NCBI GenBank assembly: GCA_964187785.1
Contig: OZ076417.1
Location: 48,174,001 to 48,238,000, forward strand
Source of the DNA: Amphiscolops sp. MND2022
Taxonomy: Eukaryota
DNA: 64,000 nt
Direction: 5' to 3'
A program made the translations under genes and the position numbers. Shown here piece after piece: positions 1-64,000 of this stretch. The notes beneath the pieces were generated by a model. That model made no database searches. It was given only the letters and a program-made list of their open reading frames with translations, and was not told the origin of the DNA. Every line of letters starts with the position of its first letter. The first letter of the stretch is position 1.

Positions 1-3000
1 TGACATTCTGCGTTGGATATGCAAATAAATAACGCGAAAAGACATCAATCATCGTGACAATGTTTTGGTATCCCGCAGAGTTTGGTAAGTTCGGCAATAT
101 GTCTATTTCTAGGATATCTTCTGGTCCTAAGACATGTTCCGTATTGTTGATCATTTTTGGTCGGATTTGGCTGTTGTTGATTCGCTTGTATTTGATGCAT
201 TCTTCACATTGCATTACCCATTGTCTGATCTTCTTTGCTAATCCTGGGTAGTAGTATTTTGATCGGCATTCTTGGATCATTTTTGTGATTCCTGGATGCT
301 TTCCCATTTGTCCATGAATTGTTTTCAAGAGTTCTGTGATTAGATGTTCAGGGATTAAAATTTGGTGGTGAGTGACTTGGCCACATTCCCCGTAATATTT
401 GCGCATTAGTATTCCATCTTTCACTATTAGTCTGTTCTCGTGGAGTAGGAGACGTTTGGCTGTCGGATCGGTCTGTAGAAGGTGTTTGTCGTATTCTTCA
501 CATATTAGTTTCTTTTTGATTGCTTTGAAAACCAAATTCGAGTCTTGTTCGACTCTAATGCGTGCATCTTCTTTTATTGCCCCAAAGGTATAAGATGCTT
601 TATTTATTGGGATTGGGGCGGTTTCTTTGATGGCTATTTTAATTTTGGACGTCGCTTCGTCGCGCGCATTTTGTCTAGCTTGTTCTTTCTGTAATAGGAT
701 TTCTTCTTCCGTTTCAATTGTTTCATCCGGAAGGAAGAATAGTTGTTCCTCATCCGCGACGTCTGTTGATTGGAGATTCACTTGGATGGGCTTGATTGTA
801 ATATCCTCTCTGATTTTTAGTTCAACTCTTTCTTTGGGGTTGAGGTCAATTCTTGACAGGAAATCGGCTGCCGTGTTTTGCGTACCCGCGACGTGCATTA
901 TGTGGAAGTTGAATTGTAGTACGTAATCACATGCATTCCACAGGGTGTGCGGGATTGCTTTTGTTTGGAAGAAACGCGTTACTGATCTGTTGTCGGTCAT
1001 TACAAGAGTTGGTAGGGTTGTTTCTCATAGAATATGGCTGTATTCAAGGAAGGCATGACAGATTGCCAGAAATTCCTTGCAGTAAATTGACATTTTGATT
1101 TGAGCCGGGGAGAACACCTTTGATCCGAATGCGACTGGTGCAAATGTCTTCTTTTTTGAATTGAGTTTTTTGTCGTTGTCTTCCTCAATCATTAGGGCGT
1201 AGCCAGAGGCTCGGAAGCTGGCGTCCGTCATCAGGACGTACTGTCGTCCTGTGATTGGTTGTTTGAGTGCCAAACCGCAAGCTTGCGCTATTGCTGCATT
1301 GATGGCTTTGTAATGGTCGAGTAGTTCTTCTGTGATTTTGATTTGCTTGTCTGCTTTCAGTAGTTCATAGAATCCGAGCAATTTCTCAGACAGTCTCGGG
1401 ATGTAGTTGCGATAATAATTGACAAAACCGATGTATCTTTGTACTTGTTTCTTGGATTTTGGGAATCTCACGTTTGCTAAGAATTTTTGAATCTTATGAT
1501 CTTGTGGGGCGATTCCTTGTGGTGTGATCGTTCTTCCAAGGAATTCGACTTCAGTTACTCCGAAGTGGCATTTGTCAATGGATAGTTTGAGTCCTGCTTG
1601 TCTGATGCATTCGAAGACGGCTCGGATGTTTCGTATCAGCTGCGTCACGGAGTTGGCGGCTATGCCGATGTCATCCACATATTGCGCACATTGGTCAGCT
1701 TTGATTACTTTATCCAAGTATTCTCGCATGAAACTTGAAAATGCCGACAGGGCTCTGCTCAGTCCTTGTGCTAGGCGTTTGTAGGCGAACGTTCTGCTTG
1801 CAAAGTTGAAGGCTAGCATTTCGATTGATCGTTGGTCTGCCATCTGTAGACAGTGGTATGCTTGGGAGCAATCTAATTTGCAGAACAACTTTTTCCCAGC
1901 TAAGTGTTGGGCTGCGTCCGACAGGGTGCTGACTGGGTGGTTGTTGTTGATGTAATCGTCTGAAATTAGTGCGTTTATTTTTCGTAGGTCGACGAGTAGA
2001 CGCAGTTTGCCATTTGGCTTCCTTTGTGCGAAAATTGGACTTGCATATTTCGAGAATGGTAGGGTCGTTATTATGCCGTACCTATGCATTAGTGCTAATT
2101 CGACTGTTAGGTCCTCTTTCAGGTTAATTGGTACCGGCAAGCTTTGTGTGTAAATTGGGCGCTCGTCTTTCGGGGTTAATTTGACTTTGAAGCTATTATT
2201 GATTCCGATGTCAAGGCGATGTCGGGCAAAGATATCGTTGTATTCGACTATTGTTTGCTCGAGTTGCTTTCTGTCATTGCCTTCGATTTGAGAACCCTCC
2301 CACTGGAACATGTCCAGGAAATGCTTTCGTGATTCTGGATCTTTGGTTGGGTCTAGTTTTTCTTTTTGAATGAGTTCGCGGATTTCTTTCAGTATCCTTC
2401 GTTGAATTGGTGTATGTTCTTCTTCGTTTCCTGGGTTTTCGGGTGTGGGGAACCAGAAATTTTCACCGTTTTGTTCATTTTCGCTGGATTTCATGAGTTC
2501 ATTCACATACATGTGTGTGTCATCTGGATCTTGTAGAGTGGTTAGCGTTGCGACGTCTATGGGTCGTATCTGTTTGGTGTCTTCTGGCCGCAGGATTTGC
2601 AATTCTGCCAATTTGGTGTGATTTTTTATGGTGTGAGGGAAATCTGTCAAATTGGCTATTCGTAAATTGATCCGTTTGTTGTGAGCTGTGGCTAGTGCTG
2701 GTGCGACGATGATGGTTGCTGTTTCGTCAAACTGTGGTAGTGGTTGTACTGCTCCTGTTATGTCAATTGCATTAGTAGTTATGACTATTGCGTTTACGGT
2801 TGTTGTTTGTTGTGGAGGCAGTGTCTGGTTCCCTTCAGTCATGATTTGGAGTGGTTTGGGGTTACAGTTTTTCTTTTCATCTGTCATGGCTAATGTCATT
2901 TCGACGTGCGGGAAATTGATGGTTCCGTTGGCAGTGTCAATTACTGCTTGATGGTTTCTCATGAAGTTCAATCCTATGATAGGGAATGACGTTTTCGATA

Positions 3001-3742
3001 GGATGACGAAGGTGTCCGTGAAGGTATATGTTCCAATATTGAACTGGATATCCGCTGTGGCTATTGGTTGCTCTAGTTGTGCGTTCGCGCATTCGATCTT
3101 GAATGGAGGTTGAGGGTACTCTTTTATGACACAACTATCACTGTTCATTTTGATTGCGTTGTAGTCTGACCAGGACATGGCATTGATGAACGCACCTGAG
3201 TCGACAAGTCCATCCATTGTTATTTCACCGAATTCTAGTGGCAAGTACAGCATTCTCCTTCTATTTTTGAGGACTATGGTGGAGTGGAGAGGTATATATG
3301 TTTCTCCATTCTTTTCGGCTACGTACTCCTTGATTGAGTTGAGTGATGAGGGGAAATCGTCTGGGGACAGAAATGTCTTGGTGGAGTCGTGATTATCCCC
3401 TTCATTTTGTCGGGACGATAGGCAGTCGTCGGAGGCGCTTTCATTTTGTTCTACCTGGTTTGTAGCGGAGAGTTCTCCGTTGATGGGGGGTAAGTTGGTA
3501 GGACGATTTGCTTGTTGTTTAGGATTGTCCCTGTAGTCTTTATCGTGAGTGTAGGTTTCTGCTTGTTCGGTTTGTGGATATGGTCTTTTTATAGAAGCGA
3601 GTGCTTGTCGTCTTAGCCAATCTACCGTTGGTGTGCCATCACACCCTACTGTTGAGTCGTTTGTATAGGTGATGGGGGGATCTGTTGGTGAATACGCCCT
3701 CGCGGCTACGGTTTCCCCGAATCGCAGGCGCGGCGTATCTAG
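1..3742 (-). CDS. pol: Pol polyprotein (PR-RT-RH-IN) in the -1 frame relative to gag, with one in-frame TGA at 1025-1027
   Basis: The frame is open from 3742 through ORF 1025..3253. After the TGA it continues open to base 1: ETTLPTLVMTDNRSVTRFF..., integrase HHCC (HGQMGKHPG...CEEC) and the start of the core (EIDILPN...IDVFSRY). Confidence 0.9.
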
Positions 3743-3748
3743 TTTTTT
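3692..3748 (-). promoter_or_regulatory. Putative -1 programmed ribosomal frameshift signal
   Basis: A AAA AAC heptamer (3748-3742) in gag phase sits immediately before the gag TAG. It is followed by a hairpin with ATACGCC/GGCGTAT arms (3738-3692). Confidence 0.8.
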
Positions 3749-5178
3749 GATTCATCTGCGTCTTGATTTGTCGGCTGTTGTGCAGGGTTATCTTGTTTCC
3801 TTTCTTGTTGGAAATGTCGTTTAGGTCTCGGGTCGTTTGCCGAGTTAGCTCCGTTCCAGCAGTTTTCTGTTTTGTGGGGTTTTCCACAGGTATCGCATTT
3901 AAGTGGTTTGCCTGAACTACTGCTGGTTTGGGCATTGTTTTTCTTGGTTTGCATCCATTTATCTCTTTTCATTTTCCTACACTCCGCCTTGTAGTGTCCG
4001 AATTTGTTGCAGTAGAAGCAATACCCTTTCTTGGTGTTTTGTGTTGTATTGTCGGCCTTTTTGGACTCAGTGTTTGGTGGGGCCGGTTCTGCTTTGTTTA
4101 GTGGTACCAGGTTTACTTCATCTGGCGCCCCGAGGCCGTTAAGTCTCATTTCCCTTTCTAGATGCAGTACGATGTCGTTATAGGGTTTGTCTTCAAGGTA
4201 CGCTCTATTTAATATTTTCTTTACATGGTCTGGCATTTTTGCATAGATCGCCTTATCAATAAATTGTTGGGCTTCAGAGCCAAAAGCTTCTTTGGCTGTT
4301 TTTTGCAGTACATCTAGAAATTCGTGGAGTTTTTGGTTCGAGGGATCGAATTTGAGCTCATCCCATTCGCATCTTGCCTTGGCCATAGCCAAATAGTCTC
4401 CAAAACGTCGCTTGAAAATCGTCATGATCTCATCAAGGGAATCCTTTTTCGTATCTTCGATATTACAAAATGCTTGTAAGGCATCTCCCCTGAGGAGGGA
4501 GTGGAGGTAGTTTATTTTTTGGATTTCAGTAAGGTGCGGGTACATTTTTATGTTATTCCGGAAAAGGTCTTCGAATAGTTCAAATTTTTCCGACTTCCCA
4601 TCGAAGGTCGGGAGTGACGCCGTGAGTGCTTTTGGCATGGGCAGAGTAGTGCTATCGTTTTTATCTGTTGCAAATAAAGTCCTTGCCGCTACTGGACGTT
4701 CTTTTGACGGCGGCTGGCTCTGAGACCTGGCTTTTGTTCTTTTTGGTTGGTTGGTGGAATCGGTTAGGACTCCTGTCACCATGTTACGACATATTATCGG
4801 GTCGTTTTGAGTAGAACTTATCCTAACTGACTTTGTTGGAGTATAGAAACTCCTAGTCTCCTCTTCTACCTCTTCTTCGGTATTTTCTCTAATGATCCCT
4901 TTTGTTTCAGGTTTAAGGAGTTTCAACATCTCTTTCTGAGATTCAATAAGGAGGGTTTTAATCTCCAACGTTATTTCTTCCTTTAAGGAAGCTCTCAAGC
5001 TTTCTAGAAGGCTATTCTCAATCCGGGGGGATTTTGGTCTAGAAGGCCCCGCTACTACATCGTCCTGGTTCGAGGAACAAGGATTTCCTACTACTATGGG
5101 TGAAATCAAGCCTTCACTTACGTTCTCACTGGTGCTTTGCTGATCGTTCCTTCTTTTTTGGCTTCTTGTTGTCGACAT
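3739..5178 (-). CDS. gag: Gag polyprotein (ATG at 5178; the upstream TTG start in the ORF track is probably not real)
   Basis: Capsid-like LPTFDGKSEKFELFEDLF; knuckles CFYCNKFGHYKAEC and CDTCGKPHKTENC. Confidence 0.92.
   Translation of the reverse strand: MSTTRSQKRRNDQQSTSENVSEGLISPIVVGNPCSSNQDDVVAGPSRPKSPRIENSLLESLRASLKEEITLEIKTLLIESQKEMLKLLKPETKGIIRENTEEEVEEETRSFYTPTKSVRISSTQNDPIICRNMVTGVLTDSTNQPKRTKARSQSQPPSKERPVAARTLFATDKNDSTTLPMPKALTASLPTFDGKSEKFELFEDLFRNNIKMYPHLTEIQKINYLHSLLRGDALQAFCNIEDTKKDSLDEIMTIFKRRFGDYLAMAKARCEWDELKFDPSNQKLHEFLDVLQKTAKEAFGSEAQQFIDKAIYAKMPDHVKKILNRAYLEDKPYNDIVLHLEREMRLNGLGAPDEVNLVPLNKAEPAPPNTESKKADNTTQNTKKGYCFYCNKFGHYKAECRKMKRDKWMQTKKNNAQTSSSSGKPLKCDTCGKPHKTENCWNGANSANDPRPKRHFQQERKQDNPAQQPTNQDADESKN
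4769..4781 (-). other. Primer-binding site TGGTGACAGGAGT
   Basis: Directly abuts the LTR end (...GTAACA). It differs by one base from the tRNA-Leu type PBS TGGTGTCAGGAGT; the tRNA identity is uncertain. Confidence 0.75.
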
Positions 5179-7257
5179 TTTGTAGAAAAGTTTGAGCTTG
5201 AAGAATTGAATTTCTTTCAAAGATTTTCCAACAAAGTAGAACAAGGTGAGAGTGAAATTGAGAATTCAACTGAATTGTACAATTACAAAAGACTGAGTCC
5301 CTTAATCATCAAATCCTATCATATTTATACCCTCCCAGCATCATTTGATCACGAACAAAGCCCTAATTTTCCTTGAACAATTAGTCATTTCCTGTATTTT
5401 CGATGAAAAAATCATTTTGTTCCCAATTTTACGTCAACATTTCGTCAATTTTTGAGACACGATGTTCTTCATTCAGTATTAGTCATCAAGTTTGATCATA
5501 TCATTTCATCTCGGCGTCCTTTTGCTTCCTCCCAAGCAGGAAGTAGATATTACTTCAGTCTGTCAAACCGGAAATGATTCCCTGTTTTACTGCTTTGGTT
5601 CGCGGGAAATTGACGCTGAGATGACGCTGACGTGAACAAAAAATACCTGATTTTGAATTTCGCTTTGACAAAAATGCTATGACTAATTCCAAAATGGGAA
5701 TAATTGAACGATGCTAGACGATATTTTATGAATTTGGACCCAAGCTTTTGCTGAAAGTGAGAATAAAATTGTGATATAAAAATAATATTTGTTAGCAACA
5801 TTGTCAAGTCGTGTCAAATGCGACAAGATCTATAAAATTAACAGCAACGTTTGTTAAATAGCAACATCAACACAACGTATATAACTGGACAGCTACTGGT
5901 CGTACTGGTATAAGAAAACATGAACACAATCACAAATACAGCGCTCAATGTCGTAGAGTACAAAAATGCAAAATATACGAAAATACATTTCTGTTATACA
6001 ATATACCTTTAATTGGAAAGAATAAACTGTGGCTTCCTTATTAACCTACTGTGAGATCTTGTAATAAGATGATTTATACACATAAATTTCTTTATTGTTA
6101 AGGATACATGATTGTTACTTAATATGAGGTTGAAATTATCCTACATGTGTCAATACTCATTCTGAATTGGGACCTTAAACCAAGGAAAATCAACAATACA
6201 TCCGTTATACAATTTGTAACAGTCTGCAATCTCCTCTTTTTAGGAAACAACGGCATTTACGCGCTGAAAACCTGACTAAATTTGGCGAATTCATTCACTT
6301 TATTCAATTTCATAAACTTGTCAACGTCATGTTGACGAGTTTTCTTGGCAGAATTTAAGCTTCATAAACTTGTCAACGTCATGTTGACGAGTTTTCTTGG
6401 CAGAATAGAGATTTGACTAGTTTGACGCAATGCTGACGAGTATTTTAGAAATGAGTCTCTCGCTAGCTGCCGATGCAGTGACGTCACAGTGGCGGTAAAT
6501 TGGAATGATTTCTAGCAATGCTATTAGTATAGGCGGATAATTGGAATGATTTTCTGGTATGCATATGCGAGGCAGTGACGTCAATTGGTATGCCTTCAAA
6601 CTTGTCTGCGTCCTGCTGACGACAAATATACATGTATCCTTGCTTCTTTTGCCGCTTTGTTTACTCAGCGCAGTATTGACGTCCTAAATCACTTTAATTG
6701 CTGTTCAAAAGAGTAATTAAGCTGTCTTTCTAAGAAAAGGCTTAACTACCACGGTGTGTTGTCTCACTGTAATTTCCTGTTTTAGGTCCAAATGAAATGT
6801 AATTTTTCGGGATTAGTTTTGATGTATTTCCATTTAGATTAGCTTATGATCTCTTTAATCTTGGGGTAGTTTTATTCTAATTTTCAGGTTGTGAATGTTT
6901 CATTTGTCGTGGTTGACTCGTCCAGACAAACATGCGTGAAATCATTTTTGGATTATTTTGCTTCCTTATTTCATTTCCGCTCAAATTTGCGCGCGGTAGA
7001 TGTGTATTTTGCATTTCCGGGACTATTTTATTCAATTTTGCGAGAGCATGAAAAGCCTAGAATGCGTTCATTAGTTTTATTTGAATCTTTTGCTAGGCAA
7101 AAGTATTATTGCATTTTAAGTCACAGTTTATTTAAGTCTAGTTAGAGTTCGAGTTAATAGCCAAAATACCTTTTCGTGAGTCTTGCGGTGCACCCATGTC
7201 CACGCCCAAAGCCAACTCTCCTGCATCCGCAATCTTGTCCGGGAGCGGACTGTGACA
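4782..7257 (-). repeat. 5' LTR, about 2.48 kb
   Basis: TGTTACGAC...TGTGACA boundaries; near-identical to 12681-15157 (I count only about 8 differences by eye). Confidence 0.95.
6309..6406. repeat. 52-bp-period tandem duplication inside the LTR (also present in the solo LTR)
   Basis: TTCATAAACTTGTCAACGTCATGTTGACGAGTTTTCTTGGCAGAAT occurs at 6309 and 6361. Confidence 0.95.
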
Positions 7258-7885
7258 GGGCCACTGTCATGGGGCGAACGGCTTTACCGGGTTGATAGAA
7301 GTCGAACGCCTGTCGCAGGTGATTTTCGCGAGAGTAGTTTTCCTTGGTTTCGTCTCGCGTTAACTTCGGCTCCTCCAGATCGTTTAGAGGACTAGTTGTC
7401 AGCAGATTTATTCTTCTCAGTGGGCCAGGGGGCGTGACAAAGTATGAAGAGGCGTCTTCTTGTTGCACCTTCTCCAGATATTCGGCTACTTTGCTACTTG
7501 TTACTGATTCGGTTTGTACAGCTGGGGCTTCTACTATGAATATGTCCGAAGACAAGCTTTCATCGGGGCTTTCCGGGGAGTCAGCAATAACTTCTTCGGT
7601 CGAGTCAGAGTGGGGGTACTGTCCCGATTCTACTGTTTCAAAACTAGGGAACGACTCACTCAGCTTCATTTTCTTGCATTCTGTTTCTAACGAATTTACC
7701 GATAGGTCGAGGTATTCTTCTTCATCTGCATTCGCCTCTGCTGATGAGTTTAGAATTTCGATGACCAATCCCGGATAGGCCCTGCTGTTACTAGGTATTG
7801 GGGTAGACGATCTTGTTATTTCGCCTTCCTCTTCGCTTGATGACGAGATGTCGATTAGTTCGTAGATGTCTAACAAGTTGTTCAT
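7258..7885 (-). CDS. Acidic Ser/Glu/Pro-rich ORF of unknown function, interrupted at 7257 by the Gypsy LTR
   Basis: ORF 7154..7885 runs into the LTR; only 7885-7258 is native sequence. Low complexity, no recognisable domain. Confidence 0.5.
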
Positions 7886-8032
7886 TCTGCGGCGAAATTT
7901 CTTGGCTGCTGCTTTTCGAGTTTGATTGTTTCACAATGAATTTTCCGGGATAATTAGGATTACTGAGAATGTTGGGATAAATCCCTTCATTCTGATTGGT
8001 TAATCAATCTTTTTAATCCTTTCGATCTGCAG

Positions 8033-8289
8033 TTGTTGACGTTATATCGACAACTCTTTTTATTGGCCTAGAAATTGAAATAATTCCTTTAGCCAAACTT
8101 GTCAACGTTATGCTGACGTCATTTTCGCTAGTTTAGCTAGCTTTTGATTTTGTCACCGTTTTGATGACGTCATTTTAGGATATAGGATTAATTTCTTAAC
8201 CCTGATAACCTTTTTGTCGACGTTATGCCGACGTCAATTTCGTTGGTAATTAGCCAACTTTCATTTTTGTCACCGTTATGATGACGTCA
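8033..8289. promoter_or_regulatory. Repeated 23-bp motif TTGTC(A/G)(A/C)CGTT(A/T)TG(A/C)(C/T)GACGTCA in a divergent-promoter interval
   Basis: Copies at 8099, 8150, 8214 and 8267, plus a weaker one at 8033, lying between ATGs at 7885 (-) and 8343 (+). Three copies end in the CRE palindrome TGACGTCA. Confidence 0.65.
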
Positions 8290-8342
8290 GTTTTGATTGT
8301 TGTTTTCATATCTTCTCTTTTTCAGATTTCTGCTATTTTGAG

Positions 8343-11300
8343 ATGGATCAGGAGCCTCCTCTGTCCCGTCGTGACGCCGGCGCTCAGAGCGGCAATGAGA
8401 CTCAATTCGTGTTCTCTGAGGGAGACATCTACCAGAGTGATGGCGATATTGTTCGTCGACAGGCAACAGGTGGGCTTATTCTTCCCCGGACCATTAAGCT
8501 TTTATGAATAATACTACTTTCAGATAGGCCTTTTCTGTTTCGTATTTTCACAGCTTAGATTTTCTGACGCGTCAATACGGGAATGTTGTTTCAGTTTCTG
8601 GCCCAACTATTCCGTCCCCTGCTGGTGGTGTTCTCGCCACTACTCCGGAAATTTCTCTCCCAGGAGGTCCTTCTCGGGTTTCTGTTGGTGGAGTTGATTC
8701 TGCCATTAGTGACTCTGTTGTTTGTCATTCTGACGAATTGGACATGACTTTGGGAGCTCTTGCACAGCAGATTCGTTCTTCCGTGGCTTCAGAGACTCGC
8801 GGAGGTGAGATTCTGTCCCCCCCCCTACAAGGAAGTAGCAAGCAGATAGAAACGACGCCAGGAGATGATGTTGCTGCAAAAACGTCTTCTCCTCGGTTCA
8901 GTGATTTCTTGCCTGGTTTCAGTCAGTCATTCGGCAGTCGAATCAGTTCTCCTGCTTCCAAACGTGGTAAGTGAGTTGACTGTTGGTTTTGGTTGTTGAT
9001 TTATGTAAGTTAGTGTCTCATAGATGGTTTGATTGTGCTGCTCAATATTGCTTGCTATTGTGTATTAGCTTTACTGGCTGCTCCCGACAAAGAAAAGTCA
9101 CTTGGGCAGAGTGGAAAGTTGTTGCAACTTCGTCCGGGCACATCAGGAAGCAGCAGTAGACGTGTTCAGTTCGATGTGCGTAGCAGTGGAGATGAAGAAG
9201 TCGCTGAACCTTCTACCAGTAAAACTCTGTCACTAGTTCCAGGGCGGCGACCGGTTGTCGAGTCAGACGCTGAGAGACATGCCATGGATCCATTTGTAGC
9301 TAGTAAGTATGGTTTGATGGTTATTCATACTGCATTGTTTCTCTCCCTTTGTGGTGAAATCGTTTCCTCCTCGTTTTGTTTGTTTTCCTTTCTCTCTTTT
9401 TGTTGGTAATTGTTCTCTATTTGAAGGTGTTATGTTGTATTGTCTATTTGTTTTTGTCTTGTATTGAAATTGCGTTTTGTCTATTATAGAATTCGAGGAG
9501 TTGATACGGAGAATGGAGTCGACTTTGGAGGGGGCTACACGAGGGCGAAAACGAGCCTACAGTCCTCGTAATCGATTGCGACGTGACATGGTGTCGGGGC
9601 ACCCCGTGTTTGAGCTCTTCGTCAGTGGATCAAGTACTGGGTCTGATAAGTTGTTCCACTGTATGATCTGTCAACGAGACGTATCGATGGAGTCGAGAGG
9701 TCCTGCCGAATTTGCTCGTCACTTCTTCGGTAAACGGCACTGGGTTTTGGACGTGACTTATCGTGTGCAGAACGACATGCCAATTTTCAACAGATTGATG
9801 GACCCGATGGTGTTGACTGAGGCTCAACTGTCAGAGTATCGTGATCGGCCTCGCAAAGGAAAAAGTGAGGGGTTCAGCTTCCCGGAAGATCTGTTGCCAG
9901 CATGCACTCAAGCTAATTCGAGTGTTCCGTTGATGACGATGATCAATTGTCTGGTTGAGTTGCTGCGGTCGGGTGGAAGTTATACCCTCTTACGACGTCT
10001 TTGGGGAAGTTTCCGAGCGACTTTGGGCCGAGAGAATCCCCTGTACAGTTTGAATTGGAGCCTTGCTGAATCCTTGGTGAGTCTTAATTTTGTTGTTCTA
10101 TTTTCCGCTTTCGATTTGTATATGGTTGTTTTGTGTTGGTGTCTGCTAGAAGTCATAGGGAGTAACTTTCGGCATTTTTGGGATGCAAATTTTGGTTTGT
10201 GTTTTAGTCGATAATTTGCCGTGCACTTTTCCCTCGGGCATTGCGGTTGCTCATCTCGCGGATTTCTGCATTTCGTGAGTACAGTGTGTTCTTTGTGGAG
10301 GATGAGAGAACTCATAAATGTTTCGTACAGACATGGGACGAGCACTGTTGGATGAGTGTCTGTGTCTGGGTGGAGCCCTCTGGACAACATGCGCCTAAAG
10401 CAGAATTGGCTGGTCTGTCTCGTATCGTTGACAGCACGACTTCTTGTCAGCTGCCTCTTGCTTGTCGTGGGGGCAGTCCTACGCTCTTACGTGTCTTGAG
10501 TGATAGTCGAGTGGACAGTCGTATCTTTGTCGTGTTCCGGGATTTCAACGAGGATGTCTTCTTGCATTGTTTCCGCCTAGCTTATCAGGAGGTGTTTGGT
10601 GGTTTGGAAGTGACCACCATGATTGATTTCCTGGTTTTGCGTTTGCGTGGTGCCCTACAAGAATCGTGGTTCGACGATTTGCCAGTACTGCGACGGAGCG
10701 TGATTGCTGGACGAGTGGTCTTTCCTGACCTATGTGATGTCGTGAAGGATTTGCTTTCTGTGTGGACTTTAGTGCGGAAATTTATCAGGGATAGTGCACC
10801 TCGTCATATCAAAACTGAAGCTGGCCGGGTAAGTTATGTCCTAGTATTCATAGTAGCTATGTGTTTGGCTATTTAGTTGTTTTCCTTGTGTTGATTGTGT
10901 TCTTCTCTTTTTTCGCTTCTCGTTTGGTGTTGGTAACTTCAGTGGGAATATTTGATTTTTTACAGATGCGAGGTACTGACTGGACTGTGTACTCTGATGG
11001 TGTGGGCGAGTTACGATTGGGTCTTCTCCTACACATCCTGGAGCTTTGTAAGTTGTTGTGCTTTCGTTATGTTGTTGGCTGGGTTCTGACGGGTTGGGGT
11101 TTTTGGGTATGTTGACTGTATAGACATGGTGGAGATATTTTGTGTTTAGATCGTTGTTCCTTCAAGAAGCTGCTGTCCGGGCGCGTGGATTACTGTTTCC
11201 ATTTTTACATGGAAGTGTGTCAATTTGTCTACTGCCTGTTGTCTCGCACCCGGAAAATCAGTGCTCTCCCAGGCTTGCACGATTGGGAAGAGTATATGGA

Positions 11301-11703
11301 TGTGGAGAAGGTGGACGAGTTTGATTCCATTTCTCCTGACGATTTCTTGCGGAACCATTATTTCGGGTCAACTTTGCATGGTCGGAATGACGGGAGTGGG
11401 CGAACTTTCCGCGAACAGTGCCGAAAGTTCATGGACCGACTGGTGGATGCTATTCTGGGTCAACAACCTGTGACTGGGGAGTTTTCTCAAGGACTCTATG
11501 CATTTTGTCCAGAGTTGTTGTTAGAAGGAGATGACCATCACATGTTGAGTCTGTTTAGCAAGTTGGTTCGGGTCCTGGAGTCAAGTGGTTGTCTGTCATC
11601 TTCCGAGTCGAGGACGGCTGTCGAAGAGTATTCAACTTTTGTTGTGGATGCGCGGAGGCGACATGAAGATTGTGGTAAAATGGTTCAGGCAATACTTGTG
11701 TAA
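8343..11703 (+). pseudogene. Multi-exon zinc-finger protein, probably a hAT-type transposase, truncated at the C-terminus
   Basis: GT-AG-bounded coding blocks (about 8343-8469, 8554-8967, 9067-9303, 9490-10076, 10240-10828, 10965 onward, 11150-11703). C2H2 finger CMICQRDVSMESRGPAEFARHFFGKRH. The C-terminal FCPELLL...FSKLVRVL...AVEEYSTF segment resembles the region before the hAT dimerisation domain. No catalytic triad verified. Confidence 0.5.
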
Positions 11704-11727
11704 CGCTAACCCGTTATTTAGTTCCAT

Positions 11728-11900
11728 TTCTAAGATAGAATATAAAGAACCGCAGATTAGAATCAGCGGAAGAAAGAGTTTTAACATCCACTGAGTAAAA
11801 TCAGTGTAATTATTCTAAGATAGAATTTAAACAACCGCTTAGTGAAATTAGCGGAATTATTCTAAGTTAGAATTTTATTTCTAAGGTAGAATTTCTAAGA
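11728..11900. repeat. Subterminal palindromes TTCTA-N3-TAGAA
   Basis: Copies at 11728, 11813, 11860 and 11879, plus a half site at 11893. Confidence 0.85.
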
Positions 11901-12505
11901 ACGGCACTGTAGCCCTGGTGTGATTGTTGAGTTTTTTCTTAAATCAGGTGTTTTCTGTTAAGCGCTTAATCGTTGCAGTTGCTTTTAAATTATTGATTGA
12001 TAAGCGTTAGTCATAACGCGACAATATGTACTGCGCCCGGTTTCAAATTCTATCACCTCTGAGAACCTTCCAACAGTTATATTGAATTAACATGGCTTCT
12101 TTTTTGAACATTCGCAAGTACATGGAACCACAGAGAGTGTGAAGACTTTCAAACTTTCATCGGTAAAAAGAAACACTACTGATGCACTTTTATCACCAAA
12201 TTCAGTTTTCTGGTCATCAAAAATCAAATGTCTAAAAGCATTCTATAATTCTTCGGACAGGGGCGTCGTTACATTCAGGGGGAGAGTATGGGTGTTTTTC
12301 AAATCACGACTTCAGGAAATGAACAGAAAGGAAAATGTTTTCATTAGAAAATTCGCAATCAGGTTGAAAACATCTGAAAAACGTTCAATTTGCAACCCTT
12401 CATGTCTGAAATGTGGAGATTCTGCTGTTTATAGGAAGATCGGTTATTTAAAAATTGGTGGGGATTTATGATTCATTCATGGTTTTATGAGTTTTGCAAC
12501 GTTTC

Positions 12506-15286
12506 TCATAGACTGTCGGAGCAAACAAAGACAGTGGATTGTAGATGTCTATTGCACTGGACTAGACGACCCTCGAGCTGACAAGCAACACTGGCACTTC
12601 CATCGGGTCTCCGCATCCACATATCTGACTCACTGGTTATTTTGACTTGGTAGTCGTAACTCTCAAATAGGAGCTGTCCGTGTTACGACATATTATCGGG
12701 TCGTTTTGAGTAGAACTTATCCTAACTGACTTTGTTGGAGTATAGAAACTCCTAGTCTCCTCTTCTACCTCTTCTTCGGTATTTTCTCTAATGATCCCTT
12801 TTGTTTCAGGTTTAAGGAGTTTCAACATCTCTTTCTGAGATTCAATAAGGAGGGTTTTAATCTCCAACGTTATTTCTTCCTTTAAGGAAGCTCTCAAGCT
12901 TTCTAGAAGGCTATTCTCAATCCGGGGGGATTTTGGTCTAGAAGGCCCCGCTACTACATCGTCCTGGTTCGAGGAACAAGGATTTCCTACTACTATGGGT
13001 GAAATCAAGCCTTCACTTACGTTCTCACTGGTGCTTTGCTGATCGTTCCTTCTTTTTTGGCTTCTTGTTGTCGACATTTTGTAGAAAAGTTTGAGCTTGA
13101 AGAATTGAATTTCTTTCAAAGATTTTCCAACAAAGTAGAACAAGGTGAGAGTGAAATTGAGAATTCAACTGAATTGTACAATTACAAAAGACTGAGTCCC
13201 TTAATCATCAAATCCTATCATATTTATACCCTCCCAGCATCTTTTGATCACGAACAAAGCCCTAATTTTCCTTGAACAATTAGTCATTTCCTGTATTTTC
13301 GATGAAAAAATCATTTTGTTCCCAATTTTACGTCGACATTTCGTCAATTTTTGAGACACGATGTTCTTCATTCAGTATTAGTCATCAAGTTTGATCATAT
13401 CATTTCATCTCGGCGTCCTTTTGCTTCCTCCCAAGCAGGAAGTAGATATTACTTCAGTCTGTCAAACCGGAAATGATTCCCTGTTTTACTGCTTTGGTTC
13501 GCGGGAAATTGACGCTGAGATGACGCTGACGTGAACAAAAAATACCTGATTTTGAATTTCGCTTTGACAAAAATGCTATGACTAATTCCAAAATGGGAAT
13601 AATTGAACGATGCTAGGACGATATTTTATGAATTTGGACCCAAGCTTTTGCTGAAAGTGAGAATAAAATTGTGATATAAAAATAATATTTGTTAGCAACA
13701 TTGTCAAGTCGTGTCAAATGCGACAAGATCTATAAAATTAACAGCAACGTTTGTTAAATAGCAACATCAACACAACGTATATAACTGGACAGCTACTGGT
13801 CGTACTGGTATAAGAAAACATGAACACAATCACAAATACAGCGCTCAATGTCGTAGAGTACAAAAATGCAAAATATACGAAAATACATTTCTGTTATACA
13901 ATATACCTTTAATTGGAAAGAATAAACTGTGACTTCCTTATTAACCTACTGTGAGATCTTGTAATAAGATGATTTATACACATAAATTTCTTTATTGTTA
14001 AGGATACATGATTGTTACTTAATATGAGGTTGAAATTATCCTACATGTGTCAATACTCATTCTGAATTGGGACCTTAAACCAAGGAAAATCAACAATACA
14101 TCCGTTATACAATTTGTAACAGTCTGCAATCTCCTCTTTTTAGGAAACAACGGCATTTACGCGCTGAAAACCTGACTAAATTTGGCGAATTCATTCACTT
14201 TATTCAATTTCATAAACTTGTCAACGTCATGTTGACGAGTTTTCTTGGCAGAATTTAAGCTTCATAAACTTGTCAACGTCATGTTGACGAGTTTTCTTGG
14301 CAGAATAGAGATTTGACTAGTTTGACGCAATGCTGACGAGTATTTTAGAAATGAGTCTCTCGCTAGCTGCCGATGCAGTGACGTCACAGTGGCGGTAAAT
14401 TGGAATGATTTCTAGCAATGCTATTAGTATAGGCGGATAATTGGAATGATTTTCTGGTATGCATATGCGAGGCAGTGACGTCAATTGGTATGCCTTCAAA
14501 CTTGTCTGCGTCCTGCTGACGACAAATATACATGTATCCTTGCTTCTTTTGCCGCTTTGTTTACTCAGCGCAGTATTGACGTCCTAAATCACTTTAATTG
14601 CTGTTCAAAAGAGTAATTAAGCTGTCTTTCTAAGAAAAGGCTTAACTACCACGGTGTGTTGTCTCACTGTAATTTCCTGTTTTAGGTCCAAATGAAATGT
14701 AATTTTTCGGGATTAGTTTTGATGTATTTCCATTTAGATTAGCTTATGATCTCTTTAATCTTGGGGTAGTTTCATTCTAATTTTCAGGTTGTGAATGTTT
14801 CATTTGTCGTGGTTGACTCGTCCAGACAAACATGCGTGAAATCATTTTTGGATTATTTTGCTTCCTTATTTCATTTCCGCTCAAATTTGCGCGCGGTAGA
14901 TGTGTATTTTGCATTTCCGGTACTATTTTATTCAATTTTGCGAGAGCATGAAAAGCCTAGAATGCGTTCATTAGTTTTATTTGAATCTTTTGCTAGGCAA
15001 AAGTATTATTGCATTTTAAGTCACAGTTTATTTAAGTCTAGTTAGAGTTCGAGTTAATAGCCAAAATACCTTTTCGTGAGTCTTGCGGTGCACCCATGTC
15101 CACGCCCAAAGCCAACTCTCCTGCATCCGCAATCCAGTCCGGGAGCGGACTGTGACAGTCCGTACTCCAAATCATCTCTGTATTCGAAACCAACGTGGAT
15201 GAGAGGAGCGACTTTATTACCTGTGTCGGAGACCTGTTTTTGACCGGGTTTTTCTATCAATATTTTTCATTTTTCTCTCAAATTAT
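12506..15286 (-). pseudogene. Final exon of the GPCR-lectin gene (C-terminal half of a C-type lectin-like domain), split by the solo LTR
   Basis: Joining 15286-15158 to 12675-12506 (removing the LTR and one TSD) gives DNLREK*KILIEKPGQKQVSDTGNKVAPLIHVGFEYRDDLEYGQLLFESYDYQVKITSESDMWMRRPDGSASVACQLEGRLVQCNRHLQSTVFVCSDSL*. The acceptor is TTCTTAG at 15287, and the TGA is at 15269-15267. Confidence 0.75.
12681..15157 (-). mobile_element. Solo LTR of the Gypsy family at 1-7257
   Basis: Full LTR copy flanked by a perfect 5-bp TSD GTCCG (12676-12680 and 15158-15162); no internal sequence. Confidence 0.97.
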
Positions 15287-15526
15287 CTAAGAAGTATTTT
15301 TTGAATTAGCAGAAAGTTATACGGAACAAACAAAACTGAAAACTGTTATTGCTCAGTGATCGATCCAATCAGACCATTGTTTAAAATTTTGACTTGAAAG
15401 CGTTCTCTCTAGTTTGAACAAAAAAAACTGTACATGGTAAGTCAATTGCTGAACAATTTTTTGACAGTTTTTGGTAAGTCTATTCTTCCTCGGATCTCCG
15501 ACGGAGCTTTTTGGAATGCCTGTTAC

Positions 15527-16181
15527 CTGTATTTGATCTCAGCACTGCATCCACAGCTATTATTTCTTGCATCGTGATGGGATAGAAAAATGCCAGTGAC
15601 ATGTTAGAACAAAGCATCAAATGTTCATCATAAAAGAGTTCGTGTAACTGAACGGGGGATGGAAACACGTAATAACATTTTTGGAAGTCTTCGTTGGGAT
15701 AACCTCGTTTAAGGTAACAATCAAGCTTGTTGTCACGAAGTTTTAGGGAAGGAATTTCACCGAAAGATTTCACAGCTGAAAATCTTTTCAGGCGCATCTG
15801 ATTGTAATGATTTTCGAAAGAATTCTGAGATTTCTGCACAGTGATTGATTCAGCGAAAGCAAAACCATTAATTAGTATGAGTGCCACCAGGAATGCTATG
15901 GTTCCGATGAGAAGAAAGCTTTTCGCAACATTTGCTTGATTTCTGAATTGCTTGAGTGTCTTCTCTCTTTTCAATTCATTTGTTTCTGAAGCTGACGATT
16001 TCGTGAAAAACAGAAGTTGCAAAACCAAGTTGCTTGCAGCAGTAATTGCATTTGTTAATGCATTTCGTATGGGAGCACATACTGTCATGAAGAGCAGGGG
16101 TTGAATCTGAGCGAATACATAAAGGGCCATCGACTCATAAGGAATGAAGGCAAGGAACGAAACTCTTCTCCCTAGTGTCCA
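15527..16181 (-). CDS. Middle exon of the GPCR-lectin gene: TM7, helix 8, linker, extra TM helix and N-terminal half of the C-type lectin-like domain
   Basis: Acceptor TTTTTCTAG (AG at 16183-16182) and donor CAG/GTAAC (15527/15526). Encodes LYVFAQIQPLLFMTVCAPIRNAL, the hydrophobic SFLLIGTIAFLVALILINGFAFA, and DCY...KCYYVF...LC...LAFFYPITMQE. Confidence 0.7.
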
Positions 16182-16329
16182 CTAGAAAAACCATTCAAAA
16201 GGTTTTACAAGCACAATACGCTCCCTTTATTTTATCCTGCTATCTGGCACCTTATACTTTTATTACATCATACTAGTTAAATGAGCAGTTTAAATTGTCG
16301 ATTATCAAAAAACAAGGCCCAAATAAAGC

Positions 16330-16823
16330 AAACAAGACGAGAACGTCTAAAGTCGGCGCCATATCTAAGGCTCAAAAAGCGTAAAACACTTTTTTTGAAA
16401 AAAAATTGAAATTTTTGAAAAAAATTTTTCTTTCGAAAGAAGTCGCATAGTGCCGAAAAAGGTAAAAGGGGGGACCCTTCTGGATTTATTAACAAACATT
16501 CTGTTGCAAAATATCAAAAAACTCAAAGGGGGGACCCTTTGGGGACATTAAAAAATTTTTGAAAAAAAGTCGCACAGTTCCGAAAAAAATCCAAAGGGGG
16601 GACCCTTTGGGCACGTCCGGTTTTGTATGTTTCCTTGAAAAAGTAAAAAATGAAAGGGGGGACCCTTTGGAGTAAAGTTTGCCTTGGGCGGACTTGGCCA
16701 GGTGCTCTGCGCAGAATTGTAAAAAGTGGACCGATCAGTGTGAGGATTGTAGTCTGAAGAAAAAAAAAGGTCACTGCTATAGTCGGGCATTTTTCCTTAA
16801 AAGGAAAACGCGCCGACTAAAAA
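16330..16823 (+). repeat. Dispersed repeat family A (DINE-1/HINE-like non-autonomous Helentron), copy 1
   Basis: AAACAAG start, AGTCGGCGC subterminal motif inverted with GCGCCGACT, internal AAAGGGGGACCCTTT repeats, 3' hairpin 16781-16818. Confidence 0.7.
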
Positions 16824-16959
16824 CAAGGTAAGACAGAATATATGACCATTGTATAGCTGCGTATCGTCCTCCTGTGGAAACCATGGCTTTCACACTTTTG
16901 AAGCCCATGTTTTAAATGTATCACCATTTCAAAGTATTCCATTATTCTTCAGTGAAGCT

Positions 16960-17588
16960 CTCTAGGTATGTAGGAAGCTGTAGGAACTTTAGGAACCTCT
17001 AGGAAGCTTTTTTATCTGCTTGTGGGACGTGTCCGGACTTTGAAAGTGCCAGCACGTCGCCACGGGGCTCTAATTTGAAGAGTCTCCTTTGACGTATGGA
17101 AAGTCACCTTAGGAGACCATTTATGGCACAAAAACTGATGTCTAGAGCTGTAGTAAGACAACGGTCTCCCGTTTAAGCACCCTAGGCATTATCCCACTTC
17201 TTTGATGTACGCTGCTAGGTGGACGTTAAAAGTAGAGCAAAATATGCATAACGGTTTTGCCTGGTACGAGTCAGAACCAATCTTAAAACATGTCTTCGAG
17301 GTAGGACCGGCTCAAATTTTTACTAGCTTCGGGTCATACGGAAAAACATTTCAGGTTATGGTGGGGTCCGAACCCGCATCCTTCGGGACCGCAGTCAGAT
17401 GGCTGAAAACTTCGCCAAATGGAGCTGAAAGAGCTAGCCTCTTTTACACTTTTTAATATTGGAAAAAACTGAAATCCTATTGAAGTCAAAGTTTTAGCCT
17501 CGAAACCTCTCATGAGACAAAATCATCAAGAACATTTTATTCAGAAAAAAACATCAGTGATAGTTAGTTGTAATGTTCTGCCCACATA
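16960..17588 (+). repeat. Dispersed repeat family B, copy 1 (unclassified)
   Basis: GCTTGTGGGACGTGTCCGGACTTTG...GCCCACATA matches 30720-31340 and the split copy 51459-51574 plus 58119-58222. Confidence 0.9.
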
Positions 17589-17618
17589 ACATATATACTA
17601 TATATATATATATATAAA
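17588..17618. repeat. (TA)n microsatellite
   Basis: Imperfect ATATAT run. Confidence 0.9.
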
Positions 17619-20259
17619 TAGTATGCGGAGAGAAGGTCCCCAGCAGTTGTGACGAAGAGGTGACGTCCTTCACGACTCAACCTCCCCACACCCATTGATT
17701 GCAGCACCCACGACAGTTGCTGGGTTACCTCGTCCCTTTACTTACTTAGTGGCAATAACAGCGTAGTCCCAGGCCTAACTGTACTTAAGCGGACCCATAC
17801 TGACTGAGAAAAATACCCAGAGGGTTTTCCGATTGCTTTCTGAAAAATATAGCGAGCTAGACATAACACTTGAAATAGCTCAATTTTCGTCGTAGTGGTT
17901 TTGAAAGCCGAAATTTTTCGGAGAAGGGCACGACCAACGAAATACAACAAAAACGTTCCATCAGACCTATCAAGCCAGGAACAGAAAAGTTGTTTGTCTA
18001 AATCACGGAAACGTCTTTTTGTACCAATTTTGAAATTTGACAATGACAAAGCCTCAGGCACTTTCACCTGAGACTTCAAAGTAGCCCAAAAACTTTGATT
18101 TTTTGCTTGGTAGTACGAAACACTACTGTCAAGACGTTTTCTAGCCTTCCCCAATAGAAATCGAAACATTATCAATGCCTTCCTTTTGTTATACATAGAC
18201 GTGAGCCAAGGACGCCACAGACCTGAGAAGTATAACATCAAAAATAACATCTAAAATAACCCAGTCCCCTAAATAAAGTTGTAACACTTCCTTACACTAC
18301 TGTTAAAACAATTCGGAACGTCTGAATAATGAGGAAAAAAGTTTTCTTGGTGAAATTACGTTATTTCAGACTGTTCCGAGAGTGTAAAAAGTGTGATCTG
18401 CAAATTTTTGAGAAAACCTATTTGGAAGCTACCAGTTTTCGCGTGCCTATTTTCTGTTAGCATAGAGCTTAACGTTACTAACGCAGAAAAAAGCAAGCAA
18501 TTCGAACCTCTCTCCTAGTAGGAGCTGTTCAAACAGATTGCACCATCGTGTAGACCGCAAAAAGGTACGTTGGTGGTGTATTTTTCTAGGCGCCAGCACT
18601 ATTGGTGAATAAGAAATTTTAGTCGCAATTATGCTTAGAAATCATGTGAAAATGTTAAAAAAATTGAATTTTAGTTGAGCATAGTCCACTATCTTATAAA
18701 CCTCCCAGCACTAAAAAACTGACATTTTCGCACACACGGCATTAGATCTCGACGATTTGTGCATTTTGAACAGCTTGCTATTACCCAACTCTAAGAAATT
18801 TACATTTTTGTGAAACTAGAACCGAAAATGTGGTTCCAAAGGTACGTCATAGTCTTGTCGACGCGGATTGCTGAATTTGGCCCGGCGGACCTCGCTATTT
18901 TGTTTTCCTGTTATATGGGCGTATTTTACGCTCGCACACAAAGTTTCAGGTTGCTAGGATGTCTAGGAGGCGAGTTTGACGAAATTTTGCGAATTTCGCA
19001 ACTTAGTTGACAACTTTGTTAAGCGACCATATTCTACTTAGAATCAATTTTAGCGCAATCGGGGGTCAATTCCATACAACTTGGATATAGTAGTATGCGG
19101 TGTGAAACTTTCAGGCCGCTAGCAGCGCTAGAATTAGTTTTCGTTTTCCCCAGACGTGCATATTGACAAAAAAGTCGTTTCTTCTGTCAATTTTTGCGAA
19201 AAATTTCACACTTTTTGCAGGTGTAGTTGTCGAAAAGGGCTCGAACGACCCTAATACTACACCACTCATCCGTATCATTTCTTGGTGAGAAGTTTTCAGT
19301 AGCGCCATATCGACCCTAAGACCTTGGGTCCCTGAGAATACCGTCTACGAGACACACCAGTAGGAAACTTGGGAACCACCTATTTCCCGATTTTGCCTAT
19401 AAGAGTCTTCTAGGTGCGCAACCTCAATTGCAATTATACGACCCCAGTGCCTAGCCCCTTTCACGCCCATAAGTGTGTACTTTGTAAATCCACAACACCG
19501 GAAGTTCAGCACGCAGTAAGCTTCGAAATGCCAGCACAAGGCACAAGCTCAGTGGTAACTTTTATACTTAGACTGACCAGTTTTTCCAAGCGTTTCGCTA
19601 CCATTCCAAGTAAAACCATCCAAAACTCAGTCTCCGCCTCCACACTTGTTCCCAAAGTCTATCCTAGTAACAATTAAACTCATTTTTCCTAGCTCGTGCT
19701 CATCACACGAAGAGAGAAGAACACTCCCGAGACGCCCTACGTTGTTGGTACTGAAATAACCAACCTAAGACTTGCGTCAAGCGCAAAAACTTTTTGTTCA
19801 TATTATGTCGCATAGCATGTGGTTGAGGACAGAGTAGTTTAGTGTTTAAAGTAGCTCAGCTACCCCTTCGAGTAGCACTTCAAAAAAATGCTGACGAGTA
19901 AGGATCGAAAACTTTTGTTCATCTTAGTAGTCTTTAGTTTCCCCCTAGCTCGTCGTAAGACCGCCAATAGTAACCCACAAATCAATCGTTTTCCATCCAA
20001 AAACTCGAAAGCCATTGTGGGCTACAACTTCGAACTTCACATCACCAATCGTTTGAGCTCCAAGTCCGACAAAAACATAGAAATTAGTTGTCCCCTCCTT
20101 TCATCTTCATTTCAAATCTTCACAGAGGAAGGAGTAGGCAAGCCATTAAACATCCAAAACCACGCCCCAAAGTACAATAGTGCAAATAATACCCCCGCCA
20201 CAACCAGCTAGCGAACATGGACTTAAGTGAGTGGGAACACCTACAACCCATGAATGAGC

Positions 20260-23200
20260 CGTCATGAATGGACTCAGGGAGCCCAGTGGCCTTCAAGCCA
20301 CTAATCCATTGGCGAGGAATTTAGAGACATTAGTTTCTCATTTGAACGCTCATACTGGTGATTCAACGGATGCTATGGCTGCGAAAGTATTTTTAGAAAT
20401 TATGTCAGACAACGACAACATCTCCAACGCTGATCAAAACGCAGAAATAGCCTCAGCAGGCCAGCCCGAATCATCGCGAGCTTCCCGGACAGCACCAATC
20501 CAGTGGATGGCGCTGAGGCAACGTGCCAAAGCAACGCCTGGCCTCCCCTAAAGGTAACTGACTATTGCCTTGATGGTTGGCCGAATTTCAACAACAGGCT
20601 GGCGAACGAACAAACTACCACTAATGCGTAGATACAGCAAACTAGTACAAGCGCAACCCCAGAGGAAGCGCCCCCAAAAGCAACAACGCAAAGGGACCCA
20701 CCAGGTTCGCAAAGGGACCCACCAGGTTCGCACACAACAACTAGCAGTGAAGATAAAACCTCGATTTTGCGCGGATTTACTCCACGAAAAACGCAGGTCA
20801 AGCCCCAAGACAAATCAGCAGACAAACAGAAAAACCCTGTGGAAGATATTCCACCAAGGTTCACACTTCGAACGCCACCAATGGCAGGCTCTAGTGTCCG
20901 CCTAGCCGACACAGAACAAATGGACCAAACCCCGGGTTCTAGAATTAGTAGCGCGACCGCTCCGAATTCGAATACCACTATAGATACCCTATTCGACTAT
21001 CAAGGTATAAAAGAGTCGATGGCCATAAGAGAGGATTTTAGACAGAGCCTAGCCAAGCTTACCCAGGTTCAGTCGCTGCACGCGCAAGAGAACAATGAGC
21101 ATTCCCTGCGGGCTGACCTGATTATGAGGGACATAGACGAAATGCGCAGCGGACTCAAAAAATACAAGCTGAAGGACGTACGAGTTAAGAGAGTTTAGAA
21201 GCCTTAATAACCACAATCAATGATCTGATTAGACAACGTGAAAATCTAGCCGACGCGCGTATATCTTAAACGTCAGCTATTATGAAGAAAAGAAATCGTC
21301 AAGCAAACGAACGCCTGAAACTCATGTCAGAACTCATTCAAAGTCGGGATTTTGATGCCAACAACCGTATGGTGGAGCGGATGACATTCATGCAAGAACT
21401 GACATTAGTTGTCAGAGCGGTAGTAGCTTAAACCGCCGCGGCGCGCCCTTCACCAATACCGGTATCACAGAATTCAGCGAGCCAGCCCTCTACCAGTGCA
21501 GCTCCTCTCTCAGTGCAAGCCATGTATGGAAAAGCAACTCAGTCTAATGGAGAACAAGCCAAGCAGCCCAAACTGAAACCGCCCGCCCCTTACAAAAGGG
21601 AGCCTACCAAGGCGAACAAGATAGCGAGAGTGATGCAAGTCGAAAGCGAGACGTGGGAACTGACCCTATTATAGACTTTTTGTCATTCGACCCATTTGCC
21701 CGCGGTGCCTCAACTACAGGAGATTACTACTCCGCAGCGAGCGGTCTGACGACAAGAAAAACAGACTACCACACTGCGGTATCGTCTTGTACCTCGGAAC
21801 CAATGAAATTGAAGTAGCTTCTTCGGTAACGAACGCTAGATGTTTACCAAATAACAACACGTGACGATGACGTCACCACATCCCCTCTTTTAGTTGCCTC
21901 ATGCAAATCCGTCTTGATACTTCTGGGTTTGGGTTCAAAATCGTTTCGGTCTTTCTTTGGTTACTGCGGTATGTTCTGCGGTCAGCACCGGACTCAAGTT
22001 ATCAGCGTTACTAGTCTTCGGGGTGACTGGATCTTGGATATCATCATGTCCAATGTTCGGCTGAGGCTCCGCTTTCACTACGCTTGATGATGGTAGCGGT
22101 GCGATTGTCCGTCACTAGCCAAAATTGCTCGGTTGTTATCATGAAGCCAGGCCGTGTTTCGTCCTTTCCGTATAATGTAGGTTAGTCCCTCGGCTCATGG
22201 TGTGAAGTGGGTTTGTACATCACTTGTTCATCATTTTCATAAAAACCAACAACAGGGATTCTCAAGATTTTTCCAAGTAGTAATTTGGCGAGAGTGTCAC
22301 CTCTAGCATTTGAAGAATTTCTGTGACTGAACAAAATTTTATCGATATAAGTAGTCAATGAACAACCAATGTCTTTATTGTAAAATTTCAGGCTTCTTTT
22401 CATAGTTTGAACAGCTCTCTCGGCCAGTCCACTGCTTCTCGGTGAATACAAAGGGATGTCAATCTTTTTGCATCCTTGTGCTGCCAACCAGTCTTTTAGG
22501 TCTTTGGATACAAACTCCTTTCCGTTATCTGACACAAACGTATATGGTATTCCAAACCGAGAAAAGAGTGTTCGGAGACATCTGACCACGTACCGAGTTG
22601 ACCGGTCCGTGCACGGGAAGGCTTCCACCCAACCGGACCCAGCATCAGCAATGATCAGAATGTTACCGTGTTCTGCTTCATAAAGCCAGTCCATATGCAG
22701 TCTTTCCCATGGAGCGCATTCTTCCCATTTGTCAGTAGAATCAGTCAGTCTCGGTCGGTTTTTGCTGCATTCGGGACAGTTTTTGACAAATTCTTTCAAT
22801 ATCGTTGTCCATAAACGGCCACCAAGCAATCTTTTACACCAAATTTTTCAAAGCATTGATTCCTTGATGGACGCCATGAAACTGTTCAATTACTTGTTTT
22901 CGGCATGTAATTGGTATAAAAACTCTCGATCCATTATATATCAAGTCACTTTGTACTGTTAATGCATTTGGAACTTTCATAAAAGCTTTCTCCATTATGG
23001 AATAGTTTTTCCAATTACCGGTTCGGATTCGGTTCATCATCCGTTTTGTGAACTCATTCGATTGCATCTCTTCCCGTAACTCCCTAGCGTCAATCACGGG
23101 TTTCTCAAACGTAACCATTGCTACCGCAACTAAGTTGTCTTCATCGTCTTTGAACCGTGAGCGTGACATTGCATCGGCATGACCAATATCTTGACTGGGA

Positions 23201-26200
23201 GTGTATTGTACATCAAAGTCATAGGCCATCAGGGTTATTGCCCATCGCGCAAGTCTCGCTGATACAATTTTCGGTATCTGGTTGCTCGGATTGAAAATAT
23301 AGTGTAGTGGCTTGTGATCTGTTCTCAAAGTGAACTTCCTCCCCGATAGAAATTGTTGAAGTCGTGTCACTGCGATTACTACAGCAAGCGCTTCCTGTTC
23401 AATGTTGCTGCATTTCTGTTCTGCCGATGTCAAGTTTCGAGATATGTAGATTACCGGGTGATCATTCTGCGTTAATACAGCACCATTGATTTTCTCCGGA
23501 TGTGAGAGTCACTTCTTTATCCAATGAGCACGGTTGTACCAATGGTTCACTTGTAAACTTATCTACCAGTGACTGGAAATCCTTTTGATATTCACTTGAA
23601 AGATTTATCTTTTTCCCGGAGTTCATTGATACACCGCGTCTTGGCCGCATAGTTTGGAATCATCCGCCCAAAGTAGTTGATAAGTCCGATAAATGCTTCA
23701 ACTTCTTTGACATCCTTGGTGGCTGCAGTTGAAGAAGTTTTTGAACGGGCTTCTGTTCCGGCTTTACTCCTTCCGATGAAATTTCATTGCCCAAAAAGGA
23801 TAACGTTGTCGAGAATGATACGCACTTGTCTCCATTCACGGTGAAGTTCTTTGCTGCCAGCCGTTCTTTGACCGCATTGTATTTTCTCCGGATTTCGGCC
23901 TCGGTTACACCGAACAACAAGATATTGTCTTGATATGCGACGCAACCATCCAGTCCTCTGAGCATTTCTTCGATAGCTTGCTGGAAAATCGCCGCTGCAT
24001 TTTTCAATCCTTGTTGTAACCGAGTGACTCGAAATAGGCCTCGGGTTGTTTTCACTGTACACACATTTTGCGATTTTTCATCAAGTTGAATTTGCCAATA
24101 TGCATTAGATAGATCAATTTTTGCAAAGAATTTAGCGCGTGACATTTTTGAGAAAATGGTGCCAATACAAGGGACGGGGTAGGCTTCGGTACTAATTTTA
24201 TCATTTACATGTACTTTATAGTCAGCACACATTCGTAGTTTATCACCTATTATCTACACCACAGTCTTCAACAGGTTTAAGAGTTTCCCAACAACAGTAT
24301 TTCATCAATGGTTTTTTTGACTTTCCGTTCAAGTGGCAACGGTAACTTCCGTGCCGCGCAAAACATTGGTTTAGCTTCGGGTTTCAATTTAATGGAAGTT
24401 TTAGCACCTTTCACTGTTGGTAACATTTCGGATACTTCTGCTTTGGATCACCGTTCAATGGACTCTTTGCAATTATTCAAAATATCTCTTCCCAATAAAC
24501 CAAAGTTTCTATCAGCATCAACAACAGCACTTGTTTACATTAACTTGGTTGTTATTATAAAGCACCGTCGAAAAGAAGACACCGAGAAATTTCATTTTAT
24601 GCTTGTCATGTGTTTCAATTCCGTTCTTCTTTTCTTCAAGTTCCGGTTGCCCAATTTGCTTTCGCAGCTTCTTTGAAATAAGCATCAGTGATGCTCCCGT
24701 GTCTTTCATCATTTGTATTTCTTTACCATTCACTATATTTTCTCCATTGTACCATTCTTGATATAGTTGGTGTGCCCAATAAAATACGAATAGTCGGAAG
24801 TACTGCCATTGTTTTCTTCGGGATTGGCTTTTTCACCAACAAAGCGATGCGTTTGTTTCTTCATCGACACTTTTTTGCAAAATGGTTCGGCTTCTTGCAG
24901 TTGTTGCATGTTTTGCCGAAGGCCGGAAAATTCCTTGGTTTATGCTTCGTTCCGCATTTTGGGCATTCTCGAGCTTTGTTGTGGAAGCCGGTTGAAATTT
25001 TGCCATTTCTGGTTGTCTTCTTTCGTAATTGACAGTTCCGCGCAAAGGAAACTGTTTTCTTCGGTTCGTTCTATTTGTTCACAAACTGTACGGTTTGTTC
25101 ACGCTGCTGAATAACCAACAAAATGTAGTTTATTGTAGCGTCTGGGTTTTGTTGAAGATGTTCCAACACTTTTACTTTGTGTTCCGAATTTTGTAATCTA
25201 GCAATAAAGCGTAACCGTATCACGTAAGCTTCGGGATCAGCGATAGTTTTCAAATTACCGAACTCACAAAATCGTGCTGCTTCCTTCAGACGTGCCAGAA
25301 AATCTCCTGATGATTCTCCATTCCTCTGTGTTAAAGCGACGAATTTTGTTTGTTCGGCAAAAACAAGTCTTTTTCTCGGCTGCAGGTAATTTTCCAGTGC
25401 CGTTTCAGTTTCATTGAAAGCCATTGTTTCCACTTTTGTTGCTGAACAAGCGATTTGACTTTCATAAGACTTTCCACACCGCAACGGGAAAGAATATGAT
25501 CCGTTACTTGTAAATCGGTCGTTGATTCAGCTGCCGATACATCTGGTTTCTTTTCCGCCCGACATCGTACTTTGAATGCATCTATCCAGCCTAGAGCAGC
25601 TTCGGGTTCGTGCAGATTAAGTTACTTTTTTGTCTCCGTGGCTTGCATTTTGATAAGTCCACCGAACGAATTGATTATATTCTTCTCCCTTTCGGTTGAA
25701 ATGAAACCGCTAGGAAATCTTCTGTTCCTTTTGCAATCAATTTTCAAATATAAAGGAATTTCGGTGATCTGGACACCATTTGTCGTAAAGTGGTTTGAAA
25801 AGATTTTGTTCTTTAATCAGTGCAATTCAGGTTTTCGTTTTGTTTCATTATAGTCCGTACAATACAGTAAAATAACATTCAAAATAATAATTGACACCAG
25901 TTAAAATACAAGTCTATTATGTAAGAGTTTACTTGAGTTCTTTCACCGGTCATCGGTAACGCATATTGAAAGTTTCTATAAGCGTTATTTAAGCTGTGTT
26001 ATATAAGCGAACCTCGGAACCAATGAAATTGAAGTAGCTTCTTCGGTAACGATCGGTAGATGTTTACCGAATAACAGCAAGTGACGATGGCGTCACCACA
26101 AAAAGAAACTTAGACCTGAGTCAAGACGACACAGAAGCCATGGTTGATGCCAAAGAAGACGTTACAGGCACACCTAGAACAGTGCAATGACAACGGTTTC

Positions 26201-29120
26201 GACGGTCATGTGCAAATGTCTAGAACCGCTACTAGCGGCAAAGGAGACAAAAAACAAGCCGACAAAGTATAGAGGTACCCGAAACGGAAATGCCGATGGT
26301 TTGATGATGTTGATGAAGCAGCACCTAGAGAAGGCACATGCCAAAGCAACTGCTCTCGATAAAGTCTGGACGATAATCGAGCTTTTAAATATTGAAGCGA
26401 GAGATTACATCCCCAACAAGTCAGAGGCTGAAAGGGACATCAATGAGAAAGTGTTCACATTACTCGCACGAAGGGTTCGGCAGGGGATGAAGTAAAACCC
26501 ACATTCAAATGCAGTTCCGTACACGCAACCAGAATGGTGACGAGGATTACATGCAATACCTCGATGCCCTCGAGGGTTTACGCAGCCAGGCTTTCTCGAA
26601 CGAGGAGGTAGCGGGGAGACGTTACGAAATCATGCAGAAGTTCCTTGAAGGAGTGAGTAAAACAATGAGCTGAAACGGAACCTCGGGCTAATGTATGCAC
26701 TGGAGCATTACCTTGAAGCACCGCCAACAGTAGAAGTGCTTCGCTTGATGGTTCAGCAAAAGTTACGCATGCTTGGCTCTTCCCGTTCTGAAAATTGCCC
26801 TATACCGTTTCAGCAACAACAGCCAGCACCCACCTACCAACAAAATCAGGTACCAGTCACGCCCCCGCCAGCGCCTAATATTCCGCAACCGCCTCAACAG
26901 CCTGTGACTTACAGACCGCAACCACAGAAATCATTTTTCAATCGCGGAGACCCCTCACACTTGGTCATAAATTGCAGCAAGACCGCTTGAAAGTTCGTGC
27001 AACAGCAAGAGAATTCTTGCAACTCTAACCCTAGTACAGGATGAACATGTCTTTCAATACCACATGGTATCAATCATGATAAATTCCCAGCGACATTGCC
27101 GGTGCAAGGAACGTGTAGCTTTTTGTATCAACTGTTGTCGGGCATTCTGTATCTGAATGCATGGCGTCTGAGAACGTGCAGCATGAGGATCAGGTAAAAG
27201 CGGCGCAGTACGCCCCGCCCCCCGCTCGTTTTGACGGTGTAGATTCGGACGAACAAGTAAGGGTAAGTTCTGTACCTGTTGCCGGAGGACCATCGCGTCA
27301 GGAATAAGGCAGAACAGACTAGATACAACCGTCTTCCCTACAGCCACGCCACCAGTAGATGCACAAGCAAACACAGTCTTCCCCACACTTACACAAACGG
27401 CCACAACGACACGAAACGTCGTGGGCAAAATTTCGTGCCAAAAATCCACTACTGGCAGAACCACTGGCTCAAGTCGCAGAGCGACACAACATACCGTTCC
27501 CCATCTTCTTGTATAGCATCCTTTCCTTCTGGCTTCCGAATTTAGCACACGTAGAAGGAAATTGCGATGACGAACACACACAATTTTACCAAAAAGCTAT
27601 GGGAGAAGCCACAATGAGTGAAATCTTGGCATATTTGATGTCAGTAGGCCTCAGTGCCGTATACCAAGGCCCTATATTCAGCAGATCAATTCAAGAGACT
27701 GATATTAAACAACACCAATACATGCGTATTCAGCTTTCTAGTATTTGGAAGGAATCAAAGAAATTGACTGCATGCACTGATTAACACTGTGGACCTAGCG
27801 GGATCCTTCAATTGAAAACACAGTTGGACAACAACATAAAAGCTTTACTCGTATAGATTCATTCCACATGGGTCAACGTTTCAGCATAATTAATGCATGC
27901 ATTGGATGATCCCGCAGTAGTCCGAAGAGAACTAACTGAATTCCCAGGCTTCTTATTCCCCTCCCAAATTGCTAGTTTCATGCTTGTAGAAACAGAAGAC
28001 TTGCTTTCACTCATTGCTCCGATAGTTTGGCCCATATTTGGTGCCGTGGTGGCCCTTAGATACCCCACGCCACCTTTGAAGGTCGCTGCCAACGCCCCCT
28101 CATACTCAATCGTGCAATTTGCAAGTTCCGACAATTCGAGACGAGCACCTACCTACCAGGCCATAGTCCCCATCTTCGCGCTAACTTGCGACATCCAATG
28201 GCCTATACGATCATCAAGGATCGGAAGCAGGTGGAACATAATTACTCAACGCTGAAACGTGCACGTGCGCGGTGCGCTCTATTCCTGTCCCTGGAAGTCC
28301 ATCCAATTTGGTGGTTACTCATACCTCTCAACCCAGAAACAGTTGCGGTGAATCATTTCCCTGGCTGGGATGTAGCGGTGGTCCTGCGGATCCTAACAAC
28401 ACTGATACAGCACTAGGCTGCAGAGTACGCGGGGAAGCGCCCAGTGGGCTACATTATCTTTATACGTGTGACACCTCAAGGATGTACTGCGCAAGGGCGG
28501 GACCCGGTGTCAACACTGCCACCATCTTGAGTAAAACCACCTATTGGACAAAGCCAGAACTGGTAAACCAAGCTATCCAGCAGCAGCATCAAAAGTTGAA
28601 AACCGCTATGCCTTTGGTAGCACGAGACCAACTGTCAGGACCTTGCCAGTGAGCAAAGATATTCCAAGTAACCCAAAGATCGGCCTTGAGATCTTTGTTG
28701 ATTTGTTGGGTCAACAGCGAGAGCGCGGAAATCCAGTCGGCGAGGGCTATGCCATGGCAAACAAGACATACAAAGATTGGTTTGTGTAATATGGATACTA
28801 GCAACTTGCTAACAACTTGCCCGAAGTGTCGCTTGAGAGTCTGACCAAAGAGACCAATGAATCAGGGAGAGCTGCCACAGGCAGTTCTGTCTCATCAGTC
28901 GTGAACTCAAGCCATGCGTACCCGATCCATGTTCAGCTTGCTGCCAATCTGGAAATGACTGATGAGGTTTCCCTAGATGAATTGACTGACCCCTTTGCAT
29001 CATCAAGTAATGCTACACCCTTGGGCGATGAATGTGCCGGCGAGATATCCCAAATGGAAACGGCAGCCAAAGACTCAAAGCTGAATGATCTCTCAAGCAC
29101 GGGACAACCGAGCTGATCCC
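20260..29120 (+). mobile_element. Decayed Gypsy-like element: gag split by a nested insertion, followed by a long degraded unknown ORF; no pol recognisable
   Basis: Gag N-terminal fragments at 20767-21787 resume at 26101 (KPTKYRGTRNGNADG..., QFRTRNQNGDEDYMQYLDALEGLR, knuckle remnant FNRGDPSHLVINC). Boundaries are approximate. Confidence 0.7.
21788..26100 (-). mobile_element. Decayed Ty3/Gypsy (Mag/K02A2.6-like) element nested in the gag above
   Basis: 5' LTR about 25920-26100, shortened 3' LTR 21788-21880, PPT AAAAGAGGGGA at 21881-21891, candidate PBS TGGTGTCA. Fragments: gag 25071-25484, CCHC knuckles about 24850-24960, protease DTG 24518-24733, RT 23660-24232, RNase H/IN zinc finger 22834-23433, IN core 22182-22829. 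Many frameshifts. Confidence 0.92.
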
Positions 29121-29296
29121 CTCCGGAAGTGGAAAGTCAAGATTTGAATCCTGAGCCATAGGCGACGATGGATACCTCACATGACCCAAAGGACACTCGG
29201 TCTGTGGAATGAACTAAGCTAATAGCTATCGCCTAAACTAAGCCACCGAAGAAACTTGAAACCAGTGCCTTATTGAGTCAATTTCAGTTGTGGTGC

Positions 29297-29810
29297 TAGG
29301 GAAAGGGCACGGTAATAAGTTCGTACGCATAAGTTCGAGTTTTAATTTCGAATGGACTAAGTTCGAATTTTCCAAAAACCGGTAGAAGTTCGAATCACTG
29401 TGTTCGAATTTTGAACAAACCGCCGTAAGTGTAAAACGTACCTCTGATATTTCCCCAATTCATCTAGTGCCCCGCGGCCCCTTGGTGCCGCTTATGTCCC
29501 CATCTTGCTAAGCGAGGTCGAACAGGAGCATAGACCTAGCGGGAACAGAGGACGCGAAGCGATCGTAGTGGGAGCTGGTCTTTGTGACGGTGAGGGCGAG
29601 CGTGCATACACCGGATTTGCCCCACAATAGAAACGAAAAGTATTTAAAATTTTTCTGAGACATTTACGAAAGGTAATTTTTTATTCTTGACACACCGGAT
29701 ATGCCGGATATGAAACTTCGAACTTGGTGTCTCGACACTATTCCTATTCGAACTTATTCCACTAGTTCACATACGAACTTAGTAAATCGAACTTATTGCC
29801 CGAAGCCCTA
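29297..29810. mobile_element. MITE with imperfect terminal inverted repeats
   Basis: Left AGGGCACGGTAATAAGTTCG versus right CGAACTTATTGCCCGAAGCCCTA. AAGTTCG repeats cluster at the left end and CGAACTT repeats at the right. No TSD found. Confidence 0.75.
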
Positions 29811-30719
29811 TGGAACAATGTAAATTCGTACTTGGTGCTATTTTTGTTATAGCTATAGAACACTTTGTTGCTCGATTTTTCATTAAACTGGATACTACCT
29901 AGTAGGTGGGTCCCAACTTGGTGCCTCCCTACTTAAAACTCGGAAATCAAAGAGTATTGCCACGCTATTGTAGTTTTTTTGTTATTGCCGCGCGGGGCAC
30001 CACTGCACAAAAGACATTTTAACCTAAACTGATATGAATGAGTGTTAAAAATTTTTATTCAAACTGATTTTACTTCAAAAAGAAAGTGAAAGTTCAAAAT
30101 ATGCTCGACAGAATCATCAAAACAAGAGATATTTGAAATATTGTATTATTACACTTTTGTCTTTTGCAAGAATCTAAGGAAGCTACAACCTGTAATGACG
30201 TTGCTAAAAAAGCCACTGGTTATACATATAATGAATCCTCTCTCGTTTGCCGGGGACGACAAACTAAGGCTCGGGGAGGGTGTAACGTCAACCAGTTGGC
30301 ACCAAAATTTCGAAGAAAGATCAAAACATGCGCGTCTCAAAATGGCCGGTCCCTGAAGTTGGAAGAGAGGCGTAAGAAGACCGAAAACTAAGAGACTCTT
30401 TCTGAAAACACCGAAAAATCTGTATAGTCAGACACCCGAAGACATCCAGAAGCTAAAACAAGCATAGCCCAGTGTTGTGCCATCTGATCCAGGAATAACA
30501 AGAGCCTGGCAGAAAGATGAAGGTTATGCAATACCTCTACGAATGTTATTCGAGACTCGGAACGCGTCGAAAACAGTCCCGGTTACCTTTTCAGTGCTAT
30601 TCTGTAGTGTTTTTATAGATTATCAGATGACTGATAATGTCGGACCTTGCAGGTCGCAACTTCAAATCTCATACACAGAATATAATGTACTTTGGCTAAA
30701 CACCTGTTTTTGGACCTCG

Positions 30720-31340
30720 GAGGTTTGTAGGAGGCTGTAGGAACGTTAGAAAACTTAAGGAATCTTTTTACGTGCTTGTGGGACGTATCCGGACTTTGAG
30801 AGTGCCGGCACGTCGCCTCGGAGCTCTAATTTGAGGAGTCTCCTTTGACGTTTAGAAAGTCTCCTTAGGAGACCATTTTGCGACAAAAACTGATGCCTAG
30901 GGCTGTAGTAAGACAACGGTCTCCTGTTTAAGCACCCTAAGAATTCTCCCATTCATTTGATGTACGCTGCTAGGTGGACGTTACAAGTAGTGCAAGTTGT
31001 GCATAACACTTTTGCCTGGTCAGGATTATAATCAATCTTGAAACATGTCACCGAGGTAAGACCGGCTCAAGTTTTACTTGTATCGGGTTATAATGAAAAA
31101 CATTTTAGGTTATGGTGGGGCCCGAACCCGCATCCTTGGGACCGCAGTCAGATGGCTGAAAACTTCGCAAAAGGGAGCTGAAAGAGTTAGCTTCTTTCAC
31201 ACTTTTTAATATTGGGAAAAACTGAAATCCTATTGAAGTCAAAGTTTTAGCCTCGAAATCTCGCATGAGACAAAATTATCAAGAACATTTTTATCAGAAA
31301 AAACATCAGTGATAGTTGGTTGTAATTTTCTGCCCACATA
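30720..31340 (+). repeat. Dispersed repeat family B, copy 2
   Basis: Colinear similarity to 16960-17588. Confidence 0.9.
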
Positions 31341-31427
31341 TAAAGGGGGAGAAAAATCATATTCTGTGTTGCTTTTTCAAACAGATCTAACAAATCTCCA
31401 TTTTTTTACACCACCAAATGAATTCTA

Positions 31428-31515
31428 CTCATCATGGTGCTGTTGGTAGTGCGCCTGCTTGGCAGACACGAGGTCGTGGGTTCGAACCCATGCTGATGCG
31501 TTAGATTTTTAGCGG
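31428..31515 (+). mobile_element. tRNA-derived SINE head or tRNA pseudogene (tRNA-Ala-like)
   Basis: GGTAGTGCGCCTGCTTGGCAGACACGAGGTCGTGGGTTCGAACCC aligns by eye with the eukaryotic tRNA-Ala D-arm to T-arm region. B box GGTTCGAACCC is present; no proper acceptor stem. Confidence 0.65.
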
Positions 31516-32399
31516 GCGTCTTGTTAGATTTTCCATTGTTTTTGTAACTTTCATTCAAATTGCCTCGACGTTAGTTACGTTTTACGCTATGCTTGGCAAA
31601 TAAATTATTCAATCGATGACATTAGCGACTTGGAATCGAAGGCAATTTCTTTTCAAAAAGTTTTCACTAGGGATCGTAGCATTATTAGGACTTATGTCAT
31701 GGTACTTTGCAGAAGAATACAAAAATGAGTGATATTAGAGATGCTGGAAGACAAAATACAAAAACTCGGATTCAACTACCTGTACAAAAACTCAAACATT
31801 TGTCGACCAGTAGTTGTGGGTGAGACTACTGAACAGACCGAAGCGAAGGAAAGAGCGTTCATGGACGGAATGTATGTAAGGACACTCTTATTGATGCCCG
31901 GGGGAGTGTCGCTGGCTGCCAACTGCGATGGCAATTGGAATTCCATTTCCTGTAACTATCACCGAGCCCGGAAAGATTCCATTGAACTAAAAGGCACATA
32001 GGCCTTTACAAACTCAATTCATTCAGTTATGTATTTTCCAATGAAAATATTAAAATTCACAGAAATTGTACGTTTTGTTTCTTTTATATACTAAAAATGT
32101 GCCAAAGAGGACACCAAGGCGTACATGGAAAGGAAACCTTTTCAAATGTTTCCTTGCCTGTCGCCGCGGACAGCCACTCACATTCTTTCAATAACCAAAT
32201 CAAACTAGAGTATTCAATAATGTAGTGTTCAGTTGTTTGTACAATAATTAAAGGCCTCTCTGACTGAGACGGATAATAAATACAGTTAGCCAGTTAATGC
32301 CTATTTTGAACAAGGGTGGTTTATTTTGAATTTTAGCGGTTTCTGATCTAATTATAGCTGAATGATGCTCTAAATTTGGGATGTCACCCTAGCCTGTAA

Positions 32400-33114
32400 A
32401 TACCCAGGACACGATGTCCCAGGGACATAAGTTTTACAAGTTGCGATAGTATCAGTTGCTATTTTATAACTTACTGAACAAACATTGTTTTTTCAGAACG
32501 AAAGTTTTTATTAATACTTGCTAGAACAATTCAAATACTTCCTCTAGCACAAACAATGATGCCTTCAACAAGGAGACAAAACGCAAAAGCTTGAAAATCT
32601 AGAAAAGTGGACATGATGCCCGATTTTGACAACACGGACACGATGATTGGGAATGATGACATTAACCCAATTGAAAGAGAGCTAGCAAAAACAATTAAAG
32701 GATCTTCAAATCATTATTATACTCAATTCTCACCCTTGAGGAAATACTTTTCAGGAAAATGAATTTAGTGATTTCGGTCATGAGAACACTATTCGTAGAC
32801 AGAATAGATACCTGGAAGCCATGGAAACATTCACAAACTTGAGGTTGTCTCAAGAAAGAGACTCTATGATGTCCATGATTCACTCACAGGTTAATAAGGC
32901 CATTTGTTCTGTGAAAGCTGCGATAGCTGTAGGTGTAATCTCAGAGATTTGGTGAGTTCACTATCTTCAGGAAATAGGGACACTGAGTCGGGTTCGTCAT
33001 AAAACAACCAGGAAAACATTGACAGAACAACTGGGTTTTAATCTTAAACTGCAAAAAAGGACTGTAGGTCTGCGTACGATTTAGGAGACACGGATGACCT
33101 TAGTCCTCACAACA
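32400..33114 (+). mobile_element. Relic LTR/gag N-terminus of a related Gypsy family
   Basis: ATG at 32559 reads MPSTRRQNAKA*KSRKVDMMPDFDN..., resembling the reading frames at 45734 and 46890. Ends in CA near 33111-33114. Confidence 0.55.
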
Positions 33115-33396
33115 AGACACCCGTTAAGCAGCGGGATATTTTCCGCTTCCAAGGCCCTCACCAGCTGAGCCATAGGTATGGCTCCAACTGAGCCAAAGCT
33201 TTTTAAGAACTTGACCATTTTAATTACTAGTATTATAGTAAATACTACTAATATAGCTACTAGTAAATTAGTCAAGTAACTAAAATAGTTAAGTAACTAA
33301 GTGAAGTACACTGAGATTGTGCAGATTTTGCAGAATTTGGAAAAAAACGCAACACAGATTATGATTTTCCTCCCCCTTTATATGTGGTCGGAAAAG

Positions 33397-33778
33397 AAAC
33401 AAGCCGGGAACAGCCCAAGTCGGCGCCATATCTAAGGCTCAAAAAGACTCGAAAACCACTTTTTCTACAACTGGAGACAACAAAAGCTCTCAAAAATCTT
33501 AAAATTGAGAAAAAAAAAATCCGAATTTTTTTTGAATTTTTTTTGAAGTTTCCGGTAAGTCGCATAGTGCCGAAAAATGTAAAAGGGGGACGCTTTTTAT
33601 CTCATGTTAGACGCTTTGGATGCGTTGAAAATGAAGTACTAAGTACATATGGTAAAAATTGGTAAATGTGCATTAATTGCCTCAATGCACAAAAAGTGGA
33701 CGTTCGCGTTGAACTGACGAAAAAAAAACTAGCCACTGTAAGAGTCGGGATTTTCTTCGAAAACGCCGACTAAAAAAG
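33397..33778 (+). repeat. Dispersed repeat family A, copy 2
   Basis: AAACAAG...AAGTCGGCGCCATATCTAAGGCTCAAAA and 3' hairpin AGTCGGGATTTTCTTCGAAAACGCCGACT. Confidence 0.85.
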
Positions 33779-33839
33779 ACCTGGTTGTCTGGGCACTGAA
33801 AATCAGCACGGTTAAGCTATTTAACAGTTATTATCTAAC

Positions 33840-34763
33840 CTTGTAGACAAACGATACGCCCCAACACAAAGCCCAGAGTAACGTATTCAGGACAAACGCT
33901 AGAGTTATGCTTTTGTTAGTGTTTGCATTTCGTTCCGACTTGAGTAGCTTGAGAGACACTTTCACGTAAAAAAACGCAGAAGTGAAAAACATAGGGACAA
34001 AAATAAATCCGATATAACCGAAAAATAAGACATAATCAACTTCTTCTTCCATGACGTCTAAAACATCAAAATCAAAAGACACGTGGTCACCCAGAATCTC
34101 GCCCGCGAAACAACTTGGGCGAAAAATAGTCAGATAAAGGGCCTCTCCTGTTATTAAAATTACAATTAGAAGAATGAGAAAGGTGAAAAACTTCACGTAA
34201 AACCTCCCTTGAGTCCATTCTCGTAGCTTGAAAGGATAACACACGCTCATAAAGCGGATAAACGCCACAGCTGTTACTGTTAAACCTGTAGATCCTCTGA
34301 CAATAGCGTCACAGATCACAAAAACGTAGCAAAGCTTTTGTTTGGCATCAACGGAGACGTTCGCGATAAACTCAGGCTTCCCAAAGACGAGAAAGTAGAC
34401 TCGGTAAAGGTTCGAGTGGTTAATTAGAATCCACACCAAAACAATATTAGCCAGGAGAGGAATTATGCCAGTTGAGAAGAAATCCAATATTGATTGGACC
34501 AAAATTGGAAACATCTGTGCAGTTCTCAGAGTTTTGGACAGAATCAGAATTAGAGCTATGGCCGCGTTTAGCATCATACCCACTGAGTTGCCGGCTATTG
34601 CCCAATAAATTTGATAAACAGAGTCATGGGTAGCTAAGTCCGATGCTAGAGTTTTGCGTTCAAGTATTTGGAAGAAGTAGTGCATGTTCATGCTCGAGGT
34701 CGTTTCGAACCAGTTGTAATTTCCACCCCGCCTTGTTGTATATTCATACCTTGACCACGTCAT
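33840..34763 (-). CDS. Class A (rhodopsin-like) GPCR, TM1-TM6; first coding exon of the GPCR-lectin gene
   Basis: TM1 Asn (MLN), TM2 Asp (ILD), TM3 Cys and IRF..VCYP (DRY position), ECL2 Cys, TM5 VP...FY, TM6 LCW. The ORF lacks TM7 and ends at AAG/GTTAGA, a phase-0 donor. Confidence 0.88.
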
Positions 34764-37059
34764 TTTGAAGGCTCTGAAAGAGATGACATCCTCCTGTCAA
34801 GTTTAAAGTTTAATAGTCTTCATAAATATATCAGAAAAGACTTCATGATATGCCAGAGCCGAGACCCAGATACGTTGGAATTTTCTATGCTTAGTTTTCA
34901 AATATAGAAGACATTATACAAAAATCTACTGAACCATAATTTTCAAGAAAGGAAGTGATGAGTTGAAAGTGCATACTTTTCTATGATGTTTTCCAATAAT
35001 AGAAGTGATCAATTGAGAAAACCCAACTTTGAAGCTTGTGTTTTGAAATGTGCCTTCGGAAAAAAAATCCATGTTCTTGTGATCGATTGTCGAAACAGGG
35101 CGGGCGGTTTCCCAGCAATTTAAAGTCGAGGTCTTGTAGCGTAATCAATTATTCTGATAACGTTAGTGCGAACCTTCAGAAAATGTGAACATGTCTTTCT
35201 CATTTCGTTCTTTCTTTTAATGTGTCGAAGATGTCAATTGATGTGTCGAAGATGTCAACAAGTAGGAACATAAATTTTCGGCGGCGCCGAAAAACGCCGA
35301 AAATTAGGCAAATTGCACCGAAATTTGTCTTATCAACTCTTTTGATTTTCCAATGTGCAAGGACCAATAAAAGCCACGTACGCTTTCTTGCGTATCGTTT
35401 TTCTGTCAAATACGGCATAGTAGACCTATATAGGTTTTATTCATTGCAGATTAATGTATTATGCCTAGACAGGCTGTAACAACCTTACATGTGCAGCTAG
35501 CACATCATGATTTCCTTAAAGTTCTGACCTATCGCAAAACACTGGACTTTATTTCAAGGTTTTCTGAATCGAGAATGAGCCGATGCTGACTTAGTCGAGG
35601 ATATGAAAAACGAAGAGCTGATACAGCGTGTAAGCTTCGTTATAGGATTTTCTTTTTTCGCGACTTTATCAAGTAATCCGAAACAAAAAATTAGACGGTG
35701 CTCATGGCGCAGAAAACCATCCAGGGCTTTACCACAAATCTAATTGATCTGGAGAATGCGGAGCCAAAAATACTGTGACTGATGTTGTCTTGGCGAAGTT
35801 GAACGAGGTTGGGGCAAAATGTACGGAGTACGGTTGGCCGCAGATCTTGCATCAGAAAGAGGAATCAAAGAACCGGTGGAAATGGGCTACTTTGTTTTTC
35901 GTCCGGCTCAAAATATTGACGTCGAGATAATTATTTCTATACTGAACTCTTCGTCAATTTAAGTTGTCGCTGAAATCAATTTTTTTCGCCGAAAACAGGG
36001 ATGGTTGCGCCGTAGCCGGCAGCCGAATGTTTCTGTTCCCATTGACAAGTTTACTGGGAGTGTTAAAAGTATTGTTGAAACGTTTGATGACAACTATTTG
36101 TTGCTCCCATAGCTCAAACTTTTTATGAATTCGGTTTTTTGTTTGACTCACTATTAACTGTTCTTTAGAGCTTAAACCACTACTTTGATCGTATTTTTGT
36201 CGTATTTTTGACATTCACTTTTCCAGCTGCAACCATAGGCTACTTTGGATATTTTGTATGCAAAACATAGGTACTCTTTCTTTCATTTGAAAATGACATG
36301 TCATTACGCCAGCACACTTCGATCAAAGCCTAAAACACTTCAGAGCTTGAGTCATCCCCGCATTTGACACCTTGACTCTTTTTGGTAACTGAAGCTTGAA
36401 TCACTTCTGAGTAGGAATTGAGATTCCGTAAAACTCGAAAAAAATAAGTTTCCAAAACTTGTGCATTCCATTTGTTTTGTCGTCCTTGTGTTGGCTAATG
36501 TGTTGTCAAAGTCACTAACGGTGCTTTTTAGCTCTAATCGCGGTGTGTTTGCGTAATGGGTCAACTTCAAATGATAGGCAAAGAGCCAATTTGGACAAAC
36601 CTCTACAAGTCAGGATAAAAAAACGGATCTTTTTGAAGTAGGTTTTAACTTCTCTTCTCTTCAAGAGTGCGCAGAAAAAAATCTTCATAATTTTTTTGTT
36701 TTAGTGTCTATCGCTGAATTAGAGAAAATGGATCAATTGGAGTTAACCTTTTGCCTTATACGGGCAAATAGTAAACTTTTTGAAGCCTTTCAAGGTTTTT
36801 TAGGCTAATTCGTTATGATTCTGACTCACAAAAAAATTATTTCGTTAAGCTTCTGACAGAAATCGGGTCGGACTGCGATGAAAACAACTGTTCGAGTGCA
36901 TGCGGAGTGCAAAAGACGACCTGAAAAAATGCTCAAACATCAGACGTTAGAATCATTGTCAGAATCGGGAGACCATTCATAACTACCAATAACTGCTTTC
37001 ATTCAGTCTGGAATGCTGTCAGATAGTTTGTGAATGGTCTCTTGACTAATCGAATCCCA

Positions 37060-37720
37060 AATTTCTCCGAATGCTTCATCTAAATTATCCCAGAAAAATG
37101 TTTGTTCTTCAAGCCTTCTTTAACAATAGCCCACAGGTTCTCGATAATTTTCAAATAGGGACTGTAGGGTGGTCAATCGAGGACTTTCACTAATTATCGA
37201 AGAGAAGCTTCTCCTTATATTCGATGCGGTGCGCGTTGAATGAACTGGTGCGTTGTCTCGTTCGAGGAGCAAACCTGGAAAATTCCTTTTTTTGTCGTAT
37301 TGTTTCAGAAGTTCGAGAAAACTGGCGCTGTTTAGGTCATTCTGACACTTTACGTTCGGTTGACACATTCTTCACAAGGTTTTGTGATTTAAGGTTTCTT
37401 TCGTAAAACTCTAATTTTTCCGTCAGTACTGAGCTTTACCCGGATATCGCCAATAAAAACCACGGAAAACCAAAACGCTGTTCCTTTTTTCATCAATTTT
37501 GTGGCCTGTCACTCGTGATGTGATGTGTGTCGTGGACGTCTTGTACATGCGATTGTTGTTATTTTATGTTACTTTTAGCGATCGTTTTGCCTTCTCCCTT
37601 TTTGTGAGATGATGGCACAGTTGTAGTTTTTTCGGTACGCCCGACACGAGGCGAAGCCTACGAACTATCGGGAGTTTGCCTTTGGGTTGCTTACTTCTGT
37701 AAAAGATAGACATTTACCTT
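37060..37720 (-). pseudogene. Degraded Tc1/mariner transposase
   Basis: DEK, DNAPVH and *PPYSPYLKIIENLWAIVK correspond to the Tc1 D, D and WP..SPDLNPIENLW motifs; frameshifted. Confidence 0.8.
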
Positions 37721-37769
37721 GAGCTGTTATTAATGCGTTCTCCCCATATAGCGTTTACATGGTATTTTG

Positions 37770-40700
37770 AGATTTGATGGTAAGATTTCTCTTTGGTAGT
37801 TTTCATGTTAATATGTTCTTTAAATGGGGAAAAATTTTTGTCGTCACAAAAACCAGTGCGAAACCAACATGAATCCACTTGCTAAAGAGCAAGCTTCAAC
37901 CGAATTTAACCAGTCACACAGACACGCTTTTTTTACGACGAGCCCACACAAATTCCAGCATGAATGGTAGGTGAAATGGGTGGGGTGTGGTTGTGTAAGT
38001 GCAAGGTTTAGCACGCAGCTGATCATTTCTGTTAGTTCGGCTAATAGTTTGGGAACGAGTTTGTCGTTCGCGTTTCGGCACATTGGTATTGGTTGTTTCA
38101 CGTTCAAAGTAGTTGTTTCCCATTCTTGCTATTCGGAGTTTGGTTTAAAATGAATCAATCGTATTTTGTTTGCGTTTACGTTACATGTATTCCCGCGCTA
38201 GGTTGGCTGTGATGATTGACGTTCACGGTCATTGCATTACAGTTTGGAAGCGTTGTTTGTTCTCAGGCGGCAGATAGTCAGCTGTGTAGCAGACAACCTT
38301 GGTTATGACGACGGGAACATGTGCGTTACTTGGTCAAGTCTTTGTTAAGCTAAGTATGACTTTGAAAGGTACTTTGTTAAGGCTTGACTGATGCGTGACT
38401 TTATGAATTTGAAGCTGGAAAGACGTGCCGTAATTACAGAGCAATTATTTTTTTGATATTTATAGCTTATGAAATGACTTTCGTTAGCGGTCGTTAATTT
38501 CATGTGAAACGTTCAAGCGTGTGTAACTATTTAAGGAAAGACTTGAGATTCTTTTTCTCTTTAGGTGGTGGTGTTTTCGTTGCTAATATTATATGTATTT
38601 TTAGTAGAAAGTGTAAAGGTTTCTGTTTTTCAGAAACAGCTGTTGGGGTGCAAGTGTACCGTGTAGTTCATGCATCAAGAAATCAGTGTATGTGGTAGGA
38701 TTTGGATTGTGTCTCTGGCCGTACCGTGATTGTATTTCGAGTAGGTACCATGGGGCGTTCAGTTGCTGTATAGTCGTTATTTTTTGGTTCAGGGTTGGTG
38801 ATGCTAACGTTGTCCGGGTGTTGTTTCCGTGTTTCAGCTTGGCTTTCAGGTATCGAACGATTGTTGTCAGGCTCGATGTTTTGTCTCTCATAATAGATGA
38901 TGACGTGATCAGGTTGCAGTTCTTCAAATTCCGATTAGTCAGGAATTGCTTGGTGTGGCTGTTTTGTTATGGGTGTTGGTTTTCGGCTGTCGAACAGGTC
39001 TTTTTCATTGAGGGCGTCAGGGTCCTCGAAGTATTGAATTGGATCATCAGTGATGTCTGTGATTGGTGCATTAGGTGTGAATGGGCGGATCATCATTCTG
39101 TGAAGGCATTGTTTGCGGATATTACCAACTTTGCGGATTATGATGTTTGAATTGGATAAGACTAACAACTTTGTAGGGCACTCCCACTTAAATGCCTTAA
39201 AGGGAATTTTTCAGATCGATTAGACAGTCTTTTGTTGAGCAGGAAGGTGAAGTCATTTATTTTCAGAGGTGACGCTTGTGCCTTTCGGTCATAGTAGTTT
39301 TTGTCTCTATGGAAAGCTTTAACCATGTTAGTGTGTGTTTCCTGGACTTTTTTCTTCATAGTATCCACTATCCCAGTGGCGTCGGTCGTGTTACACGGTT
39401 CCCTCAACGCATTTCCGATTTTAACGTTAAACGTTAGTCGACCGTGCAAAATCTCGCTGTGTGGATATCGAAATGCTTGGTGAGTGTTGTGTGCCTTTAC
39501 AGCCATGTTGACAGCCATGTTGCTGAAACTTTATTGTTATGGATCTGTTCCAGTTATTGGTGGGAAAGTTCTACCATTCCAATAGTTTGCAAGTGCTTCA
39601 CAGTTGCATGCTCGATTTTGATGCCGGCAGATTCCATGAGTGAGTTAAACAGTTGGGATCTGAACGTGGATCCTTTGTCAGTCAGGATGGTTTTCGGTAC
39701 GTATGAAAGCGGCGTGAAAATTTGCATTAGCGCTTTTACGTGTGTAAGTCTGTTTAAAAGTTGGAGTTCAACCACTAAAGTGATTTCTAATATGTCTTCT
39801 GACCCGTTACAGGGGTCGTAGATCTGCGTAGATCTGCTGTAATGGAGGTGTGGAGGCAATTTTTCGGATTGGTTTGGAACGGAAGCAGTCTCTACAGTTC
39901 GCAACGTATTGCAAGACTAGTTCAGCGAGGTTAGGTGAATAGTACTTTTTGCGGTGTTTGTGTACCACGTTGCTACTGCCTGGGCGGCCTTGCAGGGGGT
40001 CGTTGTGTAATGACTGGACGATTTGACGGATTGTTTCAGGAGGGAAAACGATTTGTTTACATTTACTTATACCCGTACCATCAAAAAAGTTCCTGTACGA
40101 ATCGTTGTTTCCCCTTTCGAGCCTGGTCTCGTTTTTTTCTAGTTTTTTGGAAAAACTGGCTTCCAAAGCTAGCATGATTAGGTGGCGTTCGTTTTGACTA
40201 AAAATTCTAGTCATGCGTTGGATGTCAGAGTTTTCAAGTTGTTCTTGGACTATTCGGAAATTCCCATTTGGGCATACCTGGTTTAACACGGTGTTATCAT
40301 GCTTGCGGGTGAATCTGGTGAACGTCATCTCGTCATGTTGCACGTGATGATGGGCGTAATTTGATGACGGATGTTTCTCTTCTCTCTCGAAACTGTTCTC
40401 CCTGTTCGTTGTTGTCTTGGGGAACCTGGTCTAGTAGGCGTTGATGGCATCGTTGTGCTTTGAGGTGGTAGTGACGTCATCAGGAAGGTAGTCTTTTTCG
40501 TCTTCTTCTTGCTTCGGGGTTTTGGATGACAGGTTGATCTCAACGTGGAGGACTGGGATCTCGTCGTTGCCTTTGAAGTGTATCTGTTCATCTGATCGAT
40601 TATCAAGCCGTGACAGTTAGTCAGCTTCAGAATTTTTGGTACCTGGCACGTGGGCAAGAACGAAGTCGAACTGGAGTGCTTTGTCACATTAGTCCTACAG

Positions 40701-42806
40701 CTTCGGTGGAATCCTTTTTAATTGGAAAAATCTGGTAAGTGCCTTGTTTTCTGTCATCACAGATGTTGATTTCTTGACTCCGCAGAATATGTGAGCAAAT
40801 TCATCGAAGGCAGAATGCATTGCTAGAAACTCCTTGGCGTACATTGTCCTTGACATTTGACCTTCTGTGAAGCGCTGTTACCTGAATGCAACTAAATCAT
40901 ATGACTTCATAGCGCCGATGCCTGACTCAGTGTGGTCTTCTATCAGAAGCACATATCCAGCGGTATGCTCGCTTGCGTCGCAAATGATCACTAGTTGCTT
41001 GACAGGTAGTGGGAGGCGTAATGACAGTTTGGCAGCTTTGGCCTGGTTTTATTGATCTCGAAGGTTGTGTTCTTGTGTTGTTGTGGCTTACATCACTGTC
41101 CTTTTCGGGATAAGTTTGTGTTGTCATCTCACTTGCTGACTTTTAGCAGTGTTGGGCTCATTGGAAGTCTCTTACAAAATCCCGGTTTTCAGTGGTCGTT
41201 TGTTTACTGTGGGGCGCACACTCCCAAAGGTTGATGTGCTGGTTATCCGGAATCGACAGTCTTTCGCAGATTTACCTACGTATCAGCATATCTGGCAGAC
41301 CAACTTGGAAAGGAATTTCGGGCGGAACTCCTGCTGGTGTTGGTTCTAACGTTCTGGGGCCGTTGTCGTCTGCGTATTGTTGTGGGCGATCGATTCGTCC
41401 CATTGACGTTTGCGGCACTCGTCCCATTCATGCACACAGATTGACCAACATCTGCAAGTACCGTCAAACTTCTTTTTGCGCTGTGTTCTGTCATTGTCGC
41501 TTCTTTTTTGCGTCTCACGTTTATGTTCGTGTTCCGCTGCCTGGACTGCTTGGTTCAATAGTTTTAGGAGCTTTTTTTGGTAGCAGTTGGGCAAACTGGT
41601 ACCATCTCGGGACAAATGTCTTGATCTCCTCTATGATTGCATTGTGCTTTGCTGCCATTGCCGGTTCATTTTGTACTTGGAAGCTTGTTTAGCAATTTTT
41701 TGTAGTTTGACAAGAAAGTGTTGAAAGATTCGGTCGCCGGGTAGTATCGGAGTTGATAGAATTTGAACTTTGAAACTTCCGTTAGTTCGTCCTTTGCATA
41801 CTTTTTTTGAAGGCAGCCAGAGTATCTCGGAGAGTCTCGGTGTTGATCTTCAATGTTTGCAAAAATTCAATGACGTCATCCCGCAAGAGGCTCTGGAAAT
41901 AGTTACGTTTCTGTTTTTCGGTGAGTTTAAGAGCAAGCTGTTGAAGGTGGTTAAGTAGTAAATGCTCGAACTTGTTGTGCCTCTCTCGATTTCCTTTGAA
42001 CAGTGGAACTTGGGTTTAAAAAATTTTCGGTTGAGTGATGGTATCCCCCATATGGTATCCCCGAGCTGCGTAGATGGTGAATTTCAGTCATGACGTCTGT
42101 GAGCTGAGTTGTAGTTCGTATGTTCCATGGAGTCCCGTTTGGTGGAGATGTTCGCGGGAAAATCTGCAGATAGGGTTGCGGACACCTGTCATCATGTCGG
42201 AGCGGTCGTTAGGTTCAGATGATAACTTGTTTAAGCCGTTCCCTTCTCTAGTATTAGAGGATAACCTTTCGGTAAGTGATAACCTCGGATCATGTCTGAG
42301 AACCTTCGTTCAATATTGTTGTTTTAGAAATCATTGTTTCTTTTCAGTATATCACTTTCATCAAGTTCAATCACTTTAGCTCCGGAGAGTACTTTACGTA
42401 AACTTTTTTCGCTTTCGTTGACGCTCATTATCTCTTGTGTTGGTAAGTTATATTCCTGTTCGTTTGCGAACTGGTTATTACCATATGTGTAAAACGATGG
42501 AGCATTGAAGGTTTATTGTTAGAAAGGAGGTGAAGGTGAATGAAGTTATGGAATGAGATTTATTGCGATTTTACAAAGCGAGTTAGCAACTTACAGTAGT
42601 GGTTACAAAAGTTGTAATGGCTTCTTATTGGACTTGACGCTTTAATACTTCCAGCGTCTTAAGATCTTTTGTACTTACTGGTACTGAACCATTTACAGCG
42701 CTATTATCATCAAGTGTTAATTAGCACCAACTACAAACTTGGTTGAGAAGAAGGACCGCGTGTCTCGGTCGTCGTAGCATCCAATTATCGTACTTGTTAT
42801 CACACA
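37770..42806 (-). mobile_element. Decayed Ty3/Gypsy element lacking protease and RT, with a Cys-rich region after integrase
   Basis: Candidate LTR 42486-42806 (TGTGT...ACACA) and TGG PBS at 42483. Gag fragments 42430-41250, RNase H about 41050-40600 (YAKEFLAMH), IN zinc finger 39807-40343, IN core 39554-39904 (ILTDKGSTF). Confidence 0.85.
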
Positions 42807-44899
42807 GCTACTATACGCTTTGGTAGTTTTAGCACCTACTCAAGCAAGTGCAAAACTGGGTTTAAAGTTACGACTGTGTGACTGTTATGACTGTCATGAC
42901 AACTTCATACTCATATTGCGCTTGAGGACAAATACTATGACTGAATGTATATGTGATAAAATGAATGTGTACATGTCGAAATTTGATAAACTCTATAATC
43001 ACGTGATGATAGTTGAAAAATGAATATGATGACTGTGTGTTCCAGTCCTATATGTGTGGATATCTGGCTAAATATGAGATGGAAAGCCTCGAACTGTTGA
43101 AATGTTATTGACGACTATTGACATCAGTCAATATATTTACAACAAGTATAGTTAAATCGAATGGAATAAAATGGTAATCATCATAATAATGGACGCACAA
43201 GCTAGTGTGTTAATGACTGATAATTGCAATCATACTTGCATGCACATTCAACATAAAATACAAGTTTAGAATCATTGTTGAAGTATTGCATCGACGACTG
43301 GCTATTTCCGTCGTGTTCGCACGTATATTTAATTAGAATAGTAAAGGTTGAAATTTCCTTGGATTAATGACTTGGAATTCAAGGCATACGTTTCTCTCTT
43401 CATGACATTCGGGCAGGACACATTCGTTCAAGGAGCTTGAGAAAAGATAGAATGTAAACACAACTGGGAAATATTTTTATGACAGTTTCTGTAAGAGTTT
43501 TAGAAAATCATATTAAAATTTGCTGGCAACATTAAAGTACAAAAAGTTCAAGCAGTGTCAACAAGGGATCTCAATCAAAAGCTATAGAAAAATTATAGAA
43601 AAGTGCATTTTTTGTTGTAAATATAAACAATTAGTAATATAACATAACAGTATTTGTCTTCCCTGCAAAAAAATTGTGGATGCTATGTACCTACGGTCTA
43701 GAAAGACAAGTTTTCTTACAATTTTTTTGTCTGTGCTCTAAATGTGTTTCAAGAGCAAAATGCCTGAACAAATTTGCTCCATCTATCGACGAGAATTAAT
43801 GATGAACCAAACATAATTTCCTTGTTAGAAAATCAGAGAATTTTTGTTTTTCGAAAAGATCAAAAGAATTTAAGAAAGCTGCAATTGACATCCTCCTCAA
43901 AACGTCTTGTTAGAATTATAAATGTGTGTGGTATAATTAGCACCATTATATAATGCAAATTTTAACATCACTTGATATCGCTTTTTTAATACAACACGTT
44001 GACGATAACGTTAATATGTAATCCCTTGAAGCTTTTTCAATCAAAATGCACCGTGAAGTTTCGTGTAGTGGATTGAATTTGGCAACTCGTGGGGTGGAAT
44101 TTATTCTTCTTCGAAGTAAAAAAATATGAGGTTCTTTGTCAATTGCACTTATTGCAGACAATGTAAACGATGTTACAGTTTTGTTTGATAGAGATATGTC
44201 TGCCTTCACCGTTCTGTCTGGTAAAACGTAGATTCTTGTACTCCAAGAAACCTCTGACAGAAGATAGTTAGACTTTATGTGAAAACCTTGAAAAATCTAA
44301 TTTATCTTTGGTAATTCCTCCTAATTGAACTGAGGTAACGAAAAATTAGCTCGCTGTAACGTGTTTTGTTTTCAATGAAAAACACGAAATCGATTTTGTA
44401 CAAACGTACTGTGACATTTTCAGAGTCAAGAAAAAGAAAAAAATCCGTGATTACCAAGCACGCTTATCGTTCCCCAATAAGCCGTAGATACAATTATAAT
44501 ATAAAAACATGTATAAATGTAGACATACAAATTGTATTAGATAGAAATATAGAAAACTTTTGTAGGAGACACTCTTGTTTAATCAGTGACGGTTTTATCA
44601 GATAACTCAACACGATTTTTGTAATTTTAGGCCATGGTTTTTTAAACTACTCTATAAACAAAAGTTTAATACTCAAGTTACTCAAGAAGTTGAATCAATT
44701 TTGAAGTTCGTGGTATAGGACTCATTGGGAAAGTTGTTTGATTTAAAGAAAAACTAGAGATGGAATAACGTGCGAACTGTCTGTTGATATCCTGTCAATC
44801 CGATAGTTCGTTGACGCATGTACCAAGAGGGCTAAAAAGCTTCCAAACTGGGAAAGCAAAAAGTTCGAAGCATCAGACTATAACGACCAATCAGTTGGT

Positions 44900-45900
44900 T
44901 GTAATAAAACTCAAATCGTTTGAGATTAATGAAACGGCTAAACGAGTTTGACAACCTTGAGTTGATTCAGAGCCGATTTATTTCGTCGTCACGTTTGTTT
45001 CCTCTCTATTTACAAAATTGGCCGAAGTTTTTGAAAGTATTCTGGAAGTATCTGTTAATCATGATTTAGTGTGAAGGCTACCGCTAAATGGCTTTTGCAT
45101 TTCTCGAAACAATGTTGAAATCGTGGGCCAAAAATGGAGTCAAATAGGAATAAACAAGAAATCTAAGCACTGGTTCTTCGACGTTTGTTGTTCTGTTTGC
45201 ACTCTAGTGGGTCAAATTGACTGCTTTGGGTGCTGTCGTAACCTAAGCTGATGTCTTGAGCGACAATTGAGCTCTCTATTCTGTGGTTTTCCCCGTTACA
45301 TTGACATGGACCCATTTTAGAACATTCTACATGGGTTTTGCGTCGGATACAGTCCGTTTGATTGAAATTTCACTTTTGCACTCAAACCGTTACATTGCAT
45401 TCAAGGGTTTTTTGAAGTAATGGGAATACATTTTCAGTAATTGATGAGCTTATAGCCAGAAGTATTTGTGTTTGTGAAACTAATTTCATCTTTTCTTGGA
45501 GACCTGAGTTGCAATGTCACAGTTTATTGTTCTAGTTGTTTCAGCAGTGATCAAAATATTCTCACAACTCTCAGTGATCAAAAACTACCTTAGGTCTCCT
45601 CCTATAGGATTGGTGATCCTCTGCAGTCCTCTTGGAGAAGTTTCCCAACATTACATCATGCTTTCCGAATCAGACATTTTGTCTGATTGTCTTGAACGCT
45701 TATCTTTAGCCTTTTGTTTCCTAGTAGAATGCATTGCAAATTATAAGCAAGGAGTCAAACTTGAATTTTCAACAAATGTCAATGACAATTATTCAGGAGT
45801 GTAGTGTTTGCAATGCAGTGTTAACAGCTCAAAAATGATTATTCCTTCAATGAGTAGCAGCTATTTATACTTGGCGTAGCATGACACGCCTACATTAAGG
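44900..45900 (-). mobile_element. Relic of the MPSTRxQK-type LTR/gag
   Basis: ATG at 45734 reads MHSTRKQKAKDKRSRQSDKMSD...; heavily mutated downstream. Confidence 0.55.
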
Positions 45901-46339
45901 TGTCGTGGAGCTCTATGGGACTATGACATCATAATAGCTATATTTAGCTGGAAACGTAACACAAACATAACGTCATATTTTACAGCGGTTCTAAAAATCG
46001 TAACAACGCTGATTTTAACAACTTCTTTTCTGATGTGAAAAAAGCCTCATAAAAATTTCATTGCAAAAATAATTCTTGTTTTGGAGGTTTTTGGAGCAAT
46101 TGCATCAGTAAATTGGTCCCTTTGACAGCATCAAAGAAGAAAGTACAGCTAGTAGCGCACTCTGATTTGCCGGTTGCAATTTGGCCATCTTGTCAACTGA
46201 AGAAGATGTTTAGTTTAGTCCACTTGAACGCGTTTCCTTATTTTTAACAGCTATCTGCTCTACACCGTGATTTATTCACAATGCTTTATGAACATTCAAA
46301 ATGAAAAATTAAGCACTAGTTCACAACAGCATATATATT

Positions 46340-46900
46340 GTAAAGTGACAGCATGAAATAGTAAAGTCCGTATCTTCCCTAAGATTACAAGCGGCCCTTG
46401 AGTCCTTCTTTGTAAATTTTGTGTTTTCCAAGCATTACCAATGCCATCCTCATTTAATGACGTCTTTGGGTCATTTCGATTCATAGGCAAACTTCACACT
46501 TTACTCTGTATCTCCTGAACTACTCTACCATTTATAGCAGAACTTATGGCCCTTTTGATCTGCGACAGCATTAGGTCCATCAATAAATCCGTTTCTCGAG
46601 AAAACCTTGTATTCATTTCATCAGAAAATATATTATTAGATCTGATAGTCCTTCTTGTCTAATTGACCCGTTTCGTTTCTCAATATCTCTGATTTCGTTT
46701 TCGCGAGTTTTCTCTGTTTGGTAAGGACCTCAAGTCCTGCTGTTCTTCAGGGCGAATGATAATGCTATCAAGTTCTCACTCTTAAGAGGTTGTATTACAA
46801 TCGCCTAAAAAGACATCCATGTTGCCACCTAATAATGTCCATCGCTCCTGATTTTCTACTCTTGACCTTTTGATTTCTTTTAGAAGGCATGATTACTTGT
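46340..46900 (-). mobile_element. Relic of the MPSTRxQK-type LTR/gag
   Basis: ATG at 46890 reads MPSKRNQKVKSRKSGAMDI... Its 3' part (AAAGAAGGACTC...GATACGGAC) resembles the end of the 32400-33114 relic. Confidence 0.55.
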
Positions 46901-47429
46901 ACAGGAGGAAATATTAAAGATAATCCTGTGATATAATTTGTTAAATCAGGTTGTACAAGGAACACTCAAGAAAAGCAACTTGTATAGTAACGTATCGTGA
47001 TAACTTGTGTTATCGATTGCCTGGTTCGGGTATATATCCTCGAATAGACGTGCCACTCAAGTTTGCTGGGATCATGTTAGTAAAAATAGCTCCTGGCTCA
47101 AAATACTGACATTAGCTTCTTCTGATTATAGGAAAAGCCAATACGATTGGTTTAAGATCAAAGCTTAACACGATAGTGAAATAGGGGCAGTGGCGAGAGG
47201 CCTGTTAAGGCCTAGCAACTTATAAGGAACATCTAACAACATTTTACATATCAACATTTAATGTGTTCAGAATTCACCAGGTCACCCTGTCTACATGGCC
47301 GTATCAGGTTTTTCATGATATTTATGTTAAGTAAGGGACGTCCATAACGGAATTGCCACTTTCACTAATATATTAATAATGAAAAGGTTTTATTCAAGAA
47401 GAGTACCATCCAACGAATATGCAACACCA

Positions 47430-48500
47430 ACTGTAATAGATCTGTCCTTTTCGTTAGATATAAGATATTCCTTTTTGTTTAGATATGTCCAAAGAAGAGG
47501 TCGTGCCAGACTAAAGAAGGACGTCCGACCTGTTTCTCAGGTTTCACATTGAGCTGTTCTACTAACGAGAGTGTCTCCGCATAGATAGAGAGGACTCTCT
47601 AAAACTTTCCAAGACTCCAATTAGAGCCTCCGGTTCAGGAGTCCGGAGAAGGCCTTCATAAGACGACCAAAACCTTCAAATCTGCGCCCGTAATGGTTGT
47701 AGTAGGATGCCCATTAGGTCCAATTACCCAAGTTGCTGAAGAAATTTAGTCTGAGCAACCAATCAATCGCCGTCTCTTTTCGGACACCGGTGATGTAGCA
47801 GAAAGTTTTCACAGCTCTGGAGTTGATCAGCCAGTGGTCAAGCCTACCACAGTCACACTCGATCCAGCAGCTTTTCCTGAAAATGACGACAATTTGCATC
47901 TTTCGTCCGCGCATAGCGATGAAGAACAGGCCCGGTACCGCGCCAAAGTTTCCTCCTTTGTCAGGCAACTGACCGCAAGCGGGAGAAATGCCATACGGAA
48001 GAATTTTAGTCAGAATGTTCCGATCTCGTTGCCTGAAGGTCATCCAACCATCGCCCTTATTGACGGCCAGATTCACACTGTTCTGATGACTGTAGCCGAC
48101 GAGTCCGTAATCTCATCATTTCATTTGATGGAGTCCCTGTCGATAAAGGTAACAGAAGGGACCCCGCAAGACAAACGCCTATTACGAAATATTCTCCGCA
48201 GATCTGGGACCCCAGCTCCAGGATATGATTCCCGCTCAGCAGAGGAAAGTTCAATAGCTGAAAGTGACTGTTACACCAGTGGGGCATTCAATTCCGACGA
48301 GAACACTCACAACATCGAGAAGGCAATTCCCCTACCGTATCCGCCTTAACGAACCTCGAGTCGACGATCTCCAACCAGGGTTTGTCGAGAGTGCCTACTC
48401 CTGATATAGAGACCAGCTATTGCAGTGCCGATTATCATCCATTTGAATCCATCACCCAAGCACGGTCTCCTGTCACTGTAGTCGCTAGTCCTCCTCGCAA
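47430..48500 (+). pseudogene. Degraded ORF of unknown function, probably TE-borne, cut by the adjacent Gypsy fragment
   Basis: ORFs 47834..48349 and the start of 48382..48624 are Ser/Pro-rich and end in PPRKRR at the junction with the gag fragment. No domain recognised. Confidence 0.35.
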
Positions 48501-49227
48501 ACGTAGAAGAATGATTAGACTGTTGGACTGCTCTCCGAAATTACATCTCGGTGCCAAACCTGTTAGGACGTTCCAGAATTGTTTAAGTGTTTCGATTTGC
48601 TGTTGTTTCCTCGATAAGAATTGATATCGGTCTAATGTTCCGTTTCTGGGTTTCACAAAGCAATTCTCACAAATTTCTTTAATTTCTCGAAAGTTGTCGT
48701 TGCCACAACCGTATACGGAAGTGTATCAGTGAGCTTTTTTTCCTGCAGATCCCAATGAAAGGGACACTATACTAGCTGTCTGTCTCTCTGCTGCTTGTTC
48801 GTTTAGGTTGTTGATTAATGCAGCCTGTTGTGGTCGTTGATCAGTTGGGGTCCTTATGAGTCTCGGGACGGAAATTGAGGGATTTGCGTTAACTGCCATA
48901 ACGAACAAATCCATCTCTTTTTTCATTCTGTTTTAGGTGGGCTTTCCACCACATCCTAAAATGCTGGTAACCCTGCCAGAGTTGACGATCCACTTGATCC
49001 TGGCTTCCAGTTCGAGTCTGTTGAATTCGCAGCGCCATGTTGGTGGTGAATCTACGACTGCTGATCGGCTAATCTAACGAAGATTGAAGAATGATAATAG
49101 TGTTGACATGAATGTATTACTGAAGGCTATGAAGACCATGTGGTGAATGATCTTGTGAATGACCATGTGGTTGATTATCTTTTTGTACAGTTCATGTTTG
49201 TAAATATACAATGAAATGCTGTCAACA
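48500..49227 (-). mobile_element. 5' fragment of a Mag-like Gypsy element: LTR, PBS and degraded gag
   Basis: LTR 49038-49227 (TGTTG...CAACA); PBS TGGCGCTGCGA at 49037-49027; gag motifs DLFVMAVNA and RYQFLSRKQQQIETLKQFWNVLTGLA. Confidence 0.85.
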
Positions 49228-49483
49228 ACTATATTCGTTTCATCCGTTGAGGAGTTCGAGAGATTAACTTAGCTCGCACAGACTGCCTTAGAGTTTTTCT
49301 GTGGCAACAGTATAGAAAAACAGCCCAGTGCCACTGCACTTGATATTTTCGTTTTCTTGTGGCTACGATTGTAGGATTAAATTATACTGTTTCTATCGGG
49401 TAAAGTGGTTGGGCATGGAGCGTTGCCGAAATCTTCATTGACCCAATATTAGTGTGGTCATAAGAAAACCGAGTTGTTTCATA

Positions 49484-49520
49484 AAACAAGCCGGGAACGA
49501 CCCAAGTCGGCCCCTTGCTC
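49484..49520 (+). repeat. Family A 5'-end fragment
   Basis: AAAACAAGCCGGGAACGACCCAAGTCGGC matches 33397-33424. Confidence 0.6.
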
Positions 49521-50884
49521 ACGGTTCGCTCACCATTCATAAAACATCAAGAAGCAATTTTTCGATAAAATTTTTGTCTAAAAACTTTTCCCTTCAGAAG
49601 CCAAATGTCTCAGAGTGCCGAAAAAAGAACTTTAAGCACGCAAAAAACTTTTTTCCACCCCGAAAGCATCAATGAAAATGAAAATGAAAATTTGCTTCGA
49701 AAAACGACATTGGAAAAATGGCTTTGCAAAAATGGTCTTTTTGCATTTTGATTTGCTCTGACTGCCTTTGCTGTAAATTATTGAGTATTTTAAGGGCTCT
49801 TTTAATTTCTGTTAATCACAGTCATTTTCTTCAATTTTCTTCACATTCTTCAGGTCTTAATTTCATAATCAGACCTATATAAGGACCCATACCCTGAGCT
49901 AAAGACAGTTGGGAGCTTGTTCTACCGCAGGTCTCAAATGCATGGATGGGCCCAAAACCTTCCCCAAGGTTTCCGGTTATTCTTATAATACTAAAAGGTT
50001 TCTGTTCTGGAGAGATTCCTGAGAAGTTTAATTCTGATGCCAGCAAAAAATTTCAAAAGCCTGTGACCGAAACGACAAAGTTGAATCAAATTTGAACACA
50101 TTTGAAATCAAAAAATTGTACATCATTTAAAAACAGTTCTAAACACTTTCAACGCATCGCTCCATTGACATTTTGTGAAATGGAATGAAGCATAGGTCAC
50201 AACTACGGAGGATGGTTTCCAAACGGATGAAGCATACATAGATTGCTATTACGGTGAATGCTCTACGTGTTGCCTTGTGTGTATGTTTTGGACCGAATTT
50301 CTCATTCCGTTCATTTTCAACTGGGGGAGGAATGGAAACTAGTACTTGAAACACATCTGAAAGTGTTTTATTTTTTTTTATCTAATGTCAGTATAAATTG
50401 ACAGACTTGTCACAAATGCGACTGAAGAGGATATTTGGAACTGTGCATCTTATAAAACTGAGAAACCTACAGGAAAGATTGACTATATACTACGATGTTG
50501 AATAGTTGAGACTTTTGAGGTGACGTCTTCTCCATGAAAAGCACTTGAGCAACTTATAATTTCCGCTACAGCATTATCATGGCTAATCAGGACAGCTGGG
50601 GTGAGTTTTTTTATCATGGCTAATCAATCATGAACTTTGATTGATACTGAGCGCATTCAACATGTTTCCACTCAAGAGTTTCCCATTATCTAGAAATGTT
50701 TACTTATAAGGGCAAGAAGTATAAGAGAATAAAACAAATTTCAAGTAAGGTTTGAGATTTGACGTGACTTTGTCACTTTGAAAACACAAACAGAGCAAAG
50801 TTGGCTCTCTAAAAAAAGGTTGCTTAAGGAGTGCAGTTTCTGGCGTTGAGTTCTCTGATAGTCGAATCATCGTAATTAGGCTCA

Positions 50885-50932
50885 ATTTTAGTCGGCGCAT
50901 TTTCCTTTAAAGGAAAAATGCCCGACCCTTAC
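50885..50932 (-). repeat. Family A 3' hairpin, reverse orientation
   Basis: AGTCGGCGCATTTTCCTTTAAAGGAAAAATGCCCGAC is the reverse complement of the 16781-16818 hairpin. Confidence 0.8.
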
Positions 50933-52466
50933 CGTGACATTTTATTTTTTTCTTCAGACCACAAACCTTGCTGAAGTACGGTCAGCGGAAACTTAGTTTT
51001 GTAACGTCAGGCATCCCGCCACAAAATTTCGATGAAAAATTCAATCAAGATGGCAGAAAGTGTGCGAGTCAAAATGGCCGACCTGGCAGGTCCCTGAAAT
51101 CGAAGAGGAGACAGAAAAACAAAAAAGAGACCCCACAACTCCCTTGAAACCCCGAATCAAAGACATTGCAGTCCCAGTGTCTCCTCCGAAAATGCCACAA
51201 GATTTACCCGAAATCAGTAGAAGCCCATTTATGGGTCCCGGCCAGAGCATCAAATCATCATGAAGACGTCCGAAGAACTCTGCGCAGTTAATTCTGTTGT
51301 AATTAATGTTATTTAGCAGATTAGTAATGGTGCCGGATCTGCCAGTTCTATACTTTTGTGATTTTTGCATACTTGCTATGGAAATAATGAATTTCGCCCA
51401 AATCGGCCTTTTGACCGCAGAAGCATGTGGGAGATAGCAGGATGACTTATTATTGTTTTTACAGGCTTGTGGGACGTGTCCGGACTTTGAGCGCGCCGGC
51501 ACGTCGCCACGGAGCTCTAATTAGAGGATTCTCCTTAGACGTTTGGAAAAGTCCCCTTGGAGACCGTTAGGGACTGTAACGGCTGCTTGCCCTGATCCTG
51601 CGCTGAGGCTTGACAAACTTTACGCCGCCCTGATCCGTTGCTTAGCACTGTGGACCGTTACTAAACAAATATAGTTTTTTATTAAAGGACTGTATCTTTG
51701 ACTGGTGGGTCCGATGTGACCCGTGGAATCTCCTGCGATCCCGCTTTGCACTGATTTGGATCCGATGTTATCCTGCACACACTTCCCTCACTGTATCTTC
51801 ACACGCTCTGGCTCTCCAACTATGAGGGTATCAACTTAGTCGCTCTAACTCTAGCGAAAAGTTGTGAAGATTGAGAAGTTGATTAACTAGTCTCGCGGTC
51901 CTGAGACCCAACTTGACTATAGCTATTCAGTGGAGAAAGACTCTATCTAATAATGATATACATATCGTTTACAATTCTACAGTAAATATAAGCAAATACC
52001 CGTTGAAATATGTTGAATAAATAAATGACATTTAAAGCATAAAATGGAGTTATTTGCTAAGTAAACAAACTATGTGGTGGTTTTGGCATGTTGGTTAGGT
52101 GGGCTAGAAAGTATGATTACACAATGTAAATGTCATTAAATTCATCAGAGTTACATTTCCCTCAACGTCATAGGAGAAAATCTTATAATAATTATTACAT
52201 CAAAAGTGGGTAATTCATGGGGTCCGACTTATGTCACTTTGGGTGTTAATTGCTCTGAACCCAGGGGAGATACGAGGTTCAGTGTTCCGAGTGAGAAGTT
52301 GAGTTAGCCCTCTAGTATATACATGCTAAGTTCCAGGGTCATTGGACAAAGGCTTCTCGAAGAGGGGGGGTGGTGTTTTTTCCCTCAGGCATATTTCTGC
52401 TGAAACTTGTAATTTTCCAACTCAAATCTTGACAATGTTTCTAAGTGTTTTGAGTTGTAAGTTTCA

Positions 52467-52832
52467 TCAGTCACGTTCGAATTTGAGTTTCTGATCTCGC
52501 AATTGACTTTCGTAGAGCATGGGTGCCAGTTTCACTACTGGTATTTTGAGTTTTCCATCTTCAATTTCCACCAGCGCTGATCTCACTCGCCCATCGCTTC
52601 CGTGATAGACTTCTAACACTCTCCCCATCTTGTATTGTGCTCTTTTCACGTTCTCATCCACTATCCAAACCAAATCATTGACTTCAAGTTGTCGAACTCC
52701 TTCTTTGATGCATTTTCCAAAAGAGCCACGTTGCTTCATCACTTCTTCCCATATTGGGGCCGGCCCTAAGCAAGGTCCAATTTTACAACTTGTTGTTGTT
52801 CGGGCTTTTGAAGAACCCATTCTCGTTTCCAT
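52467..52832 (-). pseudogene. BEL/Pao integrase C-terminal (DUF5641-like) fragment
   Basis: LEVNDLVWIVDENVKRAQYKMGRVLEVYHGSDGRVRSALV. Confidence 0.85.
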
Positions 52833-53873
52833 CAGTGATATTTGACTGCAAATTCATCTGTCGACTTTTTTGCTTCTAGTATGCCATCTTGATTCAGTTG
52901 AACCCCTTCGTCCATTTTATCTAATAGGTATGAGCTATGTTCAAATTTCCAAGCTCGTTTTTCGAATTGCTTGCCGTGACCACTGCTCAGTTGAGCGTAC
53001 ACATTAGGGTTAGCTTGTGCCATTGCATCCATTCCCGAGTTTCCACTACCTAACCAGTTGTTACAATTTTCATTGTCGTTCGGAATAATTTTGTCCAGCA
53101 GTTTTTCTTTCAGCTCAACATCAAGTTTTCTCCAAAATGACATCTTTACGGCTTTTGCTCCGTCACTTGCGTTGTCATTATACGGTTGGTTGCGTTCGAA
53201 CAATCACTGGAGTGTCTTCGATACATCGCTTTTCCTCTTGAAAATTCATGAAGTTCGACTTGACACTCTTTTACGAATTCAACCATTTTGTTCATTTGAG
53301 AACACTTTATTCCCTCTTCACGTGTTAAGGTCTTGGCAGCGAACTTCACGGCTTGCATCTGAGTTGGTTGCTTTTCTTCGACATGTTGTCGTACAGAGGC
53401 GACATCTATATTCTCTCTCAGCAAATCAAGCTTCACACTAAATTCTTCCAAGGTTCGGATGTTTGATTTAATTGCAAAACTTTCATGTCCGTCCTTTTCT
53501 TCTGTAAATGAGAAACCTATATTTTTGTCTTGTTTGACTACCACATGGTCACCCACAGCTAGGTGCATTTCATCTTGCCAAATTTGCTAGGTTTCCAAGA
53601 AGAGGCATTTAGTACTGACTTCCTGCCAGTTCCTACAACGAATATGTCTGGTGAGTTCTCCGTAATTTCCTTGGACATTTCGGATACGCTGCTGTGGGAA
53701 GTATACGATTCCATGCCCCACCGAGTTTTCATCTGATCCACCAATGGATCCACATCTGCAAAACCAAAACTTTCAGTGGCGAGCTTCGCAGTCTCTGATT
53801 GAGTCAATGGTCCACTGAGCATCCATCCCAGTTTTGTCAATACGGCCCAAGGTCTCGACTTTCCACATTTTCT

Positions 53874-56786
53874 TTACCCAATGGCTCTATGCAAGTGGTA
53901 ACAATCTTGCCCCAGGATAACTTTGACATCTCCCAAGTTGACTGTAGAGGAGTCCTTCAATTCGGACCGGTGAGCATATGTTTCCTTCAATGTCTTGAGA
54001 TCGTACGATCGATTTCCCGCATTTACGTTAGTTTGGCTATAGGCCATGATATCTTTGACTTTTCCGTCTTGATCCCCAATCTTGACCCGAAGTCGTTTGT
54101 CACTAATATCGGACATTCCATGAATCCCTGCCACATTCAAATCCACTGGTTGTCCCATCAGATTTACCGTTTTCATCAAGCTCTCTTCCTCAGAGGACAG
54201 GCTTGCCCCAGAGTCGCACAAAGCGAACGTTTTCAGTGTTTTACTTCCACTGCCTATCGTTACTGGGATAACTGGAAGCACTCCACTGCTTCTCATTGAT
54301 GACAGGTTAGAGACCTCTTCAACATTTTCAACATTTTGCATCTGTTCCTCGTTTTTATAAGGTCGGTGTAGCAATCGGTGATGAGGTTTTCCGCAACCAT
54401 TGACGTCGCAGAGTCTACCAGAGCAATCTCTCATCTGATGTGCGTCTGACAAGCATTTGGAGCACAGCTTCAATTCTTTCGCCTTTTGTCCTCTTTCTTC
54501 GACGTTCATCTTCTTGAATTTCCCACATTTCGATATCAGATGTTGACCATCTTTCAATACACACTCTCGCTGAGTTTTCGAATTGTCATTTGTTGCATTT
54601 GTTGCTGATGTTGCAAACGTAGAGCCTTCGGCCTCTTCCTTGTACCTCGTTTTTGCGCGATCAGCATTTGGATTCGAATACAATAGCAATTCTTCTTGAA
54701 CATCTGCTATATCATTGAGCCACTCACTGAATACAGCGAGTCCATGTTGATACAGGTTCATTTGCTTCACATAAGTGAACCACTTCGTTTTCATGTCTAG
54801 CGTTAAGTTCTTTGTGGCACTGCCCAGAACTCCTTCTGAGTTTAGGTCTCCCACGTAGTTGATTTGTGTCAAAACATTCACGCAACTCGACACTATTCTC
54901 GCGAACTTGATCAATGCTGCTCCGTCATATGGTTTCATCGGTGGAAAGGAGTAAATTCGATTCAGCTGAGCATTCACAACCATCTGCGGTTTTCCAAAGT
55001 TTCGAACTAGAACGTTCCACGCCACATTGTACATCTCAGCGGTGTACCCAAGGCCAGCAATCGCCTCTTTGGCTTTGCCCGTTACCATCGTCTTCAGGTG
55101 ATTCATCTTTACACTGTCGTCTATATTTGCTGCGTGGACGGTTGCTTGAAATAGTTGTGACCACTCTGGCCACTCCAACGGGTGTCCTGAGAATTCTGCC
55201 AACTTCAGTTTTGGCAAGTTAGATCTGATGAAGTAGTCATCTCTTGCATTTCAGGCAAAGTTTGGCATTTGATTTAGCACTGCTAAATTTAGCACTGCTT
55301 GGCAAGTACTGCTTCTGTGTGTTCATAAACTGTGGTACTTGAAATGCACTCTGGATCCTTCCAAACGTAGGCGGTAACTGATTCTGGCCTGCATTAAGGG
55401 TCACTGACGGCTTCGAAGTGGCAAATTTCACGTCTAATTGTGCTGTTGCTCTTTGACTACCAACACCTATGACAGTCTTTGTTCCGTCCTTTCCAATATC
55501 TCGCACAGCGGCTTCTGTGGACATGACCGGTTTCAATGAAGACTTCAAGTCCCTCACTTGCGCAGAGCTTTGTCCTCCATGCATCGATTGTACTATAATC
55601 ACTGGTGCTGAGACGGACGTTTGCGGGTGTACTGATGGCGCGTTAATCAACGATGCTACGTTTTCAGCTTCTTCTGTCTTGTCCATCCAACCTGAGACTT
55701 TCGTCGGATTGTATTGTCATCTGGAGTCCCGACTTGTGAGATGCTTCTCAAGCTAGAGCCACGACTGCTCGACACTTTCGCTCTTTCTATTTTTTTAGGC
55801 TATTCTAGCTTTGCGAGCCAACTCTTCTTGCAAGTCAGCTATTTCCTTTTGTTTCAGTTCCGTCAGGCGAGCTTGCAGTTCTTCTTGCTCTTTCGAAGCT
55901 TTTATCTCCAGATCAAGGATTCGTCCTACACTTGACGTTTCCGAGAACACAGAGGTTTTGTTGTTGTTGTTTTTCCCACCTTGCGAATTTATGCTCAATT
56001 CTTCTATTGGCTGTGATCTAGCCCCTTTTTGTGGCTCTTGGAAGTCACCCGCATTATGAACATTGTCTTCTTTTTGCTCATCCTCTGGTTGTGGTTCCTT
56101 TTGTGGTGAAGTGTTGTGGGACTTTAGTTGTTGCTTTTGATAATTCACAAGAGATAAGATTCCTTCCAAGCGGTGCAGTTCACGGTAGAGCGAAGTATCT
56201 CCACCAAGCTTCAACATCCCATTCGTTTCAACCACGATCTCAGCTCTCCTTTTGAGAATTTCTTCATTGTTTTCTAATAATGTCTGTGATCCTCTGAAGT
56301 GCAAGGCGCATCTCGATTCTTTTCGATTTCATCTTCGTTTTTGGCAATCATTTTATCACAGTTCTCTGTGGAGTTTTGAAGCTGTAGAAACTCCTTCAAC
56401 TGTCCTTCATCTTTTAGGCTTCGCATCATTGTGATCATATGACCAATGTTTTTACTTCGTCCTTCCGAGGACGTTAATTCATCACGATACTTGGATAACC
56501 TGTCGCTTTTATTATCTGTCCATTCTAGCTGATACTTGGCTTTCAAGAACACTTTGTTCGCCTCGAAGAGTTTCTCCAATCTGGTTAGTAGGTCTTGCCG
56601 CTTTGGCAGGAGATCTGCAAGTTGCTCCTTTGTCACGTTGTCTTTACGCAGCTCAGCATGTATTGTGTCCACTTTTGCCTCAAACATCTGAATTGCTTTC
56701 ATGTTGCTCTCGCATTGTGGCTTGTCCATAGAGCTCTTCAAATAGTTGTCGATTTTTTTGTAATCAATTCTCTTTGGATCAGCCAT
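53874..56786 (-). pseudogene. BEL/Pao gag-protease, broken into ORFs 56274-56786, 55795-56304, 55237-55686 and 53874-55217
   Basis: DUF1759-like PKLKLAEFSGHPLEWPEW, three Cys/His knuckles (C..CL...H, CDVNGCGKPHH) and protease ALCDSGAS. Confidence 0.9.
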
Positions 56787-56820
56787 CTCTTCACTTTTAA
56801 ATTGAATTTAGTTCTCAAAG

Positions 56821-57010
56821 TCACAATAGCCCAGTCTCCCAGAGACACAGTAGCCCAATTTCCCAGAGACACAGTAGCCCAATTTCCCAGAGACACAGTA
56901 GCCCAATCTCCCAGAAACACAATAGCCCAATCCCCCAGAGACACAATATCCCAATCTCCCAGAGACACAGTTGCCCAAACTCCCAGAGACACAAAATCAG
57001 AGACTCCAAG
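56821..57010. repeat. 24-bp minisatellite in the BEL 5' leader
   Basis: About 7-8 copies of AGTAGCCCAATTTCCCAGAGACAC, degrading rightwards. Confidence 0.92.
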
Positions 57011-57089
57011 ATCCAGACCTTTGTTCTCCTTGGGCAATCTTCTCAGTTGTCCACCAACGAGTCGTCTTCGTCCTCGTCTTGTTCTTCTA

Positions 57090-57181
57090 GTCCGGGTCGT
57101 CCACCAACGAGTTGTCCGGGTCGGCGGACCAACGAGTTGTCCGTGTCGTCCACCAACGAGTCGTCCGGGTCGGCGGACCAA
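57090..57181 (-). repeat. Tandem array of PBS-like units
   Basis: TTGGTCCGCCGACCCGGAC alternates with TTGGTGGACGAC(A/C)CGGAC, separated by (G/A)ACTCG; four units. Confidence 0.9.
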
Positions 57182-58224
57182 ATGTAACGGCTGCTTGCCC
57201 TTATCCTGCGCTGAGGCTTGACAAACTTTACGCCGCCCTGATCCGTTGCTTAGTACTGTGGACCGTTACTAAACAAATCCTGGTTTTCTTGTTTAAAGGG
57301 CTGTATCTTTGACTGGTCCGATGTGACCGGTGGAATCTCCTGCGATCCCGCTTTGCACTGATTTGGATCCGATGTGATCCTGCACACACTTCCCTCACTG
57401 TATCTTCACGCGCTCCGTCTCTCCAACTATGAGAGTAGCTACTTAGTCGCTCTAACTCTAGCGAAAAGTTGTGAAGATTGAGAAGTTGGTTAACTAGTCT
57501 CGCGGTCCTGAGACCCAACTTGACTATAGCTATTCAGTGGAGAAAATCTCTAACTATTAATGGTATACAAATCGTTTACAATTCTACAGTAAATATAAGC
57601 AAATATCCGTTGAAATATGTTGTAGAAAAAAATGACTTTTAAAGCATAAAATGAAGTTATTGGTTAAGTAATCAAACTATGTGGTGGTTTTGGCATGTTG
57701 GTTAGGTGGGCTAGAAAGTTTTTTTACACAATGTAAATATCATTAATTTCATCAGAGTTATATTTCCTTCAAGGTCATATGAGAAAAAAATAATTAATAC
57801 ACCAAAATTGGGTAATTCATGGGGTCCGACTCAGGTCACTTTGGGTGTTAATTGCTCTGAACCCAGGGGAGATACGAGGTTGGGTGTTCTGAGTGAGAAG
57901 TTGAGTTAGCACTTCTAGTGTATACATGCTAAGTTTCATGGTCATTGGACGAGTACTTCTCAAAAAAAGGGGTGGTGTTTTTTCCCTCAGGCATATTCCT
58001 GCTGAAACTTGTGATTTTCCAACTCAAATCTTGACAGTTTCTGAGTGTTTTGAGTTGTAAGTTTCATCAGTCACGTTCAAATTTGAGTTTGTGATCTCGC
58101 AATGGACTGGCGCCAACAGGGACTAAAAAGCTAATGTCTAGATTGTAGTAAGACTCTGGTCGCCTGTTTAATCAATCTAGGCATTTTCCCAATTCTAGGA
58201 TGTCACTGTTAGCTTGACGTTACA

Positions 58225-58670
58225 TTCAAATGGTCCCCCTTTAATTTTTTACTTTTTTAACGTTATCTACAAAACCGGACGAGACTAAAGGGTCCCCTTT
58301 TCATTTTTTGGCACTTGCGACTTTTTTTTCAGTTTTTTTATGTCTCCAAGTGGTTCCCTTTTGAGTTTTTGATTTTTTGCAGCAGAATGTATATTAATAA
58401 ATCCCAAAGGCCCCTTTTACATTTTTTGGCACTATGCGGCATTTTCCCAAAGAAGAACATCTGAAGTTCTTTTTTGGAAAAAAAGTATTTTTTTTTGTTC
58501 CCAGTTGGGGAAAAGTGGTTTCCGAGTCTTATCGAGCATGAAAGGCAGTCTTTTTGCGCATCGAAACTCTTTTCTGAGCTGTTCATTAATACGTCGTGGA
58601 TATATTTTGAAAACTTTGCGCTTTTTGAACCTTAGATATAGCGCCAACTTTAAACAGTATCGTCTTGTTT
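58225..58670 (-). repeat. Dispersed repeat family A, copy 3
   Basis: Reverse complement of AAACAAGACG...AAGTTGGCGCTATATCTAAGG, with GGTCCCC(C)TTT internal repeats. Confidence 0.8.
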
Positions 58671-59393
58671 TTTTTTCTTAATAAAATGAAAAGTATTGCG
58701 TCTCAGTTTTATGGCATCGTCTCCAAGCTTTATGGTCCGTGTTTTCCCACGCATAATCTTGGAGAATACCAAAAATCTTAAAACCAAACCAATCACAATA
58801 CTAGTCAGGTTATGGAATCTTCTTGCAGTGTTTCTTCAAACTCGAGAAACAAAGGATGAAGTTCATCAACATAATTGGGTCAAGTTGGTCAGATCGAGAT
58901 TTTTAAGAGCCACTTCACTAGATCTTAATTACCCCTACTGACCAAAAACTGACCTCAAGGACTGCCAAGGATTCCGAACGACTGATAAGGACTGGTCACG
59001 TCCTGGACTAGACTTTGCAAGTGCCACTTTTGGTATCACAAGATCTGGGCCAGTACTTACCAGTTCTTTGAAATCCTGGAGCAGTCCTTGCCAGTCCTGA
59101 AGAATCCAGGGGCTGAAGAATCTCGCGAGTACTGAAGCAGATTTCAACCGGTAACGGCTTGCCACTTGGAAGCATCTTTTAGAGACTATATTAGGGCATT
59201 CAGTGCGCATATTAATGAAGGATTGGCTACGAGATCCTTCAAAATTCGAATCAGGTCCTTATAAAAACCGAGTTTTTTCTAGACTTCGCTTACCAACTGA
59301 TAATAGTAATATAATGTTCCAGAAGTCGCTGAATCTTCCTTTCCAGGTATTCACTAAGTCATGTAGTGGTACTGGAACAGTTCACTCAAAAAG

Positions 59394-62300
59394 ATGGTCA
59401 CGTGGCTCCGAATTCAGCGAAGCCTATCACGACGATCGTTGCTCAGCAACCGGAAACTCCATTTTATCATTCTTGCATTCTTCTTCGTTAGTTTGCCGTA
59501 CTTTCACTTTCGCCATCAAGATGGAGATAACTTCACTGCGATTGGTCGATCCTCTCAGTATCCTGACCAATGGGAGAGAGGAAAAGTTGACCCCTTTTTT
59601 GGACTCATTTTGGCTGGGAACGATGATAGCCCAGGTTGGACTCTTTTCAAGGTCCTTATTTTCCCATAGTTGAATAAGATTCATCATGAGATCTTACTTA
59701 ATACAGATGTCAAAATGGAGTTGACTTAAAAGGTCGAAGGCAATCACTTTTCGATAGGTTTCTTCGCATTGATCTCAATTCTACTATAATAATTTGGTAA
59801 GCAATGTGGAAAATATGCAAGTCATACAATGACCATACATGAGAACATCCCATTCATACAATGACAAAAAATGAAAACATTCAGTCATAGCCTGACCATA
59901 AAATGGTTTTTATGGCAACTAGTTTCCCTACATCTTTATTCAAACATTCTCATAAAGCTGAGTAAACTTCAAAAAAAAATATTACGGCAACTTCTTTTTC
60001 AAGTCAGATTTTGCTCAAAACATTGATTGTAACAGAAAAATATTTAAGGAGCAATATTCGGATTGTTAATTTTGGAATTCAACTGTATTGAGTTTTTGAA
60101 AATGAAACCATATAGGAAGTCAACAGAATCAAATTTTTTGAAAATGAAACCTTGAAAAATCTTTCTGAATGGATAACTGATTTTGATTCTCTCTAAGGAC
60201 AAAACGGCGAAGCAGTTATTCACGATCCTTCGGAAATTGAAGTTGCCGAGAGAAGATTCAAGCAGTTCAAATTTGATGTCATGGCCAGTGACAAGATCCC
60301 ATTGGACAGACGAGTTCGCGATCTCAGACTGAATTCATGCAAAGAGATCAAGTACGATGAAGACCTTCCGAAGGTTTCAGTGATCATAATCTTCTACAAC
60401 GAGGCACCCTCCGTTATTCTGAGAACGGTGGTCAGTGTATTGAACAGGAGCCCTGATAGTAAGTAATGATTCAAGCCCCGCTTCAAGATTAAATGTTGCA
60501 GGGTTCCACCGAAAGTGAGCCCAAAATTTTAGGCATATCGGCGGGTGATATGAAAGTAGTTTCTGAAAGAAGTTTCAGAGATCCAAAACAATTCAAAAAT
60601 TGACTCTTTAGGTTTCATTCGATTTTTTTTCAGAAAGTTTGAAAGAGTTTCGAAGAAGGAAGAAAATAACATTTGAGGGGCATTTATTTTCTTGCAGTTT
60701 TCTCCTAATAGTAAAACACTAACGTAATAAAAGTAGGACTTTTTGGATTCACGTATAGAGCTTTCAAAGTAAAAACCAAAAGGATTTTGAGAAGTTGGAA
60801 AATTTAAACAATTGAGTGTGATATCTGTTATCAAGAGAAAGGAAGAAATTAGGTAAGTTTTATCAGCAAATATTTGGACAAGAAATTCAAAAGCAATTAG
60901 GAGAAAAACTCATGTTTAGGATTAAAGATAGACTATGGTCTCCTGTCCAGGCAACTAAGCAACCATTGTCCCAGAACTGGCATGTGCTCCTTTTGCAGGA
61001 CCAGAGTTGCAATTGGGTCACTTTGTCAGACTCAAGACCCAAATGACCCATGGAGGTTCTGACCCATTACCCAATTGATCCATCTGAAACGTGATCCAAT
61101 GTGACCCATGTGATCCACTAGAAATATTCATGTTTTTACTTTAAAAAATTCAATGTCAAAAATTTTAGTTTTGAATTTCAATTTCCAAGTAACTTTTATA
61201 ATTCCCCAAATTTATCGAAATAGCTTCAGCAACCTCGGGTGTCATGCGGTTGCGTATTGGAGTTATGATATGACGTGCAGATACGCTGGCATTTCTATTC
61301 GAAGAATTTTATCAATTCCATTCTGACCCATTCTGCCCCTGGACTTTTTTAAACATTGACCCATGACCCAGTTGACGCAGTCAAAATAGTGACCGAAACG
61401 ACCCATTGACCCAGTGACCCAAGACCCATTTGCAACTCTGTGCTGGACGTTAACACTTCATTCACGTTTGTTTAATGATTCATATCACGTTCACAGAGTA
61501 TCTTCACGAAATCATCCTTGTGGATGATCACAGTGAATTGACGTCGCTGGAATATACCTTTCCCAAGGCCCTCAAACTGCTTTTCCCGCCAAAAGTGAAA
61601 CTCATACGCAACCGGAGACGAGAGGGTCTCATCAGGACTCGACTTGTGGGCGCAGCACAAGCTACAGGTATGAAATTTTGGTTGAAATTTCGAAGCCGAG
61701 AGGAGCTTGTTTCTCAAAGTCAGTGATTATTGCGCAAAACTTTTCCAGGAGAAGTCCTTTTGTTTCTTGACTCACATTGCGAAGTGGGGCCTGGATATTT
61801 AGAACCTCTCCTGCAGAGAATTAAAGAAGACTACCGAAACATTGCAATGCCTTCGCACGATGCCATCAACCCCAAAACGTTTGAATTTGTTGGATCCAAG
61901 TTCGTGAACAACAAAGGGTCATTCAATTGGGAACTCATTCAGACATGGAAACCTTTGCCGAAATCTACCGAAGAGAGTCCGTAAAAATCCTTTTTGCCCA
62001 AATATAAGTGATAACCTCGAAAAAGATCCATTTTTCTGCAAAAGAACAGATTTTTGTCAATCTTTTTGACAAAGAGTCATTAAAGATCTTGGTTCTTCGA
62101 AACAAAAGTTCCGATCAAAAACGTTCGCTCAAGTTATCCGCAACTCTGATTCTTTTTGTTTCTTTGTTTTTCCAGCTATTGGGTGTGTTCTCATCTTATG
62201 GTACGTGTCGATATATCCGACATCAGAAAAAAACTTGAATCGGCTTACTGGTCCGAAACCAGGTTGGCTGGTCGGTTTTGTTCACAATCTAATCATAGTA

Positions 62301-63480
62301 TGTTTTCGGTAAGCCCCCTTTAGAAGTGAAAAAGTGGATTCTTAAGTAAGCAGTGTTTTCCCACGAACCAACTAGCTGTTAAAAGTTCCACGTTTTGTGT
62401 TTTTTGTGCAATCCCTGTCTTGGAATTCATGTAAAACGCACACAAGTAGTCCGCACACACAGTGTCTTTCAATTTTTTTTTTGATATTTTTAGATGAAGC
62501 GAAACCTACAGTTTTGTTTGTATATTTCATGTGATACTTCGTTGATTATCATGAATCAAATTATGTTGTTGATAAAATTTCGTATCATTCTAAATTCGCA
62601 GCGCGTCAAAAAAGATGGGGAAAACTCATTTTTTATATCAGAATTGCAGTATTCATTTTCCATATAACATTTTTGTTGGTATAAGAAATATATTTTTCGT
62701 GGCAAAAAGGAAAATTTCTTCACAGACTTGTCAAAGCCCACGGATCCGGTGAAATCTCCGACGATGTCTGGTTGCATGTTTGCCATTTCTCGAAGATGGT
62801 GGGAACATTTGGGAAAATTCGATCCAGGATTTGAATTTTGGGGTGGGGAAAATTTAGAATTGTCCTTCAAAACATGGATGTGTGGTGGTAGACTGGAGCT
62901 GATCCCGTGTTCACATGTCGGTCACGTGTTTCGGAAGGGAGCTCTGGCACATGCCAGTCATGTTAGGAATTCTCTGGAAATCAACCAAAAAAGGGATGTC
63001 TTTGGTTTTCCCGCGCAGTATTTGTTTCCATAAAGTATGACTCGATTTTTTTTGTCGAATTTTGAGCTTTAACATGACCTATAGAAACTATCAACAGCTG
63101 ACTTGGCTTGATTGGGTTCCTTTGAAATTGTTTTGGATTGAGATTGAGAGTTCTCAAAACACTGTCTGTTGCATTGGTCAAGATCTGTTTTTTTTTCAAC
63201 AGGATTATAGTCTAAATATTTAAATTACAAAAGAAAAAGCTTTTTCATTTGTTTCCAATGTTTGTTTCTCAATTCCTTTGCGCGGAAAAATAAGTTTTCA
63301 TGGTACAGACTAGCCGAAGTTTGGATGGACGAGTACAAACAGCTTGTTTACCTACAAGTGCCAAAACTTGTGAATATTGACGCTGGGGATATTTCAGAAC
63401 GCAAATCCCTACGGGAGCGTCTCAAGTGCAAATCATTTGGATGGTTTTTAGCAACAATACACCCTGACAAAGCATGGATG
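59394..63480 (+). CDS. GALNT: Polypeptide N-acetylgalactosaminyltransferase (GT27); exons about 59394-59634, 60198-60458, 61497-61667, 61749-61976, 62726-62993 and 63309-63480; the 3' exons were not found in the window
   Basis: Type II signal anchor ([15 protein letters not shown]), [37 protein letters not shown] (DxH), [38 protein letters not shown] and [11 protein letters not shown]. Splice phases are consistent; the paralogue was not assigned. Confidence 0.93.
61002..61440. mobile_element. hAT-type MITE in GALNT intron 2
   Basis: 18-bp TIR CAGAGTTGCAA(T/A)TGGGTC with one mismatch; 8-bp TSD TGCAGGAC/TGCTGGAC; many internal GACCCA repeats. Confidence 0.9.
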
Positions 63481-64000
63481 TTGAAAGTTTAATTCGAAAG
63501 GGGAAAAGCGATTGGTTGTAAAATTACATAATGATCCGTATTGGACACCGTCGATAGGTTCCATGAGGATTGGATAGGGTCCTCAAAAGGGGATGTAACG
63601 AAGGAGTGTAAAAATGGTGTAAAAATTTTTTGCCGATGAAAGGCAATCAAACCAATATTTAATAACGGTCGAGTTTTGTTGATTTTACGACAGAGCGGCC
63701 ACAAATTTATATACCTGCGGTTCGATTCGCGGACTACTTTACACATGCGACATCCCCAAACTTCCATACATCTTCTGAAAACATCTATCAGATTTCAATT
63801 CCAAGATTTTGGAAGACAATGAATTATTCTTGTGGGTATCTTGGAAGATCTTTGAAGAAAATGCCAGAATCTTCAATATAATTTGGTAGAAATTGCCTGT
63901 AGCGTAGAGGTAACTTGGAAGATTATGCCTGAACCTTGAAAAACAAACAAGAAACTTTGAAAATGAGTTTGGAATATTTCAATCAAAAGATATGTACAGC

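Follow-up and report, generated by a model that had tools for sequence, protein, structure and literature searches.

In the accepted view, kinases and arrestins act on the C-tail of class A GPCRs, whose chain ends in the cytoplasm. The receptor family described here shares with these receptors (7tm_1, including the invertebrate orphan and chemoreceptor-like expansions) the seven-helix core, the DRY Arg, the TM6 CW and the TM7 (N/Q)PxxF/Y, as well as an organization in clustered, mostly intronless arrays with pseudogenes. However, its members do not stop in the cytoplasm: helix 8 leads on to a linker, a further TM helix (the eighth) and a putative ectodomain of 150-250 residues. They also lack the acidic residue of DRY, and the clade of the copy studied here lacks N7.49, Y7.53 and P6.50 as well. 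The best structural matches of the added part are type II C-type lectin-like receptors (CD23, NKR-P1, CLEC-2, CLEC9A, LOX-1, dectin-1 and langerin), with which it appears to share an N-in anchor helix, a helical neck, a long-form C-type-lectin-like domain (CTLD) and the C0-C0', C1-C4 and C2-C3 cysteines; type II receptors of the NK type are also, like the family, devoid of Ca2+/sugar motifs. Whereas type II receptors have a short signalling tail, the anchor helix here extends the C-terminal end of a GPCR, and the family sequence is too divergent for Pfam Lectin_C. Membrane receptors of the GPCR kind with an outside lectin-fold sensor are known among adhesion GPCRs (Lectin_C or Gal_Lectin) and in polycystin-1 (PMC8687355; PMC9672506). 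In those, the core is 7tm_2 or 11-TM and the lectin domain stands N-terminal to TM1, in most cases together with GAIN/GPS and with no extra helix required, whereas in the present family the core is 7tm_1 and the lectin-like domain comes after the added TM8. In agreement with an earlier note on this DNA, according to which such an architecture is not known from characterised GPCRs, a literature and database search turned up no description of an eight-helix GPCR-CTLD protein, and no named database entry or paper.

The window, that is, the whole stretch of 64,000 nucleotides of Amphiscolops sp. DNA that was analysed, very probably holds a three-exon member of a lineage-specific family of class-A-like GPCRs with a TM8 and a six-cysteine CTLD, this copy being broken by an LTR. 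As such it would truly belong to a large family of rhodopsin-like receptors, apparently not described before, with an eighth TM helix and a CTLD-like tail predicted to face outside.

Exons and the seven-helix core

All parts of the gene lie on the minus strand. Exon A (33840-34763) is an open frame of 308 codons that starts with ATG, encodes the N-terminus and TM1-TM6, and ends in AAG/GTTAGA, a good GT site with a phase 0 donor; it is 82% identical to its C11 paralogue. Exon B (15527-16181), preceded by a TTTTTCTAG/TGG acceptor and ending in ACAG/GTAACA (phase 1 donor), comprises 218 stop-free codons plus one base and encodes ECL3, TM7 with QPLLF, helix 8, a basic linker, TM8, the neck and the first half of the CTLD-like region. 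Both exons, with their phases and with QPLLF at the NPxxY position, had been correctly delimited by the earlier note. The TM7 stretch (16074-16130, residues 326-344 of the joined product) is placed by hydropathy and by alignment with the paralogue NPxxF/Y, and TM8 (FLLIGTIAFLVALILINGF, residues 397-415) is encoded at 15861-15917, after which the tail starts with C..GY..CYYVF..LC..LAFFYP..E. Splicing of A to B in the window is predicted from homology only, the pairing of the two exons and the phase and position of the intron after TM6 being kept in paralogues on C11, C7 and C3. Judging from paralogues that have the same pieces in the same order, the arrangement of the window gene is not due to chance. 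Intron 1 (16182-33839, 17.7 kb) is swollen by a degraded Ty3-like LTR element, flanked by 627-bp repeats (16964-17588 and 30721-31340, 88% alike) and with RVT_1, RT_RNaseH and rve ORFs at 24232-22185; in the paralogues on C11 and C7, its counterpart measures 1.8-2.4 kb. Intron 2, likewise predicted (15221-15526, 306 nt, GT..AG, phase 1), is restricted to the C9/C11 clade, the C3 and C7 paralogues being intronless at this place. The start of exon C was set at 15220, because the GACACAG/GT acceptor preserves both the frame and the spacing seen in paralogues.

That the core is of class A, as had been claimed, is supported for the family through its paralogues, whereas exon A of the window itself falls short of the 7tm_1 cut-off of 30.5 bits (22.7 bits, E 7.8e-5), with a query that did not include TM7, located on the other exon. 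The cut-off is passed by paralogues L014, L017 and L021 (32.5-39.7 bits); L018 stays below it (25.1 bits), and no 7tm_1 match was obtained in Pfam for L015 and L016. The modelled core of paralogue P0016 matched NK1R, ETB, NTSR1 and M4 with a Foldseek probability of 1.0 and TM-scores by target of 0.56-0.72, so that a class A fold is shown by prediction on a paralogue and not on the window protein, in which seven hydropathy peaks are present. R3.50 does not vary within the family. At the three microswitches, the larger subfamilies read xRY, CWxP and NPxxF, while the window copy has IRF for DRY, CWGV for CWxP and QPLLF for NPxxY, and because of these replacements G-protein coupling is uncertain in its clade.

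The LTR in the last exon

Exon C is interrupted at 12681-15157 by a 2,477-bp LTR of a young and abundant retrotransposon, inserted on the minus strand, which had been overlooked when the tail was read on to 12506 as part of an intact gene. The LTR ends are TGTCAC...GTAACA, and a 5-bp CGGAC target-site duplication lies on either side. The 5' part of the exon (15158-15220, ..GNKVAPLIHVGFEYRDDLEYG) ends with the first copy (15162-15158); the second copy (12680-12676) opens the segment 12506-12680 and is followed by the 3' part (12675-12506), which encodes three conserved cysteines and the terminus ..ACQLEGRLVQCNRHLQSTVFVCSDSL and closes with a TGA stop at 12508-12506. The TG..CA termini, the 5-bp duplication, the near-identical copies and the paired LTRs around gag-pol identify the element as a BEL/Pao-like LTR retrotransposon. 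Copies of the LTR are 98-100% identical and very numerous throughout the genome (more than 1,000 candidates at that identity at a first look), the starts of paired LTRs are 13.87 kb apart, and the unitig depth of the LTR is 100-10,000 times that of the flanks. The inserted LTR is 99.6-99.7% identical to one just beyond the window and to one at 4779-7258. The latter is part of a further BEL/Pao-like copy (4779-11675, minus strand), made up of a 4.4-kb internal 3' part (11675-7259) and the LTR (7258-4779), and doubles as the 5' LTR of a complete copy of 16.35 kb that leaves the window at its low end; gag DUF1759 and PR-RT-RNaseH ORFs are found at 5244-1028. Paralogues are empty at the insertion site, and the LTR-free window sequence is colinear with L025 and L027 across it. 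When the LTR is excised in silico, an in-frame product of 603 codons is obtained that is colinear with the uninterrupted paralogues. In the assembled frame, reading runs into LTR sequence in the last exon, so that a stop is reached after 581 codons, which costs the product its last CTLD strands and three conserved cysteines. The window copy is thus broken in the assembly by a very recent LTR insertion.

It could also be that an uninterrupted allele, in the individual or the population, encodes the full 603-residue receptor, and that the LTR is present on one haplotype only or results in part from an assembly artefact. Such an allele may exist, since one DNA contig, a unitig from the X2 run, joins 12675 to 15158, skipping exactly the LTR and one copy of the duplication (6 letters at the junction fit both sides), and the alignment of a 148-nt X1 contig ends at the same boundary. 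Moreover, the assembly repeats 1 kb of 3' flank (99.7%), and its unusual arrangement around three LTRs looks like tangled haplotypes; and the gene was under constraint until recently (dN/dS 0.30, dS 0.34 against the C11 paralogue). However, the joining contig is a single one, from one of four runs on one sample; its shorter side of 28 letters is below the bridging rule of 31; it could derive from a repeat; and the assembly has the interrupted form only. We regard such an allele as a genuine possibility, though on balance doubtful.

The eighth helix and the lectin-like tail

The second hydrophobic helix that had been noticed after helix 8 is indeed encoded by exon B: 19 residues with a Kyte-Doolittle hydropathy of 2.54, preceded by six K/R in 20 residues and followed by one. 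Over 19 residues, the mean TM8 hydropathy of the family is 2.48 (range 2.0-3.0 in 26 of 26 members), with 5.7 K+R before the helix versus 2.7 after it, and family tails carry 6-9 cysteines as well as N-glycosylation sequons. Hydropathy, charge bias, conserved cysteines and sequons would all fit an extracellular CTLD; the claim that TM8 brings the tail outside gains support from them at the family level, the topology itself still being a prediction.

The AF2 model of the L005 paralogue tail, which shares 31% identity with that of the window, has a pLDDT of 80 and aligned with CD23 at Z 12.4 and 2.8 Å over 123/128 residues (VIA-align); its best 50 Foldseek matches in PDB and best 30 in Swiss-Prot are all CTLDs. 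A CTLD fold of the tail is thereby shown, as a model, on a paralogue; the modelled paralogues are only 22-31% identical to the window tail, whose own product is not the one modelled. Six cysteine columns are common to the LTR-free window tail and four paralogues, and the earlier description of a long-form CTLD-like tail with six cysteines agrees with this. The WIGL-like motif is WFxHLG in large subfamilies and IHVGF in the window. A Lectin_C match had been envisaged for the tail; a Pfam search of exon B and nine paralogues, with E allowed up to 1, gave none. There are weak sequence links to CTLDs: to CD94 (E 0.016), to tetranectin and to a canonical EPN multi-CTLD protein (library-wide E 9e-4), besides an hhalign match at E 5e-4. 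The EPN/QPD/WND Ca2+ motifs are, as had been stated, absent from the window tail and the family consensus, and the tail is for this reason classed as lectin-like rather than as a lectin. The long-loop region of the CTLD is hypervariable, some members having Asp-Tyr repeat insertions in it.

Since the stub in the cytoplasm, TM8, the neck and the CTLD together have exactly the appearance of a type II receptor of the NK type, one could presume that the locus gives two products, a GPCR that stops around helix 8 and, translated from an internal start (ATG 16130 or one nearer to TM8), a type II lectin-like receptor of its own. This is improbable, because TM7 and TM8 are not separated by a stop, either in exon B or in dozens of paralogues whose identity goes down to ~20% and which include ORFs of 650-711 aa, the linker frame is kept (dN/dS 0.34), and ATG 16130 sits within TM7. 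Less probable still would be a TM8 that does not span the membrane, with a cysteine-rich tail that is cytoplasmic or of a non-CTLD fold. The topology is predicted from hydropathy and charge bias, the full-length model has a pLDDT of only 35-60 in TM8 and neck, and Pfam is silent on the tail. However, the hydropathy range of all 26 members, the positive-inside bias, six cysteines, invariant or almost so, that follow the disulfide pattern of CTLDs, together with sequons, and a fold match at Z 12.4 that spans the whole CD23 domain argue against it. The model of the earlier note as written, an intact hidden gene of ~625 codons joined at 33840/16181 and 15527/15286 with its tail running straight to 12506, can hardly be maintained: the first two exons, splice sites included, match its description and an AG does occur at 15288-15287, but the 15527-to-15286 join reads GAT AAT TTG AGA GAA AAA TGA and is already refuted by a stop (15269-15267) after six codons, the exon C start at 15220 is fixed by paralogues, 15157-12681 is LTR and neither intron nor exon, and the product has 603 codons LTR-free and 581 as assembled.

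The receptor family and its proposed mode of action

In the genome, the tail domain is found at no fewer than 150 places and exon A has 119 matches, both counts being lower bounds. About 25 of the tails are each in one frame with the 7TM core, within ORFs of 550-721 aa; paralogue ORFs of 650-711 aa contain the whole receptor, and others of 288-317 aa carry TM7, TM8 and the whole tail. The tail domain recurs in a second species (ERZ26859043), where proteins 619 and 633 aa long carry 7tm_1, the DNA of the 619-aa gene being at most 67% like the Amphiscolops genome. Paralogues joining 7TM, TM8 and CTLD in a single ORF, which the earlier note had thought worth searching for, thus occur both in this genome and in another species, and the one-frame architecture is, on the evidence of these sequences, real at the family level.

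In the mechanism that we propose, the chain would continue past TM7 and helix 8 via the basic cytoplasmic linker into TM8, the helical neck and the long-form CTLD, TM8 acting as a signal anchor in the style of type II lectin receptors that has been welded to a GPCR. With no Ca2+/sugar motif and a hypervariable long loop, the CTLD probably has a diverse set of ligands, of non-sugar or protein nature, and probably signals its occupancy in cis to the 7TM core, either through docking on extracellular loops or through oligomerisation driven by the neck. The large number of copies, their clustering and the partial pseudogenisation suggest a role in chemosensory or immune recognition. The complete picture, in which at least 150 eight-helix class A GPCRs, with a C-terminal, hypervariable and Ca2+-motif-free CTLD that gates the 7TM core in cis and a C-tail turned into a fourth cytoplasmic loop, form a main chemosensory or immune recognition system in this animal and in one or more further species, and in which this is an undescribed design, is put forward tentatively, doubt slightly outweighing belief.

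Since they have neither a Lectin_C match nor names, members of the family would be labelled plain orphan GPCRs by annotation pipelines, or their genes would be split. The window copy records a very recent retrotransposon strike on such a gene. The family may offer natural tests of how an ectodomain tethered after TM7 communicates with the helix bundle, of whether arrestin and GRK control survives such a change of the tail, and of how chemoreceptor or immune repertoires acquire new binding modules. A large, constrained family in which the GPCR tail appears to be turned into a loop plus an outside lectin-fold sensor would alter the class A picture.

Exon structure of the window gene and its interruption by an LTR

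The gene lies on the minus strand of C9:48174001-48238000 in a 1.07-Gb chromosome-scale animal genome, and its first two exons are as the earlier note had described them, with open frames and GT donors in place. Exon A (34763-33840, minus strand) is open for 308 codons from its ATG and ends in AAG/GTTAGA; its match to the Pfam model 7tm_1 is weak (E 7.8e-5) and falls under the cut-off. Exon B (16181-15527), preceded by TTTTTCTAG, is stop-free for 218 codons plus one base up to ACAG/GTAACA. It encodes TM7 with QPLLF at the class A position of NPxxY and an amphipathic helix-8 stretch, followed by a linker with seven K/R and then by a segment whose Kyte-Doolittle hydropathy, 2.54, is the highest in the protein, and at its end the tail begins with C..GY..CYYVF..LC..LAFFYP..E. 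The splicing of exon A to exon B is predicted solely from the phase-0 intron after TM6, which is common to the genes on C9, C11 (three copies), C7 and C3, and from the W with which the following exon opens.

This intron measures 17.7 kb here versus 1.8-2.4 kb in the paralogues, because a degraded Ty3-like element sits inside it. The remnant of this LTR retrotransposon (window 16964-31340), which carries minus-strand ORFs for RT, RNase H and integrase, is flanked by 627-bp repeats that are 88% identical and occupies most of intron 1. Just upstream of the exon B acceptor, at 16286-16400, the summed unitig depth is in the millions versus about 30 for the exon, so this stretch must be a short repeat of extreme abundance, and some of it recurs near the C11 paralogue.

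The junction to exon C previously proposed (15527/15286) fails, since the frame then reads GAT AAT TTG AGA GAA AAA TGA and runs into a stop. With the acceptor GACACAG/GT, exon C starts at 15220, the product reads ..LRSNT-G-NKVAPLIHVGF.., and the spacing is identical to that of paralogues with an uninterrupted tail. When 15300-15030 was searched against the genome DNA, the sequence from about 15158 downward matched over 1,000 first-look candidates (98-100% identity), and the genome matches were often paired, 13.87 kb apart. The LTR bounds were defined by aligning the window, extended by 20 kb of flank, to itself, which placed 2.48-kb LTR copies that are 99.6-99.7% identical at 15157-12681, at 7258-4779 and, for the third, just outside the window. 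The copy in the gene begins with TGTCAC, finishes with GTAACA and has CGGAC on either side. The assembled frame enters this LTR and stops after 581 codons, which costs the domain its last strands and three conserved cysteines. When the LTR and one copy of the duplication are excised by script, a frame of 1,812 nt (603 codons) results, with ..VACQLEGRLVQCNRHLQSTVFVCSDSL at its end. The alignment of this LTR-free sequence to two C11 paralogues is continuous over the insertion site, and one of the two paralogues carries ..FEYRDDLEYGQLLFESYDYQVKITSESDMW.. as a single piece across it. Since the inserted element encodes a DUF1759 gag and PR-RT-RNaseH, it is BEL/Pao-like.

Two other readings of exon C were considered and rejected. 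A cryptic splice within the LTR, from a donor AAAAG/GTAT near 15070 to an acceptor AACCAG/T near 12650, which may have been used in the model of the earlier note, would be in phase but has no supporting evidence and would place about 30 LTR-coded residues in the core of the C-type-lectin-like domain (CTLD). A frameshift, suggested by a frame-2 stretch MIWSTDCHSPLPDW.. resembling the W.DG part of a CTLD, was ruled out because that stretch is LTR sequence.

A further ORF of the BEL/Pao gag type (DUF1759, 447 aa) is found at 53877-55217, and the other long ORFs of the window tested against Pfam gave no match. A close paralogue at C11:21.81 Mb (L003/L004/L025), with stop codons in exon B and an uninterrupted exon C, is a pseudogene keeping the empty insertion site.

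Allelic state of the disrupted copy

The window copy is broken in the reference assembly; an intact allele may persist. Searches for RNA runs yielded only four DNA runs, all of one sample. Among their unitigs, one X2 unitig connects 12675 to 15158, which is the exact empty site, with 28 letters only on one side. In the assembly, the 1-kb 3′ flank of the gene is also found behind each of two different LTRs. Across window 4779-15158 and the adjoining C9:48163905-48174000 (L023/L026), the three LTR copies are arranged in an unexpected way: behind LTR-A come 1,008 bp of gene 3′ flank, a 4.4-kb internal 3′ part of the element and LTR-B, which starts a canonical 16.35-kb copy ending in LTR-C, after which the 3′ flank recurs at 99.7% identity. 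A single insertion does not account for this order, which may reflect tangled haplotypes or a rearrangement.

Fold and topology of the C-terminal tail

Searches of the paralogue tails against Pfam gave zero matches, Lectin_C included. In a 27-sequence tail alignment (A1), three cysteine columns are invariant and another three are conserved; the alignment also shows the motifs RCYF, L..EQ..C...A.L.YPR...E, WFxHLG, F.S.DG, P.VC and.C....ICS.DF. The best three matches of its profile in the PDB, all weak, are CTLDs: CD94 (E 0.016), tetranectin and a binder derived from tetranectin. A profile search of 1.84 billion representative proteins yielded just 130 matches, nearly all at the C-terminal end of the protein; the weakest (E 9e-4) is a multi-CTLD protein of the canonical type that has EPN motifs. 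With hhalign the tail aligned in register at E 5e-4. The CTLD fold claimed for the tail was borne out on a paralogue, L005, for which the AF2 tail model (pLDDT 80, pTM 0.70) retrieved CTLDs throughout in Foldseek, both in the PDB (CD23, NKR-P1B, dectin-1, LOX-1, langerin, SP-A) and in Swiss-Prot (KLRB1, CLEC3A, tetranectin), and was aligned by VIA-align to CD23 over 123/128 residues (Z 12.4, 2.8 Å). The LTR-free tail of the window gene is 31% identical to that of L005, with six of six cysteines aligned, and the tail lacks the calcium motifs EPN, QPD and WND, as had been noted.

In a full-length model of the paralogue P0016 (645 aa, pLDDT 66), confidence is higher in the 7TM core (80-90) and the CTLD (70-89) than in the one long helix at 405-470 that comprises TM8 and the neck, and the core superposes on NK1R, ETB, NTSR1 and M4. 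None of the best 30 AFDB clusters spans both the 7TM core and the tail. Over 26 members, TM8 has a mean hydropathy of 2.48, K+R in 20 residues average 5.7 before TM8 versus 2.7 after it, and there are 6-9 cysteines per tail, as well as N-glycosylation sequons. The hydropathy, the charge bias, the cysteines and the sequons fit a CTLD that would lie outside the cell.

Family members, precedents and age of the fusion

There are 14 genome matches to exon B; those on C3, C7 and elsewhere encode TM7, TM8 and a complete tail within single ORFs of 288-317 aa, and the one on C2 extends from TM3 through the tail end in a single 465-aa ORF. For exon A there are 119 matches, many within ORFs of 600-721 aa, and those long ORFs that were read out hold the 7TM core, TM8 and tail in one frame, so that the single-ORF paralogues sought in the genome do exist. 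C2:18343131-18345080 is an example of an intact paralogue with a single exon. The tail of one such paralogue has at least 150 genome matches, about 25 of them inside ORFs of at least 550 aa. The architecture put forward in the earlier note is thus supported at the level of the family but not as an intact gene at this locus, which is a member recently disrupted by a transposon. Relative to its closest paralogue, the window gene has a dS of 0.34 and a dN/dS of 0.30, and the values for exon A (0.27) and exon B (0.34) imply purifying selection on both halves during most of that time. One subfamily (L014, L017 and L018, at C9:43.69 Mb, C6:5.62 Mb and C3:82.86 Mb) has Asp-Tyr repeats (DYDYDY..), which form an acidic, tyrosine-rich insert of 30-60 residues in the long-loop region of the CTLD.

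A protein combining 7tm_1, TM8 and a C-terminal CTLD was not found described in the open-access literature. The GPCRs known to bear a lectin domain are of the 7tm_2 type and have it at the N-terminus (PMC8687355), whereas the family described here has a 7tm_1 core and the CTLD at the C-terminus. The ESM Atlas returned only ordinary 300-420-aa rhodopsin/Srw-like clusters (score 0.79) and no protein of this design, and a word-indexed protein search returned only eight ENA proteins, none of them named, with a cluster look-up likewise giving no names. The database relatives looked up are all ENA contigs from two samples, one of which is the same species (100% identical protein). The second sample is a different species, with proteins of 619 and 633 aa carrying 7tm_1, and the DNA of its 619-aa gene is at best 67% like the genome of Amphiscolops sp. 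MND2022. These two proteins (L061 and L063, ENA ERZ26859043 contigs) represent different subfamilies, and each is a receptor of this design encoded by a single ORF; the fusion is therefore older than the split between the two species.
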